From Acidobacteriota bacterium (GTDB lineage Bacteria; Acidobacteriota; UBA6911; RPQK01; JADFOI01), in the NCBI GenBank assembly GCA_965218935.1, contig CBDCMH010000013.1, forward strand, positions 12,520 through 76,519: DNA of 64,000 nt, read 5' to 3'. The notes below the pieces were generated by a model that ran no database searches, was not told the origin of the DNA, and was given only the letters and a program-made list of their open reading frames with translations. Position numbers and translations under genes: made by a program. Within the stretch, counting starts at the first letter, position 1. Every line of letters starts with the position of its first letter. Of this stretch, positions 1 through 64,000 are shown piece by piece.

Positions 1-488
1 TCCGCTCCAACTCCTCTTTTTGTGTGGGCGATCTTCAGATCGAAGCCTTCTCGGTCTCTCATGACGCCGCCGAGCCCGTCGGCTTTCGCTTCTCGGCACA
101 GGGCATTTGCGGAGCTCTGGTCACCGATTTGGGTGAATTCACACCTACGGTGATTGAAAACCTTTCGGGGTGTGACTGGTTCATCGTGGAATCCAATCAT
201 GACGAGCAGATGCTGAAAATTGGACCCTATCCCTGGAGCATCAAGCAACGGGTTTTGAGCAGAGTCGGACATCTCTCCAACCAGGAGTTGTCGGCTTTTC
301 TGATCAACTCCTTCGACCGGAAAGCGGCCCACATCTTCCTGGCTCATTTGAGTCGCAAAAACAACGATCCCAAGATCGCGCTGGATCATGCTTCTCGTGC
401 CCTTTCCCAAGACCTTCCTCTGTATGGTAAGTGCTGTGACCTGCACTTGACTCATCAGAGCAAACCCTCCATAGTCTTGGACTTATGA
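1..488 (+). CDS. MBL-fold metallo-hydrolase (YycJ/WalJ-like), 5'-truncated by window edge
   Basis: Motifs SHDAAEP, TDLG, ESNHD, GHLSN and LAHLS; stop overlaps purB start. Confidence 0.8.
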   Translation, partial: RSNSSFCVGDLQIEAFSVSHDAAEPVGFRFSAQGICGALVTDLGEFTPTVIENLSGCDWFIVESNHDEQMLKIGPYPWSIKQRVLSRVGHLSNQELSAFLINSFDRKAAHIFLAHLSRKNNDPKIALDHASRALSQDLPLYGKCCDLHLTHQSKPSIVLDL

Positions 489-1783
489 TCCCTCGATATA
501 CCCTGCCCGAGATGGGACGGGTCTGGTCTGAGGAAAACAAGTTCCAAAAGTGGCTTCAGGTCGAGATTGCCGTTTGTGAAGTCCTGGCGGAAATGGGTGA
601 AATCCCTCAGGAAGAGCTCTCACAAATCCAGCAAACAGCTGGATTTTCCATCGACCGAATCAAGGAAATCGAGGAAGTGACCCGCCATGACGTGATTGCC
701 TTCACCACTGCGGTTGCCGAGCAGGTGGGGCCAGCCTCACGTTTTATCCATTTTGGTCTCACTTCAACAGATGTGGTCGACACGGCCCAGGCGCTGCAGG
801 TCAAGGAGGCCTCCGAGCTGATCGAAAAGGAACTCCTGGAATTCCTCTCCACATTAAAAACTCAAGCTCTACGTTATAAGAAGGTCCCTGCCATCGGTCG
901 TACCCACGGCATCCATGCGGAACCGCTGACGCTTGGACTCAAACTGGCGGTGTGGTACTCGGAAATGGAGCGCAACCTGCAGCGTTTTCGTCGGGCGAGG
1001 GAAACCTTGGAGGTTGGGAAAATCAGCGGGCCGGTGGGATCCTTTTCCCACCTTCCTCCCCAGGTCGAAGAGAAGGTTTGTCAGAAACTGGGGATTGATT
1101 TCGCCCGCGTCTCAACACAGACCTTGCAACGAGATCGACACGCCGAATACCTGTGTACCCTGGCCATCCTGGGTTCCACCTACGATAAAGTGGCCACAGA
1201 GATCCGCCATCTGATGAGGACTGAAGTTCAGGAAGTGGGTGAACCGTTTGGCGCTGGGCAAAAGGGGAGTTCCGCCATGCCCCACAAGCGCAATCCCGTG
1301 ACCTGTGAAAATATCAGTGGTTTGTCTCGGCTGATGCGGAGCAACGCCCTGGCCGCTTTGGAGAACATCCCTCTGTGGCACGAGCGGGATATTTCCCACT
1401 CCTCCGTAGAAAGGGTGATCCTTCCCGACAGTACTATCCTGGCCCACTACCTGACCATCAGGCTAAACCACGTCATCCAGAATTTGGATGTTCACGAAGA
1501 GCAGCTGGAGGCAAACCTCCAGCTGACCCAAGGCTTGATCTTCTCGGGAACCCTTCTGCTCGAGTTGGTCCGAAAGGGTGTCCTTCGGGAACAGGCTTAC
1601 GAATGGATTCAGCGAAACGCCATGCGGGTTTGGGACGAAGGTGCTGATTTTGAAACTCTGATCCTGGAGGACCCCGACATCCAAAAACACCTGACCCAAA
1701 AAGAAGTGAAGCAGGTCTTTAACGTTCAAAGCAGCCTTCAACACATGGACACTATATTTGAGCGTGTCTTTGGATCGTCATGA
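485..1783 (+). CDS. purB: adenylosuccinate lyase
   Basis: MIPRY start, TRHDV, GRTHGIHAEP and fumarate-lyase signature GSSAMPHKRNP. Confidence 0.97.
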   Translation: MIPRYTLPEMGRVWSEENKFQKWLQVEIAVCEVLAEMGEIPQEELSQIQQTAGFSIDRIKEIEEVTRHDVIAFTTAVAEQVGPASRFIHFGLTSTDVVDTAQALQVKEASELIEKELLEFLSTLKTQALRYKKVPAIGRTHGIHAEPLTLGLKLAVWYSEMERNLQRFRRARETLEVGKISGPVGSFSHLPPQVEEKVCQKLGIDFARVSTQTLQRDRHAEYLCTLAILGSTYDKVATEIRHLMRTEVQEVGEPFGAGQKGSSAMPHKRNPVTCENISGLSRLMRSNALAALENIPLWHERDISHSSVERVILPDSTILAHYLTIRLNHVIQNLDVHEEQLEANLQLTQGLIFSGTLLLELVRKGVLREQAYEWIQRNAMRVWDEGADFETLILEDPDIQKHLTQKEVKQVFNVQSSLQHMDTIFERVFGSS

Positions 1784-1799
1784 AGCTCAATCCCTCTTG

Positions 1800-3173
1800 A
1801 TGAAGAAGATTATCGAATACATTCAGGAAAACCACGACCGCTACATCAGGGAATTGAACGAGTTTTTGAGAATTCCCAGTGTAAGCACCGATCCCAAACA
1901 CAAAGAGGATGTTCAAACCGCTGCCGAATTCGTTGGCAAGCAGCTTCAAAAGGCAGGCATGTCTACAGTGGAGATCTTCCCCACCGAGGGGCATCCCATT
2001 GTCTACGCCGAGCAGTTGGTGAAGGAAACGAAACCCACCCTTTTGATCTACGGCCATTACGATGTCCAGCCCGTTGACCCGATTGAGCTTTGGGAATCGG
2101 CACCGTTTGAACCCACCATCCGCAATGGCGAACTCTATGCACGGGGGGCGGCAGACGACAAGGGACAAGTTTTCATCCATTTCAAGAGTGCTGAAGCGTT
2201 CCTGAACACAGGCCAGCCACTTCCCGTGAATATCAAGTACCTCATTGAAGGTGAAGAGGAAATCGGTAGCCCTCATTTGGACCCGTTCATTGAGACCCAC
2301 CAAAACTTACTCCAAGCCGATGTGGTCATGGTTTCCGATACCGCCATGTTCGCCCATGGTGTTCCTTCAATCTGCTACGGGCTTCGAGGGCTGGCTTACT
2401 TTCAACTGGATCTGCGAGGGGCCAATACCGACCTCCACTCGGGATCCTTTGGAGGCACCGTTGTGAACCCTGCCTTCGAGCTCTCCAAGATCTTAACGGC
2501 AATGAAAGATGAAATGGGCCGGATCACCATCCCTCATTTTTATGATGACGTCCGCGAATTGACCCAAAAAGAACGCCAGGAGCTTGCCCGCTTGCCCTTT
2601 GACGAGGCCACATACAAGCAGGCCATCGGTCTGAAGGAGCTATCGGGCGAAGAGGGCTGCACGCCTCTGGAACGGCTTTGGGTGAGGCCCACCTTTGAGG
2701 TCAATGGCCTAGAGAGCGGCTTTACCGGGGAAGGAGCCAAGACGGTGTTGCCCGCCAAGGCCATGGCCAAAGTGAGCATGCGGTTGGTTCCCGATCAAGA
2801 CCCTGAAAAGATTGCCGATTTGTTTGAGGATTACGTCCATGCTCTGGCCCCCTCAACGATGCACCTTGAAACCACTCGCATGCATGGAGGAAAGCCTTGG
2901 GTTGCTTCGCTGGATCATCCGGCTCTGAGAGCGGTGAGCAAAGCCATCCAAAAAGGATTCGGCAAAGAGCCGGTCTTTCAACGGGAAGGAGGGTCCATCC
3001 CGGTGGTGGCCACTTTTGCCGAACTCCTCAACATTCCCAGTGTGCTTATGGGTATCGGCCTGCCGGATGAAAACGCCCACGCCCCCAACGAAAAGCTGAA
3101 CCTGGATAACTTCTACGCCGGGATCAAAAGCTCCGCCTACTTTCTGGATGAGCTGTCCCGTTCCGGACTCTAG
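1800..3173 (+). CDS. M20 family dipeptidase
   Basis: YGHYDVQP, ARGAADDKGQ, EGEEEIGS, DLHSG and HAPNE motifs; start taken at ATG 1800. Confidence 0.9.
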   Translation: MKKIIEYIQENHDRYIRELNEFLRIPSVSTDPKHKEDVQTAAEFVGKQLQKAGMSTVEIFPTEGHPIVYAEQLVKETKPTLLIYGHYDVQPVDPIELWESAPFEPTIRNGELYARGAADDKGQVFIHFKSAEAFLNTGQPLPVNIKYLIEGEEEIGSPHLDPFIETHQNLLQADVVMVSDTAMFAHGVPSICYGLRGLAYFQLDLRGANTDLHSGSFGGTVVNPAFELSKILTAMKDEMGRITIPHFYDDVRELTQKERQELARLPFDEATYKQAIGLKELSGEEGCTPLERLWVRPTFEVNGLESGFTGEGAKTVLPAKAMAKVSMRLVPDQDPEKIADLFEDYVHALAPSTMHLETTRMHGGKPWVASLDHPALRAVSKAIQKGFGKEPVFQREGGSIPVVATFAELLNIPSVLMGIGLPDENAHAPNEKLNLDNFYAGIKSSAYFLDELSRSGL

Positions 3174-3294
3174 CCCGTGGGCATCCCCGATCGAGCTGTT
3201 GGCAGGTTGTGCGGCTCCGACTTAGCTCTTCCCCAAAGGTGAGCGGACAAATAGACAGCAATGATAGGCCGCTCTGAGAGCGGCCGCTACAGAT

Positions 3295-3555
3295 TCAATC
3301 GAGGTACTTGGTGGAAAGTTCGAAGGCGACCAGGGAAACCAGCAAAGCAGAGACGGTAAGCAGGGAGAGTTCACTGAACGAGCCTCGGTAGAGCCGCCAG
3401 GCCATTACACCGAAAAAGCCAAGTGCATAGCTCAGCCGAATCCCCCACATTCGAATCTCCGAGCCATGAGGGTACTTGACCATGAAAAGGATGAACCCTC
3501 CGGTTGCCATGGTGAAAAAGAAAAGCGAAACAAGACCCAGCATGGAAGTGACCAC
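3295..3555 (-). CDS. small hypothetical membrane protein (about 3 TM)
   Basis: 86-aa hydrophobic ORF directly downstream of and co-oriented with the deaminase. Confidence 0.6.
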   Translation of the reverse strand: MVTSMLGLVSLFFFTMATGGFILFMVKYPHGSEIRMWGIRLSYALGFFGVMAWRLYRGSFSELSLLTVSALLVSLVAFELSTKYLD

Positions 3556-3588
3556 TTAAGCCGGGGCGTGGCTCTCACACCCCGCCTG

Positions 3589-4590
3589 TTACTCCACTCG
3601 ATGTTGGCGAAATATCACACCGGCTTCCTGGAACAGCTTAAAGGATGTCTCGTTCAGGGGATAATCCAGGTTGTAAACGACCTCTTGAATGCCCGCATTG
3701 ATGATCATCTTCGTACACGTCAAACAAGGCGCAAAGGTTGAGTATAAAGTCCCTCCCTTGACGCTCATACCATGATAGGCAGCCTGAGTGATGGCATTCT
3801 CCTCACCATGAGAACAGAGGCATTCCTCCAGGAGAGTGCCGCTGTCGGCGAGGTTGTTGCAGCGCGGACAACCGCCTTCATAACAATTCTTCGTTCCTCG
3901 TGGGGTCCCATTATAGCCGGTGGAAATGACTCTCTTATCGCGGACGATGATAGCAGCGACTTTTCGCTTGATACAATTACTGCGCAACGACGCAACCTTG
4001 GCTAACTTCATGAAATACTCATCCCAATTCGGGCGTACGAGATTACCCATCAACTGCGGTAACAGCTCCGAAATCTGATCGGTAAGCTCATCAAGGGAAC
4101 CGTTGTTGATGATCTCAAAATCAGCCTCTTTCGCACAGGCTTGGAGTTGCTGTCCGTAGGAATCCTTGCTGGCTTTTTCCCGTTGCTCCAGGTCCAGAAA
4201 TTTTTCAAGCGTCGCAGCGTCACTCTCCCGCTTCCGTTCGCGAATTCTTGCGAAGCGCACTTCAGGCTCGGCTTGAATCAGGACCAGGTGAAAGTCGGGA
4301 CGGGCCCGGAATACTCTCACCTCCTCGGGATGGCGAAAGGAGTCCACCACATAATTCTTATCTTCCTCGATCTGCGAGAGGATACGCTGGGCCAAGGCGC
4401 CGTTTCCCCCCTCACAACGCAATTCCTTTCCCACTTCAATCAGCCTCTCGCGGGTGATCTCCAGCCCTCGCCCGCGCACTTCCTCACGAATGACGTCCGA
4501 CAGGGAGTAGGGGTAGAAACCCTTGCTTTTAAGAAAGTTAACGGCCTCACCCTTGCCCGATGCGTTGGCACCCGTCAAGCCCATGATCAT
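3589..4590 (-). CDS. P-loop NMP-kinase-like domain fused to dCMP deaminase
   Basis: N-terminal GLTGANASGKG P-loop; C-terminal RPNWDEYF, GYNGTPRG, HGEENA and PCLTC Zn-deaminase motifs. Confidence 0.9.
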   Translation of the reverse strand: MIMGLTGANASGKGEAVNFLKSKGFYPYSLSDVIREEVRGRGLEITRERLIEVGKELRCEGGNGALAQRILSQIEEDKNYVVDSFRHPEEVRVFRARPDFHLVLIQAEPEVRFARIRERKRESDAATLEKFLDLEQREKASKDSYGQQLQACAKEADFEIINNGSLDELTDQISELLPQLMGNLVRPNWDEYFMKLAKVASLRSNCIKRKVAAIIVRDKRVISTGYNGTPRGTKNCYEGGCPRCNNLADSGTLLEECLCSHGEENAITQAAYHGMSVKGGTLYSTFAPCLTCTKMIINAGIQEVVYNLDYPLNETSFKLFQEAGVIFRQHRVE

Positions 4591-4655
4591 GGCCCCTTTA
4601 TAACATATTTCCTTGAAAACGCTGACCCGCCTTTTCTGTGCTATATTCCAGGGCC

Positions 4656-5825
4656 ATGGCGTTCGAGGGCGTGGATTTCCTGGGGCTTGAAGATCTCCTC
4701 AGCAATGAGGAGAGGCTGGTACGCGACAGCGTTCGCTCCTTCGTCCAAGACCAGGTCATCCCCGTTATTGAAGACCACTATATGAAGGGAAGCTTTCCGG
4801 CAGAGCTGGTCAAGCCAATGGGCTCACTGGGTTTCTTCGGGGCCAACCTGGAGGGTTACGGATGTGCTGGACTCAACAGCATGGCTTACGGGCTCATTAT
4901 GCAGGAGCTGGAGCGGGGGGATAGCGGCTTGCGCAGCTTCGTATCGGTCCAGAGTGCTCTGGTCATGTATCCCATCCATAGCTTCGGGAGTGATGAGCAG
5001 AAGGAAAAATGGCTCCCCCAACTTCAGTCGGGATCGGCCATTGGCTGTTTTGGATTGACCGAACCCGACTTCGGCTCCAATCCTGCCGGACTCAGAACAG
5101 AGGCTCGCAAAGAGGGAGACGAATACGTCCTCAATGGTGCCAAGGCCTGGATCACGAATGGAAGTATTGCTGATGTAGCAGTAGTGTGGGCGCGCTGCCA
5201 GGACGATCAGATTCGCGGATTCCTGGTGGAAAAGGGAACCCAAGGTTTTGCAACCCACGACTATCACCACAAGCACTCTTTGAGGGCCTCCATCACCTCG
5301 GAGTTGATCTTTGACAACTGCCGAGTGCCGGAGTCCAATCATCTGCCTCAGACTGAAAGCTTGAAACAGGCTCTCCTCTGTCTCAACCAGGCTCGTTATG
5401 GCATTGCCTGGGGTGCCGTGGGCAGCGCCCAGGCTTGTTATGACACCGCAAGACGGTGGTCCCTGGAACGCAAGCAGTTTGCCGGCAAACCCATCGCCTC
5501 TCACCAATTGGTTCAGAACAAGCTGGTTCACATCCTCACGGAAATCACCAAAGCCCAACTGCTGGTTTGTCGTCTGGGACAACTCAAAGATGCAGGGCAA
5601 GCCCGCCATGACCAGATCTCCATGGCCAAGCGCAATAACGTGGCCATGGCCCTGGAGACGGCCCGAACGGCGCGCGATATTCTGGGAGCAAACGGGATTC
5701 TAAGCGACTATCCCGTCTTTCGTCACCTGGCCAACCTGGAAACGGTATCCACCTACGAGGGAACCCACGATATTCATACCCTGATTCTTGGCCAGAGCAT
5801 CACCGGGATCTCGGCGTTCGAATAG
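4656..5825 (+). CDS. acyl-CoA dehydrogenase (glutaryl-CoA dehydrogenase-like)
   Basis: ELERGDSGLRS, GCFGLTEPDFGSNP and TYEGTHDIH motifs. Confidence 0.88.
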   Translation: MAFEGVDFLGLEDLLSNEERLVRDSVRSFVQDQVIPVIEDHYMKGSFPAELVKPMGSLGFFGANLEGYGCAGLNSMAYGLIMQELERGDSGLRSFVSVQSALVMYPIHSFGSDEQKEKWLPQLQSGSAIGCFGLTEPDFGSNPAGLRTEARKEGDEYVLNGAKAWITNGSIADVAVVWARCQDDQIRGFLVEKGTQGFATHDYHHKHSLRASITSELIFDNCRVPESNHLPQTESLKQALLCLNQARYGIAWGAVGSAQACYDTARRWSLERKQFAGKPIASHQLVQNKLVHILTEITKAQLLVCRLGQLKDAGQARHDQISMAKRNNVAMALETARTARDILGANGILSDYPVFRHLANLETVSTYEGTHDIHTLILGQSITGISAFE

Positions 5826-5888
5826 GCCCGCACTCCTCACACCCAATCTACTGCGGCAGCCACGATCCGGTGTGAGAAATGCGGGCTG

Positions 5889-7925
5889 CTAGTCGCCCTG
5901 AACCATTTTCCGAATACCCTCGACGATCTCCGGGTTGGCTAGCGTGGTGACATCACCCACGTCGCTTCCGTTGGAGATGGCTGCCAGCACCCGGCGCATG
6001 ATCTTCCCGGAACGAGTCTTGGGCATATCAGGCACGATATAAACGTGCTTGGGTCGGGCGATCTTACCGATGGTGGTCTCAATGACCTGAGTTACCGCCT
6101 CCTCGATCTCTTTGCCGGGCTCTGTCCCCGGCTTCAGGGAGATATAAATATCGGGGACTCGGCCTTTGACCTCATCGGCCAGTGGGACGACCGAAGCCTC
6201 GGCAACCTCGGAGACGGTCAGGCAGGCGGATTCGAGTTCCTTGGTGCCCAACCGGTGGCCGGCGACATTGATGACGTCATCGATTCGGCCCAGGATTCGA
6301 AAGTATCCATCTTCCGCTTCCATGGCGGCATCGCCGGTGAAATACGGCCAGTCCTGCCACTTCTTGCTCTTTTCATCTTTGCAATATTTGGCGTAATAGG
6401 TTGAAACATACCTTGCCCGATCTCCCCATATAGTCTGAAAGGCTCCAGGCCAGGGGTTTCTGATGCAAATATTCCCGGCTACACCGGATCCCGCTTCAAT
6501 TTCATTCCCGTCTTCATCGTAAATCACGGGGTGGATGCCCGGCACGCTGGGGCCGGCACTTCCCGGTTTCATGCCTTGGAGAGCGGGCATGGTGCTGCAC
6601 AGAAACCCCCCTGTTTCCGTTTGCCACCAGGTGTCGACGATAGCTGCTTCGCCCTTCCCGACAACCTGGTGGTACCATCTCCAGACCGCGGGCTCGATGG
6701 GTTCTCCCACCGTCGTCATATGCTTAAAGTGGTAGTTGTACTTGGGTGGCTCATCAGGACCCGCTTTTCGGAGCATGCGGATGGTGGTGGGGGCGGTGTG
6801 GAAGATATTCACATCGAGCTGCTCAGCGATTCTCCAGGCCCGCCCCGCATCGGGATAAGTGGGAACCCCTTCGTATAAAACGCCGGTGGTGGCCAGGGCA
6901 AGTGGTCCATAAACGATGTAGGAATGGCCCGTGATCCAGCCAATGTCGGCCATGCACCAATAGACATCTTCCGGATGGATGTCCTGAACATACTTGGAGG
7001 TACCGGTCACATAAGAAAGATAGCCCCCGATACTGTGCTGGCAGCCCTTGGGCTTACCCGTTGTCCCGCTCGTGTACATGACGAAAAGAGGATCCTCCGC
7101 AGGCATGGGAACGGGGTCGACTCGACTTCCCGCATAGTCCTTCAACACTTCGTCCGTGAAGTAGTCACGCCCTTCAACCATCGGGGTTTCCGAGGAATAC
7201 TTCCCAGGATAGCGTCTCCAAACCAGAACCTTATCTACACTTTGGCCCTCTTCGTCGGACACCTTTACGGCGATATCGGCGTTCTTCTTGTGATCCAGCA
7301 GCTTACCCGAGCGATAGTAGCTATCGATGGTGATCAGGACCCGGCTTCCTGAGTCGGCGATCCTTTCGCCACAGGCTTGCCCGCTGAACCCTCCGTAGAC
7401 TTCAGAGTGAATGACACCCAGTCGGGCACAAGCCAGCATGGTAATGGGAAGCTCGGGAACCATGGGCATGTGCAGCGTGACTCGATCCCCTGCCTTCAGC
7501 CCGGCAAAGTCTCTCAAAAGTGCGGCCAGCTCATTGACCCTCACGTAGAGCTCCTGAAAAGTCAGAGTCACGTGGGGCTCATCCTCGGGCTCCGGTACAT
7601 AAATAAAGGCAGCTTTGTTTTTGTATTTCTTGAGGTGTCGATCGACACAATTGTAGCAGGCATTGATCTTACCCCCCACGAACCACTTCCAACAGGGAGC
7701 ATCACTGATATCCAGCGTGGTGTGCCAATACTGGTGCCAGCTGAGAAGATCGGCATATTCCTTGAAGCATTCCGGGAAATGATCCAAGCTGAACCGCTCA
7801 TAGATCTCCGGATCGGTCATGTTGGCCTGAGCAATAAATGTGGCTGGAGGGTCAAAATACTCCTCTTCCTGCCAGTGAACCGCGATTTTCGCTTCGCTCA
7901 CTTCTACCGATTCTTCGTCACTCAT
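5889..7925 (-). CDS. acs: acetyl-CoA synthetase
   Basis: YTSGTTGKPKG, ADIGWITGHSY, DTWWQTETG and PKTRSGKIMRR motifs. Confidence 0.95.
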   Translation of the reverse strand: MSDEESVEVSEAKIAVHWQEEEYFDPPATFIAQANMTDPEIYERFSLDHFPECFKEYADLLSWHQYWHTTLDISDAPCWKWFVGGKINACYNCVDRHLKKYKNKAAFIYVPEPEDEPHVTLTFQELYVRVNELAALLRDFAGLKAGDRVTLHMPMVPELPITMLACARLGVIHSEVYGGFSGQACGERIADSGSRVLITIDSYYRSGKLLDHKKNADIAVKVSDEEGQSVDKVLVWRRYPGKYSSETPMVEGRDYFTDEVLKDYAGSRVDPVPMPAEDPLFVMYTSGTTGKPKGCQHSIGGYLSYVTGTSKYVQDIHPEDVYWCMADIGWITGHSYIVYGPLALATTGVLYEGVPTYPDAGRAWRIAEQLDVNIFHTAPTTIRMLRKAGPDEPPKYNYHFKHMTTVGEPIEPAVWRWYHQVVGKGEAAIVDTWWQTETGGFLCSTMPALQGMKPGSAGPSVPGIHPVIYDEDGNEIEAGSGVAGNICIRNPWPGAFQTIWGDRARYVSTYYAKYCKDEKSKKWQDWPYFTGDAAMEAEDGYFRILGRIDDVINVAGHRLGTKELESACLTVSEVAEASVVPLADEVKGRVPDIYISLKPGTEPGKEIEEAVTQVIETTIGKIARPKHVYIVPDMPKTRSGKIMRRVLAAISNGSDVGDVTTLANPEIVEGIRKMVQGD

Positions 7926-7951
7926 GCTTATCCCCTTCCTCGTTGGGGGCT

Positions 7952-8149
7952 TAAGCCCGGATTATGCATAAATTGTCTACTGCAGTGCCGCAATCATACA
8001 CGCTGACTGCGTTGTGCTTCCTTGGGCTCCTCGGCGTACTGCAAGAGTACGCTTGTGGGGCCCGACCCGCAAGCGGGTGCCCCTCGCACGCCTTGTCAGC
8101 GTGGCGCCTGCGGCACTTCGTCACGAAAACCTATGCATAATCCGGGCTA
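7952..8149. repeat. MITE/REP-like family A copy (TIR TAGCCCGGATTATGCATA)
   Basis: Terminal inverted repeats AAGCCCGGATTATGCATA...TATGCATAATCCGGGCTA; internal CGTACTCTTGCAGTACG hairpin shared with other copies. Confidence 0.85.
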
Positions 8150-8724
8150 TCTTCGTGGCCCGCTAGACCAAGATCTTCCGCCACCTGGGCCATGGCATCT
8201 CGAACAAAAGCGATATGATCCCCCAGGTCGATGTTCAGATCGGCGGCACCCTGGCGAATCTCCTCCCGATTGACGGAGCGGGCGAAACCCTTATCCTTCA
8301 ATTTCTTCTTCACCGACTTTACAGGGACTTCAGCAACCTTCTTTCCCGGACGCACCAGAGTGGCTGCAGTGAGAAAGCCGCAGAGTTCATCCACCGCAAA
8401 CAGGGTCTTGTCCATCAAGCTCTTTCTGGGCACATGCATATGCTCGGCATGGGCCGTGATGGCATAGATGATGTCCTCCGGATAGCCTCGATCCCCCAGA
8501 ATAGCGGCACCTACTCGCGGGTGGTCTTTGGGGTCCGGGTTTTGCTCATAGTCAAAATCATGAAGAAGGCCAGCTACTCCCCACTTTTCTTCATCCTCAT
8601 CAAATCTGCGGGCATAAGCCCGCATGGCGGCTTCCACAGCCAAGGCGTGCTTGATCAGACTGTCACCCTGGGTGTATTCCATCAGTAGTTCTCGAGCATC
8701 TTCGCGGGTGACTTTCATTGACAC
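8131..8724 (-). CDS. HD/HDIG-domain phosphohydrolase
   Basis: KHALAVE, GLLHDFDYE and DELCGF motifs. Confidence 0.88.
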   Translation of the reverse strand: MSMKVTREDARELLMEYTQGDSLIKHALAVEAAMRAYARRFDEDEEKWGVAGLLHDFDYEQNPDPKDHPRVGAAILGDRGYPEDIIYAITAHAEHMHVPRKSLMDKTLFAVDELCGFLTAATLVRPGKKVAEVPVKSVKKKLKDKGFARSVNREEIRQGAADLNIDLGDHIAFVRDAMAQVAEDLGLAGHEDSPDYA

Positions 8725-8769
8725 AAATCAGTCCGATCGGCGCTCTATGGTAACCTAAACTCTCCATCT

Positions 8770-10197
8770 ATGCGAAGAGCAAAAATCGTTGCCACAATCG
8801 GTCCTGCCAGCCAGTCCCCGGAAATGCTGGGCAAACTGGTGGAGGCGGGAATGGATGTGGCCCGGCTCAACTTCTCTCACGGTGATCACAAATCGCATGG
8901 AAAGACCATTCGTCATATTCGTGAGGCCTCCAAGCTACTCAAGAAACCGGTCGCCATCATGCAGGATCTTCAGGGACTGAAGATCCGAACCGGTCCATTG
9001 GAAGATGGAGCGCCCGTCGAACTCAAAACGGGCCAAAGTTTCGTTCTCACCACCCAGTCCCTTGCCGGAAACAGCGAAAGGGTCTCGACTTCCTACGAGG
9101 CTCTTCCTCAGGACCTTCGGCCGGGAGATCGGCTACTTCTCTCTGATGGCCTTCTTGAGCTTCGGGTGCTCACCACCACCCGTTCTGACGTGGAGTGTGA
9201 GGTGATCGCCGGCGGGCAACTAGCCGAGAACCAGGGCATCAACCTGCCCAATGTGAAGATCTCTGCCTCGGCGCTGACCGAAAAGGATTTGCGAGACCTG
9301 GAATTCGGAGCCGAGCAGCAGGTCGATTACCTCGCCCTCTCTTTCATCCGAAGGCCCCAGGATATCCTCAAGTTAAAGAAGAGGTTGGCCCAAAAGAACC
9401 GGGACACCCCGGTGATTGCCAAGCTGGAAAAACCGATGGCTATCGAAAACCTGGATGCCATCCTGGATGTCTGTGAAGGGGTGATGGTGGCCCGCGGAGA
9501 TCTTGGGGTGGAAATGGCTCCGGAAAAAGTCCCTGTGATTCAAAAACACATCATTACCGAAGCCAACGAAAAGGGGAAGTTGGTCATCACCGCCACCCAA
9601 ATGCTGGAGTCGATGATCCACAACCCGCGTCCGACACGGGCCGAGGCCTCCGACGTGGCCAACGCCGTGCTGGACGGGACCGACGCCGTGATGCTCTCGG
9701 CTGAGACGGCAAGAGGCAAGTACCCCGTGGAGTCGGTTTCCATGATGGCCAAGATCATTACCGAGGCTGAGCAGATGGGAACCGCGCCCCACACCGACCG
9801 ATTTCAGGAATCCAAGCCTCTTTCCTTTCCCGAAGCCGTTTGTGATGCCGCCTACCATGTCTCCCGATCCATCAAAGCCCGTGCCATCGTGGTCTTTACT
9901 CAAACCGGGTCCACCGCACGTTTGATCTCCAAGTACCGCCCGCCAATCGATATTGTGAGCTTCACCCCCAACCCTGAGATTTTGAATCGAGTCGCCCTCT
10001 ATTGGGGAATCCGCCCCATCCTCATGCACGAAATCGGCAACGTGGATCAGTTGATTGAAGCCCTGGAACAACTTCTCCTTCAACAGGGGTGGGTAGACAA
10101 AGGCGACAATCTGATCATCCTGACCGGCGCTCCCATCGTCGAGAAGGGCCACACCAGTCTCATGAAACTGCACACGGTGAAGGCCCAGAAATCCTAG
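8770..10197 (+). CDS. pyk: pyruvate kinase
   Basis: KIVATIGPAS, RLNFSHG, MVARGDLGVE and ATQMLESM motifs. Confidence 0.97.
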   Translation: MRRAKIVATIGPASQSPEMLGKLVEAGMDVARLNFSHGDHKSHGKTIRHIREASKLLKKPVAIMQDLQGLKIRTGPLEDGAPVELKTGQSFVLTTQSLAGNSERVSTSYEALPQDLRPGDRLLLSDGLLELRVLTTTRSDVECEVIAGGQLAENQGINLPNVKISASALTEKDLRDLEFGAEQQVDYLALSFIRRPQDILKLKKRLAQKNRDTPVIAKLEKPMAIENLDAILDVCEGVMVARGDLGVEMAPEKVPVIQKHIITEANEKGKLVITATQMLESMIHNPRPTRAEASDVANAVLDGTDAVMLSAETARGKYPVESVSMMAKIITEAEQMGTAPHTDRFQESKPLSFPEAVCDAAYHVSRSIKARAIVVFTQTGSTARLISKYRPPIDIVSFTPNPEILNRVALYWGIRPILMHEIGNVDQLIEALEQLLLQQGWVDKGDNLIILTGAPIVEKGHTSLMKLHTVKAQKS

Positions 10198-10198
10198 A

Positions 10199-13100
10199 CT
10201 AGGATGATCCCTTGTGAGCCGCCGCCTTGGCGCGGCTGAAGCTACTGCCCGTCAGCAGATTGGCGATAGCGCTAATCCCTCGCTGGCATCCTCGACTCAC
10301 ATCATCCATATAGGAGTAGACCGTGGGCAGGATGATAAGGGTCAAAAAGGTCGAGGTGGTCAGTCCGCCCAGTACGGCCAGACTCACGGGAGTCCACATC
10401 TGGGAGCGGCCCCGCACGGCCGGAAAATATTCCGGCAACAGAGCAGGCAGCGTTAAGGGTAAGAGACCGAACACTGAGGTGATCGCTGTCATGAGAATGG
10501 GACGAAGCCGGTCCATCCCCCCCTGGCGAATGGCCTCACTGCGGGGTAAACCCTCGCGTCTCAAGATATTGATGTGATCCACCAAAATGATCCCGTTGTT
10601 GACGACTAGACCAAAGAGAACCAGGATGCCCAGATAGGCCATCGAGTTGAGTGTTGTTCCTGTTATATAAAAGAGAGCGGCCACTCCAATGACGGAAAAA
10701 GGAACAGTAAAAAGAATCGTTAGTGGGTGAATGAAACTCTCAAAGAGCGCCGCCATAATAATGTACATCAGGACAATGGCCATGACGACGGCAAAGAGGC
10801 TCTGCTGCTGGCTTTCCTGGAAGCGCATCCACTGTCGGCCAAAACTAAAGGAATATCCCGCTGGAAGCTGAAGTTCGCTCTCCAACTGATCCTCAATCAT
10901 TTCGTTCAGAAACATCCCGCCGCCACGCTGGGCATTGGCCGTGATCTGCAACACTCCCTTGCGGTCATCCCTCCGAATCGACAACGGACCCTTCTCATAC
11001 TGATAATCCACAACTGCATACAAGGGGATCATCTCCCCATCGCGATTTTCAAATTGGATATTCTGCAGCTCCTGGAGACTCAATTCATTCTCACCCTGGA
11101 GTTGCACCAAGACATCGATCTCACCCTCATCGCTCTTGTATCGAGTCACAGCGCGGGTACTCAAAGCCGAAGCGACGGTCCTGGCCACCAGTTGGGGTGA
11201 GATCCCAAACTTCTCCGTCTTCTTCCGGTCCACCGTTAGATGGACCTCCTCCTCTCCCGTTTCCAGGGAGGTTTCAATGTCTTTGAGTTCCGGTATCGTC
11301 GAGAGGATAGACTCAATTTCTTCTGCATACATGGCCAAAATGGCGGACTCATCCCCCTTCACTTCGATCCTCACTCCCATGTCACCACCTCCCATGTGCC
11401 TCATCCGCCCGAGGGTAAAGGAAGCTCCGGGGATCGCTGGGAACAGGTTTCGTATCTCCTCCTGTACAACCGCCACCGGTTTGATGTTTCCCTCCTCTTT
11501 CAAGTAGAGGGTCATATTCCCCCGGTATTGTCCCCGGCTGGTAGTGCGGTTACTAAAATTGCTGGCAATGGTAGCAATACCTAATTCATCCTGGCGATCC
11601 AGAAACACCTTTTCCACATCCCCGAACACGTCAATCATCTCTTCAGCCGAAAAAGACCGTTCCATGGTCACGCTGACCCTAAGATTCCGCTGAGCCGCCC
11701 GGGGAAGCATCTCCCGATCAATGGAAGTGAAAAGCTTGAAGGAGGCGAATCCCAGAAGTGCCATCACGATCAGGGCTACAAAGCGCCAGCGCAACAACCA
11801 GCCCATGAGAACCCCGTACCTCTCGGTGACCCAAACGATAATTCTCTGTTTGGGCTTCTCCTTACCGGTGAAAATGCGACTCGACAGCATAGGAATCAAG
11901 GTGAGCGCAACAATCAAGGCGGCGGTCAGGGCTATCCCGATGGCCAGACCGAAGTCCCTTGTAAATCGACCCATCTGAGAACTGGGAGCAAAGATAAAGC
12001 TGATGAAAACCACGATGGTGGTGGCTGTGGAGGCAAGGACAGCTAACCCCACTTCCCGACTGCCCGATATGGCGGCCTCTCGTGCATCCAGGCCTTTTTC
12101 CTGCTTATGCCGGAAAATATTCTCCAACACCACGACACTGCTATCGACCAGCATCCCCACAGCAACCATGAGCCCCATTAGGGAAACGACGTTCAAGCTG
12201 ATGTCCGAGCCGGCAAAAACCCTGAGCAGATACATGAAGGCAAAGGTGAAAACGATAGATACCGGAATGGCAATGGAAATGATGATGGTGCTTCTAAACT
12301 TCCTCAAAAAGAAGAAGAGCACACCCATGGCCAAAAACCCCCCGTAGATGCCGGCAATCTTGAGGTCATTCAAGCTCTTACTGATATCTTCCGACTGATC
12401 CCGAAAGATCTTCGCCGACAAGCGGCCCTGCAGTTGCGGTAGCTGCTGAATTTTCGCCAATTCCTCTTTCAGCAGCTGGGCCACGCTGACCACATTTGCT
12501 GTGGAGGCCTTGTACACATCAAAATTGACGGCATCCATACTGTTTAACCGGGAAAAGGAAGTCTTTTCAGGATATTCGTATTGCACCTGGCCAACATCTG
12601 ACAGCGTGAGTACTCCCCCCTGAAGGGGCAAGCTGGCAATATCGTCCGGGGATTGGAACTCTCCAACGCTTCGGAGGCTATATTTCTTTCCCCCATCCAT
12701 GATGTAGCCCCCGGCCACGTTGATGTTGTTGTTGCGAAGCGCTTGGTTCAAATTATAGAGGTCAATGCCATAAGCTTGCAGCAAACCCTGATCGAGGTTG
12801 ATGATGATTTGCCTCGCCTCCATGCCTCGGACATCAACGTTGGCCACCCCATCAATTCTCTCCAGGCGACGCTGCAGGATTTCTTCCACTACCCGGTGTA
12901 ATTCATCCCGATCGCCGTTCCAGGAAACGGAAAAACGCAACACCGGCTGGTCGCTGTCATGCCATCTTCTGATGGAGACCCGCTCCACATCAGTGGGTAG
13001 CCGGTTCCTCACTTGATCCACTCGGTCCCGTATCTCCAAGAACGTCAGATCCATATCCGTTCCCTGCCCGAACTCGAGCCGCAGGTTGGAACTGCTGCCC

Positions 13101-13354
13101 GATGAAGTTGAACTGATGCCTTCCAGATTGTCCAGGGTGCTCAGGATCTCTTCCAAGGGCCGGGTGATGTTGCGTTCCACCTCTTCAGGAGAAGAGGAGG
13201 GATAGCTGACATTTACGGACAGCATGGAGGAAGAAAATTCCGGCATTTGTTTCAGGGGAAGTCGCTGCAAAGACAGAAAACCCAAAACGAGAATGGAAAG
13301 AGTGACCATCAAAATCGTTATGGGACGCAGGACTGAGAACTTGGATAGATTCAC
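10199..13354 (-). CDS. RND efflux permease subunit (AcrB/SwrC-like) 2
   Basis: 1051 aa; GMLVDSSVVVLENI and RLRPILMT motifs; 12-TM pattern. Confidence 0.93.
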   Translation of the reverse strand: MNLSKFSVLRPITILMVTLSILVLGFLSLQRLPLKQMPEFSSSMLSVNVSYPSSSPEEVERNITRPLEEILSTLDNLEGISSTSSGSSSNLRLEFGQGTDMDLTFLEIRDRVDQVRNRLPTDVERVSIRRWHDSDQPVLRFSVSWNGDRDELHRVVEEILQRRLERIDGVANVDVRGMEARQIIINLDQGLLQAYGIDLYNLNQALRNNNINVAGGYIMDGGKKYSLRSVGEFQSPDDIASLPLQGGVLTLSDVGQVQYEYPEKTSFSRLNSMDAVNFDVYKASTANVVSVAQLLKEELAKIQQLPQLQGRLSAKIFRDQSEDISKSLNDLKIAGIYGGFLAMGVLFFFLRKFRSTIIISIAIPVSIVFTFAFMYLLRVFAGSDISLNVVSLMGLMVAVGMLVDSSVVVLENIFRHKQEKGLDAREAAISGSREVGLAVLASTATTIVVFISFIFAPSSQMGRFTRDFGLAIGIALTAALIVALTLIPMLSSRIFTGKEKPKQRIIVWVTERYGVLMGWLLRWRFVALIVMALLGFASFKLFTSIDREMLPRAAQRNLRVSVTMERSFSAEEMIDVFGDVEKVFLDRQDELGIATIASNFSNRTTSRGQYRGNMTLYLKEEGNIKPVAVVQEEIRNLFPAIPGASFTLGRMRHMGGGDMGVRIEVKGDESAILAMYAEEIESILSTIPELKDIETSLETGEEEVHLTVDRKKTEKFGISPQLVARTVASALSTRAVTRYKSDEGEIDVLVQLQGENELSLQELQNIQFENRDGEMIPLYAVVDYQYEKGPLSIRRDDRKGVLQITANAQRGGGMFLNEMIEDQLESELQLPAGYSFSFGRQWMRFQESQQQSLFAVVMAIVLMYIIMAALFESFIHPLTILFTVPFSVIGVAALFYITGTTLNSMAYLGILVLFGLVVNNGIILVDHINILRREGLPRSEAIRQGGMDRLRPILMTAITSVFGLLPLTLPALLPEYFPAVRGRSQMWTPVSLAVLGGLTTSTFLTLIILPTVYSYMDDVSRGCQRGISAIANLLTGSSFSRAKAAAHKGSS

Positions 13355-13367
13355 GCTTTTTTCTCCC

Positions 13368-13606
13368 TAGTGTCTCGTCCCATCAATACGATGACGTTTG
13401 TGGCGAGCGCGACGGCATCGAGTTCGCGAAGCAACGACGACGCGATGTCGGTGACATCGTGGAGGAGGAGCGACAAAGAAATCGATGTCGTCGCGCTCGC
13501 CACCCTTCGGGCTGATGGGGGTTGAGGGCGATCTCTGCGTCGCTCCTTGATCTCCCCTCCCAAGACCCATCAGCAACCGTTATCCTATTCATCGGACGAG
13601 TCACTG
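13368..13606. repeat. MITE-like family B copy (TIR TAGTGTCTCGTCCCATxAATACGATGACGTTTG)
   Basis: Closely similar to 28788-29064; degenerate right TIR overlaps the 3' end of the upstream RND gene. Confidence 0.85.
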
Positions 13607-16600
13607 GTAACCAAAGTATAAAGAACGGGTACTAATGCCAGTGTCAGCAGCGTCGAAGTAATCAGACCTCCGATTACGGTAACGGCCAAGGGCGCCCGCA
13701 GTTCGGAACCTTCACCCATACTCACTGCCATAGGAAGCAATCCGAGGACCGTGGTACTGGTGGTCATCAAAATGGGTCTCAGCCGCACCGCACAGGCTTC
13801 CTGAATAGCCTGGAACTTATCTTTTCCCTGTTCTCTGAGTTGATTCGTAAAGTCTATCAGGACAATCGAGTTGTTGACAACGATTCCCGCTAAGATCACA
13901 CCTCCGATCAGCACCACAACACTCAACACCAAGCCCGTTAGATAGAGTGCCAAAGCCACCCCGATAAGAGCAAAGGGTATGGCAAACATAATGACAAAGG
14001 GCTGCGCCAGAGATTCAAATTGTGAGGCCATAACCAGATAGACCAGGAAAACCGCCAACAAAATGGCGAACTGCATGCTCTCAAAGGCCACCGCCCGCTC
14101 TTCGCTCTGCCCTCCTACATAGGCGAACATATCGGGCGGAAGATCAAACTCCTGCAAGGCCAGGTCAATTTCACTCACCACGCTCTGTAAATCCCGATCG
14201 GCGATGTTTGCCGAGATGAGAGCGACTCGTTGAGGTCCGATGCGCCGAATCTCAGTGGGTCCCTCTTCCAATACGACGTCAGCTACAGTGGACAAACGAA
14301 CGGGGCTGCCGTTGGGCACATCCAAAACAAGGTTCTTCAAATCAAACAGCGACCTGCGATCTTCCTCCAGGACTCGGACCCGGATGTCAATCTTACGGTC
14401 AGGCTCGTTCAGCTCCGTTGCGATATCGCCCTGAACCTTATTGCGAAGCAAGCCCGCAGCCTGGTTGATGTTGAGTCCCCAGTTGGCCAGCCGTTGGCGA
14501 TCAAAATGGATCTGCACCTCAGGATTTCCACCGTCGGTACTGGCCTTCAGATCCCTCAGTCCCGAGATCTGGGTAAGCCGTTCCCGGATTCGATCAGCGT
14601 AGGTTTTTAAGGCCTGCAAATTGTAGCCCTGCACGATCACCTCTATGGGCTGCTTAAAGCTGAAAAGAGCCGGCCGTGAGAATTTGTAATCTACCGCGGG
14701 AAGATGTCGAAAGCGCTCCCTCAGCCCTTCCAGAACTGCGGTTTCTTTCTCATGAAGCATGTCCGGGCCGAGAGCGACCAGGATCTGACCAATATGCTCC
14801 CTTTCTTCCACCGCTGAGGCTCCCGTTTGATTCCCCGATCCCACAATGGTGTAGTACCTTTCAACTCCTTGCTCTTGTCGGATAACCGCCTCCGCTTCCT
14901 CTAATCTTCGCGAGGTCTGTTCCACCGGGGTTCCGGGAGGAAGCTGCAGATCAACGAAAAACTCACCCTGACTGATTTCAGGAATGAGCTCCGCACCCAG
15001 TCCTGTCAGCAGACTCAAAGCACCCCCAAACAACACCACGGCGATAAGCAGGAAAGCCAGCCGTTGCCGTAATGCTTGGCCTAGAAACCAGGAGTAGGGC
15101 CGAACCAGAAAAAACTCTTTCGATCTCTTCTGTGCTGGTTCCTCTTTCCCGTTAGGCTCCCCTCCTCCACCCAGACTGGCCAGCATAGGGATGAGCATTA
15201 TGGCAACCACCAGGGAAGCCACCAGAGAAAAGGTCACCGTCAATGCCTGGTCTGCAAAAAGCTGTCCGGCTATTCCCTCGACAAAGACGATCGGTGCAAA
15301 CACGCAAACCGTTGTCATGGTGCTGGCGACAACGGCATGTCCTACCTCACTGGCTCCCAGGTCGGCCGCTTCACGGGGACTGTGCCCCTTGGTTCGATAA
15401 CGATGGATGGACTCAAGGACCACAATGGAGTTATCCACCAGCATCCCGATACCCAGTGCCAGTCCGCTCAAGGACATGATGTTGAGGGAAATGTTGGCCC
15501 CGTACATGAGAAAGAAGGTGGCCACAATGGAAATGGGTATGGAGAGGGCAATAATAAGCGTGCTCTGGACACTCCGTAAGAAGAGGAAGAGGACAATAAC
15601 GGCCAGGATGCCACCGATCATGGCGGTGTTGAGAACTTCATCTATGGACTGTTCGATAAATCGTGATTGGTCGAACACGACTTCGAAATCCAACGGAACT
15701 CTCTTCCCGCTGTATTCCTTTTCCAGCCCGTCCAGCCGAGTTCGAACCTGAGCCGCGGCCGTAACGGTGTTGGCATCGGCTGCCTTGAAAACGGCGATCT
15801 CAACGCTTTCCTCACCGTTAATCCGAGTGATCACCTTGCGTTCCTTATAGCCGGAGTAAGCAGAGCCCAGGTCGCTCAAACGGATCGGCACACCGTTTTT
15901 CTGTGCCACAATAACTTCGTTGATCTCCTCGACGTCTTGAAACTCGTTTAGAGTTCGAACCAGATACTTGCTTTCCCCCTCCTGGAGGGTTCCGCCCGTC
16001 AGATTGATATTTTCCTGACCCAGCCGGCTGGTCACTTCCTGAATGGACACCCCCAGTGAGGTAAGTTTCTGCTCATCCAGCTCAACGTGGATCTCTTCTT
16101 CGAATCCTCCGGAGACCCGGAGCGCAGCTACACCGTCAATGCTTTCCAAATCAGACTTAACGAATTCCTCGCAAAGATATCGAATCTCCGAGAGGTCAGG
16201 AGAGCCGGACACGCTGACCCTCATAATCGGATCGGTGGAAGGATCGTAGCGCAGGAGGATAGGCTTGCTGGCATCTAACGGCAGCTGCAAAACATCCAGT
16301 TTCTCTCGAACATCCAGCGCTGCAAAATCCATATTGGTTCTCCAGCTGAATTCCAAAATGACATCGGAAACCTCGGGCTTGGAGACGGAACTGACGCGAA
16401 CCACATTGTTGGCCACGCTGACAGCATTCTCGACCGTTTCTGTGATCAGGTTCTCGACTTCCGCTGGCGCGGCGCCTTCGTAGTTGGTGCGAACGGTGAG
16501 AGTGGGATAGGAGATTTCAGGCAAGAGATTCAAGGCCAACCGGCCATAAGAAACGCTGCCAAAAACGGCAATGGCGACAAAGAGCATCGTCACCGTAACA

Positions 16601-16632
16601 GGGCGACGAATGGAAAACCCGACAATCTTCAT
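13585..16632 (-). CDS. RND efflux permease subunit 1
   Basis: 1015 aa; GMLVDNSIVVLESI and RLRPILMTT motifs. Confidence 0.93.
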   Translation of the reverse strand: MKIVGFSIRRPVTVTMLFVAIAVFGSVSYGRLALNLLPEISYPTLTVRTNYEGAAPAEVENLITETVENAVSVANNVVRVSSVSKPEVSDVILEFSWRTNMDFAALDVREKLDVLQLPLDASKPILLRYDPSTDPIMRVSVSGSPDLSEIRYLCEEFVKSDLESIDGVAALRVSGGFEEEIHVELDEQKLTSLGVSIQEVTSRLGQENINLTGGTLQEGESKYLVRTLNEFQDVEEINEVIVAQKNGVPIRLSDLGSAYSGYKERKVITRINGEESVEIAVFKAADANTVTAAAQVRTRLDGLEKEYSGKRVPLDFEVVFDQSRFIEQSIDEVLNTAMIGGILAVIVLFLFLRSVQSTLIIALSIPISIVATFFLMYGANISLNIMSLSGLALGIGMLVDNSIVVLESIHRYRTKGHSPREAADLGASEVGHAVVASTMTTVCVFAPIVFVEGIAGQLFADQALTVTFSLVASLVVAIMLIPMLASLGGGGEPNGKEEPAQKRSKEFFLVRPYSWFLGQALRQRLAFLLIAVVLFGGALSLLTGLGAELIPEISQGEFFVDLQLPPGTPVEQTSRRLEEAEAVIRQEQGVERYYTIVGSGNQTGASAVEEREHIGQILVALGPDMLHEKETAVLEGLRERFRHLPAVDYKFSRPALFSFKQPIEVIVQGYNLQALKTYADRIRERLTQISGLRDLKASTDGGNPEVQIHFDRQRLANWGLNINQAAGLLRNKVQGDIATELNEPDRKIDIRVRVLEEDRRSLFDLKNLVLDVPNGSPVRLSTVADVVLEEGPTEIRRIGPQRVALISANIADRDLQSVVSEIDLALQEFDLPPDMFAYVGGQSEERAVAFESMQFAILLAVFLVYLVMASQFESLAQPFVIMFAIPFALIGVALALYLTGLVLSVVVLIGGVILAGIVVNNSIVLIDFTNQLREQGKDKFQAIQEACAVRLRPILMTTSTTVLGLLPMAVSMGEGSELRAPLAVTVIGGLITSTLLTLALVPVLYTLVTSDSSDE

Positions 16633-18143
16633 GGCCCCCGGAAATCCCCCCTGTATTGCCGCATCATTTCCTGAGTGAAGGCTCTTTTCTTTTCAGAATC
16701 TGTGGCAAATTCGGGGTCCTGAGCTAACCGCGCTTCGTATTCCTCTTTGACCTCAGGGTTTTCCATCAACCGATTCATAAATCTTTCAACCATCTCAGGA
16801 GGCATCTCTCGGCCGCCTGGGCCACGACTCCCGGGAGATCTTCTTCCTGCCTCCTGCCTGGGCGGAGTGTCCCTGCCCCGGGGAGGACTTATCTCATCAG
16901 CGCGATCACCTCTTGCCGGAGAAGAGGCTGGCTCCGAGGCAGCAGAAACAGAGGGGCCCTCTGGAGAAGCTTCTCCCTCCCAGGAGATAATATTCACAAG
17001 ATAGCCATCGGCCAATCCCTCATAGCCCACCGTAACGACATCTTCTCCTACCTGGAGCCCCTCCAGAACTTCAACCCGGTCTTCCTCACTAAATCCAAGG
17101 ACAACATCGCGCTTCTCCACTAAGTTCTCGGCGATGATGACGAAAATACGGTTTTCATCACGCTCGCGTAAAACGGCCTTCTTGGGAATCACAATCGCGT
17201 CTGGGCGCGTCTCGGAGGCAATGTAAACCGTCCCAAACATACCCGGTCGCAACCGGTCCGGCCGCTCCATCTCAAGCGTCACTTTGACGGTCCCGGAGGT
17301 CGCATCGACAGTGGGATTAATCATCTTAATGGCAGCTTCAAAATCTTGATCGGGGAAAGTGTCGACCCGAACTTGAGCTTTCTGTGCAACTCTGAGCTGG
17401 GGCAACTCTCGCTCGGGAACGAAAATACGCGCCCACAGCGGAGGAAACTCCTCGACGCTGAAGACCTCGTCACCGTTGACACGGTCTCCTACTTCCACCA
17501 GTCGTTCCGTGATCACACCGTCGATGGGTGAAAGGATCTCGGTGTATTCCAGCTGAATGGCGGCCGCTTCGAGCCGGGCCTGTGCAGCCTCGAGATGCTG
17601 CTGGGCCGTTTCTAAAGCCAGCTCATCGGTACGATGGGCCAAAGAGACCTGATCAAATTCCTGTTTGCTAATCAACTGCTGCTCAGACAGGTCCAGTGCC
17701 CTTTCGTAGTCGGCAATGGAGAGCTGCACCTTGACCTCTCCCTGCTCAAGTCCAAGCCTCGCTTCGTCAACGGCGATACCCGCCTGCTCGTACTCGTTTC
17801 GAACTTCGCGATCCTCGAGACGAAGAAGGGTATTCCCTTCGCGAACAAAGGCTCCCTCCTCCACCAGGATTTCATCAACAATGGCATTAAGCCTGGCATA
17901 GACCGTGACCTTCCGGATCGCTTCCAGGGTGGTATTGGAGACAATATAGGTGGAAATGGGCTCTGTCCTGGCCCGGTAGGCTCGGATACTGATGGCCTGG
18001 GCCTCTGCTGACCCATTCCCGCCGTCCTGGCCCCGACCTGCTCGTCCCGGATTTCTTTCGGTTTGAGTACCGTCGCTCGAACATGCACCCAGCACCGCCA
18101 ACAACACGACCACGGGCGCCAGTAGGATCCGTTGATATTGCAT
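16629..18143 (-). CDS. RND periplasmic adaptor (membrane fusion lipoprotein)
   Basis: Lipobox LGAC, coiled-coil hairpin, SPIDGVI and LRPGMF motifs; overlaps permease start. Confidence 0.9.
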   Translation of the reverse strand: MQYQRILLAPVVVLLAVLGACSSDGTQTERNPGRAGRGQDGGNGSAEAQAISIRAYRARTEPISTYIVSNTTLEAIRKVTVYARLNAIVDEILVEEGAFVREGNTLLRLEDREVRNEYEQAGIAVDEARLGLEQGEVKVQLSIADYERALDLSEQQLISKQEFDQVSLAHRTDELALETAQQHLEAAQARLEAAAIQLEYTEILSPIDGVITERLVEVGDRVNGDEVFSVEEFPPLWARIFVPERELPQLRVAQKAQVRVDTFPDQDFEAAIKMINPTVDATSGTVKVTLEMERPDRLRPGMFGTVYIASETRPDAIVIPKKAVLRERDENRIFVIIAENLVEKRDVVLGFSEEDRVEVLEGLQVGEDVVTVGYEGLADGYLVNIISWEGEASPEGPSVSAASEPASSPARGDRADEISPPRGRDTPPRQEAGRRSPGSRGPGGREMPPEMVERFMNRLMENPEVKEEYEARLAQDPEFATDSEKKRAFTQEMMRQYRGDFRGP

Positions 18144-18206
18144 AGATACCTCAGGTTCGGCAGTCAAGTTAATATACGCCAAGCGCACACGTTCGTTTCA
18201 TTTTCC

Positions 18207-18299
18207 TAAGTGTCTCGTTCCATAATAGGATGCACATTGGCATCGCGTCATCGTCGCGCTCGACACAAACGTCATCGCATTTATGGAACGAGACACTTG
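18207..18299. repeat. MITE-like family B, internally deleted copy
   Basis: AAGTGTCTCGTTCCATA...TATGGAACGAGACACTT inverted repeats. Confidence 0.8.
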
Positions 18300-18357
18300 G
18301 TGGCTCTTAATTACTTTAGGGTTATGAAGTAAAGGTGTTAAAATACGCGTCTGCTGG

Positions 18358-18549
18358 TAGCCGAGGTGATGCATAGGTTCTCGTCACGAGGTGGCGAAAA
18401 CGCCGACCCGGCAAGGGGGGCGACCGAGGTCCCCGCAAACGTACTCTCTGCAGTACGTTGAGGACCGGGGGCACCCGCGCTTGCGGGTCGCGCTGCCAGG
18501 GCGGATGGTTTTTCCATTGCAGTAGAGAATTGATGCACCACCCCGGCTC
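18358..18549. repeat. MITE/REP-like family A copy
   Basis: TAGCCGAGGTGATGCATAG...TGATGCACCACCCCGGCT; internal AACGTACTCTCTGCAGTACGTT hairpin. Confidence 0.8.
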
Positions 18550-18568
18550 ACAAAGGGAGGAGGGATCT

Positions 18569-19189
18569 GTGAGCGTTGAATATGTCGAGAAACTCTACAA
18601 TCGTTTCTCGACCTTCTATGACCTGATATACGGTCTCAAGGTTTTCAACCATGGAAGGGAACTGGCACCAGAGTATCTTGATCTCTTCCAAGGGGCCCAG
18701 CTTCTAGAAGTAGGGGTGGGAACCGGCCTTGCCATCCCTCCGCTGCCCAAAAATATCGAAATCACTGCTATCGACTTCTCCCAGAGAATGCTGAACCAAA
18801 CCCGAAAGCGGCTTCATTCACTGGGCATTCATAACGTCCAGCTCTTTAAAATGGACGCCACCCACCTGGAATTCCCGGACAACAGCTTTGATCGAATCCT
18901 GGCGGCTTACTTCATTTCCACTGTGCCGGATCCCGTCAAGGTGATTTTGGAGATGAAACGAGTGTGCCGCCCAGGAGGTTACCTGGTCTTCCTCAATCAC
19001 TTCGAGTGCGAAGTACCCGTCATCGACCTTATCGAGAGACATCTCTCCCCTTTCTTTTACCGGCTAGGCTTTAACACGGGCCTGAACCTGCACGGGTTGA
19101 TGGAGCAATCGGGTCTTGAGGTGGAGAGCGTAGAGAAAATTGATGCCTTAGGTCACTTTAAGGCGGTCAGGTGTATTAATCGGGACTAA
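18569..19189 (+). CDS. class I SAM-dependent methyltransferase (PmtA-like phospholipid N-methyltransferase)
   Basis: LEVGVGTG motif I, MDATHLEFPDNSFD and RVCRPGG; GTG start after GGGAGGAGG. Confidence 0.8.
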   Translation: MSVEYVEKLYNRFSTFYDLIYGLKVFNHGRELAPEYLDLFQGAQLLEVGVGTGLAIPPLPKNIEITAIDFSQRMLNQTRKRLHSLGIHNVQLFKMDATHLEFPDNSFDRILAAYFISTVPDPVKVILEMKRVCRPGGYLVFLNHFECEVPVIDLIERHLSPFFYRLGFNTGLNLHGLMEQSGLEVESVEKIDALGHFKAVRCINRD

Positions 19190-19262
19190 GTGTCTCGTTC
19201 CATAAATACGATGACGTCTGCTGACGGGGCTTGCGTGGGGAGATCAAGGAACGAGGGACTAA
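19187..19262. repeat. MITE-like family B, deleted copy in reverse orientation
   Basis: TAAGTGTCTCGTTCCATAAATACGATGACGT...GGAACGAGGGACTAA; starts in the TAA stop of the methyltransferase. Confidence 0.8.
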
Positions 19263-19429
19263 GGACCTGATCCTGAAATAGAATCAGGTCAGCAAACGAT
19301 TGCAATCCGGTTCGTCTGCCATCTTTATCCTTTTATTGTCAAGGTTTTATCCAGATGTAAAAAAGCACCCGGACCTCCTCCAAAAGCCCTGGGTTCAGAT
19401 AGGGTGCAGAAATCACACGCTATTTCCCA

Positions 19430-20894
19430 CCCGTTGCCTCACGTAAAAATCTATTCCAAAGGGTATTCGTTGCCTCACTAAGAATCTATCCGAAAGGGAT
19501 TGCAAAAAGTGGTGGTAAAAAGCACCAACCAGAGGAGTGGCAACCCCTTGCCCAACACCCGCAGCCTGCAGCAAGAGAAAGATTTTCACATCCAGCCCGC
19601 TTCCCATCGTTTCTTCTGCTCAGGAGTCGGTTTGAGCAAAAGGCAATTCTGAAGCCAGCCGATCTGCCGTGCCAGCTGGGCCGGATTGAGCTTCTCATAC
19701 TCTCGGGCCAGTTCCCGCTTGATCTTGTCCGCCACCTCAGGGGACTCGCAGATCCTCCGGTAGGGAGTTTTCGGCACATCATACTTTTTCCAGATCCGAG
19801 ACCCTCGACGTTGCTTGGCCACCATCTTCATGACCGGCTTGAAAAAGTTGATCTGCAGTCGCAGCCGATCGTACAACTCGTTCACCAGCTCCTGTTCTCG
19901 CTCTCCCTCGTAGCGAGCATAACCCACGGCCCGCCGAACCACCGAATAGTTTTTCTGCTCCACATAAGGGTTGTCATTCTTGCGCGAGGGGCGGGTTCGG
20001 CTGAAGCTGATCTTTTCCTGCTCACAAAAACGAATCAAGTGCTTGTTGATGAACTCGCTGCCGTTGTCCGAAGCCATCCCCAGCCAAGGGAAGGGCGAGC
20101 GCTTCTGAAGCAGCTTCATCGCTTCCAGGACCCACACCTGGGCCTTATTGCGCACCGCTCGGACCTCTGTCCAGCCCGTGTACACGTCCGTCACATCCAG
20201 GGTTTGAAGGTAGTCCCCCCGACCCTGGCCTCCCTCATGGCCCACCAGGTCCACTTCCACAAAACCGGGGCGATCCTCCTGCCAGTCGGCGAAACGCTTG
20301 ATCGGAATCTGGTGTTTGAGCAGCGTTCCCGGCTTGGTTCCGGATCGTCCTTTGAGACGGTGCTTGCACCTTTCGGGCTCCAGCAGCCGATCGATGGTGG
20401 CGGCGCTGATCTGCATCAACCGCTCATGGGTGCTGGCATCCACTTTCAGTTCCCCATGTCTTTGTAAAATGGGTACCACTTCCGGCAAAATCGCGACCAG
20501 ACGTTTGCCACACAAATAGTCCAGTATCTCCCAGATCATCGTCAGCGCCTTTAGAACTTTCTGGTCGTATTTGCGGGCCCGCTCTCGCCGTACTCTCTTG
20601 CCGATATCCCCTACCGCCACCAGCTTGGGGCTCAACCGGATCCGCTTGCCCTGGTGGCGAAGCAGATAGGCTCCATAGCAGCGGTTGTAGCCCGTCATTT
20701 GGGTAAACTCCGTCAACACTTCCCCCTTCACCTTCTTGCCCTTCTTCCGGTAGCGGGGGGCAAAACTTTTGATCAATACACGCTTTTCTGCCATCGTTAA
20801 CCTCATTGGTGCCCTCCATTCCTTCATGGAGGACACTTCTATTCCCCTGCTCAGGGCCAGGCAATTTCGAATAGATTTTTGATGAGGCAATTCG
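19430..20894 (-). mobile_element. 1465-bp IS with rve/DDE integrase-type transposase (ISNCY, possibly ISLbi1-like), copy 1
   Basis: Ends CCCGTTGCCTCA...TGAGGCAATTCG; 5-bp target duplication TCCCA (19425-19429 and 20895-20899); near-identical to 61120-62584. Confidence 0.93.
19586..20806 (-). CDS. transposase (integrase core; Rv2807-like)
   Basis: EVDLVGH, SDNGSEF and [14 protein letters not shown] motifs; RBS GGAGG before ATG 20806. Confidence 0.92.
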   Translation of the reverse strand: MRLTMAEKRVLIKSFAPRYRKKGKKVKGEVLTEFTQMTGYNRCYGAYLLRHQGKRIRLSPKLVAVGDIGKRVRRERARKYDQKVLKALTMIWEILDYLCGKRLVAILPEVVPILQRHGELKVDASTHERLMQISAATIDRLLEPERCKHRLKGRSGTKPGTLLKHQIPIKRFADWQEDRPGFVEVDLVGHEGGQGRGDYLQTLDVTDVYTGWTEVRAVRNKAQVWVLEAMKLLQKRSPFPWLGMASDNGSEFINKHLIRFCEQEKISFSRTRPSRKNDNPYVEQKNYSVVRRAVGYARYEGEREQELVNELYDRLRLQINFFKPVMKMVAKQRRGSRIWKKYDVPKTPYRRICESPEVADKIKRELAREYEKLNPAQLARQIGWLQNCLLLKPTPEQKKRWEAGWM

Positions 20895-20899
20895 TCCCA

Positions 20900-20928
20900 T
20901 TGCCTTCATCCCCCTAGGGGCGTAACAT
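20900..20928 (+). promoter_or_regulatory. sigma70-like promoter TTGCCT-N17-TAACAT
   Basis: 17-nt spacer; 35 nt upstream of the kinase ATG; abuts the IS target duplication. Confidence 0.6.
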
Positions 20929-20963
20929 CAACGCAACACTGACAGCTGCATTGCCGGGGAGAC

Positions 20964-21191
20964 ATGATAGGCCAGACCATTTCCCATTACAGAGTCATCG
21001 TAAAGATCGGCCAAGGCGGGATGGGTGTCGTGTACCGAGCCCAGGACACCAACCTGAGCCGCGAAATGGCTATCAAGGTGCTACCGGAGCAATTCACCCA
21101 AGACCCGCAGCGGCTGGCCAGGTTTGAACGGGAAGCAAAACTCCTGGCCTCACTCAATCACCCCAACATTGCAGCCATCTATAGCCTGGAA
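20964..21191 (+). pseudogene. truncated Ser/Thr protein kinase (N-lobe only)
   Basis: MIGQTISHY, GQGGMGVVY, AIKVL and LNHPNIAAIY, then similarity is lost before HRD/DFG. Confidence 0.85.
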
Positions 21192-21371
21192 GCCTGCCGC
21201 CGAATTGCTGCATCTCAGACCGGACCAAGCTGTGCCGCAGGGCTAGGGGACACTTGTGGCCCTCGGGAGGAAATGTTTCCTCCATCAGGTGTTCCGCTGG
21301 AACATGGCCACACCCTAAATTTCAGATTTTTTGACCGTTTCTGCAAAAGGAGAAGTTCAAGGAGGTGAACT

Positions 21372-22594
21372 ATGTGTCATTTTTTCCGCCTTACAATCAT
21401 GACTGGTCTGAGTGCCCCAGCGAGACTAATGGCCTTCCTTTGTCTCCTGATATTAGCAGGCACATTGGGTTGCACAGATAACGCCGTGGGGCCGGGTGCC
21501 ACCTCGGAGCTGACCGATCAGCCAGCAGACGACCTCTCAGAGGTTGGAAACATTGCTCCTATTCGTGTCATCTATGACCGCTACCCGATGTTTGCGGGCG
21601 TAGCGGTAGATCCGGCCTCCAACAAAGCGATCTTTACCGATGACAACACTTTTAGCGTTTTAGAGTACAACCGTGATACACCGGGTAGCCCCGATCGGAT
21701 CACTGAGTTCACCAACAGGATCGGGGGACCTTCAACCAGGATTCATTCCGCCTGCGGCGTCGCTATCGACCCCGAGAATCAGGAAATCTATGTGCTGAAC
21801 ACCGACGGCTCGGATAACATGGTGGTTTTTGGGTACGGCCAATCGGGAGATACAGCTCCGCTCCGGGAGTTAATAGTGGATCACGGAGGTTGGGGAATGT
21901 TCCTGGACCCCAAGAATCATAACGAGCTGTTCTTCACCATTCAGCACCTCAACAAAATTTCGGTGTATCGGCCCAGCGCGGAAGGAAAGGAGGAACCTCA
22001 TCGCTACATCCAGGGACCGAACACGAAATTGGTGGATCCTCATGGAATTTTCGTGGACAGTGTGAATGATGAGATCGTTGTCAGCAACCATCATTCCGCC
22101 CACCAGATAGAGACGGGAGTGGTAGCAGCAACCCTGAAATTTCGTTATCTGCTTCAATCGACAGGACACTATGAGTTGTCTTCCCTCACGGTGTACTCGC
22201 GGACGGCCGAGGGAGATGCAGCGCCACTGCGCACCATTCAGGGGCCAAAGACAAGGTTGAATCTGCCACTGGGAGTGGTTGTAGACACCGAGAGGGACGT
22301 CATTTTGGTTGCCAACGATCAGACCCATGCTGTCCTGGCTTTCGCTCGGACTGCCCAGGGCAACGTGGAGCCTCTTTATACTATTGAAGGACCCGCCACA
22401 GGGTTGAAGAATCCCGGAGCCTTTTACCTTGACGTGGAAAACGATGAGCTTTGGGTGACCAACTGGGGCGACCACAGCGTGACGATTTTTCCCAGTGATG
22501 CCCGAGGCAATGCGACCCCTTTACGGACCATTCGCACTGCTCCGAAGGGGGAGCCTTTGGCGGGCCTGGGCCGTCCCTCAGCAATAGCTTGGGA
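21372..22594 (+). pseudogene. beta-propeller (NHL-like repeat) lipoprotein, 5' part, interrupted by IS3
   Basis: Lipobox TLGC; repeated IxGPxTxLxxPxGxxVD units; ends at the IS left boundary. Confidence 0.8.
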
Positions 22595-22634
22595 TGTACG
22601 TCTTCAGCGAGAATGGGACATTTGGGGTTCCAAG

Positions 22635-23633
22635 CTAAGAGACAGTGGGAACCGATGCTGATCGGGCTAGTTTAGCATTGATCGCCTGCCGACGGGCAAG
22701 GGTGACTCCTTTCAATCTTCTCCTTTTTGTGTGGATGGAATCTCGTCTTGCGAAGTACATGTCATCGGGTGTGACGTTACCCAGGGCCTCGTGATAGCGC
22801 CTGGAGTTGTAGTAGTCGATAAAGACCGCGATTTCTCGCTCCAACTCCTCGGGTGTCTCCCAGACCATTAGGTTGATGCGTTCCTTGCAGGAACGATGGT
22901 AGCGTTCGATCTTCCCGTTGGTCTGGGGATGATAGGGTGAGGCCAGGATGTGGCCCAGTCCCTTGGTCTCCAGATACTGACCAAAGTCTTTGGAGATCAA
23001 AGCCGGTCCGCGGTCTGTCACCAGCCGGGGCCGATCAGACAACGGAGCCTGTTCCACACCCGTTCTCTCACAAGCCGCCTCGACCACCTGGCTGAAGTCT
23101 CCAGCACGCATGGCCGTGTGAAGTCCCCAGGCCAGGATCCTCCGGCTAAAGTCATCCAGTACTGAGATCAGATAGTACCAGCCCCAGTTCTTGACCAGAA
23201 GATAGGTCGCATCCGTTTGCCACTGCTGGTTGGGTCGGGTCGTCTTGATTCGATATTCCGATTCGGCTGGAAAGCTCCGGAGTTGAACCTCCCGAATCAG
23301 CCCTTCCGCTTTCAAAATCCGGTAGACCGAGGATTCCGAGACCGTAAACCCGCACCTATCCGTCACCTGGCAGCTCACTTCTCGTGAGGACCACTCTGGA
23401 AACAGCAGCGCCATCTCCAGGATTCGGTCCCGTTCTTTGGGCAGGATCTGATTCCAAACCCGTCCTGATCCTGGGGGACGGTCCCGCAAGCCTGCCAACC
23501 CCCTCTTTCGAAAGTGGTGTCTCCAGCGATAGTAGGTCGAGCGGGGGATCTCGAGTTGATCCAGCACCTCCCGGACCGGTAACTCGGAGGCCTCCACTGT
23601 CCTTAAAACTTCCAGCTTGTGCTCGCTGAGCAT
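22635..23633 (-). CDS. IS3 transposase OrfB (DDE)
   Basis: WQTDATY, DDFSR, TDRG and HPQTNGKIER motifs. Confidence 0.9.
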   Translation of the reverse strand: MLSEHKLEVLRTVEASELPVREVLDQLEIPRSTYYRWRHHFRKRGLAGLRDRPPGSGRVWNQILPKERDRILEMALLFPEWSSREVSCQVTDRCGFTVSESSVYRILKAEGLIREVQLRSFPAESEYRIKTTRPNQQWQTDATYLLVKNWGWYYLISVLDDFSRRILAWGLHTAMRAGDFSQVVEAACERTGVEQAPLSDRPRLVTDRGPALISKDFGQYLETKGLGHILASPYHPQTNGKIERYHRSCKERINLMVWETPEELEREIAVFIDYYNSRRYHEALGNVTPDDMYFARRDSIHTKRRRLKGVTLARRQAINAKLARSASVPTVS

Positions 23634-23979
23634 CCTCTGATACCTCCTTCGCCTTACAGGCCCAAACTTTTTTTAGCTTTTGGTTCTCCACTACCGTCTC
23701 GGCCACCGCCTTCTTCAAGGCCTCATTCTCCTCCTTTAAGCGACGCACCTCACCGGAAGTCGCATTCCGTTGGGTCTCCCGGGTTAGACCGTTTTTGCCC
23801 GAATCCAGGAAGGCCTTGGACCACTTGTAGTAGATCGAAGGTTGAATCCCTTCTTTGCGGCACAGTTCGGTGACGGGAATCTCTCCGCGGAGCCCCTCCA
23901 AAACGATGTGGATCTTCTCTTCGGCCGTGAATCTCCGGCGGGTGGCCCTACGGATCTGTTTGACGACGTCTGTGGTCAT
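23356..23979 (-). CDS. IS3 transposase OrfA (HTH + leucine zipper); true end probably near the A-run at about 23670
   Basis: RRRFTAEEKIHIVLEGLRGE...ELCRKEGI...YYKW; A7G run after LKK. Confidence 0.85.
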   Translation of the reverse strand: MTTDVVKQIRRATRRRFTAEEKIHIVLEGLRGEIPVTELCRKEGIQPSIYYKWSKAFLDSGKNGLTRETQRNATSGEVRRLKEENEALKKAVAETVVENQKLKKVWACKAKEVSEDAQRAQAGSFKDSGGLRVTGPGGAGSTRDPPLDLLSLETPLSKEGVGRLAGPSPRIRTGLESDPAQRTGPNPGDGAAVSRVVLTRSELPGDG

Positions 23980-24135
23980 AGCGTTCTCCTTTTGGTTGTG
24001 CCATGACCAGCATCGGCTTGCTCTGATGGGCTGTCAAGATCAGCCCTTTGAGGGGGTGAGATCTCACCCCCTCAAACCTTCCAACTCTCTCTTAACTCTC
24101 GGCCCTATGTGTCCCACTTTCGCTGACGGGATACA

Positions 24136-24601
24136 GCTGAGAGGACCAAAGACGCTGTTGCTTGATCCCTATCGGATCGCGGTAGACGGCGCGAATAATA
24201 TCCTTGTGATTGCCAACCGAGATCCTGCCGGCTTTCTGATTTTCGATCGGGATGCTGAGGGCGACGTGGCTCCTCGGGCTATCATCTCAGGTCCCAGCAC
24301 CGGCATCTATGGCAACCCTCAACAGATCCAAATGGATCCTGAGCGGAAACAATTTATTGCAGCAATTCCGGGGCGCCGACCTCCTGAGGAAGGCGCTGAG
24401 CGCGAACCCGGATTCGTTGGTGCCTGGAACTATACTGACGATGGAGATGTCGCACCGACGCACGTCATCCGAGGGTCCAGGATACAAATGACTTCTCCGC
24501 GAGGACTTGATTTTAACGCCGAAGCGAAAGAACTCTATATTGCGGACTTCGGGCAGAATAAGTTGTACGCTTTCTATGCTCCCCATTTTTTTGAAGAATA
24601 G
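24136..24601 (+). pseudogene. beta-propeller lipoprotein, 3' part
   Basis: LRGPKTLLLDPYRIAVD, IISGPSTGI and IRGSRIQM are the same repeat units as in 21372-22594. Confidence 0.8.
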
Positions 24602-24688
24602 GAGGCTCCGCGTTGCATGACATTGTGATAGGGGAACCCGATGTGTCTGTGAGCCTCCCCACTGTCGGACCGCGAGAAGGTAGGATGC

Positions 24689-24931
24689 CTAGGCTTGGCG
24701 GTTCTGCTTCTGGCTTAACTCAGCGGTTACTTTCTGAATCGCCTGCTGTACGTATCGTTCTGTTAGGACATTAGGCCGCCGGACTTTTCCGCTAGCGTAC
24801 CGGTAGAGAGTGGTGTGCGACGGACCCTCGTGGGCCATCACGCGGTGGAACTCGCGGCACATCCTTTCCCAGCTCCAAGACGTCTTCGCCCTGAGGCGGA
24901 GCAGTCGCTTACTGAGTGTTTCCTCTCTCAT
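24689..24931 (-). CDS. small HTH (XRE-like) DNA-binding protein
   Basis: 80 aa; LRLRAKTSWSWERM...SHTTLYRYASGKVRRP helix-turn-helix-like pattern. Confidence 0.55.
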   Translation of the reverse strand: MREETLSKRLLRLRAKTSWSWERMCREFHRVMAHEGPSHTTLYRYASGKVRRPNVLTERYVQQAIQKVTAELSQKQNRQA

Positions 24932-24932
24932 A

Positions 24933-24948
24933 ATATATATATATATAT
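24933..24948. repeat. (AT)8 dinucleotide tract
   Basis: ATATATATATATATAT one base upstream of the HTH start codon. Confidence 0.9.
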
Positions 24949-25098
24949 GAAAACAAGCTGAAAGTGGTCTTACGGTACCGTCGCCACAGGACTGTTCTGG
25001 GGGGCGTATAGGGTACAGAAAGTGCGGTTTTCTTCCGCGTCTCGCAACTGCAAGTTATTGAAAGTCAGTAGGAACGGGGCTGTTATTATAAAATAGGA

Positions 25099-25305
25099 TC
25101 AGGTTACTGGCCTCGGAAAGGGCCGGCGTTTCTTGCGCGCACGCTTTCTTGCCAGCGCTTGTTTCAATCGGCGCTTTTCTCCAGGTTTCAGGTAAAAGGC
25201 ATGCCTCTTGGCATCTCTGATGATGTCTTCGTGCTGCACCTTTCTCTTGAAACGCCGGAGTGCGCTCTCAAGGGACTCACCGTCTTGTACAAAAACTTCA
25301 GCCAA
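25099..25305 (-). CDS. rpsU: 30S ribosomal protein S21
   Basis: ESLESALRRFKRKV...FYLKPGEKRR. Confidence 0.95.
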   Translation of the reverse strand: MAEVFVQDGESLESALRRFKRKVQHEDIIRDAKRHAFYLKPGEKRRLKQALARKRARKKRRPFPRPVT

Positions 25306-25331
25306 CTCTTTTCACTCTCCTTGCAGGGGGA

Positions 25332-25361
25332 ACTATAAGGGACGCTTTCTTGCTCTGTCAA
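25332..25361 (-). promoter_or_regulatory. sigma70 promoter of rpsU (TTGACA-N18-TATAGT)
   Basis: Near-consensus hexamers upstream of rpsU. Confidence 0.65.
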
Positions 25362-25363
25362 GG

Positions 25364-25484
25364 TAGCCCGGTTTATGCATAGGTTCTTGTAACGAAGCGA
25401 CGAAAACCACGTCCTGACAAGGCGCACGACGGAAGGCACCCGCAAACGTACTAGCAGTAGAGAATCTATGCATAAGCCGGGCTA
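25364..25484. repeat. MITE/REP-like family A copy
   Basis: TAGCCCGGTTTATGCATAG...CTATGCATAAGCCGGGCTA. Confidence 0.88.
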
Positions 25485-25497
25485 ACCCTATTGCGGA

Positions 25498-26325
25498 TCA
25501 ACGGCCAGCAAAGCGTTGTGGGTCATAAACTCTCGCCTTGTTCTCCAGACGCTTGAGCAGATCTTCCTTTTCTTTGGTAGGGTATTCGGAAGTTGGAATG
25601 CTCTCGGCGACCTCGATAGCCTTCGCCAACTCGCCCAAAAACTCATAACTTTCAATGAGTCCCAACCGCGCTGTGCGGCGACAATCATCGCATTCCGGCC
25701 CTTCTAACACCTGATTGAAGTAATCCACCGACTCTTCAAACTGGTTTTGAATCTGGAGGATAATTCCCGCTTGAGCTCGAGCCCTTGCCGCCAGCGGATC
25801 ATTGCTTCCATCCTCCATCAACAGCTGAAACTTTTGAAAGGCCTCATCAAATTGGTTCATTTTGAAATGTGCGCCTCCCATCTCAAAATAGACCTGGCGG
25901 CGAACCTCCAGCGGCACATCAAGGGCAAGAATCTGACTCCAATAATCGATGGCCTGAGGTAAATCGGTCAGTTCTAATTCATGAATCTCGGCTAGCCTTA
26001 GATAGGCCTGAGGAGTCAAGGAGCTGTCCGGATATTGGGTCACAAGCTCACGAAAGTAGTGCAGGGCAAGATCAACATTATAAAAATTGATGTAATAGAT
26101 GGTCCCGACTTCGAACAGGGCATCGTCTGCATACCGGCTTTTGGGGTAATTCTTATAGACGGATTCATAGATCTCGATGGCCCCCATGTAGTTGGTTTCA
26201 CGCCACTGCCGCTGGGCACGAAGAGCTTGTACTCGTGCTTCATTTTCCGTCTCAACGTAGAGCCAGACGGCACCGGAGAAAAGCAGAAAAGGGATAGGGA
26301 GAATCCATTGAAGTCTACTGTTCAT
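25498..26325 (-). CDS. membrane-anchored TPR protein
   Basis: N-terminal TM segment; [11 protein letters not shown] and [10 protein letters not shown] BamD/YfiO-like TPR motifs. Confidence 0.8.
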
Positions 26326-28771
26326 CGAGCCCCTGATCTTTCTCCTGCGGCACCCGAGTCACAGCAGCTACCTCGTCTTCATCCCCGAGATCTATAAGCT
26401 TAACACCCTGTGCCCCGCGAGAGATGGTCTGGCGAATACGCCCCGCCTGTTGTCGAATAATCTTTCCCTTCGCAGTAATGATAATGATTTCATCATCATC
26501 CTTTACGGAGAAGGCAGCAACTACGTGGCCGTTTCTTTTCGTCGTCTTAATGTTGATGACTCCCTGGCCTCCTCGTCCCTGCCGCCGGTATTCACTCACC
26601 AGGGTACGCTTACCATAACCGTTTTCGGTTACAGCCAGGATCGCTTCCGAGTCCTCGCCAATGATATCCATACCGACTAGAACATCCTCTCCCTTGAGAG
26701 TCATCCCTTTGACGCCCCGAGCCGTGCGGCCCATATTGCGAATCCCTTTTTCCGAAAAGCGAATGGCGTTCCCATTACGAGAACAGAGATGAATGTCGTT
26801 GTTCCCGGCCGTGGTTCCCACCCCAATCAACTCGTCTCCTTCATCCACTGCGCAAGCAATAATCCCTGTAGAGCGGGGGTTAGAAAAAGCACTCAGGGCA
26901 GTCTTCTTCATGTAACCCTTGCGAGAAACCATGGCGATAAAACCGGGAGTCGAGAAATCCTGGACTGCGATCATGCCGGCAACCCTTTCTCCCCGGGCCA
27001 GATTGATCAGATTGCCCACCGGCTTCCCGCGACCCGCCGAGCCCACTTCCGGAATCTCGTAGACCTTGAGCCAATGTACTTTCCCCTTGTCGCTGAAGAC
27101 GAGGATATAGCTGTGAGTGGAGGCAACGAACAGGTAATCGACCACATCTTCTTCGGTCCGAGTGGACATGCCGATACGCCCCTTGCCCCCTCTCCGCTGA
27201 CTCTTATAGATGTGCAAGGCTGTTCTTTTGATATATCCGTTGTGGGTCGCTGTAATGACGGTAGATTCTTCGGCGATCAGATCCTCCATCGTCAGCTCTA
27301 CCTCTTCATCAACGATCACGGTCCGGCGGGGATTCTGGTAATTCTTCTGAATTTCGATCAATTCATCTTTGATGACCTGCTTCAGGGTCTTCTCGCTGCC
27401 CAGGATCTTCTCTAACTCGGCGATCTTCTTGAGGATCTCCTCGTACTCCTCGAGAATCTTGCCCCGCTCCAGCCCTGTCAGACGCTGCAGCCTCATGTCC
27501 AAAATAGCCTGAGCCTGGATCTCGGTGAGCTCAAACTGGACGGAGAGTTGCCCCTTGGCTTCGGCCGGGGATTTGGCCTTTCGAATCAAGGTAATCACCG
27601 CATCGAGGTGATCCAATGCCTTCTTGAGACCCTCCAAAATATGGGCCCGTTTTTGCGCTTTTCCGAGATCATAGATAGTCCGGCATCGGACAACCTCCAT
27701 GCGGTGGTCCAAGAACAGGTTAATGATCTCCGCCAACCTCAGTACGCGCGGTTGTCCGTCCACAAGCGCCAACAAGATGACACCAAAGGAAGTCTGCATT
27801 GGGGTCAACTTATACAGTTTGTTGAGAACGATCTGTGGTTGCTCTCCTCTTTTGAGCTCAATCACCACGCGCATCCCTTCTCGATCGGATTCGTCACGAA
27901 GGTCGCTGATCCCGTCAAGTCTCTTGGAATGAACCAGGTGGGCAATCTTCTCCACCAACTTGGCCTTATTCACCTGGTAGGGGATGGCGTGAATAATGAT
28001 GGCATCACGGTCCTTCTCCACCTTCTCCATGGAGGCGCGAGCTCGAAGCTTTATGATTCCCCGCCCGGTCTTGTAGGCCTGACGGATACCCTCACGGCCG
28101 TAAATAAAGGCTCCCGTGGGAAAATCTGGTCCCGGAACCAGTTCCATGAGCTCAGCCGGCGAAGCGTCGGCGCGATCGATCAATAAGAGGGCCGCGTCGA
28201 CGATCTCACCGAGATTGTGGGGTGGAATGTTGGTGGCCATGCCCACTGCGATGCCTGAGGTCCCATTCACAATGAGATTGGGAATCCTGGCGGGTAACAC
28301 CATCGGTTCGGTCAGTGAATCGTCATAGTTGGCTTGAAACTCAACCGTTTCCCGGTCAATATCCGCCAGCAGCTCTTCCGCAATCCGCGACATGCGGATT
28401 TCCGTGTAACGCATGGCTGCCGGTGAATCACCATCAACGGATCCAAAATTCCCCTGCCCATCAATCAGAGGTTCACGCATGGAGAAATGCTGAGCCATTC
28501 GCACGATCGTGTCATAGACGGCGGTATCGCCATGGGGGTGGTATTTACCGATGACGTCGCCAACCACGCGGGCCGATTTCTTATAAGGCTTGTTGTGGGC
28601 ATTCCCCAACTCATTCATCGCGTGGAGAACACGCCGGTGAACGGGTTTTAATCCGTCGCGAACGTCCGGCAACGCCCGTCCGACAATCACGGACATGGCA
28701 TAGTCCATGTAGGACGCCTTCATCTCTTCTTCGATGTTGACAGGGATTTCCCGGCCGCGATGTTCACCCAT
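26315..28771 (-). CDS. gyrA: DNA gyrase subunit A
   Basis: [25 protein letters not shown] and GyrA-box QRRGGKG. Confidence 0.98.
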
Positions 28772-28787
28772 TTCTTCTTTCTCCTTC

Positions 28788-29064
28788 TAGTGTCTCGTCC
28801 CAGGAATACAATGACGTTTGTGGCGAGCGCGACGGCGTCGAGTTCGCGAAGCAACGACGACGTGATGTCTGTGTGCATCGCGGAGAAGGAGCGACAAAGA
28901 AATCGATGCCGTCCCGCCGCCGCCCTTCGGGCTAATGGGGGTTGCGGGAGATCTCTGTGTCTCTCGTCGTCGCCGATGTCCCTGCATCACCTCCTCCTCG
29001 CTCCTTGATCTTCCCTCCCAAGCCCCATCAGCAAACGTCATGGTATTCATGGGACGAGATACTA
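28788..29064. repeat. MITE-like family B, longest copy
   Basis: TAGTGTCTCGTCCCAGGAATACAATGACGTTTG...CAAACGTCATGGTATTCATGGGACGAGATACTA; lies between gyrB and gyrA. Confidence 0.88.
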
Positions 29065-29097
29065 TAGCCCGGATGATGCATAGAGAGTTCGGGCTAG
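29065..29097. repeat. family A remnant
   Basis: TAGCCCGGATGATGCATAG...CGGGCTAG adjacent to the family B copy. Confidence 0.75.
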
Positions 29098-29104
29098 TAG
29101 CGGG

Positions 29105-31543
<2,439 letters not shown>

Positions 31544-31777
31544 TCAGCCCCTCGTAAGCTGCTCTCATTATAGCATATGACCTCTGTTGACTCCCGGTAC
31601 ATATTGAATATGTTGCGTAAATGGATAAGCCTAACTACTCTATATTGTGGTAGGCGCTCTTTTTCTGGACCCGGGTCCGTAGGGTCCACCCGAAGCCCGC
31701 TGAGAGGGGTGAATCGGGCCGCCCCATGGGGTGTTTTTAGGTGGGTGCTAAGAGGCTTCTTAGCCCGGATTCTCACA

Positions 31778-32884
31778 CTAAAGCTTCATGGGCATCAGCA
31801 CGTATTGGTGAAGGTAATCCCCTTTTGGCTTGGGTTTCAAAAGGCCCTGGGTCTCCTCATCGCGGAGCTCAAGCGTAATCTCTTCACTCTCCAATCCCGA
31901 GAGAAAATCGAGCAGATATTGGGCATTAAATCCAATCCCCACCGATTCCCCTTTGTAGATGGCAGGCAGGCTCTCCTTTGCTTCCCCGACCTCTGCCCCA
32001 CTGGAATGAATGTCCAGTTGGTTCTCTTTGACCGACAGACGGACTGCGTGTGATTCTTCATCGGCCATAACGGACACCCGCTTGAGGGCATCAGCGAACT
32101 CACGGGTCTTCAATACGACTTGCTTGTCATTCTCCTGGGGGATGACCATATCGTAGTTCGGAAATTGTCCCGTCAGTAAGCGCGAAACCAGCAGTCTTTC
32201 GCCAACCCTGAAAAAAAGGTGATTTTCGCTGCTTCCAAATTCAATGCTGGGAACATCCTCCGCCGTCAATTTGCTCAGCTCTGTGAGGGTCTTCTTGGGA
32301 ATCAGAACCTTCTTTTCTTCTTCCAGCCCCGCAATTTCCACTTTGCGCGAGACGAAAACCAGCCGATGCCCATCTGTGGACACCAGAGTGATGTGTCCCG
32401 GGTTAAGGATCATTAAGGCCCCATTCAGGGTGTAGCGGGATTCTTCCTGGGTAATCGCAAAAATGCAGCTTGCGCTCATGTAGTGGAGGGGCCGAGCGGG
32501 TAAAGCAATGGACTTGGTGTCCACGGAAGGAATTTCTGGAAAATTGTCCTTGGCCAGACTTGCGATCTTGAATCTGGACCTCTCGCATGTCACCTGAATC
32601 CAGTTTTGGCCGTCGCTCTTGAAATGAATATCTGCTTCTGGGAGAAACCGAACGATGTCAAACAGCTTGCGGGCAGAAACAGCCAGCGCTCCTGCCACTT
32701 TGATTTTGGCGGGACAGGTGCACTGAACCGTAACATCCAGATCCGTTGCGGTCACCACTAAGGTATTGGCCGTCGTTTCCAGCAAAAGATTGGAAAGAAT
32801 AGGAACGGTGGTCTTTCTCTCTACGCCCCCTTGTGCATACTGGAGTTCCCGAAACAACTCCGCTTTCTTCACCACAAAATCCAC
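31778..32884 (-). CDS. dnaN: DNA polymerase III beta clamp
   Basis: TVPILSN, ATDLD, STDGHRL, GFNAQYL and LMPMK motifs; probable GTG start. Confidence 0.96.
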   Translation of the reverse strand: MDFVVKKAELFRELQYAQGGVERKTTVPILSNLLLETTANTLVVTATDLDVTVQCTCPAKIKVAGALAVSARKLFDIVRFLPEADIHFKSDGQNWIQVTCERSRFKIASLAKDNFPEIPSVDTKSIALPARPLHYMSASCIFAITQEESRYTLNGALMILNPGHITLVSTDGHRLVFVSRKVEIAGLEEEKKVLIPKKTLTELSKLTAEDVPSIEFGSSENHLFFRVGERLLVSRLLTGQFPNYDMVIPQENDKQVVLKTREFADALKRVSVMADEESHAVRLSVKENQLDIHSSGAEVGEAKESLPAIYKGESVGIGFNAQYLLDFLSGLESEEITLELRDEETQGLLKPKPKGDYLHQYVLMPMKL

Positions 32885-32916
32885 AGTAATCTCACTTCCT
32901 TTCTGCAATCATCCGC

Positions 32917-34245
32917 TCATCGGATTGTGTTCACCAGCTTGCTTAACGTGCTCTCGAACTTGGGATCCTTGTTGCGCTTACCCTCGATCTTACGGATCGA
33001 GTGAAGAACCGTTGTATGGTGTTTCCCCCCGAACTCCTTGCCGATCTGAGGCAACGAACTCTCGGTCAGTTCCCGGCACAAAAACATGGCCATTTGACGG
33101 GGCTCAGCAACCCGCCGAGAATTATTCTTCGCCTTGAGTTCCGCAACTTTCAAGGAGTAGTGATCGGCTACCACCTTCTGAATACCCTCGATGGAGATCA
33201 CACGAGTATTGTTTTCGGCCAGGTTCTTGAGAACCTCCTGGGCCAGGGAAAGAGTGATCCTCTCTCCGGTCAAGCTGCTGTAAGCCACCAGCCTTACCAG
33301 GGAACCTTCCAATTCTCGAACATTCGATTTTACGTTCTTGGCGATGAAATAAACCACATCATCAGCCAGGCTCACATTTTCGAATTCCGCCTTCTTGCGC
33401 AGTATGGCAACTTTTGTCTCTACATCGGGAGGTTGCATATCCGCGATCAAACCCCATTCAAAACGACTGTGCAGCCGTTCCTCCAAAGTGGGGATCTCTC
33501 TGGGTGGACAATCGCTGGTCATGACAATCTGCTTCTGAGAATCATATAAGGCGTTGAAGGTATGAAAGAACTCCTCCTGGGTTCGCTCTTTGCCCGCCAG
33601 AAATTGAATGTCATCGATCAAAAGCACATCGATATTACGATACTTGTCTCTGAATTGGATGGTTTTATCGTAGCGGATGGCGTTGATCAACTCATTCATA
33701 AAATGCTCAGAGGAGATATACATGAGCCGAGTCTGTGGAGCTTGAGCCTTAATGCAATGCCCCATAGCGTGCATCAGGTGAGTTTTTCCCAATCCCACGG
33801 CTCCATAAATGAAAAAGGGGTTGTAGGCCTTGGCAGGTTGCTCCGCCACAGCAACCGCAGCCAGATGGGCAAACTTATTGCAAAACCCCACCACAAAACG
33901 ACTGAAGGTGTACTTACTATTGAGGCGCCAGTGGGCGGCATCCGGACAAGGTTCTTTGAGGGCCGCTGCAAAGCGGGTTTCACTCACTCCCTGTTCCCCT
34001 GAATCGTCGTCGGCCACGAAGGAAACCCTGAAGTCCTCAAGTTTCAGTTCAGACAGCGACGCCTGAATGACTTCCAAGTAATTCTCCGCGAGCCAATATT
34101 TGAAGTGTTTATTGGGGACCTGAACAAAAAGTCTCTTCTTGCCAAGATCCTCTCTCTGGAGAACGGTAGGCTTAAACCATATGTCAAAGTTCTGATGAGA
34201 AACTCGCTTTTCAATACACGACAGAACACTCTCCCAGAGCTCCAT
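32917..34245 (-). CDS. dnaA: chromosomal replication initiator
   Basis: [27 protein letters not shown] and HTTVLHS motifs; RBS AGGGGG before ATG 34245. Confidence 0.98.
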
Positions 34246-34304
34246 AGTTCTCCCCCTGTTCCCAAATCCAGGCAAATCCCCTGCAAACTGGACCCCTTTG
34301 GACC

Positions 34305-34444
34305 TAGCCCGGATGATGCATAGATTCTCTACCGCAGCGACGAAATCATCCGCCCCCGGCCCGTGTATAAGAGTTCGGGGACAGGCCCCGAATTCGGGGA
34401 GAATACCTGGGCCTGTCCCCGAACTCTATGCACACTCCGAGCTA
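34305..34444. repeat. family A copy with nested family C palindrome (34370-34427)
   Basis: TAGCCCGGATGATGCATAG...TATGCACACTCCGAGCTA enclosing AGAGTTCGGGGACAGGCCC...GGGCCTGTCCCCGAACTCT. Confidence 0.8.
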
Positions 34445-34459
34445 GTGGAGCCCGCATCA

Positions 34460-34491
34460 ATTCCCACAACAATTTCCACAGATGTGGAAAA
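34460..34491. promoter_or_regulatory. three DnaA-box-like sites upstream of dnaA
   Basis: ATTCCCACA (34460), ATTTCCACA (34472) and TGTGGAAAA (34483). Confidence 0.65.
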
Positions 34492-34812
34492 CCCTTCGCT
34501 TTCCTTTGTGAGAGTGTGCCCGGGAAATTAAAGCTACCACGAGGTTCAATGAGCTTCAATGAATTTTAGGAGAAACAGAGCTATGAAAATCCCTCCAGCC
34601 GTTTCCTTCAAGCCCAGAGAGCCTTACGGCCCATTTCGAAACTTTTTTCTTCAGAAAATTCTTTAGGAATTGTGAAGCTTGAGCATATTCCCTTTCCGCA
34701 AGCGGACTTGCAGAAAAGATCCACCGTTGGAGAAGGGAAATCCCGGATTCGAGCGTTGTGCCTTTTGATGTTTTTACCGTTTTGGGTGTTTACGCACCCT
34801 CACGAGGCGACA

Positions 34813-35301
34813 CTAATCGTCGGCACGAAAGTGAGGGGAAAGTTTGTCGTAGGTTGTTTCCAGTTCTTCGGGGATCACCCGGGTCTGCCCGATCACAGAA
34901 ACAAAGTTGGCGTCTCCTTCCCAGCGCGGAACAATATGGAGGTGCAGATGGCCGGCAACGCCAGCCCCCGCGCTTTTCCCCACATTGAAGCCCACATTGA
35001 AGCCATCGGGCTGGTAGGCTTCTTGTAAAACGTGCTCGCACTGACGGGCCACTGCCATCATCTCGCTCAATTCGGCAGGTGATGCGTCACTGAGTGTGGC
35101 GACATGCCTGTGGAGAACGACCAGCAAATGGCCTGTGGTGTAAGGGAAGCGATTCAGAGCGAGAAAAGTATGTTCCTTGCGAAGAAGGACGAAACTTCGT
35201 CGATTTTCACTTGTGGAGGAAAGAAGGCAAAAAATGCAGTTCGCTTCCTGGCGGTCCGAGGAGAGGTAGTGGAAGCGCCAGGGAGTCCATAGGTGATCCA
35301 T
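34813..35301 (-). CDS. HIT-family hydrolase (Ap4A phosphorylase-like)
   Basis: LWTPWR, CIFC and HLHLHIVPRW motifs. Confidence 0.9.
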   Translation of the reverse strand: MDHLWTPWRFHYLSSDRQEANCIFCLLSSTSENRRSFVLLRKEHTFLALNRFPYTTGHLLVVLHRHVATLSDASPAELSEMMAVARQCEHVLQEAYQPDGFNVGFNVGKSAGAGVAGHLHLHIVPRWEGDANFVSVIGQTRVIPEELETTYDKLSPHFRADD

Positions 35302-35583
35302 CTAGGAGTTAATCAGTTCCCTCAGATCCTTCCCAGGCTTAAAGTAGGGAACCTTCTTGGCGGGAACAAAGACCTTCTCGCCGGTTTTCGGGTTGCGGCC
35401 CTCCCGGGAAGATCTTTCCCGAAGCCGAAAACTGCCGAAGCCCCGGAGTTCCACTTTACCGCCGTCTTTGAGTGATCCGACGATGCTATCCAAGACCGCT
35501 TGAACAATTGCCTCTGCGTCTTTCTTGCTCAAATCCGAATTTTTGGCTACCTCGTCAATAAGGTCAGCTTTCGTCATCGTCAT
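35302..35583 (-). CDS. ihfB: integration host factor beta / HU-family protein
   Basis: MTKADLI, VELRGFGSF and GRNPKTGE motifs; lies directly downstream of rpsA. Confidence 0.85.
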   Translation of the reverse strand: MTMTKADLIDEVAKNSDLSKKDAEAIVQAVLDSIVGSLKDGGKVELRGFGSFRLRERSSREGRNPKTGEKVFVPAKKVPYFKPGKDLRELINS

Positions 35584-37372
35584 CTCCTTCTACCTGCTCG
35601 GCCTTCTTTTTCAATTGACCTAACTGCTCACCGGCAATTTCCCCGATGGAAGTTGTTGCGACTTCGGGCTTATAGGCCCAACCCTCTTCTCTTTCAGAAT
35701 CCTCCGTCAACGCCTTCACAGACAAACCGATTCTGCGTTCCAACAAATTGAGCTTAATGATCTTCACATCCAGTTCCTGCCCAACCTGAAAATGGTCCTC
35801 TGGATTGTCGATGTGTTCCTCCGCCAGTTCGGATACGTGGCAAAGCCCTTCAATGCCATCGCTCAACTCGACAAAGACCCCAAAACTGGTCAACCGGACG
35901 ATCTTTCCATGTACCACATCCCCAATCTGGTGCTGAGAGAAAAAGTCCTCCCACTTGTCTGGCTCAAGCTGCTTGATCCCGAGAGACAAGCGCTGATTTT
36001 CCGCGTCCATGTTGAGGACCACAGCACTGACTTCTTCACCCTTTTGCACGACTTCCGCGGGGTGCTGCACTTTCTTGGTCCAACTGAGATCAGAAATATG
36101 GACCAGCCCCTCAATTCCTTCCTCTACCTCGATAAAGGCACCAAAGTCGGTCAGGTTTCGAACCTTCCCCGTGACGATTGAGTTAATCGCGTATTTTTCT
36201 TCAATGGAATCCCAAGGGTTGGGCTCAGTCTGTTTCATCCCCAACGAGATTCGGCGGGCGCCAGCATCAATGTCTAGAACAATCGTCTCCACCTCATCCC
36301 CCACGCTCAAAAGCTTGGATGGATGCTTAATGCGCCTATTCCAAGTCATCTCGGAGATATGGATCAACCCTTCGATTCCCTCCTCAAGCTCCACAAAAGC
36401 CCCGTAGTCGGTCAGGCTCACCACTTTCGCCTTCACTCGGGAACTTCTCACGTAGCGCTCTATGGCGCTGAGCCAGGGGTCCTCACTCAGCTGCTTGGAT
36501 CCGAGAGAAACTTTCTCTTCCAGTCGATCAAACTTCAGGATCTTGACCTCGATCTCATCTCCAACTCTGAATAAATCCGATGGGTGGTTCACTCGCCCCC
36601 AAGACATATCGGTGATATGCAACAGTCCATCGATACCTCCCAAGTCCACGAAAGCTCCGTAGTCGGTAATATTCTTGACGATTCCGGAAACGACTTTTCC
36701 TTCCTCCAAGTCTTTGAGGGTGATCTCTTTCAATTTGAAGTGCTCTTCTTCCAGCACCGCCTTCCGAGAGAGTACGATGTTGCCTCTACGCCGGTTCACT
36801 TTGATGACACGCATGCGCAGCTCCTGGCCGCACCAGCTGTCCAAATTCCTGCTTGGTTGAAGATCGACCTGGGAACCGGGCAGAAACGCCCTCACTCCAA
36901 CATCTACTGCCAATCCACCTTTGACCCGCTCGATGACGCGTCCGGTGATGATCGACTCGTCTTGATAGACCTTCTCAAGCGCATCCCAGACTTTCATCCG
37001 TTCTGCCTTCTGCCGAGACACGACGACATGGCCATGCTTATCTTCTGTACGCTCTAGAAGTACGTCCACCTTGTCTCCCGGTTTGATCTCCAGATTGCCG
37101 GCATCATCACGGAATTCGTCCAAAGAGATTCGTCCTTCCGACTTGAACCCCACGTCTACAACCACGTGAGATTCGGAAACCTTCAACACCGTTCCGGACA
37201 CAACTGCACCCTCGGAGATATTCTTGAAACTGTGGTTGTATGCCTCCAACATCTCTTCGTAGTTAACGTCTTTGGGGCTTTCAATTAAAGGGGATTCGGC
37301 CATAGGGCTTTCCGCATTTTTTACCTCGGGGGTGGCTTGTCCCTCCTCCGCCTTTCCCCCAGCTACAGACAT
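35564..37372 (-). CDS. rpsA: 30S ribosomal protein S1
   Basis: Six S1 repeats (e.g. DYGAFVDLGGIDGLLH). Confidence 0.97.
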   Translation of the reverse strand: MSVAGGKAEEGQATPEVKNAESPMAESPLIESPKDVNYEEMLEAYNHSFKNISEGAVVSGTVLKVSESHVVVDVGFKSEGRISLDEFRDDAGNLEIKPGDKVDVLLERTEDKHGHVVVSRQKAERMKVWDALEKVYQDESIITGRVIERVKGGLAVDVGVRAFLPGSQVDLQPSRNLDSWCGQELRMRVIKVNRRRGNIVLSRKAVLEEEHFKLKEITLKDLEEGKVVSGIVKNITDYGAFVDLGGIDGLLHITDMSWGRVNHPSDLFRVGDEIEVKILKFDRLEEKVSLGSKQLSEDPWLSAIERYVRSSRVKAKVVSLTDYGAFVELEEGIEGLIHISEMTWNRRIKHPSKLLSVGDEVETIVLDIDAGARRISLGMKQTEPNPWDSIEEKYAINSIVTGKVRNLTDFGAFIEVEEGIEGLVHISDLSWTKKVQHPAEVVQKGEEVSAVVLNMDAENQRLSLGIKQLEPDKWEDFFSQHQIGDVVHGKIVRLTSFGVFVELSDGIEGLCHVSELAEEHIDNPEDHFQVGQELDVKIIKLNLLERRIGLSVKALTEDSEREEGWAYKPEVATTSIGEIAGEQLGQLKKKAEQVEGDDDDES

Positions 37373-37866
37373 TCAAGCCTCCTCAAAAAACACTCTCGTC
37401 TGTGAGAGCGCCAGCGGCATGCATGCAGCAACCGACAAGGGATCTCCCTCCATTCAAGTGTGTAGGGTAATTCACCGATTTGGGAGCAAGGGGTAAACGA
37501 GTCCTCCCCGCCGGCCTTACTGAACTCTGGATCAGACAACGTCTATAGCATCCCCTCGCCGAAAGATTTGAGTAGCAATTTATACCGCTTCTCATACTCT
37601 CGCCACCAAAGGCTTGTCAAGCTATAAGGCCCATGAAGCGCCAGTAACAGGCGGGAGATCCATCGATTTGTTGCGGCTATCAAAAACGGTTTGCGGCTGC
37701 AATTTTCGAGATCCCCTTCGAAAGGGGATGGGTCGACTTTAGCGTTCACCTTTTGATAAACTACTACCCTTACGGTGCCACCCATCGGTTGATCCGCTTG
37801 AAACCAGCGAGCTTTCGGATCGCTGTGTAAAGGGTATACCGTGATCATTTACTTGGTTTTCCATGC

Positions 37867-37894
37867 TAGCCGGGATTATGCATAGTCCTGTCTA
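37867..37894. repeat. collapsed family A palindrome
   Basis: TAGCCGGGATTATGCATAGTCCTGTCTA, two TIRs fused at the ATGCAT core. Confidence 0.7.
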
Positions 37895-37913
37895 ACTAGA
37901 GGGAGTCTATGTT

Positions 37914-38138
37914 ATGAAGAGTGATATTCACCTCCAGTATGAGACGGTGGCGGTGAGCTGTGCCTGCGGGAATCAGTGGGAAACGCGCTCCACGAAATCT
38001 GGAGAGATCCGCCTGGAGATTTGCTCCGAATGTCATCCCTTTTTCACCGGCAAGCAGAAACTGGTTGACACCGCAGGAAGGGTCGAGCGGTTTCGCAAAA
38101 AATACGCAAAGGGCAAGACAAGGGGCCTACCGGGCTAA
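37914..38138 (+). CDS. rpmE: 50S ribosomal protein L31 (Zn-binding form)
   Basis: [17 protein letters not shown] and GRVERF motifs. Confidence 0.96.
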
Positions 38139-38150
38139 TCTCCTCTTCTT

Positions 38151-39224
38151 ATGTTTCAGAAACTTCAAGCACTTGAAGAAAGGTATGAAGAGCTCTCGCA
38201 AATGCTGGGAGATGCGGACCTGATTGCAGTCCAGGAGAAGTATCGTAAGACGGCTCAGGCCCATGCAGAACTCCAGGAGGTCGTGGACAAATTCCGAGAG
38301 TACAAATCGATCTCACAAGAAATCGCTGGAACGAAAGGGCTTCTGGAAGAGGAACAGGATGAGGAACTTCTGGAGATGGCTCGCCAGGAGTTTCAGAAGC
38401 TGGAGGAGCAAAAGGCGAGCTGCGAAGAGGAGCTCAAGCTGCTTCTCCTTCCCAAAGACCCCAACGACACCAGAAACGTCATCCTGGAGATCCGGGCCGG
38501 CACGGGAGGAGATGAAGCCACTCTTTTTGCACAGGGAATCTTTCGGATGTATTCGCGATACGCCGAGCGCAACAATTGGACCGTCGAAGTACTTTCGGCT
38601 CATCACTCCTCGGTAAGTGGATTCAAGGAAATTATCGCCACGATCGAGGGGGAAAATGTCTACAGCCGGCTTAAGTACGAAAGCGGCGTTCATCGCGTGC
38701 AGCGGGTTCCCGAAACCGAAACACAGGGCCGCCTGCATACCTCAGCTGTCACTGTGGCCGTCCTTCCGGAGATCGACGAAGTCGATATTCACGTTGACCC
38801 GAAGGAACTCCGAATCGACACTTACTGCTCCTCAGGTCCTGGTGGTCAATCGGTCAACACGACATACTCCGCCGTGCGCATCACCCACATCCCCACCGGA
38901 GAAGTGGTGACTTGTCAGGATGAAAAGTCTCAGATCAAGAACAAATCCAAAGCGATGAAGGTCCTGCGTTCCAGGCTTTACGAAAAAGCGCTCCAGGAGC
39001 AGCAAAGCGAAATTGCCGAAAAGCGACGGGCTATGGTGGGAAGCGGCGACCGCAGCGAGAAAATTCGAACCTACAATTACCCACAGAGTCGGGTTACGGA
39101 CCATCGACTCGGCCTGAGCCTACATCAGCTCACAGCCATTATGGACGGCAGCTTGGATACGATCGTTGACGCCTTAATCACATCTGAGCGAACAGAGCTT
39201 TTGAGGGATCAAAAAATCGCCTGA
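38151..39224 (+). CDS. prfA: peptide chain release factor 1
   Basis: PET motif (RVPETE), GGQ and IRTYNYPQ. Confidence 0.97.
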   Translation: MFQKLQALEERYEELSQMLGDADLIAVQEKYRKTAQAHAELQEVVDKFREYKSISQEIAGTKGLLEEEQDEELLEMARQEFQKLEEQKASCEEELKLLLLPKDPNDTRNVILEIRAGTGGDEATLFAQGIFRMYSRYAERNNWTVEVLSAHHSSVSGFKEIIATIEGENVYSRLKYESGVHRVQRVPETETQGRLHTSAVTVAVLPEIDEVDIHVDPKELRIDTYCSSGPGGQSVNTTYSAVRITHIPTGEVVTCQDEKSQIKNKSKAMKVLRSRLYEKALQEQQSEIAEKRRAMVGSGDRSEKIRTYNYPQSRVTDHRLGLSLHQLTAIMDGSLDTIVDALITSERTELLRDQKIA

Positions 39225-39246
39225 TTGTGGGACTCTGGAAAAGGTC

Positions 39247-40101
39247 GTGACGGTTAAAGAGGCGATCCAGTCTGCAACCGGTTATCTTGCCCAGCGCCAA
39301 CTCCGATCCCCTCGCCAAGATGCTGAGCTTCTGGTTGCCTCCGTTCTGCAGCGTGATCGAACGTTCCTTTACACCTACCCGGAACGTCGGCTTTCCGCAG
39401 CACAGAAGCATCTGTTTGGGCAGTGGTTAACCAAGCGAGGCGAGCACTATCCACTGCAATACCTTCGTGGCAAGCAGGAATTCTTTGGCCGTGAATTCTC
39501 GGTGTGCCCCGGAGTTTTCATCCCCCGACCCGAAACAGAGCTAGTTTTGGAGGCTGCTTTGGCTCTTCTGCGGGAAAGTCCCGAAGAACAACTATGGGCA
39601 GCGGACGTGGGTACGGGGTCCGGTTGCATTGGCATCACGCTGGCCTGCGAAGAACCTCGGGTTGTGATTGCAGCAACAGATGTCTCTCCCATTGCTTTAA
39701 GTGTGGCTCGCCGCAATGCTGAAAAGCACCGCTGTCTTGACCGAATTGAATTCCGAGAAGGGCAGATACTGAAGCCGGTGAAAGACCGGCTCGGTTGTTA
39801 CCACCTGATCGTCTCCAACCCTCCCTATGTGGGCAGGCAGGAGAGAAATCAAGTCGATGTCTCCGTCGACAAACACGAACCCGGTAAGGCCGTCTATGCC
39901 GGAGAATCAGGACAAGAGATTTACAGGGAATTGTTTTCCCAAGCCAAGCGGGGCTTGCGTCCTCATGGGAAATTAGTGGTTGAATTGGGTCACAATGCCG
40001 GTGCCCGGGTTTGCCGGCTGGCTCAAGAAAAGGGTTGGGTTTTGGAAGACCTAAGAAAGGATCTTGCCGCCATGGACCGCTGTGCGATCTTTAGCGCCTA
40101 A
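39247..40101 (+). CDS. prmC: release factor glutamine methyltransferase
   Basis: IPRPETE, DVGTGSG and SNPPY motifs; follows prfA. Confidence 0.95.
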   Translation: MTVKEAIQSATGYLAQRQLRSPRQDAELLVASVLQRDRTFLYTYPERRLSAAQKHLFGQWLTKRGEHYPLQYLRGKQEFFGREFSVCPGVFIPRPETELVLEAALALLRESPEEQLWAADVGTGSGCIGITLACEEPRVVIAATDVSPIALSVARRNAEKHRCLDRIEFREGQILKPVKDRLGCYHLIVSNPPYVGRQERNQVDVSVDKHEPGKAVYAGESGQEIYRELFSQAKRGLRPHGKLVVELGHNAGARVCRLAQEKGWVLEDLRKDLAAMDRCAIFSA

Positions 40102-40135
40102 TCATTGTTTGATATGGTTACCCCTAGGAGAACCT

Positions 40136-40477
40136 ATGGCGGATTGTATTTTTTGCAAAATAGCTCGAGGCGAACTGCAGTCTGACATCATTCATGAGGA
40201 CGATCAGGCAGTGGCGTTTCGGGACATGAACTCGCAGGCTCCAACCCATATCCTGATCATTCCCAAGAAGCATATTCCTACGCTTGCTGAAGCTTCCGAA
40301 CAAGAGGGGGGTCTGTTGGGTCACCTTCTCATGACGGCCCGCCTGGTGGCCGAGGACCAGAACCTCGCATCGGGCTATCGGGTGGTGATTAACAACGGGG
40401 TGGCTGCGGGGCAGACCGTATTTCACATCCACCTTCATTTGCTGGGTGGGCGAACCTTTAATTGGCCTCCAGGATAG
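40136..40477 (+). CDS. histidine triad nucleotide-binding protein (HinT-like)
   Basis: DCIFCKI and [15 protein letters not shown] motifs. Confidence 0.92.
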
Positions 40478-40518
40478 CCCGATGCTCCTACTCATCATCT
40501 TGTACCCAAAGGAGTTCA

Positions 40519-41070
40519 ATGGACAAGTTGATTGAGAAGATCCTGGAAGAACTGGGTGAAGATCCCAGGCGTGAAGGACTCAGGAAGACACCGGCTCGCG
40601 TGGTTGAAACATTGAAGTTCCTGACCAAGGGTTACACCGAGAATGTTGAGGAGATTCTCAAGGGCGCTCTCTTTGATGTCCAATATGACGAGATGGTGAT
40701 CACCAGGAACATTGAGGTCTACAGCCTATGCGAGCACCACCTCCTGCCTTTCTTCGGGAAATGCCATGTGGGTTACCTGCCTTCCAAAAAAGTGATCGGC
40801 TTGAGCAAAGTAACTCGTCTCGTTGAACTGTTTGCACGGCGTCTGCAACTCCAGGAACGCCTCACTCAGCAAATCGCCCACACCATCAATGAGCAGGCAA
40901 ATCCTCAGGGAGTCGGGGTGATCATTGAGGCCCAGCATCTGTGTATGATGATGCGGGGCGTTGAAAAACAGAACGCCAAAGTCACGACTTCGGCCCTGCT
41001 GGGAAAATTCCGGCAGGATCAGCGATCCCGGATGGAGTTCCTGAATTTGGTGAGGATTAACAGCCAATGA
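40519..41070 (+). CDS. folE: GTP cyclohydrolase I
   Basis: [19 protein letters not shown] and HLCMMMRG motifs. Confidence 0.96.
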
Positions 41071-42527
41071 GGCGTTCGAGGCGAGCGTTTCATGTGCCCT
41101 CCAATTGCCGCACCCTATTGTTCTGGGTGCTGAGCTTCTCCTGCATCACCGCAGCCGCAGCCGCGCAATCATCCAGTCCAATTCAAGGCGAAAGCATTCA
41201 CGTAGACGTCAACCTGGCGACTTTGAAATTCATGGTGAAGGAGACCGAGGGGGGGCCCGTCAACCATTTGAATCAGGACCACTTCCGAGTCTTCGAGCGT
41301 GGAGCGCTTCAGGAAATCATCTTCTTTGAGCCACCGCGCAACCGAGAAGGGGAGATGGCACTTCTCAGGCTCGCCTTCTTGATTGACATGAGCGGCAGCA
41401 CCCTCGCGACTCGGGCGGAAGAACTCACGGCGGCAGAGATCTTTCTGGACACTCTGCATGACTTCGCGGAAGTCGGCATCTTCGGTTTTACCGACGAACT
41501 GATTCCACTGCAAGACTTTACTTCCACGCGATCCCTGGCTCACAAAGCGTTAACGGAGGCTAGCGAGCGGCTGGGCCGTACAGCCCTCTACAATTCGCTG
41601 AACGCACTCATCTTACGGATGAAGGGCCTTTCTGGAGCAGCCCGGAAAGTGGTGATTCTCATCTCGGACGGCATGGACGACGCCTATCGAACCGCGCCTC
41701 AAAGCATCTCTTTGGCTCAGAGCAACGATGTGGTCATTTACACCGTTCTGGTCCCGTCGGCAGCCCAGCTTTACATTGGCCCCTCGACACCCCTTCCCCA
41801 ACCGGGTGCTCCCACCTCTGCTGGCGACGATCGAGAAGCCAAGGAGCTGGCCTTTGCCAGTTTGTCGCTGAGGACCGACGGAGAGCACTTCAGTGGGTTT
41901 GAAGCGATCCTCAATTTTGGCGAGGTCATGGCTCAAATCAACGACGACGTGTTTGGCAACCTCTATTCGATAGGCTATTACACTGATGATCCTTATCGAA
42001 GGAGGGAGGAGCGCGATATTCGCGTGGAGATCGCATATCCCAACGCCCACATCCCCGCTCGATTTGAAACTCTCCCCGAGCGATCGTCGGTCAAGCAGGA
42101 GGTCATCGCTGCGCTTTTTAACGATGACGCGATGGACCGGATTCCCGGCAACCTCCACCTTGCCTTCCAAGAGATCGGCGCTGACCTGGACCTCTTACCT
42201 CAGCAGCGGCAGGGCGGGCAAATCGGACTCCCTTTTCGCATCAAGATCAGCCCCTTCAGTTTGCAGAGAACAGAAAAGGGGGATATTCAGACCGGATTCG
42301 GCGTTATAGCTCTGTTGTTTGATCAGCAAGGGAATGAAGTGGCCCGGTTGAGAGAGATTTTCCGCGTCAACCTGGAGGCCAAAGAGATCCGCGCTGGCCG
42401 CGGGATCATCTATTCCAATAAACTGTTCGCTCCTCCGGGGATCTATGCCCTCAAGGTGGCCCTCCTGGAGATGGCCACTTGGAACATGGCCGCTTTCGAA
42501 AATGGCGTGAGAATCAGGGAGCGCTAG
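41067..42527 (+). CDS. VWA-domain protein (acidobacterial type)
   Basis: Signal peptide, DMSGS MIDAS, TALYNS and ISDGMD motifs. Confidence 0.8.
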
Positions 42528-43209
42528 CTCCTGGCCGGTCGTGTTTTGTCTGTCGTCCTTCCCAATACGCTTGGCTATACTCTCCAATTCGGTCCATCTC
42601 TTCCTGGTGACGAATCACCCAGCTCTCTTGGTCCTCTTCAGAGGAAACCATCAGAGGCTGGCCAATCTTGACCAGAACGAGGGTAAAGGGCTTGGGAATT
42701 TGGAACCTGTCCCAGCTGTTGAGACTCCAGAACCACTTGGGCTGCATATGAAAGGGCAGTATGGGCACCCCCGTTTTACGGGAAAGCCATACGGGCCCTG
42801 GCTTCGCTTTGTGCATTGGACCTCTGGGCCCATCCGAAGTAAAGGCCACGGTAAGCCCCTGTTGCACCTTGCGCCTTGCTTCCAACAAAGCCTTAACCGC
42901 ACCTCTGCTACTTGAGCCGCGGGCCGGAATGAATCCCAGCTTCTTAATCACTCGGGCAATGATTTCCCCGTCAAAATGCCTGCTGGTCACCACAGCGATG
43001 TTCTGGAAACGCCAGAAATGCGCTGCACAAAAGACTTGATTGTGCCAGAAAGAGCCGATAACCGGCTCCTTTCTCTCTTTGAATTGCCTAACCCTTTCCC
43101 AGCCCTCTACCCGGTAGCGCAGAGTCGCTCCAATCAGTCGCACCGCTATCCATCCTGCAAGGCCCATCAGAGCGATCTCTATCTTCTGCAGGGGGGTGAA
43201 GGTTTTCAA
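42514..43209 (-). CDS. lysophospholipid acyltransferase-like protein (DUF374)
   Basis: FWH, SRHFDGE, RGSSSRG and DGPRGP motifs. Confidence 0.85.
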   Translation of the reverse strand: MKTFTPLQKIEIALMGLAGWIAVRLIGATLRYRVEGWERVRQFKERKEPVIGSFWHNQVFCAAHFWRFQNIAVVTSRHFDGEIIARVIKKLGFIPARGSSSRGAVKALLEARRKVQQGLTVAFTSDGPRGPMHKAKPGPVWLSRKTGVPILPFHMQPKWFWSLNSWDRFQIPKPFTLVLVKIGQPLMVSSEEDQESWVIRHQEEMDRIGEYSQAYWEGRQTKHDRPGASAP

Positions 43210-43263
43210 AGCTATAAGGCCACCCTTTCGGGTTTACTGGAATGCCCGTTTTAGAAAAAGCAT

Positions 43264-44052
43264 TCAGGGAGATGATGAAAGGTCCATCCCCTGGGACAAA
43301 GGGGGCTCCTCCTTGTCGCCGGAGAGTTCTTTGTCCAAGCTCAACAGCTCCTGGATGAATCGCTGCCGCCATTCTGCCGCGTAGGGATTTTCACGCTCTA
43401 TATCAAGAAACAGTTGGTCCGTATCATGCTGCACCGTCCTGACCAACTGATCAAAGGCCTCTGGTCCTGGCGTAGAGATGGCCTGTGAAGTCCACTTCAG
43501 CTGTTTCATCACCTGAGCAATCAAATGGAAGACGGCCTGGCTTTTCGCTATCTGTTGGTCGTGCTCCTCGGGGGTCACCTCTATGGTCACCAACTGCAGT
43601 TTCTGTAGATACTGCCGAATGGTGTCATACGCTTCCTGCTCGATTCGCGCGGGACTCAGAGCGATTTTCAGACCCGCCACACCCTCTTTGCCGCTGTCTG
43701 GGCCAAAGAGCGGATGTGTGCCCAGGATTTGGACCGGCTCGGGAAGATGAGCCAGCATCCATTCAATGGGCCGCTTTTTGACACTGCAGGTATCCACGAC
43801 GATCTGCCCTTTTTGAAGATAGATGGCCATCCTTTTACAGATGTTCTCCAGGGCTGAGATGGGCACACACAGAACAATCAAGGGAGCGGAAAGGACTTCT
43901 TCGAAAGTTGTCGCTTCTGGAATGTCCTGGAGCTGCAGCGAGTTGGAATCGTGCACCAGTACTTTTTTATCGCGGCGCAGGTGTTCGTAAGCCATCTTGC
44001 CAAAGCGCCCAAATCCCAACAGTCCAATGGTTTCGATTTTCACGGGCTGCAA
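43264..44052 (-). CDS. prephenate/arogenate dehydrogenase
   Basis: GFGRFG, DTCSVK, THPLFGP and EEHD motifs. Confidence 0.88.
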   Translation of the reverse strand: MQPVKIETIGLLGFGRFGKMAYEHLRRDKKVLVHDSNSLQLQDIPEATTFEEVLSAPLIVLCVPISALENICKRMAIYLQKGQIVVDTCSVKKRPIEWMLAHLPEPVQILGTHPLFGPDSGKEGVAGLKIALSPARIEQEAYDTIRQYLQKLQLVTIEVTPEEHDQQIAKSQAVFHLIAQVMKQLKWTSQAISTPGPEAFDQLVRTVQHDTDQLFLDIERENPYAAEWRQRFIQELLSLDKELSGDKEEPPLSQGMDLSSSP

Positions 44053-44073
44053 TTATATAATAAAGACTCTCCA

Positions 44074-44727
44074 ATGCCCGAGAACGCAATTTTCAGTTAC
44101 CGCACTTCGGAAACAAAGGTAACCCTTTTTGACCCTCATCATGAGCTTTGGGAAGAGTGTGAAGCTGCAGCCATTGATCGGTATTGGGACGGGAGATCAG
44201 CCCTGCGTGAGAAGGGCCATAACTGGATGAACCTGACCTGCGTCCGTTCCTTGTGGAACGAGCAGGCCGTCTTTTTCTACTTTGAATCCTGGTTTGACTC
44301 CCTCAACGTTAATCCTGGATGGAGTAAAGAGACTGCAACGGAAGGTCTTTGGAATAAAGATGTGGTCGAGGTATTTCTAAAACCAGGTGCGGCCGCCAAC
44401 TACTTCGAAATCGAAGTCGGCCCTCTTGGGCAGTGGGCGGATATGAGAATCGTAGAGCCTCGCGTGGAGGTAGACCTTGAGTGGAACTCCGATCTTGAGC
44501 TGGAAACCTTTTTGAACGAGCATGAATCGATCTGGAGGGTATTTCTGGGATTATCCTACGACTCGATTTGGGAAACGCCACCCGAGGTGGGCAAATCCTG
44601 GCGAGTGAATCTTTATCGAATCGCCGGGAAAAAGCCTGATCGGGAATATCTGGCCTGGAGGCCTACCTTCACCGGACAACCTGATTTTCATGTACCCGCT
44701 TCCTTTGGCCATCTGATTTTTGTTTAG
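44074..44727 (+). CDS. carbohydrate-binding family 9-like protein
   Basis: LWNKDVVEVF, YFEIEV, WRVNLYR and WRPT...DFHVP motifs. Confidence 0.75.
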   Translation: MPENAIFSYRTSETKVTLFDPHHELWEECEAAAIDRYWDGRSALREKGHNWMNLTCVRSLWNEQAVFFYFESWFDSLNVNPGWSKETATEGLWNKDVVEVFLKPGAAANYFEIEVGPLGQWADMRIVEPRVEVDLEWNSDLELETFLNEHESIWRVFLGLSYDSIWETPPEVGKSWRVNLYRIAGKKPDREYLAWRPTFTGQPDFHVPASFGHLIFV

Positions 44728-44736
44728 TGTCTCGTC
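44725..44736. repeat. family B TIR remnant
   Basis: TAGTGTCTCGTC forms the stop codon plus the entire spacer before rnhB. Confidence 0.55.
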
Positions 44737-45708
44737 ATGGACCTTGACCCATCCAGACTTTCAGTTGCCGAAATCCGAAAGCATTTCCTCGATCAAGAGA
44801 GCTCTGCGCCGCCTGGCCTTCTGGCTAAATTGCAAAGGGATCCGCGAGAGGGCGTTCGCAAGATTTACCACCATTTAAAGACCCGGAGGAAGGGAGAGAA
44901 AGAGGAGCGGCGCCGCATCGAGTCCATGCTAAACTTGGAGCGTGTTCTGTGGAACTCAGGAGTCCAGCATATTGCCGGCGCCGACGAGGTTGGGGTTGGG
45001 CCTCTGGCCGGACCGGTGGTCGCCGCTGCGGTTGTTTTTCCTCCCGGCACCTTCATCGCGGGAGTGAATGATTCCAAGCGCTTGAGCCCCAAGATTCGTC
45101 AGAAGGTTGTCCAAGCCATTCGCCAGAAGGCCCTGGGAATTGGGGTTGGATTGGCTGAGGTTGCCGAAATCGATGAACTCAATGTTTACCATGCCGGCAT
45201 ACTCGCCATGAAACGGGCCGTGGAAAGCCTTCCCCTATGCCCAGACCACCTGCTTGTGGATGCCAGAGAAATCCCAGGGCTCTCCATACCCCAGAACAAG
45301 TTTAGCAAAGGGGACGGCCTCAGCTTTTCGATCGCCGCTGCATCGATTGTGGCTAAAACTTACCGGGACCAACTGATGGTCGACCTCGGGCAAACCTATC
45401 CCCAATATGGATTTCACCGAAACAAAGGCTACGGTACCAAAGAGCACCAAAAGGCCATCCAGGAGCATGGTCCTTCCGTCATCCATCGCAAATCCTTCAC
45501 CTTCATCCAAGAACTTTGCGGGGAATATTCCGATTTGTTTCACGCGCTGGGGGGAAAAGCGCGGCGACTCTCTTCAGCAAGAGAAAGGGCCGCCTTGGAA
45601 AAGGAATGTGAAGCCGCGGATTCGCAGCTGAGCCGGCGGGAGAGACGCAAACTCAAGCTGCTCCTGGCCAGAAGTTGGAGCCGCATACAACTCTCGGAGC
45701 CCACATGA
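44737..45708 (+). CDS. rnhB: ribonuclease HII
   Basis: ADEVGVGPLAGPV, DSKRL, SIAAASIVAK and NKGYGT motifs. Confidence 0.94.
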   Translation: MDLDPSRLSVAEIRKHFLDQESSAPPGLLAKLQRDPREGVRKIYHHLKTRRKGEKEERRRIESMLNLERVLWNSGVQHIAGADEVGVGPLAGPVVAAAVVFPPGTFIAGVNDSKRLSPKIRQKVVQAIRQKALGIGVGLAEVAEIDELNVYHAGILAMKRAVESLPLCPDHLLVDAREIPGLSIPQNKFSKGDGLSFSIAAASIVAKTYRDQLMVDLGQTYPQYGFHRNKGYGTKEHQKAIQEHGPSVIHRKSFTFIQELCGEYSDLFHALGGKARRLSSARERAALEKECEAADSQLSRRERRKLKLLLARSWSRIQLSEPT

Positions 45709-46367
45709 GCGATTCTTATCGGTTCGAGCGGGAGCGCATGGTAGAGCATCAGTTGAAGAAAAGAGGCATCCACAACGCTCAGCTACTGGAGGCTTTCAAG
45801 AGAGTTCCGCGGCACCTGTTCGTTCCCGAAAATCTGAGAGACCAGGCCTATGCAGACGGTCCTTTGCCTATTGGGGAAGGGCAAACGATCAGCCAACCCT
45901 ATATGACCGCCATCATGACCCAATCGGCCCAGGTGGTGCCGGGAAATCGAGTCCTGGAGATCGGTTCCGGCAGTGGTTATCAGAGTGCCATCCTGGCTGA
46001 GCTGGGCGCTGAAGTCTACACCATTGAAAGAATCCCGGAGCTTCTCGAGCGCGCCCGGCAGGCTCTGCGACATCTCAATTACCCTCGAGTCCATACACGA
46101 ATGGGGAACGGCACCTTGGGATGGGAGGACGAAGCCCCCTTTGACGTTATTCTCGTCACGGCTGGAGCCCCCGAGACTCCCAGGCCACTGCTGGAACAGC
46201 TGGTCGTCGGGGGTAGACTGGTGATCCCTCTGGAAGAAGGCTATTCTCAGGTGCTTTACGTCGTAAGAAGGAGCAAGGAAGGATTCCACAAGGAACGAGG
46301 TGAGCGCTGCACTTTTGTGCCTCTCATTGGTGAGCACGGCTGGAAAAAGGAACCGAAAGTGCGGTGA
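45705..46367 (+). CDS. pcm: protein-L-isoaspartate O-methyltransferase
   Basis: VPRHLFV, QTISQPY, LEIGSGSGYQ and FVPLIG motifs. Confidence 0.95.
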   Translation: MSDSYRFERERMVEHQLKKRGIHNAQLLEAFKRVPRHLFVPENLRDQAYADGPLPIGEGQTISQPYMTAIMTQSAQVVPGNRVLEIGSGSGYQSAILAELGAEVYTIERIPELLERARQALRHLNYPRVHTRMGNGTLGWEDEAPFDVILVTAGAPETPRPLLEQLVVGGRLVIPLEEGYSQVLYVVRRSKEGFHKERGERCTFVPLIGEHGWKKEPKVR

Positions 46368-46376
46368 GTGACGCTG

Positions 46377-47636
46377 TTAATCCTGTTTCTCTGACGTCTC
46401 TAGAGTCGGGATCAGCCCATCTGCCGCCCAGCTGGCCAGCTGGGCTTCCAGCCGGGCCCCTGTCTGAGAGGTTGGCGTAATCTCCAAAAAACGACGATAT
46501 TCAGCAGCAGCGAGGATAAAGTCTCCCTTTTGGGCCATGATCCATCCCAGAATATAGTGGGCTAACGGGTAGTTTTCGGCGGTACTGCTCTTTTGGACCT
46601 GCAACACCGACTCTTCGGCAACATCAAGCCTTCCCAAAGAGCTATTGGCCAGCGCATGAAAATAGTGGGCTCGGACCAGCTGAGAGTCGAGTTCAAGAGC
46701 CTGCCCACTGAACTGAGCGGCCTCTTCCCAGCGCCCCTGATCTATTTCCAACATAGCCAATGCAATATAGGGATTGGCGTACTCGGGGTCAGCGGACATC
46801 GCCTGCTCAAAAGCCTGTCGGGCGGGAGTGCGGTCCTGGAGTTCCAGGCGGACTTCTCCCAGCAGATGCCAGGCCGCGGCAAACTCAGGATAGATCTTTA
46901 CAGCCTTCTCGAGTTCTTCGCTGGTCTTCTTAAAGTTGACCTTTTTCTTGCCCAACTCCTTCAAGGCTTTTTCGTACGCCTTCTTGGCATCTTTGGGAGC
47001 GGCCAGGGTTTTTAAGCTGATGGTGGCAGTCTGCGCTCTGGTGGAGCGGTGGAGCACAATGACGCCTACGTCAGGGTTGTCCAGAGCTCGTCGTGGGCCC
47101 AGGTGAATCTTGTCTGATCGGAAACCTGCCAGCTCCGCCTCTAATTCACAGGCACTGAGATTGACCGAGTCTCCACGCATCGATCCCAGGGTGTCAGGGA
47201 AACCACTGTTGGCACTGCTGCCGCCAGCCATCCCTCCGCCCAGTTGCGAGTAGGTCGCAGAGGATATCGACGCGTCAATGGGCAACTGGGTATTGACGCC
47301 CGAACCTCCAAAGTCGATCTGAAAACCGAAGGAACCTCCGACGGAGGTGTAGACCTGCTGGATTGTGGTACCCTGGCAAACGAGTCCCACCTGTGTGGGT
47401 TCTGCAGGCGGCTCGCCATCGTCCAAGACAACCTTTCCGGAAAGAAACACCGGCCTCCGAAACTGACGGTTTCCGCGGGGTTGTCCGCTCTGAGAGCTAC
47501 TCCGGTCACCTGATGAGGGTTCCTGGCCCTGGCCTTGGCCTCCTTGGCCTCCTTGGCCTTGGCCCGTATCTTGCGCCAGCCCCCAACCCGAAAGCAGGCA
47601 AAGGAACATTAGAACAAGAAGCACGCGCTGGCCCAT
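46377..47636 (-). CDS. exported TPR protein
   Basis: Signal peptide, Gly/Gln-rich linker, C-terminal TPR repeats. Confidence 0.8.
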   Translation of the reverse strand: MGQRVLLVLMFLCLLSGWGLAQDTGQGQGGQGGQGQGQEPSSGDRSSSQSGQPRGNRQFRRPVFLSGKVVLDDGEPPAEPTQVGLVCQGTTIQQVYTSVGGSFGFQIDFGGSGVNTQLPIDASISSATYSQLGGGMAGGSSANSGFPDTLGSMRGDSVNLSACELEAELAGFRSDKIHLGPRRALDNPDVGVIVLHRSTRAQTATISLKTLAAPKDAKKAYEKALKELGKKKVNFKKTSEELEKAVKIYPEFAAAWHLLGEVRLELQDRTPARQAFEQAMSADPEYANPYIALAMLEIDQGRWEEAAQFSGQALELDSQLVRAHYFHALANSSLGRLDVAEESVLQVQKSSTAENYPLAHYILGWIMAQKGDFILAAAEYRRFLEITPTSQTGARLEAQLASWAADGLIPTLETSEKQD

Positions 47637-47967
47637 AGAAGCCTCCTTAAATGACGAGAGGAGCGGCCATCTGTTGATGGTCCATTATTACTATAGTTTG
47701 AGCTTCTTGTCCACTGTTATCGTTTGCAAGGGGGCGGGGGATTTTAATGAACTTTTTTGCAAACCTGACGTCTCTAGATAAACAGATGGTGTGGGGAGGG
47801 GACAGTATCTTCTCTCCTTCTTGAAAGCCCAATGGAGCACCTGCAGTTACTGGCTTCTCCTCACCTGTCCGCCCCCGACCCATTCTGAGGGGTAGGGTAG
47901 GTACCCCCCCCCGCAGTACCTAGCGAAGTGCTACTCAAGCACTGGATTCTGCGCTATAGACCCAATC

Positions 47968-48058
<91 letters not shown>

Positions 48059-48100
48059 GAATGGCGGCTCACGAAGTGTTCCGAAAGGATGCTGTATTGT

Positions 48101-48826
48101 AGGGTCGGGGGGACTACCTTCAAACCCTGGATGTGACGGACGTGAAAGCGGTGCGCAATGGGGCAGCTAAGGCCCAGGTGTGGGTCCTGGAAGCGATGAA
48201 GCTGCTTCAGAAGCGCTCGCCCTTCCCTTGGCTGGGGATGGCTTCGGACAACGGCAGCGAGTTCATCAACAAGCACTTGATTCGTTTTTGTGAGCAGGAA
48301 AAGATCAGCTTCAGCCGAACCCGCCCCTCGCGCAAGAATGACAACCCTTATGTGGAGCAGAAAAACTATTCGGTGGTTCGGCGGGCCGTGGGTTATGCTC
48401 GCTACGAGGGAGAGCGAGAACAGGAGCTGGTGAACGAGTTGTACGAGCTGCGACTGCAGATCAACTTTTTCAAGCCGGTCATGAAGATGGTGGCCAAGCA
48501 ACGTCGAGGGTCTCGGATCTGGAAAAAGTATGATGTTTGATCTGCGAGTCCCCTGAGGTGGCGGACAAGATCAAGCGGGAACTGGCCCGAGAGTATGCTC
48601 AATCCGGCCCAGCTGGCACGGCAGATCGGCTGGCTTCTCAAAACTCCTGAGCAGAAGAAACGATGGGAAGCGGGCTGGATGTGAAAATCTTTCTCTTGCT
48701 GCAGGCTGCGGGTGTTGGGCAAGGGGTTGCCACTCCTCTGGTTGGTGCTTTTTACCAACTTTTTTCCCTTTCGGATGATTCTTAGTGAGGCAACGAATAC
48801 CCTTTGGAATAGCGTGAGGCAACGGG
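48101..48826 (+). mobile_element. degenerate third copy of the 1465-bp IS (5' 668 bp missing, many small indels)
   Basis: Matches the reverse complement of 19430-20226; ends ...TGAGGCAACGGG. Confidence 0.92.
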
Positions 48827-48834
48827 ACCGACCA

Positions 48835-49596
48835 TCAAGGGAGTTTTGCTTCAACTTCCCTGCTCAATCTAAAGCTGAATTTGTGCTCCGGTTGAAATTC
48901 GACTTCCTTGCCCTTGGTTGTCAGTACGGTGGCCGTACCGGCTCCACCCCCAACCGCAGCACCGGCAACGGCTCCCTTTTTGCCGCCGATAATTCCGCCC
49001 ACTAACGCCCCCACGCCGGCAGCTCCTCCGATCACTGTAGCATCGCGACCCTCGGTGCCTTCGGCCTGAATGATGATATTGTCAGTCTTGACCCAATAGA
49101 TTTCTTCCCGGGGTCGAAGTTCCGTCAGGGTAAGGGTCATTTCCGCGCGGCCTTCAACCCGGCCTGAGCCTTTTACGGCTAATAGCGTGCCCTAGACTTT
49201 TGTTCCTTGCGGAAACGCGACTTTCCCGTTGATTTTCAAATCCCGGTCCAGTATGGCTGCCAGCTCATCGCCGTCTCTATTGGTCCTAGTGCTAATCGGC
49301 TCTGCCAAGCGGACCTCCAGCACAGTGCCCGCAGGGAGCATTCCCGTTTCAGGTTCAGGAGGGGGTGGCGGCTGAACGGCAGCTGGTTCAGGTTGCAACT
49401 CTTCTTGCCAATCAGCTGGCGGGGAAGAAACCGCAGGGCTGGCCTCAGGCTGTGCTTCTACCGGGGCCGCTGTTTCACCTTCGGCTTGATCCGAAAGGGG
49501 TTGCTCTGCCTGCTGTTGGGCCTCCTCTGGAGTCCCGCTGCAGGCAAGGAGGCTGGTCAACAAAATAATCGAAAGGATGGCCGGATTTCTGAACAT
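48835..49596 (-). pseudogene. lipoprotein with glycine zipper, interrupted by an in-frame TAG at 49192-49194
   Basis: Lipobox LLAC; the frame continues GTKV*GTLLAVKGSGRVEGRAEMTLTL into ORF 48835-49140. Confidence 0.75.
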
Positions 49597-49658
49597 AGAT
49601 TTCTCCTCTTCCAATTCACAGTCTAAAGATGCCTTGAGAGGAGACAAGTTTCAAAAGG

Positions 49659-49705
49659 AGTGTCGTAGGGAGTTCCGGGCCTGTCCCTGAACTCCCTACG
49701 ACACT
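49659..49705. terminator. inverted repeat (family C-related) at the end of the lipid operon
   Basis: AGTGTCGTAGGGAGTTC...GAACTCCCTACGACACT. Confidence 0.55.
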
Positions 49706-51270
49706 TCACACAACCATAAGGGGGGCCAGTGGAACTGAGTGATGGACACACTGCTCTGGCTTAGCTCGGACTGGGCCATCTCGATGGCCTCGGGAAGGCT
49801 CTTTGCGGTATCGAATCCAAGGGTGGTGGCGACTTCTTTATCCTTGGCCTTGACCACAATGATTTTGCTCAAATACTCCATGGCATAACACCCCCAATAC
49901 CACATGTAAAAAGGGTGCGCTCCGTGGTAGGCGTAGGAGTTGCGGTAAAGGTCAATGTAGCGCTCGTTGCAAGCAAATTCCTCTTCATATTTTTCGATCT
50001 CGGCGGCCACCTTGGTCTGGGTCAGGATGCGGTCGAAGAACTCGATATAGGAAGGATGATGGACGGGATGAAACATGCGATCCAGCGGATGAAAAAGAAT
50101 CATGACACCGCCTCTGCGAACCAACGGCTTTCCGATATAGAGATTAAAGAGATAACCCGCCGTCAAATTCACGATCAGCAGAGGGTTCATCATGGAGTTG
50201 ACGTTATAGGGGCCGATATAGGGAACTCCGGCCAGGAGAACATCGGACTGCCCTTCAACCGGCACCACCTGTTGCTTCAACACGTTCTGAAGTGTCTGCC
50301 CATGCACCGAGTCGTTGCTTCCCGCCTGGATGCTGGTCATCCCGTAGGGTGCGCGCATCTGCATGAAAGCCTTGCGCCTAACAGAAGGAGGGGTCACCGC
50401 CAGAACCCCCTTACTAACATGCAAGTTAAGCTTATCGAACAGGTTGAGGTGACGTTCCTGCTTTTGGAGAAAACTGAAGGCCCTGGGGAAGGTGTTGGTA
50501 TTCAGCGTGGTTTCGATGTGGAAAATATTGTTGTTCTCTTCAAGGATTTCCCCCATGCGGCCCAGCACACGATGCAGTTCCGAGCTTGGGGGATGCATGT
50601 AGGATTGGGAGTGCATGAGGGCATGGACATTATGGTGATGTTTCAGGCTGCGATAGGTGGGAAGTCCGGTGAGAATAGATTTGTTTCCGCCGTCCATGCT
50701 GGACAGGTTGATGTTGACATAGATCAGAAGATCGGACTGAGCCGCCCGGCCGTTGATCTCAACGACCTCACCGTTTTCCGTCTCTCCGAGGTATTCGATG
50801 TTTCCCTTATCCTCGGCATCGTGGTTATACAGCCTATCGGGATAAAACTCATCAAAGACCTTCGCCCCCACGCAGCGGCGGATTTCCGATCCTGTCATTC
50901 TTCGATGTAAGCCCGTTGCTACAATGAGGTGAATGTCCGTGACTCCGCCGCTCGCCAGCGCTTCCAACACCACTTCCAGGATCAACTGTCGCAGGTCCGG
51001 CCTTTGCATCGGGGGCAGGGGCAATGAGAGGTCATCAAAAGCAACCGTCACCTTCATCCCTGGCCTCAGCTGTGCTGAGAGGGGTGGGCATCCCAAGGGA
51101 TTCTCGATGGCTTGCTCCGTAGCAGCCTTGACGTCCGCGATGGCTTCCAAGGGCGGCGGGGCATAGATAACGCGGGTTCCCTCGGGTACCTCTTCGTATA
51201 AAAAGTCTTCCGCGTAGTGGAACAACAGCTTCTCGCCTGGCTTCGTGTAATAAATGGAATCGTTGCTCAT
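49696..51270 (-). CDS. LarA/DUF2088 (lactate-racemase-like) domain protein of the ether-lipid cluster
   Basis: ENPLGCPPL, FDDLSLPLPPM, ATGLHRRM, NHDAED and DGGNKS; LarA-N-like pattern. Confidence 0.75.
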   Translation of the reverse strand: MSNDSIYYTKPGEKLLFHYAEDFLYEEVPEGTRVIYAPPPLEAIADVKAATEQAIENPLGCPPLSAQLRPGMKVTVAFDDLSLPLPPMQRPDLRQLILEVVLEALASGGVTDIHLIVATGLHRRMTGSEIRRCVGAKVFDEFYPDRLYNHDAEDKGNIEYLGETENGEVVEINGRAAQSDLLIYVNINLSSMDGGNKSILTGLPTYRSLKHHHNVHALMHSQSYMHPPSSELHRVLGRMGEILEENNNIFHIETTLNTNTFPRAFSFLQKQERHLNLFDKLNLHVSKGVLAVTPPSVRRKAFMQMRAPYGMTSIQAGSNDSVHGQTLQNVLKQQVVPVEGQSDVLLAGVPYIGPYNVNSMMNPLLIVNLTAGYLFNLYIGKPLVRRGGVMILFHPLDRMFHPVHHPSYIEFFDRILTQTKVAAEIEKYEEEFACNERYIDLYRNSYAYHGAHPFYMWYWGCYAMEYLSKIIVVKAKDKEVATTLGFDTAKSLPEAIEMAQSELSQSSVSITQFHWPPLWLCEVS

Positions 51271-51284
51271 GGTTTTGTCTCGGT

Positions 51285-51417
51285 TAGCCCGGATTATGCA
51301 TAGGTTCTCGTTACGAAGTGACGAAAGCGGCGGCCTGGCAAGGCGCGCTCGAGCGCAAGGCGGGCAGGGCGGATGATTTCGTAGCTGCAGTAGGGAATTT
51401 ATGCATAACCCGGGCTA
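51285..51417. repeat. MITE/REP-like family A copy
   Basis: TAGCCCGGATTATGCATAG...TTATGCATAACCCGGGCTA. Confidence 0.88.
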
Positions 51418-52362
51418 GCTGTGCATTCTCATGACATTATTCATAAGGGGAAGTCTGCTGATAGGAGACAGACCACCCAGGCTCTGATGTTGGCGGTGAT
51501 GATTATAGAAGTGAAGCCAGGGGCGAAGCCAGCGAAAACGGTGGCCTGAAGTGCGGTAGGGGAAGCGGTAGGCCCACTCACGGAGGAGAGTCTGGATCAA
51601 GCGTTCTGCTTTGCCGTTGGTTTGAGGCCGGTAAGGACGGGTGCGGAGGTGGCGAAGCCCCAGTTGCTGGCAAAGACCCTGGAAAGCGTGGGAGACATAA
51701 CAGGAACCGTTATCGGTCAGGACCTGTTCTACCCGGATACCCAGCTTTTGGAACCAGAGGACGGCTCGGCCGAGAAAAGCCATAGCCGATTGTTTGCGCT
51801 CGTCCGGGAGAACTTCGACATAGGCCAATCGAGAGTTATCGTCGATACACACATGGACAAACTCCCATCCCACTCCCCGAGCTCGACGCCGTTTATCTCG
51901 AGTGATGCGATGCCCCACACCAGCAATCCTGCCCAGTTTTTTGATGTCCAGGTGCAACAACTGCCCAGGATGGTCGCGCTCGTAGCGACGAGCGGGCTGT
52001 GCAGGCTCCAGGCTCTTCAAGCGTCCCCATCCGGCTTGTTGCAGGATCCGGGCCACGGTGGAGCGGGCCAGACCCAAACGAGCGGCAATCTCGGCTGCCA
52101 CCATTCGACGACGGCGAAGACGGTAAATTGCCTCTCGATCCCGCCTCGGGGTCTGCCGGGCAATCCGAGCGGGTCTGGAAGACCGGTCTTCCAGACCCGC
52201 TCGGCCTTGGGCTTGATAACGAGCCAGCCACTTGTAGACGGTCCGCTCACTGATCCCCACCGACTGAGCCACCTCCTGGACCGATTGTCTTTGCTCTTTC
52301 ACTCGTCGGATGATCAGTTCTCGACTTCTTGGGCAGGTTCGGGCATTCTGGTGGATGTCCAT
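51415..52362 (-). CDS. IS481 transposase
   Basis: MDIHQNAR, HLDIKKLGRI, TDNGSCY and PQTNGKAER motifs; TAG stop supplied by the target site. Confidence 0.94.
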   Translation of the reverse strand: MDIHQNARTCPRSRELIIRRVKEQRQSVQEVAQSVGISERTVYKWLARYQAQGRAGLEDRSSRPARIARQTPRRDREAIYRLRRRRMVAAEIAARLGLARSTVARILQQAGWGRLKSLEPAQPARRYERDHPGQLLHLDIKKLGRIAGVGHRITRDKRRRARGVGWEFVHVCIDDNSRLAYVEVLPDERKQSAMAFLGRAVLWFQKLGIRVEQVLTDNGSCYVSHAFQGLCQQLGLRHLRTRPYRPQTNGKAERLIQTLLREWAYRFPYRTSGHRFRWLRPWLHFYNHHRQHQSLGGLSPISRLPLMNNVMRMHS

Positions 52363-52466
52363 TCGGGTTCTCCTTTCGGTGCTGATGGTCTAATCTTCCA
52401 ATCAGCATTGCCGAAAAGACTCGGATGGACAACCCCTTTTACTGAACAACCTGTTGAGAGTTCACA
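51420..52466 (-). mobile_element. IS481-family insertion sequence
   Basis: TIRs TGTGCATTCTCATGACATTATTCA / TGTGAACTCTCAACAGGTTGTTCA; flanks GCTAGC and ACTAGC (NCTAGN target). Confidence 0.93.
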
Positions 52467-52472
52467 ACTAGC

Positions 52473-53672
52473 TCACTTGAATTGAAACACCGTTTTGATG
52501 ACTTTCGACTGGGCCGTGTCCAGAGCGCACTGGACGGCGGCCCCATAGTCCTTCAGGGGAAATTTCGCTCCCACGATCTCAGCCAGATTATTCCTCTGCG
52601 CAACCAAAAGCTCCAGCGCTCGCCGGAAAGTGGCGGGCTCACTGGTGTAGCTGCCTTTCACCACGAGCTCCTTGTGCCAAATCGCCGTCCAGTCGATATT
52701 CCGTGGAATGCCCGGCATGCCGACCAGAATAACCGAGCCCCCGCCTCGCGTAAACCGCAGGGCGTCGTCAAGGGTGCGGCTTGACCCGACGCAGTCAAAA
52801 CAAATGTCGGCACCCCCAACTGCTGTGGGCCTTCCGAACTCCGGTTCATACAACCGGGCGTTCAAAGTTCGAGCGAGTTGCGGGTGGGAATCTTTTGCTT
52901 CAATCACAACGTCGGCGCCCAGGCGGCCGGCGGCTTCCCGCTGGTGCGGATGTTTGGCTACCGCCACAATACGGCAGGCACTTCCCAAACCCCGGATTGC
53001 TGCCAGCGTCAGCACCCCTATGGAGCCACATCCCAGAATGAGGACGGTGCAGTCATCTGCTAATGGAGCCTTCCGCACTGCCTGCAACGCACAACTCAAT
53101 GGCTCCGCGATCACAGCCTCTTCGTTGGAAAGCTGGTCGGGGACCGGGTGGAGCTGTTTGTAGTGAGCCACAAAGTTGTCGCTCCAACCACCTCCCGTAT
53201 CCCTGCAATAGCCCGTCTGAATCCCGGGTGAAAGGTCACCTCCGTTGAAATTCACGCAAAGAGACTTGTTCCCTGCCTGGCAGGGTTCACACTTTCTGGC
53301 AATACCGCGAATTTCGCAGCTCAAGGGTGGTTCCAGCACCACTCGGTCTCCCTCTTTTGGAGCCCCCGCCTGCCTTCCCGCCTCCACGATCTCTCCGACT
53401 ACCTCGTGCCCTAAAACAAAAGGGCACGAGGTAAACGGGGAAAAATAGACACTGCCTTTCGCGGTAATCGTGGCCAGGTCGGAACCGCAGATGCCGCTGA
53501 GAAGGGGTCGCACGCGGACCCACTCACTCCCAGGCAGGCTGGGCTGCTCAATCCGGCTAAGACGGATGCAGGCAAACGGAGAGGTGGCTGCCCGCGGCCA
53601 GCGGTTTGCCAGTGAGCGCACCGCCAGGTAGCGGGGACCGCTCTTGATGTATTGAATGGCCCATATTTTCAA
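52473..53672 (-). CDS. zinc-dependent alcohol dehydrogenase (MDR family)
   Basis: GICGSD, LGHEVVG, Cys cluster and GCGSIG motifs. Confidence 0.9.
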   Translation of the reverse strand: MKIWAIQYIKSGPRYLAVRSLANRWPRAATSPFACIRLSRIEQPSLPGSEWVRVRPLLSGICGSDLATITAKGSVYFSPFTSCPFVLGHEVVGEIVEAGRQAGAPKEGDRVVLEPPLSCEIRGIARKCEPCQAGNKSLCVNFNGGDLSPGIQTGYCRDTGGGWSDNFVAHYKQLHPVPDQLSNEEAVIAEPLSCALQAVRKAPLADDCTVLILGCGSIGVLTLAAIRGLGSACRIVAVAKHPHQREAAGRLGADVVIEAKDSHPQLARTLNARLYEPEFGRPTAVGGADICFDCVGSSRTLDDALRFTRGGGSVILVGMPGIPRNIDWTAIWHKELVVKGSYTSEPATFRRALELLVAQRNNLAEIVGAKFPLKDYGAAVQCALDTAQSKVIKTVFQFK

Positions 53673-54367
53673 GAGGTGCGTTCTTTCTTGCTTTCTTCAA
53701 GATCCCAGATAAGGATTTCCCACTTTTTCGCCCGAGCAATTTTTCGCAGTCGTCTTCCTGGGTTCACGACTCTGGCATATCCAACGGTTTCCAGCATCGG
53801 GATATCGTCCAGGCTGTCCGCATAAGCATAACACCTCGATAAATCCAGCTGGCGGTCCTTACTGAATGAAATAATGGCCTCGGCTTTGCTCTGATCGGTC
53901 AGCGGGCCTCCCTCCAGCTCACCCGTGAAAACGCCGCCCTTCTGACGCAAGCGCGCCGCGATCATCGCTGAGGCCTGAATCCGATTGGCCAGCGGCTTGA
54001 CCAGAGTCTCGAGAGAGTTGGTCACCAAAACGATCAGGTCGTTGCTTTCCTGGTGCTTTCGCAGCTGATCAAGGGACCCCGGGTAAATGCAAGGTTGCAT
54101 GAGTGCTCGAAAGTGATTCTCGGCCAAACCATCCAGCTGGGTCGGGCTCAGGTTTGTATAGTTGCGATAGAAGGCCTGGCTGAAACAACGGCGGCTGAGA
54201 GCATCCAGCAACAGGTAATAAGGGACCTTGGGAAGAAATAGGGTGATCCAGAGAGCCTTTTGCCACTCTGTCATTTCGCAGGTGCGCAGGTAGGCATAGT
54301 AGCGAACGACGTTTCCCTGGACGATTGTGCCATCGACATCAAAAAAGGCAGCCGCCTGGCCAGTCAT
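53669..54367 (-). CDS. HAD-IB family hydrolase
   Basis: FFDVDGT, K and YADSLDDIPML motifs. Confidence 0.9.
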   Translation of the reverse strand: MTGQAAAFFDVDGTIVQGNVVRYYAYLRTCEMTEWQKALWITLFLPKVPYYLLLDALSRRCFSQAFYRNYTNLSPTQLDGLAENHFRALMQPCIYPGSLDQLRKHQESNDLIVLVTNSLETLVKPLANRIQASAMIAARLRQKGGVFTGELEGGPLTDQSKAEAIISFSKDRQLDLSRCYAYADSLDDIPMLETVGYARVVNPGRRLRKIARAKKWEILIWDLEESKKERTS

Positions 54368-54385
54368 AGGAATCCCTTCGCCTTC

Positions 54386-57300
54386 TCAGTGCCTCACCGC
54401 CCCGGTGGCCAAACCCTTGGCAAGACCTGAAATGGCGGTGCGCACCTGAGCCGCAATCTGCCGATAGCGCTCGTCGAGTGCAGTTCGTGGGCCTTCTGGA
54501 GGAGAAGGCTCCACCCGGATTCCCGGGGCGAAAAACACTCCTATTCCTCGGCGGCGAGGGAAGGCTTTTCCCACAGGCATGGCCGGGTGCGTCCCCTGAA
54601 TATAGGCTGGAACAACCGGCACCCCCAATTCCAGCGCGATTAAGCCGACGCCCGGTTTAAACTCCTGCAGTTGGCCCGTCCGCGAACGGGTCCCCTCCGG
54701 GAAAATGAGCACACATTCGCCGCCCAACAGAATGGATTTCACCATCCGCAACCCCGCCAGTGAGGTTTCTTCCCTTTCAACGGGCACTAAATTCAAGAAT
54801 GTGCTGAAGAACCAGCTTTTCAGGGCCGTGTCGAAAAAGTAATCTCTTGCCCCTAAGATGTGCATTTTTTGGGCCTCTTGAAGGCCCAACACGGCGCTCA
54901 CGGCGGAGATCATTGCCCCCCCATCCAGATGGCTGGCATGATTGGCTGCAATGATGTAGGGACCGGCGGCGGGGAGGTGTTCCTGGTTGTACACTTTCAA
55001 GCGAAAATACTTTTGGTACACCAATCTAAGAGCTCGGTAGCTGCTGCTGAGCAACCAGCGCTCGGTGGGCGAGCGCTCCCCATAGGGCCGAGCTGAGCGA
55101 ATCTTACTCGTCCTTGCCCCTTTTCTCTCCGCTTTCCGGGCCTGGGTTGGGGCTTGGGGGCGGATTTGCTCAAGAAGCTCTCCCGCAGTTTGTAGCGTTG
55201 CCGCCACCTGATCGGAAACTGAGACCCCGAACTGATGTTCGGTAAACAAGAGAAGCTGGATGCTCATCAAGGAATCTAACCCTAGGTCTGAGTAAAGATG
55301 GCTGTCTTCCCTGATTTCCTGGGTGGGGATGCCTGATAGCCGGCTGAGCTCTCTGAGCAGCTCTTCTTCTTGGCTTCCCCCCCTGCCGGGCTGTGGCGGC
55401 AAGCCTTCGGCAGAGCGTGCTCGGTCATGCTGAAGCTCTTCCAGGAGCTTACGGCGGGCGGTCTCTCTGCAAACCTCCCCCGAATCGTTCCGGGGCAAGG
55501 GCTCAAACCAAACATGGATATGTTGGAGCCGATGATAGCTAGGCAATTCCTTTCCGATCCTTTGAATCTCTTTCTGAATCTCCTTCTTAACCTCGGCCTG
55601 GTCGCTCATTGCCGACCGGCCCAGCGCGGGCGTCAAAACGGCGTGGATGTCTTCCGTGAGCCCGCTTTTTATCCCCAGAACGCAAATCTCCAGAATGGCT
55701 GGGATGCTTTGGTATATGGCTTCCAGGTCGGCGGGGTAAACATTCTTGCCCGCCCCGGTTACAATGACGTCTTTGATTCGTCCGGTGACGTACACATACC
55801 CATCGGCATCCACCCAACCCAGATCACCGGTATGAAACCAACCGTCCTTGATCACGGCTTCCGAGGCGGAGGGGTTATTGTAGTAGCCTTTCATCAAGCT
55901 GGGGCTGCGGGCGATGATCTCGCCAATGCCGTCCTTGTCGGAGTGAAAAATCCTTATCTCCACACCCGGAAGAGGCTTCCCTGCTGAGCTCTTCCTGCTG
56001 CGCTGTAGGGGATTGACGGTAAGGACGGGGGCGGTTTCCGTCAGGCCATAGCCTTCGTAGATCGGCATGCCCAGCACTTTGAACTCGTCATAGAGCTTTT
56101 CCCCCAACGCGGATCCCCCGCTTACGAAAAGTCTGATTTGCCCCCCGAGCTCCTGGTGTAGCCGGGAAAACAGTTGCCGGCCGATGTTCTTGCCGAGTTT
56201 GCGCTCCACCGATAAGCTCACTTGTTTCGAGGTGTTCGGGAAATTCGGCTTAAGGGCTGATTTAGGCTTTCTCAAAATACGCCGCTCAATGTCATCCCGA
56301 ATCAACGCGTAAAGGGTAGGAACTCCCAGCATGCAAGTCGTTCCTGTTTCTTGCATCGATTCAAGAATCACCTTCGGTTTGAGTGAATGAACGTACGTCA
56401 CCGTGGCGCCACCGTAAATAGCCATCAAGAATCCGCAGGTGAATTCCAGGGCGTGGGACAGAGGAAGCACCGAAAGAAGCTGATCGTTCTCCGATACCGG
56501 TAAGTGGTGATTGACCCCCAGCAAGTTGTTGATGAAGTTGCGATGGGTGTGCAAGGCTCCCTTGGGATCAACGGCAGTGCTGTTTGTGAAGATAATCGAA
56601 GCCAAATCGTCAGGTTTCACCTCAGCCTTTTCCTTGGGTGTGGTTTCTTGGCGGGGCGGTTGGGTGCTGCGCGAATATTCCTTTCGCTCAAAGGGCAGAC
56701 AGCACCGATCGACGTTCAGTAATCTCACCGGAGATTGCGACTCTTCGTTTTCCTTTAAGGCCTTTGAGGCAAGTCTGGCCAGGCAGTATTCGGACGCGAG
56801 CAGCGCCCGGCTTTGTGTAAACCGCACCACCGCCCAGACCTCTTTGTGCCACGTCTGTGCATCCAGCGGCACAACGACTACCCCTACCGAGGCTGCCCCA
56901 AGGTAGGTGGATCCCCACTCCGGCGTGTTTTCCGAGTAGAGGGCCACACGGTCGCCCTTTTGCAGCCCCATCTTCAAAAGAGTCTGTCCTATTTTCTGAG
57001 CCCCAGCGTGGAGGTCTTTATAGGTGAATCTCTGCCAGTAGCCCTCACGCTTGATCTGGAGCGCCGTTTTGTTTGGGAACCTCTCGGCGGCTTGCTCAAC
57101 AAGGGTATTAATGGTGAGCGCATCCGAAGAGGCTGCGTCTTCCACCGACAGGGTTCCAGCTCCTTCCAGCTTGAGGACGTGCTTCTTGACACCGGGGATG
57201 TGTACGTTCTGGATATAGTGGCGCCAGTTCAATTGCTCAATGTCAAAGTTGAGGAGTTCCTTTTCCTCTGCGTTGAGTGAATTGAAAAGCTGCATCGTGT

Positions 57301-58762
57301 TGTCTATCTCGAACCGGCAATTCAAGTTCAGGTAGGGCCGGTAGATCTCTCCATAGTAGTAGAGCTTGTCGTAGGCCAGCTTGGCGGCAGAGATTTTCCG
57401 CTTAACTTTTTCCGTCCTGTTGGAAGGCGGTAGGTTTCGCAAAGTATGCGCCGCCGCCTGGAGAGGGACAGTCTTCAGCTTGTGCTGCAAGCGGAAGGTG
57501 CTTTGCTTGGGGAATTTAAGAGGCTTGACGTGGATGGCCTCGCCACGCCGGTCCAGCATGGGATTCTTCTGGAAGTATTCGTAAACAAGCGAATGGAGCT
57601 CCCCCAGCGTGACCGGGTTCTTGGCGCCAGTTGCCACGTGATACACCTTCACCCCACCCTCCTCTGCCGCTAGGGGTATGGTGGCCAACAGCGCATTGAC
57701 CACCAGGTCGACCGGGACCAAGTCGAGAATCACGTCAGCGTCCAGGGGCAACGACCGGAGACGGCCTTTGCCGATGGCTACGATGAGAGGGTCGGCCATC
57801 CGCAGTCCGTCCAGCCATCCAGGGGTCGGCTCTGCGAGGCTGCTTTCAATGACCGACGGGCGGATGACGACAGTGGGAACTCCGTTCCTCCCTCGGAGAA
57901 CCATCTGCTCGCCCAGCGCCTTCGTGTAGGTGTAGGTGTCGTTCCAGCCCCGCTGGCGCGCCCGGCTCATACCCTCTTCGGTCAAGCGGCTCTGCGCCCA
58001 CTTCTTCCGCAGGCTCTCAAGCTTGGCGGCACGAGTCCTCCCCTTGCCCCCTCTCCGGGGCTTGCGCAGTTCTCTGAGAAGTCCTTCCCTCGTCTTCGGG
58101 CCTCGCGATGCCTCTTCAACTTGCTTAATCGTTTTGCGGATGTGTTCTATCTCTTGCGCAACATCGTTAAACTTCCCCTGTGGGTGCGGCTGTTCCGCTT
58201 CTGAGCCAGCGGCTGAATGATAGATGGTCTCAGGGACGGAGTAGCTGGCGGTGCCGCTTACATAGGCCGTAGAGACATGAACCAGCACTGCCTTCTTGCA
58301 AGAGCTGGCGAATTCGGCGATGCGGCCGGCACTCAAAACATTCACTTCAAGGGCCTCGTCCAGGGGTGCATCGAATGAAACAACCGCGGCGCTGTTAATC
58401 ACGATGTCGACCTCGCCCTGGAGCCGGCTTCGAGAAGCCTCGTCCAACCCCAAGCCCTCCTGAGAGATGTCGCCCGAAACCGCGACGAGTTTCTCTTCAA
58501 GAAAGGCCTTGCTCTTATCCCCGTAGGAGCGGTAAAGCCGGTCGAAAACATCGGATTGAAACAGCTCCCGGGTCAGTCGCTCTTGGGCGGACATCGCCTG
58601 GCCGCCTAGTTGCGCCCTGGGGCGGATAAGAAGATAGATCCGCTTTATGCTGGGAGCGATTCTTAAGATTTTCTCCACAAGGGGTTGCCCTAGAAACCCA
58701 GTGGCCCCGGTGATAAAAATCGTTTTGTGCTCTAAGGCGTCTTTGATCCTATTCATGCCCAC
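54386..58762 (-). CDS. multidomain fatty acyl reductase / AMP-binding / ACP / acyltransferase (ElbD-like ether-lipid synthase)
   Basis: TGATGFLG and YTYTK (reductase), YGLTE and TGD (adenylation), DLGLDSL (ACP), NHASHLD and FPEGTRS (PlsC-type acyltransferase). Confidence 0.88.
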   Translation of the reverse strand: MGMNRIKDALEHKTIFITGATGFLGQPLVEKILRIAPSIKRIYLLIRPRAQLGGQAMSAQERLTRELFQSDVFDRLYRSYGDKSKAFLEEKLVAVSGDISQEGLGLDEASRSRLQGEVDIVINSAAVVSFDAPLDEALEVNVLSAGRIAEFASSCKKAVLVHVSTAYVSGTASYSVPETIYHSAAGSEAEQPHPQGKFNDVAQEIEHIRKTIKQVEEASRGPKTREGLLRELRKPRRGGKGRTRAAKLESLRKKWAQSRLTEEGMSRARQRGWNDTYTYTKALGEQMVLRGRNGVPTVVIRPSVIESSLAEPTPGWLDGLRMADPLIVAIGKGRLRSLPLDADVILDLVPVDLVVNALLATIPLAAEEGGVKVYHVATGAKNPVTLGELHSLVYEYFQKNPMLDRRGEAIHVKPLKFPKQSTFRLQHKLKTVPLQAAAHTLRNLPPSNRTEKVKRKISAAKLAYDKLYYYGEIYRPYLNLNCRFEIDNTMQLFNSLNAEEKELLNFDIEQLNWRHYIQNVHIPGVKKHVLKLEGAGTLSVEDAASSDALTINTLVEQAAERFPNKTALQIKREGYWQRFTYKDLHAGAQKIGQTLLKMGLQKGDRVALYSENTPEWGSTYLGAASVGVVVVPLDAQTWHKEVWAVVRFTQSRALLASEYCLARLASKALKENEESQSPVRLLNVDRCCLPFERKEYSRSTQPPRQETTPKEKAEVKPDDLASIIFTNSTAVDPKGALHTHRNFINNLLGVNHHLPVSENDQLLSVLPLSHALEFTCGFLMAIYGGATVTYVHSLKPKVILESMQETGTTCMLGVPTLYALIRDDIERRILRKPKSALKPNFPNTSKQVSLSVERKLGKNIGRQLFSRLHQELGGQIRLFVSGGSALGEKLYDEFKVLGMPIYEGYGLTETAPVLTVNPLQRSRKSSAGKPLPGVEIRIFHSDKDGIGEIIARSPSLMKGYYNNPSASEAVIKDGWFHTGDLGWVDADGYVYVTGRIKDVIVTGAGKNVYPADLEAIYQSIPAILEICVLGIKSGLTEDIHAVLTPALGRSAMSDQAEVKKEIQKEIQRIGKELPSYHRLQHIHVWFEPLPRNDSGEVCRETARRKLLEELQHDRARSAEGLPPQPGRGGSQEEELLRELSRLSGIPTQEIREDSHLYSDLGLDSLMSIQLLLFTEHQFGVSVSDQVAATLQTAGELLEQIRPQAPTQARKAERKGARTSKIRSARPYGERSPTERWLLSSSYRALRLVYQKYFRLKVYNQEHLPAAGPYIIAANHASHLDGGAMISAVSAVLGLQEAQKMHILGARDYFFDTALKSWFFSTFLNLVPVEREETSLAGLRMVKSILLGGECVLIFPEGTRSRTGQLQEFKPGVGLIALELGVPVVPAYIQGTHPAMPVGKAFPRRRGIGVFFAPGIRVEPSPPEGPRTALDERYRQIAAQVRTAISGLAKGLATGAVRH

Positions 58763-59633
58763 CCCCGGTCGGGGCTATGATCTTAATTGCCCCCCTGAGA
58801 GCTTTTGCGTTGACTGGGGTCTCCCCATAGATATCTCCGTCGAACACCTTTTTTAAGCTTACCGGGGTGTCGATTTTAACCGTCTGGGATCGGTACAAGG
58901 AGAATTTTGGGTGTTTGAGGTGGTGACCGCTATAAATTTTCGGGAAGTTGAGCAGTAAGTCCGCCTTCCCAATATCACCCACCACAACCACGTCAAACAG
59001 GCCGTTGTTCGTCTGGGCCGCCGGGGCCATAAGCAAACCGCCGCCGCAATACCGCGTATTCTGAACTAAGATTGAAGTGCAGTTTAGGTCTAAAGTTTCC
59101 TCATCCAGCGTGATACTCATCGGGACCGGTTGTAGCTGGGTGATGGCTTTGTAGGTAGCAATAAAAAAGGCGCTGGGGCCTTTTAGGTATTTCATTTTAT
59201 TTGTTTCATTGGCTATGATCGCTGGAAAACCGAGCCCTAAAGTGGAAATAAAGCACCGTTCCCGCTCCCAGCCCACATCAATCTCTAATACCTCCCCTTT
59301 GAGAATCACTTCTATCGCCTTTTCTGGATTGTTGTAAGGGAGGCCGAGGCTTCGCGCTAAGTCATTCCCGGTTCCAATCGATATAATCCCAAGCTCTGTC
59401 CCAGAATTTACTGTAGCGTTAACAACCTCAGAAATCGTCCCGTCGCCGCCGAAAACGATTACCTGGCGCTCACCTGCCTCAACAAGGCGCTGGGCTAGTT
59501 CTGTGGCGTGGCCTCGGTGCCTCGTCTCGAAAATTTCGTGCTCTGCCTCCCTGGCCCGAAGGATTGATTGGAGTCCTTGAGCTGCACGTCTTCCTCTCCC
59601 GTGCCCGGCGGTCGGATTGGCTATGATCTTCAT
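58749..59633 (-). CDS. diacylglycerol kinase-family lipid kinase (YegS/DgkB-like)
   Basis: NPTAG, GGDGT, GTGNDLAR and DGD motifs; start taken at ATG 59633. Confidence 0.9.
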   Translation of the reverse strand: MKIIANPTAGHGRGRRAAQGLQSILRAREAEHEIFETRHRGHATELAQRLVEAGERQVIVFGGDGTISEVVNATVNSGTELGIISIGTGNDLARSLGLPYNNPEKAIEVILKGEVLEIDVGWERERCFISTLGLGFPAIIANETNKMKYLKGPSAFFIATYKAITQLQPVPMSITLDEETLDLNCTSILVQNTRYCGGGLLMAPAAQTNNGLFDVVVVGDIGKADLLLNFPKIYSGHHLKHPKFSLYRSQTVKIDTPVSLKKVFDGDIYGETPVNAKALRGAIKIIAPTGGGHE

Positions 59634-59715
59634 CCCCACACAAAGCTGAGTATAACGAGGAGGGCTATATTCAGCCAAGAGAAAAGCTGCAGTAGGGTGA
59701 TATAATCCTGCGCCG

Positions 59716-59814
59716 GGAGGTACTCCCTGTCTGGTGACGGGCCTGGTCTTCAAAACCAGTCGGGCTGCAACGAGAGTTGTGGTTGGTGGGTTCGATTCCC
59801 ATGTACCTCCGCCA
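59716..59814 (+). tRNA. selC: tRNA-Sec (TCA)
   Basis: 8-bp acceptor stem GGAGGTAC/GTACCTCC, anticodon arm CTGGT-CTTCAAA-ACCAG, long variable arm, CCA; extended -10 TGATATAAT just upstream. Confidence 0.93.
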
Positions 59815-59867
59815 ATGGAGGTTTCTTGTTGTCTGCTCGTACTCCGGATTTAAGTGAGTTATTTCTT

Positions 59868-60112
59868 TAGTAGTAGTAGTAGTAGTAGGTGTGTGTTTTG
59901 TTGAAAAAAGGAGCAGGCTATATAAAATAAAGGTGTTTAGTGAGTGGATAATTATGTGAATAAGAGACCCAGGATAAACAGTGTGGCAAGAGAGCGGTAA
60001 AAAAGGATAGGAAGCAAAGGAAATCCGCGCACTTGTTGGCCGCGCACGTGTACGGAATTAGGCTAAGCAAAGTTAAGAAAGCAAGATGCATTGTCCAGGA
60101 GTCTGTGGAAAA
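59868..60112. other. candidate replication origin oriC
   Basis: (TAG)7 at 59868-59888 next to tandem boxes (reverse strand TTTTCAACA and AAACACACA); further boxes TTATCCACT (59943), TTATTCACA (59955) and TTTTCCACA (60104); AT-rich. Confidence 0.75.
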
Positions 60113-60187
60113 GCGGTGAGGTATAGCCCGCGCAACCAGGTTTTACCGACACCCCGCCCAACCCAGCGGTAGAACCTCGAGCCAGTT

Positions 60188-61036
60188 ATGGCGAAAGAAA
60201 TCACGGTCGCAATTCAAGGAGAGCGAGGGTCTTACAGCGAGGTAGCAGCAGCGCACCTATTAAGGAAAAAGATGGAGCTCTGGTGCTGCGAGCGCTTCGA
60301 GGAGGTTTTCAAGGTCACCGCGAAAAAAGACACCCAATACTGCCTCGTCCCCCTCGAAAACTCTCTATCCGGGTCGATCCACAAAAACTACGATCTTCTG
60401 TTGCGGCACAAACTCAAGATCACCCGCGAGATCAATCTTCAGATCGAACACAACCTAATCACTGCGCCCGGTGCACACCTCGACGAAATCACCACGGTGC
60501 TTTCCCACCCCGTCGCCTTGGATCAGTGCGACAACTTCTTTGAGAAGTTTCCTCACCTGATTAAGCGCAGTGCCTACGACACCTCGGGCAGCGTCAAGCG
60601 CATCGTGGAAGAAAATCTACGTGATTGCGCTGCCATTGCAGGAAAGCAAGCCGCTGAGTACTACGGCGGCAAGATTGCGCTAACCGGAATTCAAGACAAC
60701 AAAGAAAACTTCACTCGATTCGCCCTGCTTGCCCGGGAACCAGAAACAGGCAAGAAAGCAGATAAAACCTCGATCGCTTTCAGCTTTGGAAATGCGCCCG
60801 GAGCCCTTTTCAAGTGCCTCAGCGTCTTCGCCTTGCGAGAGATCGATCTTACCAAAATCGAGTCTAGGCCTATCCATGGGCGGCCGTGGGAGTACCTTTT
60901 TTATCTGGACTTTCTAGGAAACACTGACCAGGAAAGCATCCAAAGAGCGCTGGATCACCTGAGGGAGCTCACCGAGTTCCTGGAAGTTCTCGGCTGTTAT
61001 CCGCGCGACACCAGCCAGCAGAAGAAGGGGATGTAG
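60188..61036 (+). CDS. pheA: prephenate dehydratase
   Basis: QGERGSYS, PLENS, NFTRF and LTKIESRP motifs; ACT domain. Confidence 0.93.
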   Translation: MAKEITVAIQGERGSYSEVAAAHLLRKKMELWCCERFEEVFKVTAKKDTQYCLVPLENSLSGSIHKNYDLLLRHKLKITREINLQIEHNLITAPGAHLDEITTVLSHPVALDQCDNFFEKFPHLIKRSAYDTSGSVKRIVEENLRDCAAIAGKQAAEYYGGKIALTGIQDNKENFTRFALLAREPETGKKADKTSIAFSFGNAPGALFKCLSVFALREIDLTKIESRPIHGRPWEYLFYLDFLGNTDQESIQRALDHLRELTEFLEVLGCYPRDTSQQKKGM

Positions 61037-61119
61037 GGGGCCAGCCCAAGAAGAGGCTCTGAGGGGAGGGGCGGACAAGCCCTAGGGTTTGGGGTTCGCC
61101 TCAAGCCACTTCGGTAGAG

Positions 61120-62584
61120 CCCGTTGCCTCACGTAAAAATCTATTCCAAAGGGTATTCGTTGCCTCACTAAGAATCTATCCGAAAGGGATTGCAAAAAGT
61201 GGTGGTAAAAAGCACCAACCAGAGGAGTGGCAACCCCTTGCCCAACACCCGCAGCCTGCAGCAAGAGAAAGATTTTCACATCCAGCCCGCTTCCCATCGT
61301 TTCTTCTGCTCAGGAGTCGGTTTGAGCAAAAGGCAATTCTGAAGCCAGCCGATCTGCCGTGCCAGCTGGGCCGGATTGAGCTTCTCATACTCTCGGGCCA
61401 GTTCCCGCTTGATCTTGTCCGCCACCTCAAGGGACTCGCAGATCCTCCGGTAGGGAGTTTTCGGCACATCATACTTTTTCCAGATCCGAGACCCTCGACG
61501 TTGCTTGGCCACCATCTTCATGACCGGCTTGAAAAAGTTGATCTGCAGTCGCAGCCGATCGTACAACTCGTTCACCAGCTCCTGTTCTCGCTCTCCCTCG
61601 TAGCGAGCATAACCCACGGCCCGCCGAACCACCGAATAGTTTTTCTGCTCCACATAAGGGTTGTCATTCTTGCGCGAGGGGCGGGTTCGGCTGAAGCTGA
61701 TCTTTTCCTGCTCACAAAAACGAATCAAGTGCTTGTTGATGAACTCGCTGCCGTTGTCCGAAGCCATCCCCAGCCAAGGGAAGGGCGAGCGCTTCTGAAG
61801 CAGCTTCATCGCTTCCAGGACCCACACCTGGGCCTTATTGCGCACCGCTCGGACCTCTGTCCAGCCCGTGTACACGTCCGTCACATCCAGGGTTTGAAGG
61901 TAGTCCCCCCGACCCTGGCCTCCCTCATGGCCCACCAGGTCCACTTCCACAAAACCGGGGCGATCCTCCTGCCAGTCGGCGAAACGCTTGATCGGAATCT
62001 GGTGTTTGAGCAGCGTTCCCGGCTTGGTTCCGGATCGTCCTTTGAGACGGTGCTTGCACCTTTCGGGCTCCAGCAGCCGATCGATGGTGGCGGCGCTGAT
62101 CTGCATCAACCGCTCATGGGTGCTGGCATCCACTTTCAGTTCCCCATGTCTTTGTAAAATGGGTACCACTTCCGGCAAAATCGCGACCAGACGTTTGCCA
62201 CACAAATAGTTCAGTATCTCCCAGATCATCGTCAGCGCCTTTAGAACTTTCTGGTCGTATTTGCGGGCCCGCTCTCGCCGTACTCTCTTGCCGATATCCC
62301 CTACCGCCACCAGCTTGGGGCTCAACCGGGTCCGCTTGCCCTGGTGGCGAAGCAGATAGGCTCCATAGCAGCGGTTGTAGCCCGTCATTTGGGTAAACTC
62401 CGTCAACACTTCCCCCTTCACCTTCTTGCCCTTCTTCCGGTAGCGGGGGGCAAAACTTTTGATCAATACACGCTTTTCTGCCATCGTTAACCTCATTGGT
62501 GCCCTCCATTCCTTCATGGAGGACACTTCTATTCCCCTGCTCAGGGCCAGGCAATTTCGAATAGATTTTTGATGAGGCAATTCG
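61120..62584 (-). mobile_element. 1465-bp rve-type IS, copy 2
   Basis: Same ends as copy 1; 5-bp target duplication TAGAG (61115-61119 and 62585-62589). Confidence 0.93.
61276..62496 (-). CDS. transposase (integrase core)
   Basis: Identical to the 19586-20806 product except I>T, D>N and P>L. Confidence 0.92.
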
Positions 62585-62589
62585 TAGAG

Positions 62590-62618
62590 TTGAACCGAAG
62601 CGGTAAAGTTGGTACCAT
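62590..62618 (+). promoter_or_regulatory. sigma70 promoter of the rpmH operon (TTGAAC-N17-TACCAT, extended -10 TG)
   Basis: 17-nt spacer; 40 nt upstream of the rpmH ATG; abuts the IS target duplication. Confidence 0.7.
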
Positions 62619-62658
62619 CACCCTTCCCCAAAAGGGAAACAGGCCCCGGCAGGAGACG

Positions 62659-62799
62659 ATGAAGCGGACATTTCAGCCAAGGAACAGAAGGCGCCGCAAG
62701 AAACATGGATTTCGTGAGCGGATGCGGCTGCACTCAGGCCGAGCTGTATTGAGAAGGCGCCGCGCAAAAGGGCGCAAGAGGTTGACGGTGAGTGGATGA
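62659..62799 (+). CDS. rpmH: 50S ribosomal protein L34
   Basis: MKRTFQP...HGFRERM...[10 protein letters not shown]. Confidence 0.97.
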
Positions 62800-63166
62800 A
62801 AGCGGGCGCGGGTTTTCTAAGGAGGAGCGTCTCCGTAAAAGGAGGGAGTTCCTGGGGGCGTATGAACGAGGCGATAAGGTCCAGTCGGAGTACTTTGTTC
62901 TCTACATTTTGGAGAACGGGCGACCTTATCACCGCCTGGGGGTTACGGTTTCCCGAAAGATTGGCTCAGCAGTAGTCCGAAATCGAATTAAGCGCCGCCT
63001 GCGCGAAATCTTCAGAGCGAACAAGCAGGCCATCTCTCCCCACTGCGACTTCGCAGTGAACGCAAAGCGGGCGGCCGCCAGAGCGCGCAATCAGCAGATT
63101 CAGGAAGACATCCTCAAGGCGATTCTGCGGTGGAGACAGAAGGCGCCGCACAAGAGGGAAAGGTAA
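62792..63166 (+). CDS. rnpA: ribonuclease P protein component
   Basis: [25 protein letters not shown]. Confidence 0.95.
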
Positions 63167-63179
63167 GGCGGTAAGAATT

Positions 63180-63380
63180 TTGCCGATAGGGCTAATCAGG
63201 GTCTACCAGCTGACGATTGCACCCTTCTTGCCGCCCTCCTGCCGATTCGACCCCTCCTGCTCTGAGTATATGCGCCAAGCGATCGATAAATTTGGGGTTG
63301 GGCGTGGCGCATACCTTGGGGTGAAGAGAATACTTCGTTGCCACCCCTGGCATCCCGGAGGGATTGACCCCATTCCTTAA
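63180..63380 (+). CDS. yidD: membrane protein insertion efficiency factor
   Basis: CRFDPSCSEY and RILRCHPWHPGGIDP motifs. Confidence 0.93.
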   Translation: MPIGLIRVYQLTIAPFLPPSCRFDPSCSEYMRQAIDKFGVGRGAYLGVKRILRCHPWHPGGIDPIP

Positions 63381-63396
63381 AGAGCGATCGAAGTCT

Positions 63397-64000
63397 ATGG
63401 CTCTCCAAGACCCCCCTGAAATGGGCATGGAAAAGCGGCTGCTCCTGGCTATGGTTTTGTCCATGGCGATCTTGTTTCTGGTTCCCTATCTATATCGTGA
63501 GCCAGCGCCACTACCAGCCGCAGAGCCAACCGTGGAAGCCGAGGAGCCAGGCCAGCCATCGGTCAGCCGGGAACTCCCCGAGGGGCTCCCTGAAGTAGAG
63601 GAGGCGATGCCAGCGACCCGGTCGACTCGCCAGATCGTCGAAGTGGAAAACGAGGACCTGGTCCTGCGGTGGAGCAATGCAGGCGGCGTTTTGCAGAGCG
63701 CTCGGCTCATCACGAAGGCCGATGGAGCGGGGTCGCAACTGAAGTATCGCACGGCAGACAACCTTCCCCTGGAAGTCATTCCCCAGCAATTACCGGAGAC
63801 CATGAGGCAGGTATTTGGGATCCGCACAGGAGATGAAGAATGGGACGAGCGTTTGATGGGGGCTGTGTATGAAGTAGCTGGAGTCGCTGGGGACAGAGTT
63901 CAAGCCCCAGCAGAAATCACTTTTCATTACCGAGATGCCCAGCTTGAGGTGATCCGGAAAGTCAGCGTTCCGGCAGCGGGCTATCTTGTCGAGATGGAAA
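63397..64000 (+). CDS. yidC: membrane protein insertase, 3'-truncated by window edge
   Basis: MEKRLLLAMVLSMAILF N-terminal TM; canonical position after rpmH-rnpA-yidD. Confidence 0.85.
   Translation, partial: MALQDPPEMGMEKRLLLAMVLSMAILFLVPYLYREPAPLPAAEPTVEAEEPGQPSVSRELPEGLPEVEEAMPATRSTRQIVEVENEDLVLRWSNAGGVLQSARLITKADGAGSQLKYRTADNLPLEVIPQQLPETMRQVFGIRTGDEEWDERLMGAVYEVAGVAGDRVQAPAEITFHYRDAQLEVIRKVSVPAAGYLVEME

Follow-up and report, generated by a model that had tools for sequence, protein, structure and literature searches.

Why does an insertion sequence (IS) lie directly against the -35 boxes of unrelated genes, facing the same way each time? This question is raised by the window analyzed here, a 64,000-nt stretch of an Acidobacteriota genome (contig CBDCMH010000013.1), which carries two intact copies. 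Copy 1 (19430-20894, minus strand; the 100% reference copy) is flanked by the pentamer TCCCA, read directly at 19425-19429 and again at 20895-20899. The right-hand pentamer corresponds to promoter positions of about -40 to -36 and is followed without a gap by a promoter-like target (20900-20928, plus strand) composed of TTGCCT (20900-20905), a 17-nt spacer and TAACAT (20923-20928), with the start of a Ser/Thr-kinase-like ORF downstream at 20964. Copy 2 (61120-62584, minus strand; 99.8% identity to copy 1) is flanked by TAGAG at 61115-61119 and, also by direct reading, at 62585-62589. Its promoter-like target (62590-62618, plus strand) comprises TTGAAC (62590-62595), a 17-nt spacer and TACCAT (62613-62618), and would serve a 46-aa ribosomal protein L34 gene (62659-62799, plus strand), which we take to be rpmH from its identification in a preliminary description and its typical MKRTFQP... 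start. The window coordinates, duplications and hexamers of both copies given in that description all proved correct. In both copies, the minus-strand transposase gene points away from the promoter (19586-20794 in copy 1, encoding 402 aa from ATG, with an open frame extending to 20890 in the ORF list if begun at a TTG; 61276-62484, intact, in copy 2). The two transposases are identical at 399 of 402 residues, and that of copy 2 carries D92N at an alignment-invariant column.

The transposase is the single gene of the IS and a DDE/rve integrase-type enzyme (Pfam rve match, 33.9 bits vs a cut-off of 32.6), with D186, D247 and E283 (alignment numbering) invariant among the transposases. In the predicted model, its fold appears closest to those of retroviral integrases and IstA, and two N-terminal helical, HTH-like domains are suggested. 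Tblastn gave 42% identity over 96% to an annotated 'ISNCY-like element ISLbi1 family transposase' and 39.5% identity to ISBj12, and the element is best assigned to the ISLbi1 group of ISNCY. The length of 1465 bp originally proposed holds for the window copies, but it is not the general form: 39 of 46 paired copies in the genome are 1500 bp long, and the window copies are a variant whose promoter-side end lacks one of the 35-bp subterminal repeats. Copy 1, whose tips are CCCGTTGCCTCA... and ...TGAGGCAATTCG, has two subterminal repeats with TTGCCTCA at the transposase-distal end (19430-19505) and one at the promoter-side end, where most genome copies (1500 bp) have a second. Each end of the 1500-bp element has two such repeats, which are putative transposase sites; the two tips themselves differ (CCCG and CGAA). 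Integration makes a 5-bp duplication, found in exact form at 25 of the 46 paired copies.

A degenerate third copy (48101-48826, minus strand) retains IS positions 1-797 at 89.7% identity. Its distal tip at 48826 adjoins TCGGT, and the side cut at IS position 797 is fused to ACAAT, forming TACAAT; this ACAAT junction is 43 nt upstream of tRNA-Ser(GCT) (47969-48058, minus strand; ARAGORN). It had been counted as a third promoter insertion. The shared orientation and the TACAAT junction before the tRNA stand, but the copy is a truncated remnant whose -35 region is gone, and for this reason it was left out of target scoring.

The rpmH site could also be inspected in its empty state. Four same-genus genomes carry a single TAGAG within a conserved promoter block and no IS, and the target promoter is the best-conserved block of its intergenic region across the genus. 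The IS is also missing from contigs of two sequencing runs, in which 61113 is joined to 62584; the 1470 bases skipped equal the IS plus its duplication (1465 + 5).

Across the genome, 51 promoter-side IS ends yielded 49 unique flanks. Numbering from the first duplicated base, +6 was T in 48 of them, +7 was T in 39 and +8 was G in 39; the complete TTG predicted at +6 to +8 occurred at 31/49 sites. A TAnnAT-type signal was evident at +29 to +34 (n = 49). The second predicted element, a TAxxxT hexamer 17 nt past the -35 box, was likewise recovered: TAnnnT followed the hexamer by 16-18 nt at 41/49 sites (17 nt at 29 sites, 18 at 9 and 16 at 3), whereas the background is 1.8% when all genomic TTGs are counted and 5.1% (213/4204) for those free of ORFs (binomial P ~2e-45). 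With a -10 signal this strong, the target is more than a TTG preference. A 12-position match score of at least 8 was reached at 40/49 sites vs 0.41% of random positions and 1/51 flanks of the other end; the flank of the distal end in this genome had no promoter signal. The promoter match at insertion sites is far beyond chance, and the single orientation first noted in the window holds in all 49 sites. At promoters of the TTGCCT-N17-TAACAT family, 5 right ends (4 unique flanks) of the genome show the IS in the same place. Pfam families were detected in 12 of 20 tested ORFs downstream of target sites, and one site appears, on visual inspection of the sequence, to precede a tRNA. Calling the targets promoters rests on their sequence, conservation and gene context. 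The earlier suggestion that target pentamers begin with T did not generalize, as the first duplicated base was A at 7, C at 18, G at 12 and T at 12 of the 49 sites, and +5 was T at only one; the conserved T is +6, with which the -35 hexamer begins.

The same pattern was observed outside this genome. We collected 73 unique, unrelated metagenomic junctions with a pattern that lies wholly within the IS, so that the flank played no part in their selection. T was present at +6 in 65 of them and TTG in 56; 60 had TAnnnT, and 49 had TTG and TAnnnT together. The consensus was TTGACA-N17-TAtAaT. About 10% of the metagenomic sites were not promoter-like. The combined motif was found at offset +6 in 23/49 genome and 49/73 metagenomic sites, and each other offset held 0-1. 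The transposase reads away from the promoter flank in 42/42 metagenomic loci holding the gene, and none of 34 candidate distal ends in this set faced a promoter. The element is widespread in environmental bacteria.

It is nearly certain that insertion is promoter-registered and oriented. At sigma70/sigmaA-type promoters, the IS almost always enters precisely 5 nt before the -35 box and in one facing; the duplication spans about -40 to -36 and abuts the -35 hexamer on its upstream side. The transposase-proximal end adjoins the promoter, and the transposase gene is divergent from it. The register is fixed on the -35 side, the -10 sits 16-18 nt beyond, and the core promoter stays intact after insertion. 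Such a pattern could in principle arise if insertion were random or only weakly biased and selection then retained only copies sparing genes and promoters: insertions in genes would be purged, and a position ahead of a promoter may well do no harm. However, copies at -45 or -60 would do no more damage, and selection cannot yield a single-nucleotide register with almost nothing at other offsets. It also fits poorly with the fixed orientation, the -10 found at only 5.1% of ORF-free TTGs, and the identical register in unrelated metagenomes, and we regard this origin as extremely improbable.

Mistaken recognition of the -35 hexamer as an IS end (TTGCCTCA), a likeness raised in the preliminary description, would be another route to such sites. 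Some IS (IS911, IS30) insert beside sequences resembling their own inverted repeats, and here TTGCCT lies 4 nt from the IS tips, giving an inverted pair AGGCAA-N9-TTGnCn at the junction. The repeatedly used kinase promoter family has TTGCCT, and one metagenomic junction adjoins another element's end. Yet the target consensus is TTGACA rather than the IS-end motif (A 52 vs C 12 at +9, A 38 vs T 18 at +11), there is no CA at +12/+13, and the strong -10 signal (41/49, 60/73) is left without an account, so that end mimicry is very unlikely.

How far the behavior extends was apparent from related transposases. The target pattern recurs in same-genus and other relatives. In Micrococcaceae relatives (~41% identity, 19 sites), the -10 register is kept in 13/19 (TAnnnT starting at +29 at 9 sites and +30 at 4), T is at +6 in 16/19 and TTG is present in only 6/19, and all 19 sites have the usual orientation. 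Promoter targeting is shared across several phyla, among relatives with as little as about 34-41% protein identity. In six junctions of Bacteroidota relatives (35-40% identity), +6 is mostly A and mostly no promoter can be recognised, and the Leptospira biflexa genome report (PMC2229662) places three ISLbi1 insertions inside coding regions. Because of these two observations, promoter targeting is not family-wide.

What, then, reads the target? The best reading, which we favor with modest confidence, is that RNA polymerase or sigma does so. The target-capture complex would not itself read the promoter; it would dock on promoter DNA that the RNA polymerase holoenzyme occupies and bends, at the place taken by class II activators beside sigma region 4 and the alpha C-terminal domain. 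This asymmetric protein-DNA platform could set both insertion position and orientation. The promoter-side position would be a low-cost landing site, and this would explain the ~50 copies (~2% of the 3.36-Mb genome) and copies differing between populations. For polymerase as reader, the spacer length varies as in natural promoters and TTG stays at +6, and the TTGACA target consensus departs from the IS-end motif. A canonical -10 is present at 18/18 genome sites without TTG vs 23/31 with TTG, a compensation typical of functional promoters. In the metagenomic set, an extended TGn -10 occurs at 6/11 non-TTG sites vs 10/49 TTG sites; in this genome, it is not enriched at non-TTG sites (2/18 vs 2/23). 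Actinobacterial promoters have a weak -35, which matches the Micrococcaceae sites with their retained -10 and rare TTG, and this was also counted for polymerase. Against it, the near-invariant +6 T (48/49, 65/73, 16/19) is stronger than expected of a first -35 base. Since +6 adjoins the strand-transfer position, the transposase may read at least this T itself.

The +6 T leads to direct readout, in which the transposase or its target-capture domain would recognize a bipartite promoter-like sequence on naked DNA, T/TTG beside the cut plus TAnnnT ~23 nt beyond, without RNA polymerase. The predicted HTH-like domains and the TTGCC contained in the transposase's own binding sites would suit such recognition, and two or three genome sites with a good TTGACA/TTGCCC hexamer and no recognisable -10 would also fit direct -35 reading. 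On the other hand, all 18 non-TTG sites have a canonical -10 in exact register, the spacer is flexible (16-18) as for sigma70, and the information profile, strongest at the second-position A and sixth-position T of the -10, is that of functional promoters. Moreover, the logo changes with the host, the -35 being weak in Micrococcaceae, and hhalign detected no resemblance between the profiles of the transposase and sigma region 4 (probability 0.35%). We consider direct readout unlikely.

A polymerase-dependent but contact-free version appears rather doubtful. Here, the transposase would prefer a DNA bend or distortion just upstream of the -35, produced by holoenzyme or intrinsic promoter structure, and add its own +6 T preference. 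It fits the same positional data, and DDE integrases such as PFV and HIV integrase and IstA, to which the modeled fold seems related, favor bent target DNA. But strict orientation (42/42, with no signal at the other end) needs an asymmetric cue, of which a bend alone gives little, although a +6 T on one side could supply it.

Our literature search found no prior description of such promoter-guided insertion for bacteria and no target preference described for the ISLbi1 group. The members of this group, such as ISLbi1 of L. biflexa and ISBj12 of Bradyrhizobium, have a homologous transposase in a single rve/DDE ORF and, per ISfinder, a length of ~1.5 kb and a 5-bp duplication like the present element; the coding-region insertions reported for ISLbi1 differ from the promoter sites here. 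IS5 upstream of fucAO/glpFK, IS186 in the lon promoter and the hybrid promoters of IS1/IS2/IS30 represent isolated hot spots, preferences for a sequence or structure, or activating events that were selected, whereas the present element is in register with the -35 box genome-wide and to the nucleotide, and leaves the promoter intact. IS copies at or near promoters are also described in PMC11894529. The IS1202 group, ISNCY-labelled rve-type IS, is reported to target XerCD (dif-like) recombination sites (bioRxiv 10.1101/2022.12.17.520857). It too lands beside a host protein's binding site, but its target is a recombination site on plasmids and not a generic housekeeping promoter with hundreds of potential sites per genome. 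Tn7 chooses its target via a host protein-DNA complex (TnsD at attTn7; TnsE with the sliding clamp), but elements of the Tn7 type depend on targeting proteins of their own plus an ATPase, whereas the present element has one gene and a promoter target. Ty3 (Pol III start sites via TFIIIB), Ty1 and Tf1 of S. pombe (Pol II promoters) place their integrase at the transcription machinery and spare coding sequence, and the integrase-type enzyme of the present element would likewise act at a fixed position relative to that machinery; those are eukaryotic LTR retrotransposons whose tethering has been shown experimentally, whereas this is a bacterial DNA transposon with a putative tether.

The two intact IS copies in the window lie on the minus strand at 19430-20894 (copy 1) and 61120-62584 (copy 2), and each carries its own 5-bp duplication on both sides, TCCCA and TAGAG, respectively. 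Beyond the duplication at the promoter-side end (the transposase-proximal, right end), copy 1 is followed with no gap by TTGCCT-N17-TAACAT and a kinase-like ORF, and copy 2 by TTGAAC-N17-TACCAT and rpmH. The coordinates and sequences given for both copies in the preliminary description are correct, and the transposase of each does point away from the promoter. The degenerate third copy (48101-48826, minus strand) is cut at IS position 797 and fused to ACAAT upstream of tRNA-Ser; the same orientation had been reported for it and is found again, and its promoter register cannot be scored because the -35 hexamer is deleted. The reported element length of 1465 bp is right for the window copies and wrong as the usual size: in the 3.36-Mb assembly of 13 contigs that includes the window, where BLAST finds about 60 IS pieces, 39 of the 46 paired copies measure 1500 bp.

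Each IS end has two repeats containing TTGCCTCA, and the tips of the two ends differ. Compared with the 1500-bp form, the window copies are short of one 35-bp subterminal repeat, the second at the promoter-side end. The promoter-side ends of these short copies are at 20860-20894 and 62550-62584, and a full-length example lies on contig 1 (C1:12464-13964). Since the short copies have their own 5-bp duplications, one promoter-side repeat may be enough for transposition, or the second repeat may have been lost later by slippage. Exact 5-bp duplications flank 25 of the 46 paired copies in the genome; the other 21, whose flanking pentamers do not match, seem to have arisen when copies recombined with one another. 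By eye, at least three orphan pentamers, GTCCC, CTTCA and TCTTC for example, could be re-paired between distant loci, which suggests that the genome has been rearranged many times through recombination between IS copies.

The single ORF of the element encodes a transposase of 402 aa from its ATG, whose only Pfam match is rve (PF00665, 33.9 bits against a cut-off of 32.6); an alignment of homologues shows an invariant catalytic triad (D186, D247 and E283), as in DDE transposases of the rve type. In tblastn searches against plasmids, residues 6-391 are 42.2% identical to an annotated ISNCY-like ISLbi1-family transposase (E 7e-92), and 39.5% identity was found to an ISBj12-family transposase. The ISLbi1 group, as defined in ISfinder, comprises elements of about 1.4-1.5 kb with a single ORF and a 5-bp target duplication. 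On the basis of full-length homology, single ORF, size and duplication length, the IS belongs to the ISNCY/ISLbi1 group. Assignment to the IS481 family was rejected (NCBIfam IS481 transposase model, 44.6 bits against a cut-off of 224), as was assignment to the IS3 family (28.1 bits against a cut-off of 160, and one long ORF instead of two linked by a frameshift). An organization of the Tn7, Mu or IS21 type with an AAA+ targeting ATPase was also discarded, as the transposase gene is the only credible one in the 1465-1500 bp of the element. An AlphaFold model (pLDDT 76) begins with an HTH-like domain at the N terminus and a second domain of helices; an RNase-H core comes next, followed by a small beta domain and by helices at the C terminus. 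Its top Foldseek matches are PFV/HIV integrase and IstA (E about 5e-6), which are generic folds only, and a sequence search of the PDB with the transposase alignment gave no match at E ≤0.01. The copy 2 gene (61276-62484) has a D92N substitution (D96 in alignment numbering) at a column invariant in 54 homologues, and this copy may be impaired.

To describe the target, flank positions were numbered outward from the IS, so that +1 to +5 are the duplicated bases, and the 51 promoter-side ends in the genome were reduced to 49 unique flanks by dropping two duplicates. The expected TTG at +6 to +8 is evident: T occurs at +6 in 48 of 49 flanks, T at +7 in 39 and G at +8 in 39, with T at +5 in only one of the 49. 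Farther out, positions +29, +30, +33 and +34 are T, A, A and T in 31, 37, 36 and 34 flanks, respectively. A -10 hexamer had been predicted about 17 nt past the -35 hexamer, and TAnnnT indeed lies 16-18 nt past it at 41 of 49 sites (spacing 17 in 29, 18 in 9 and 16 in 3). The background frequency of such a motif is 1.8% for all genomic TTGs and 5.1% (213 of 4204) for TTGs outside any ORF of at least 100 codons (binomial P of about 2e-45 for the enrichment). Using a 12-position TTGACA/TATAAT score, at least 8 matches were obtained at 40 of 49 genome sites, vs 0.41% of random positions and one of 51 distal-end flanks read outward; the distal-end flank in the genome holds no information besides the duplicated bases. 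The target thus has the sigma70-type pattern of a TTGACA-like -35 hexamer, a 16-18-nt spacer and a TATAAT-like -10 hexamer. When TTG plus TAnnnT was counted at offsets 1-40, the sole peak was at +6 (23 of 49 sites), and every other offset held none or one, which rejects random insertion followed by selection alone as an explanation.

Empty sites show what the element enters. The rpmH site is empty in four genomes of the same genus, where a single TAGAG is followed by TTGAAy-N17-TACCAT, the best-conserved part of the rpmH spacer. In assembled contigs of two sequencing runs from two studies (X3 and X4), position 61113 is joined directly to 62584, so that 1470 bases are skipped, equal to the 1465-bp IS plus 5; a third run, X1, contains both junctions of the occupied rpmH site. 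In three of the runs X1, X3, X4 and X6, the depth of the IS (summed over contigs) is about 50-250 times that of its flanks, and this suggests that copy number is high in those sequenced samples too. Run X6 gave an IS depth of only about 5-30 times the flanks, with the left flank uncovered, and run X1 contains a second IS variant with about 90% identity.

The ORFs downstream of the insertion sites are real genes. Pfam families were recognized in 12 of 20 downstream ORFs tested, including MraZ, PilZ, amidohydrolase, symporter and an IS3-type OrfA, and rpmH, kinase genes and tRNAs follow other sites; confirmation was obtained for the tRNA-Ser next to the degenerate third copy, and one genome site precedes a tRNA by inspection of the sequence. 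An ORF lies downstream at 31 of 49 sites vs 36% at random positions, a weak test, being too crude for this GC-rich genome. The targeted promoter-like sequence at C1:12078-12464 precedes the IS3-type OrfA (HTH_Tnp_1), which means that the element also inserts at the promoter of another IS. Members of a paralogous kinase family with a shared promoter and leader (window 20895-21100; C1:17494-17698; positions 308537, 547448 and 566445 of contig C7) have been occupied independently, several of them at the same base: the promoter TTGCCT-N17-TAACAT, followed by a CAACTGCATTGC-like leader conserved among the paralogues, is occupied at an identical position by five right ends (four unique flanks). The right flank of copy 1 equals that of a contig 1 copy for 204 nt and then diverges, and the two copies have unrelated left flanks. 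In a genome of another family (L003), a promoter resembling that of the kinases likewise carries an insertion.

The same kind of junction is present in relatives of the same genus and the same order, and it recurs in metagenomes. More than 8000 homologues were scored, mostly on short contigs, and the genome-contig and metagenome scans are arbitrary samples among the matches listed. Metagenome contigs were scanned with a pattern lying wholly inside the IS end, which yielded at least 80 loci, 75 of them with at least 45 nt of flank and 73 unique, all of which were counted. Among these 73 listed junctions, T is at +6 in 65 and TTG is present in 56; TAnnnT lies at 16-18 nt in 60, and 49 have both motifs. 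Their consensus reads TTGACA-N17-TAtAaT, and 60 reach a 12-position score of at least 8. TTG plus TAnnnT again peaks only at +6 (49 of 73 listed sites), with none or one elsewhere over offsets 1-40. The single orientation proposed from the window also holds in this larger set, the transposase reading away from the flank in all 42 listed loci with a gene beside the scanned end; the median identity of these transposases to the window protein is 53%. Position and orientation are therefore both fixed, as expected of Ty3/Tf1-like tethering to the transcription machinery. No promoter-like sequence faces the candidate distal ends (0 of 34 among the matches listed). At one metagenome locus, L148, the junction adjoins the apparent distal end (CCTGTTGCCTCAC) of another family member rather than a promoter.

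A looser scan of genome contigs gave 13 loci, among the matches listed, with the TTCG tip typical of the promoter-side end, 12 with T at +6 and 11 with a -10 hexamer. Groups with CAGG, TACG or CACG tips were considered as clades lacking promoter targeting; this was ruled out by gene orientation, as the gene reads toward these tips in every member with a match, and being transposase-distal ends they serve only as other-end controls. No -10 hexamer was found beside them (0 of 10 and 0 of 7 among the matches listed). Micrococcaceae relatives (about 41% identity) have T at +6 in 16 of 19 unique proximal junctions, TTG in 6 and TAnnnT at 16-18 nt in 13, beginning at +29 in 9 and at +30 in 4, and spirochaete relatives (34-44% identity) have TTGACA or TTGACG at +6.

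Other relatives depart from this pattern. Members from the phylum Bacteroidota (35-40% identity) were found in 12 of 401 genomes, and five of their six TTCG-tip junctions have A rather than T at +6 (loci L356, L364, L366, L367 and L357) and no recognizable promoter; one Bacteroidota junction has TTGACT-N17-TATATT at +5. These relatives may represent a clade without promoter targeting or a host with another promoter type. Published ISLbi1 insertions are reported to lie inside coding regions (PMC2229662). Taken with the Bacteroidota junctions, this suggests that promoter targeting is a trait of large clades within the ISLbi1 group and not of the whole group. Five ISBj12-like relatives (L074, L077, L036, L008 and L301) share about 24 nt (…TGATTGTCGC…) after a TGAGGCAA-type repeat at both ends. 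Because TGATTGTCGC follows both ends of L074, it is probably not another target motif but part of the ISBj12-like elements themselves, whose true ends probably lie further out.

These data confirm and greatly extend the initial observation of promoter-abutting insertion and support its interpretation as promoter targeting. They demonstrate 5-bp staggered integration at about -40 to -36 of sigma70-type promoters, which leaves the core promoter intact, with the -35 side as the anchor of the register and with a fixed orientation. As to which component reads the target, the host RNA polymerase holoenzyme, and not the transposase, would recognize the promoter, and the promoter-bound holoenzyme would recruit the transposase via sigma region 4, alpha-CTD or the beta flap. 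We give such recruitment, with the host promoter-recognition machinery as target reader, an even chance, and consider a polymerase tether plausible as a mechanism, at even or slightly better. Several features argue for polymerase as the reader. A canonical in-register -10 hexamer is present at all 18 non-TTG genome sites vs 23 of 31 TTG sites, the compensation seen in functional promoters, and the spacer of 16-18 nt is that of natural promoters. An extended -10 is enriched at non-TTG metagenome sites (6 of 11 vs 10 of 49 TTG sites, among the matches listed), and the logo follows the host, as shown by the weak -35 in Micrococcaceae. The target consensus, moreover, is TTGACA and not the IS-end motif TTGCCTCA, which also disposes of the idea that the target mimics the IS end.

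Against a polymerase-only reader, the nearly invariant T at +6 adjoins the strand-transfer site and suggests that the transposase reads some target bases directly; a few sites with a -35 only also speak against polymerase as the reader. No enrichment of the extended -10 at non-TTG sites was detected in this genome (2 of 18 vs 2 of 23), and about 10% of the metagenome sites, among the matches listed, are not promoter-like.

A complex prediction from the transposase and sigma70 region 4 alignments scored 0.02 (mark, 0.32), a value that speaks neither for binding nor against it. A profile comparison of the transposase with sigma region 4 gave a probability of 0.35%, i.e. no relationship. Four sigma factors in the 3.4-Mb genome (C11:273858-274568, C7:298922-299608, C11:439348-440058 and C7:35719-36405) exceed the RpoD C-terminal model cut-off.

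If holoenzyme recruitment is correct, each insertion in this widespread family would point to a polymerase-occupied promoter in never-cultured bacteria. Promoter targeting, if it holds, provides a natural, sequence-only promoter marker for uncultured phyla and a bacterial model of transcription-machinery-guided integration. It would also explain how the IS reached about 50 copies in a 3.4-Mb genome cheaply, and it points to a tool, consisting of one protein, with which DNA could be placed immediately upstream of promoters. As each insertion separates the promoter from upstream regulatory sites, it could rewire regulation.

Target-specific transposition is known in bacteria, at attTn7, REP sequences, XerCD sites and RNA-guided targets; a generic promoter as target is unprecedented in the literature searched, and promoter-registered insertion could be a new mechanism for bacteria. 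The closest formal relatives of the IS are the ISLbi1-group elements, for which no target description was found in the literature searched. Likewise, the main texts of openly accessible articles yielded no bacterial IS that inserts in single-base register with the -35 box and in a fixed orientation. Tn7 is a close analogue of the IS, as are yeast Ty3 and Tf1; if the proposed tether is real, the IS would supply bacteria with their first counterpart to tethering of the Ty3/Tf1 type. The IS1202-group elements inserting at XerCD sites, as reported in a preprint (bioRxiv 10.1101/2022.12.17.520857), are a further close analogue.
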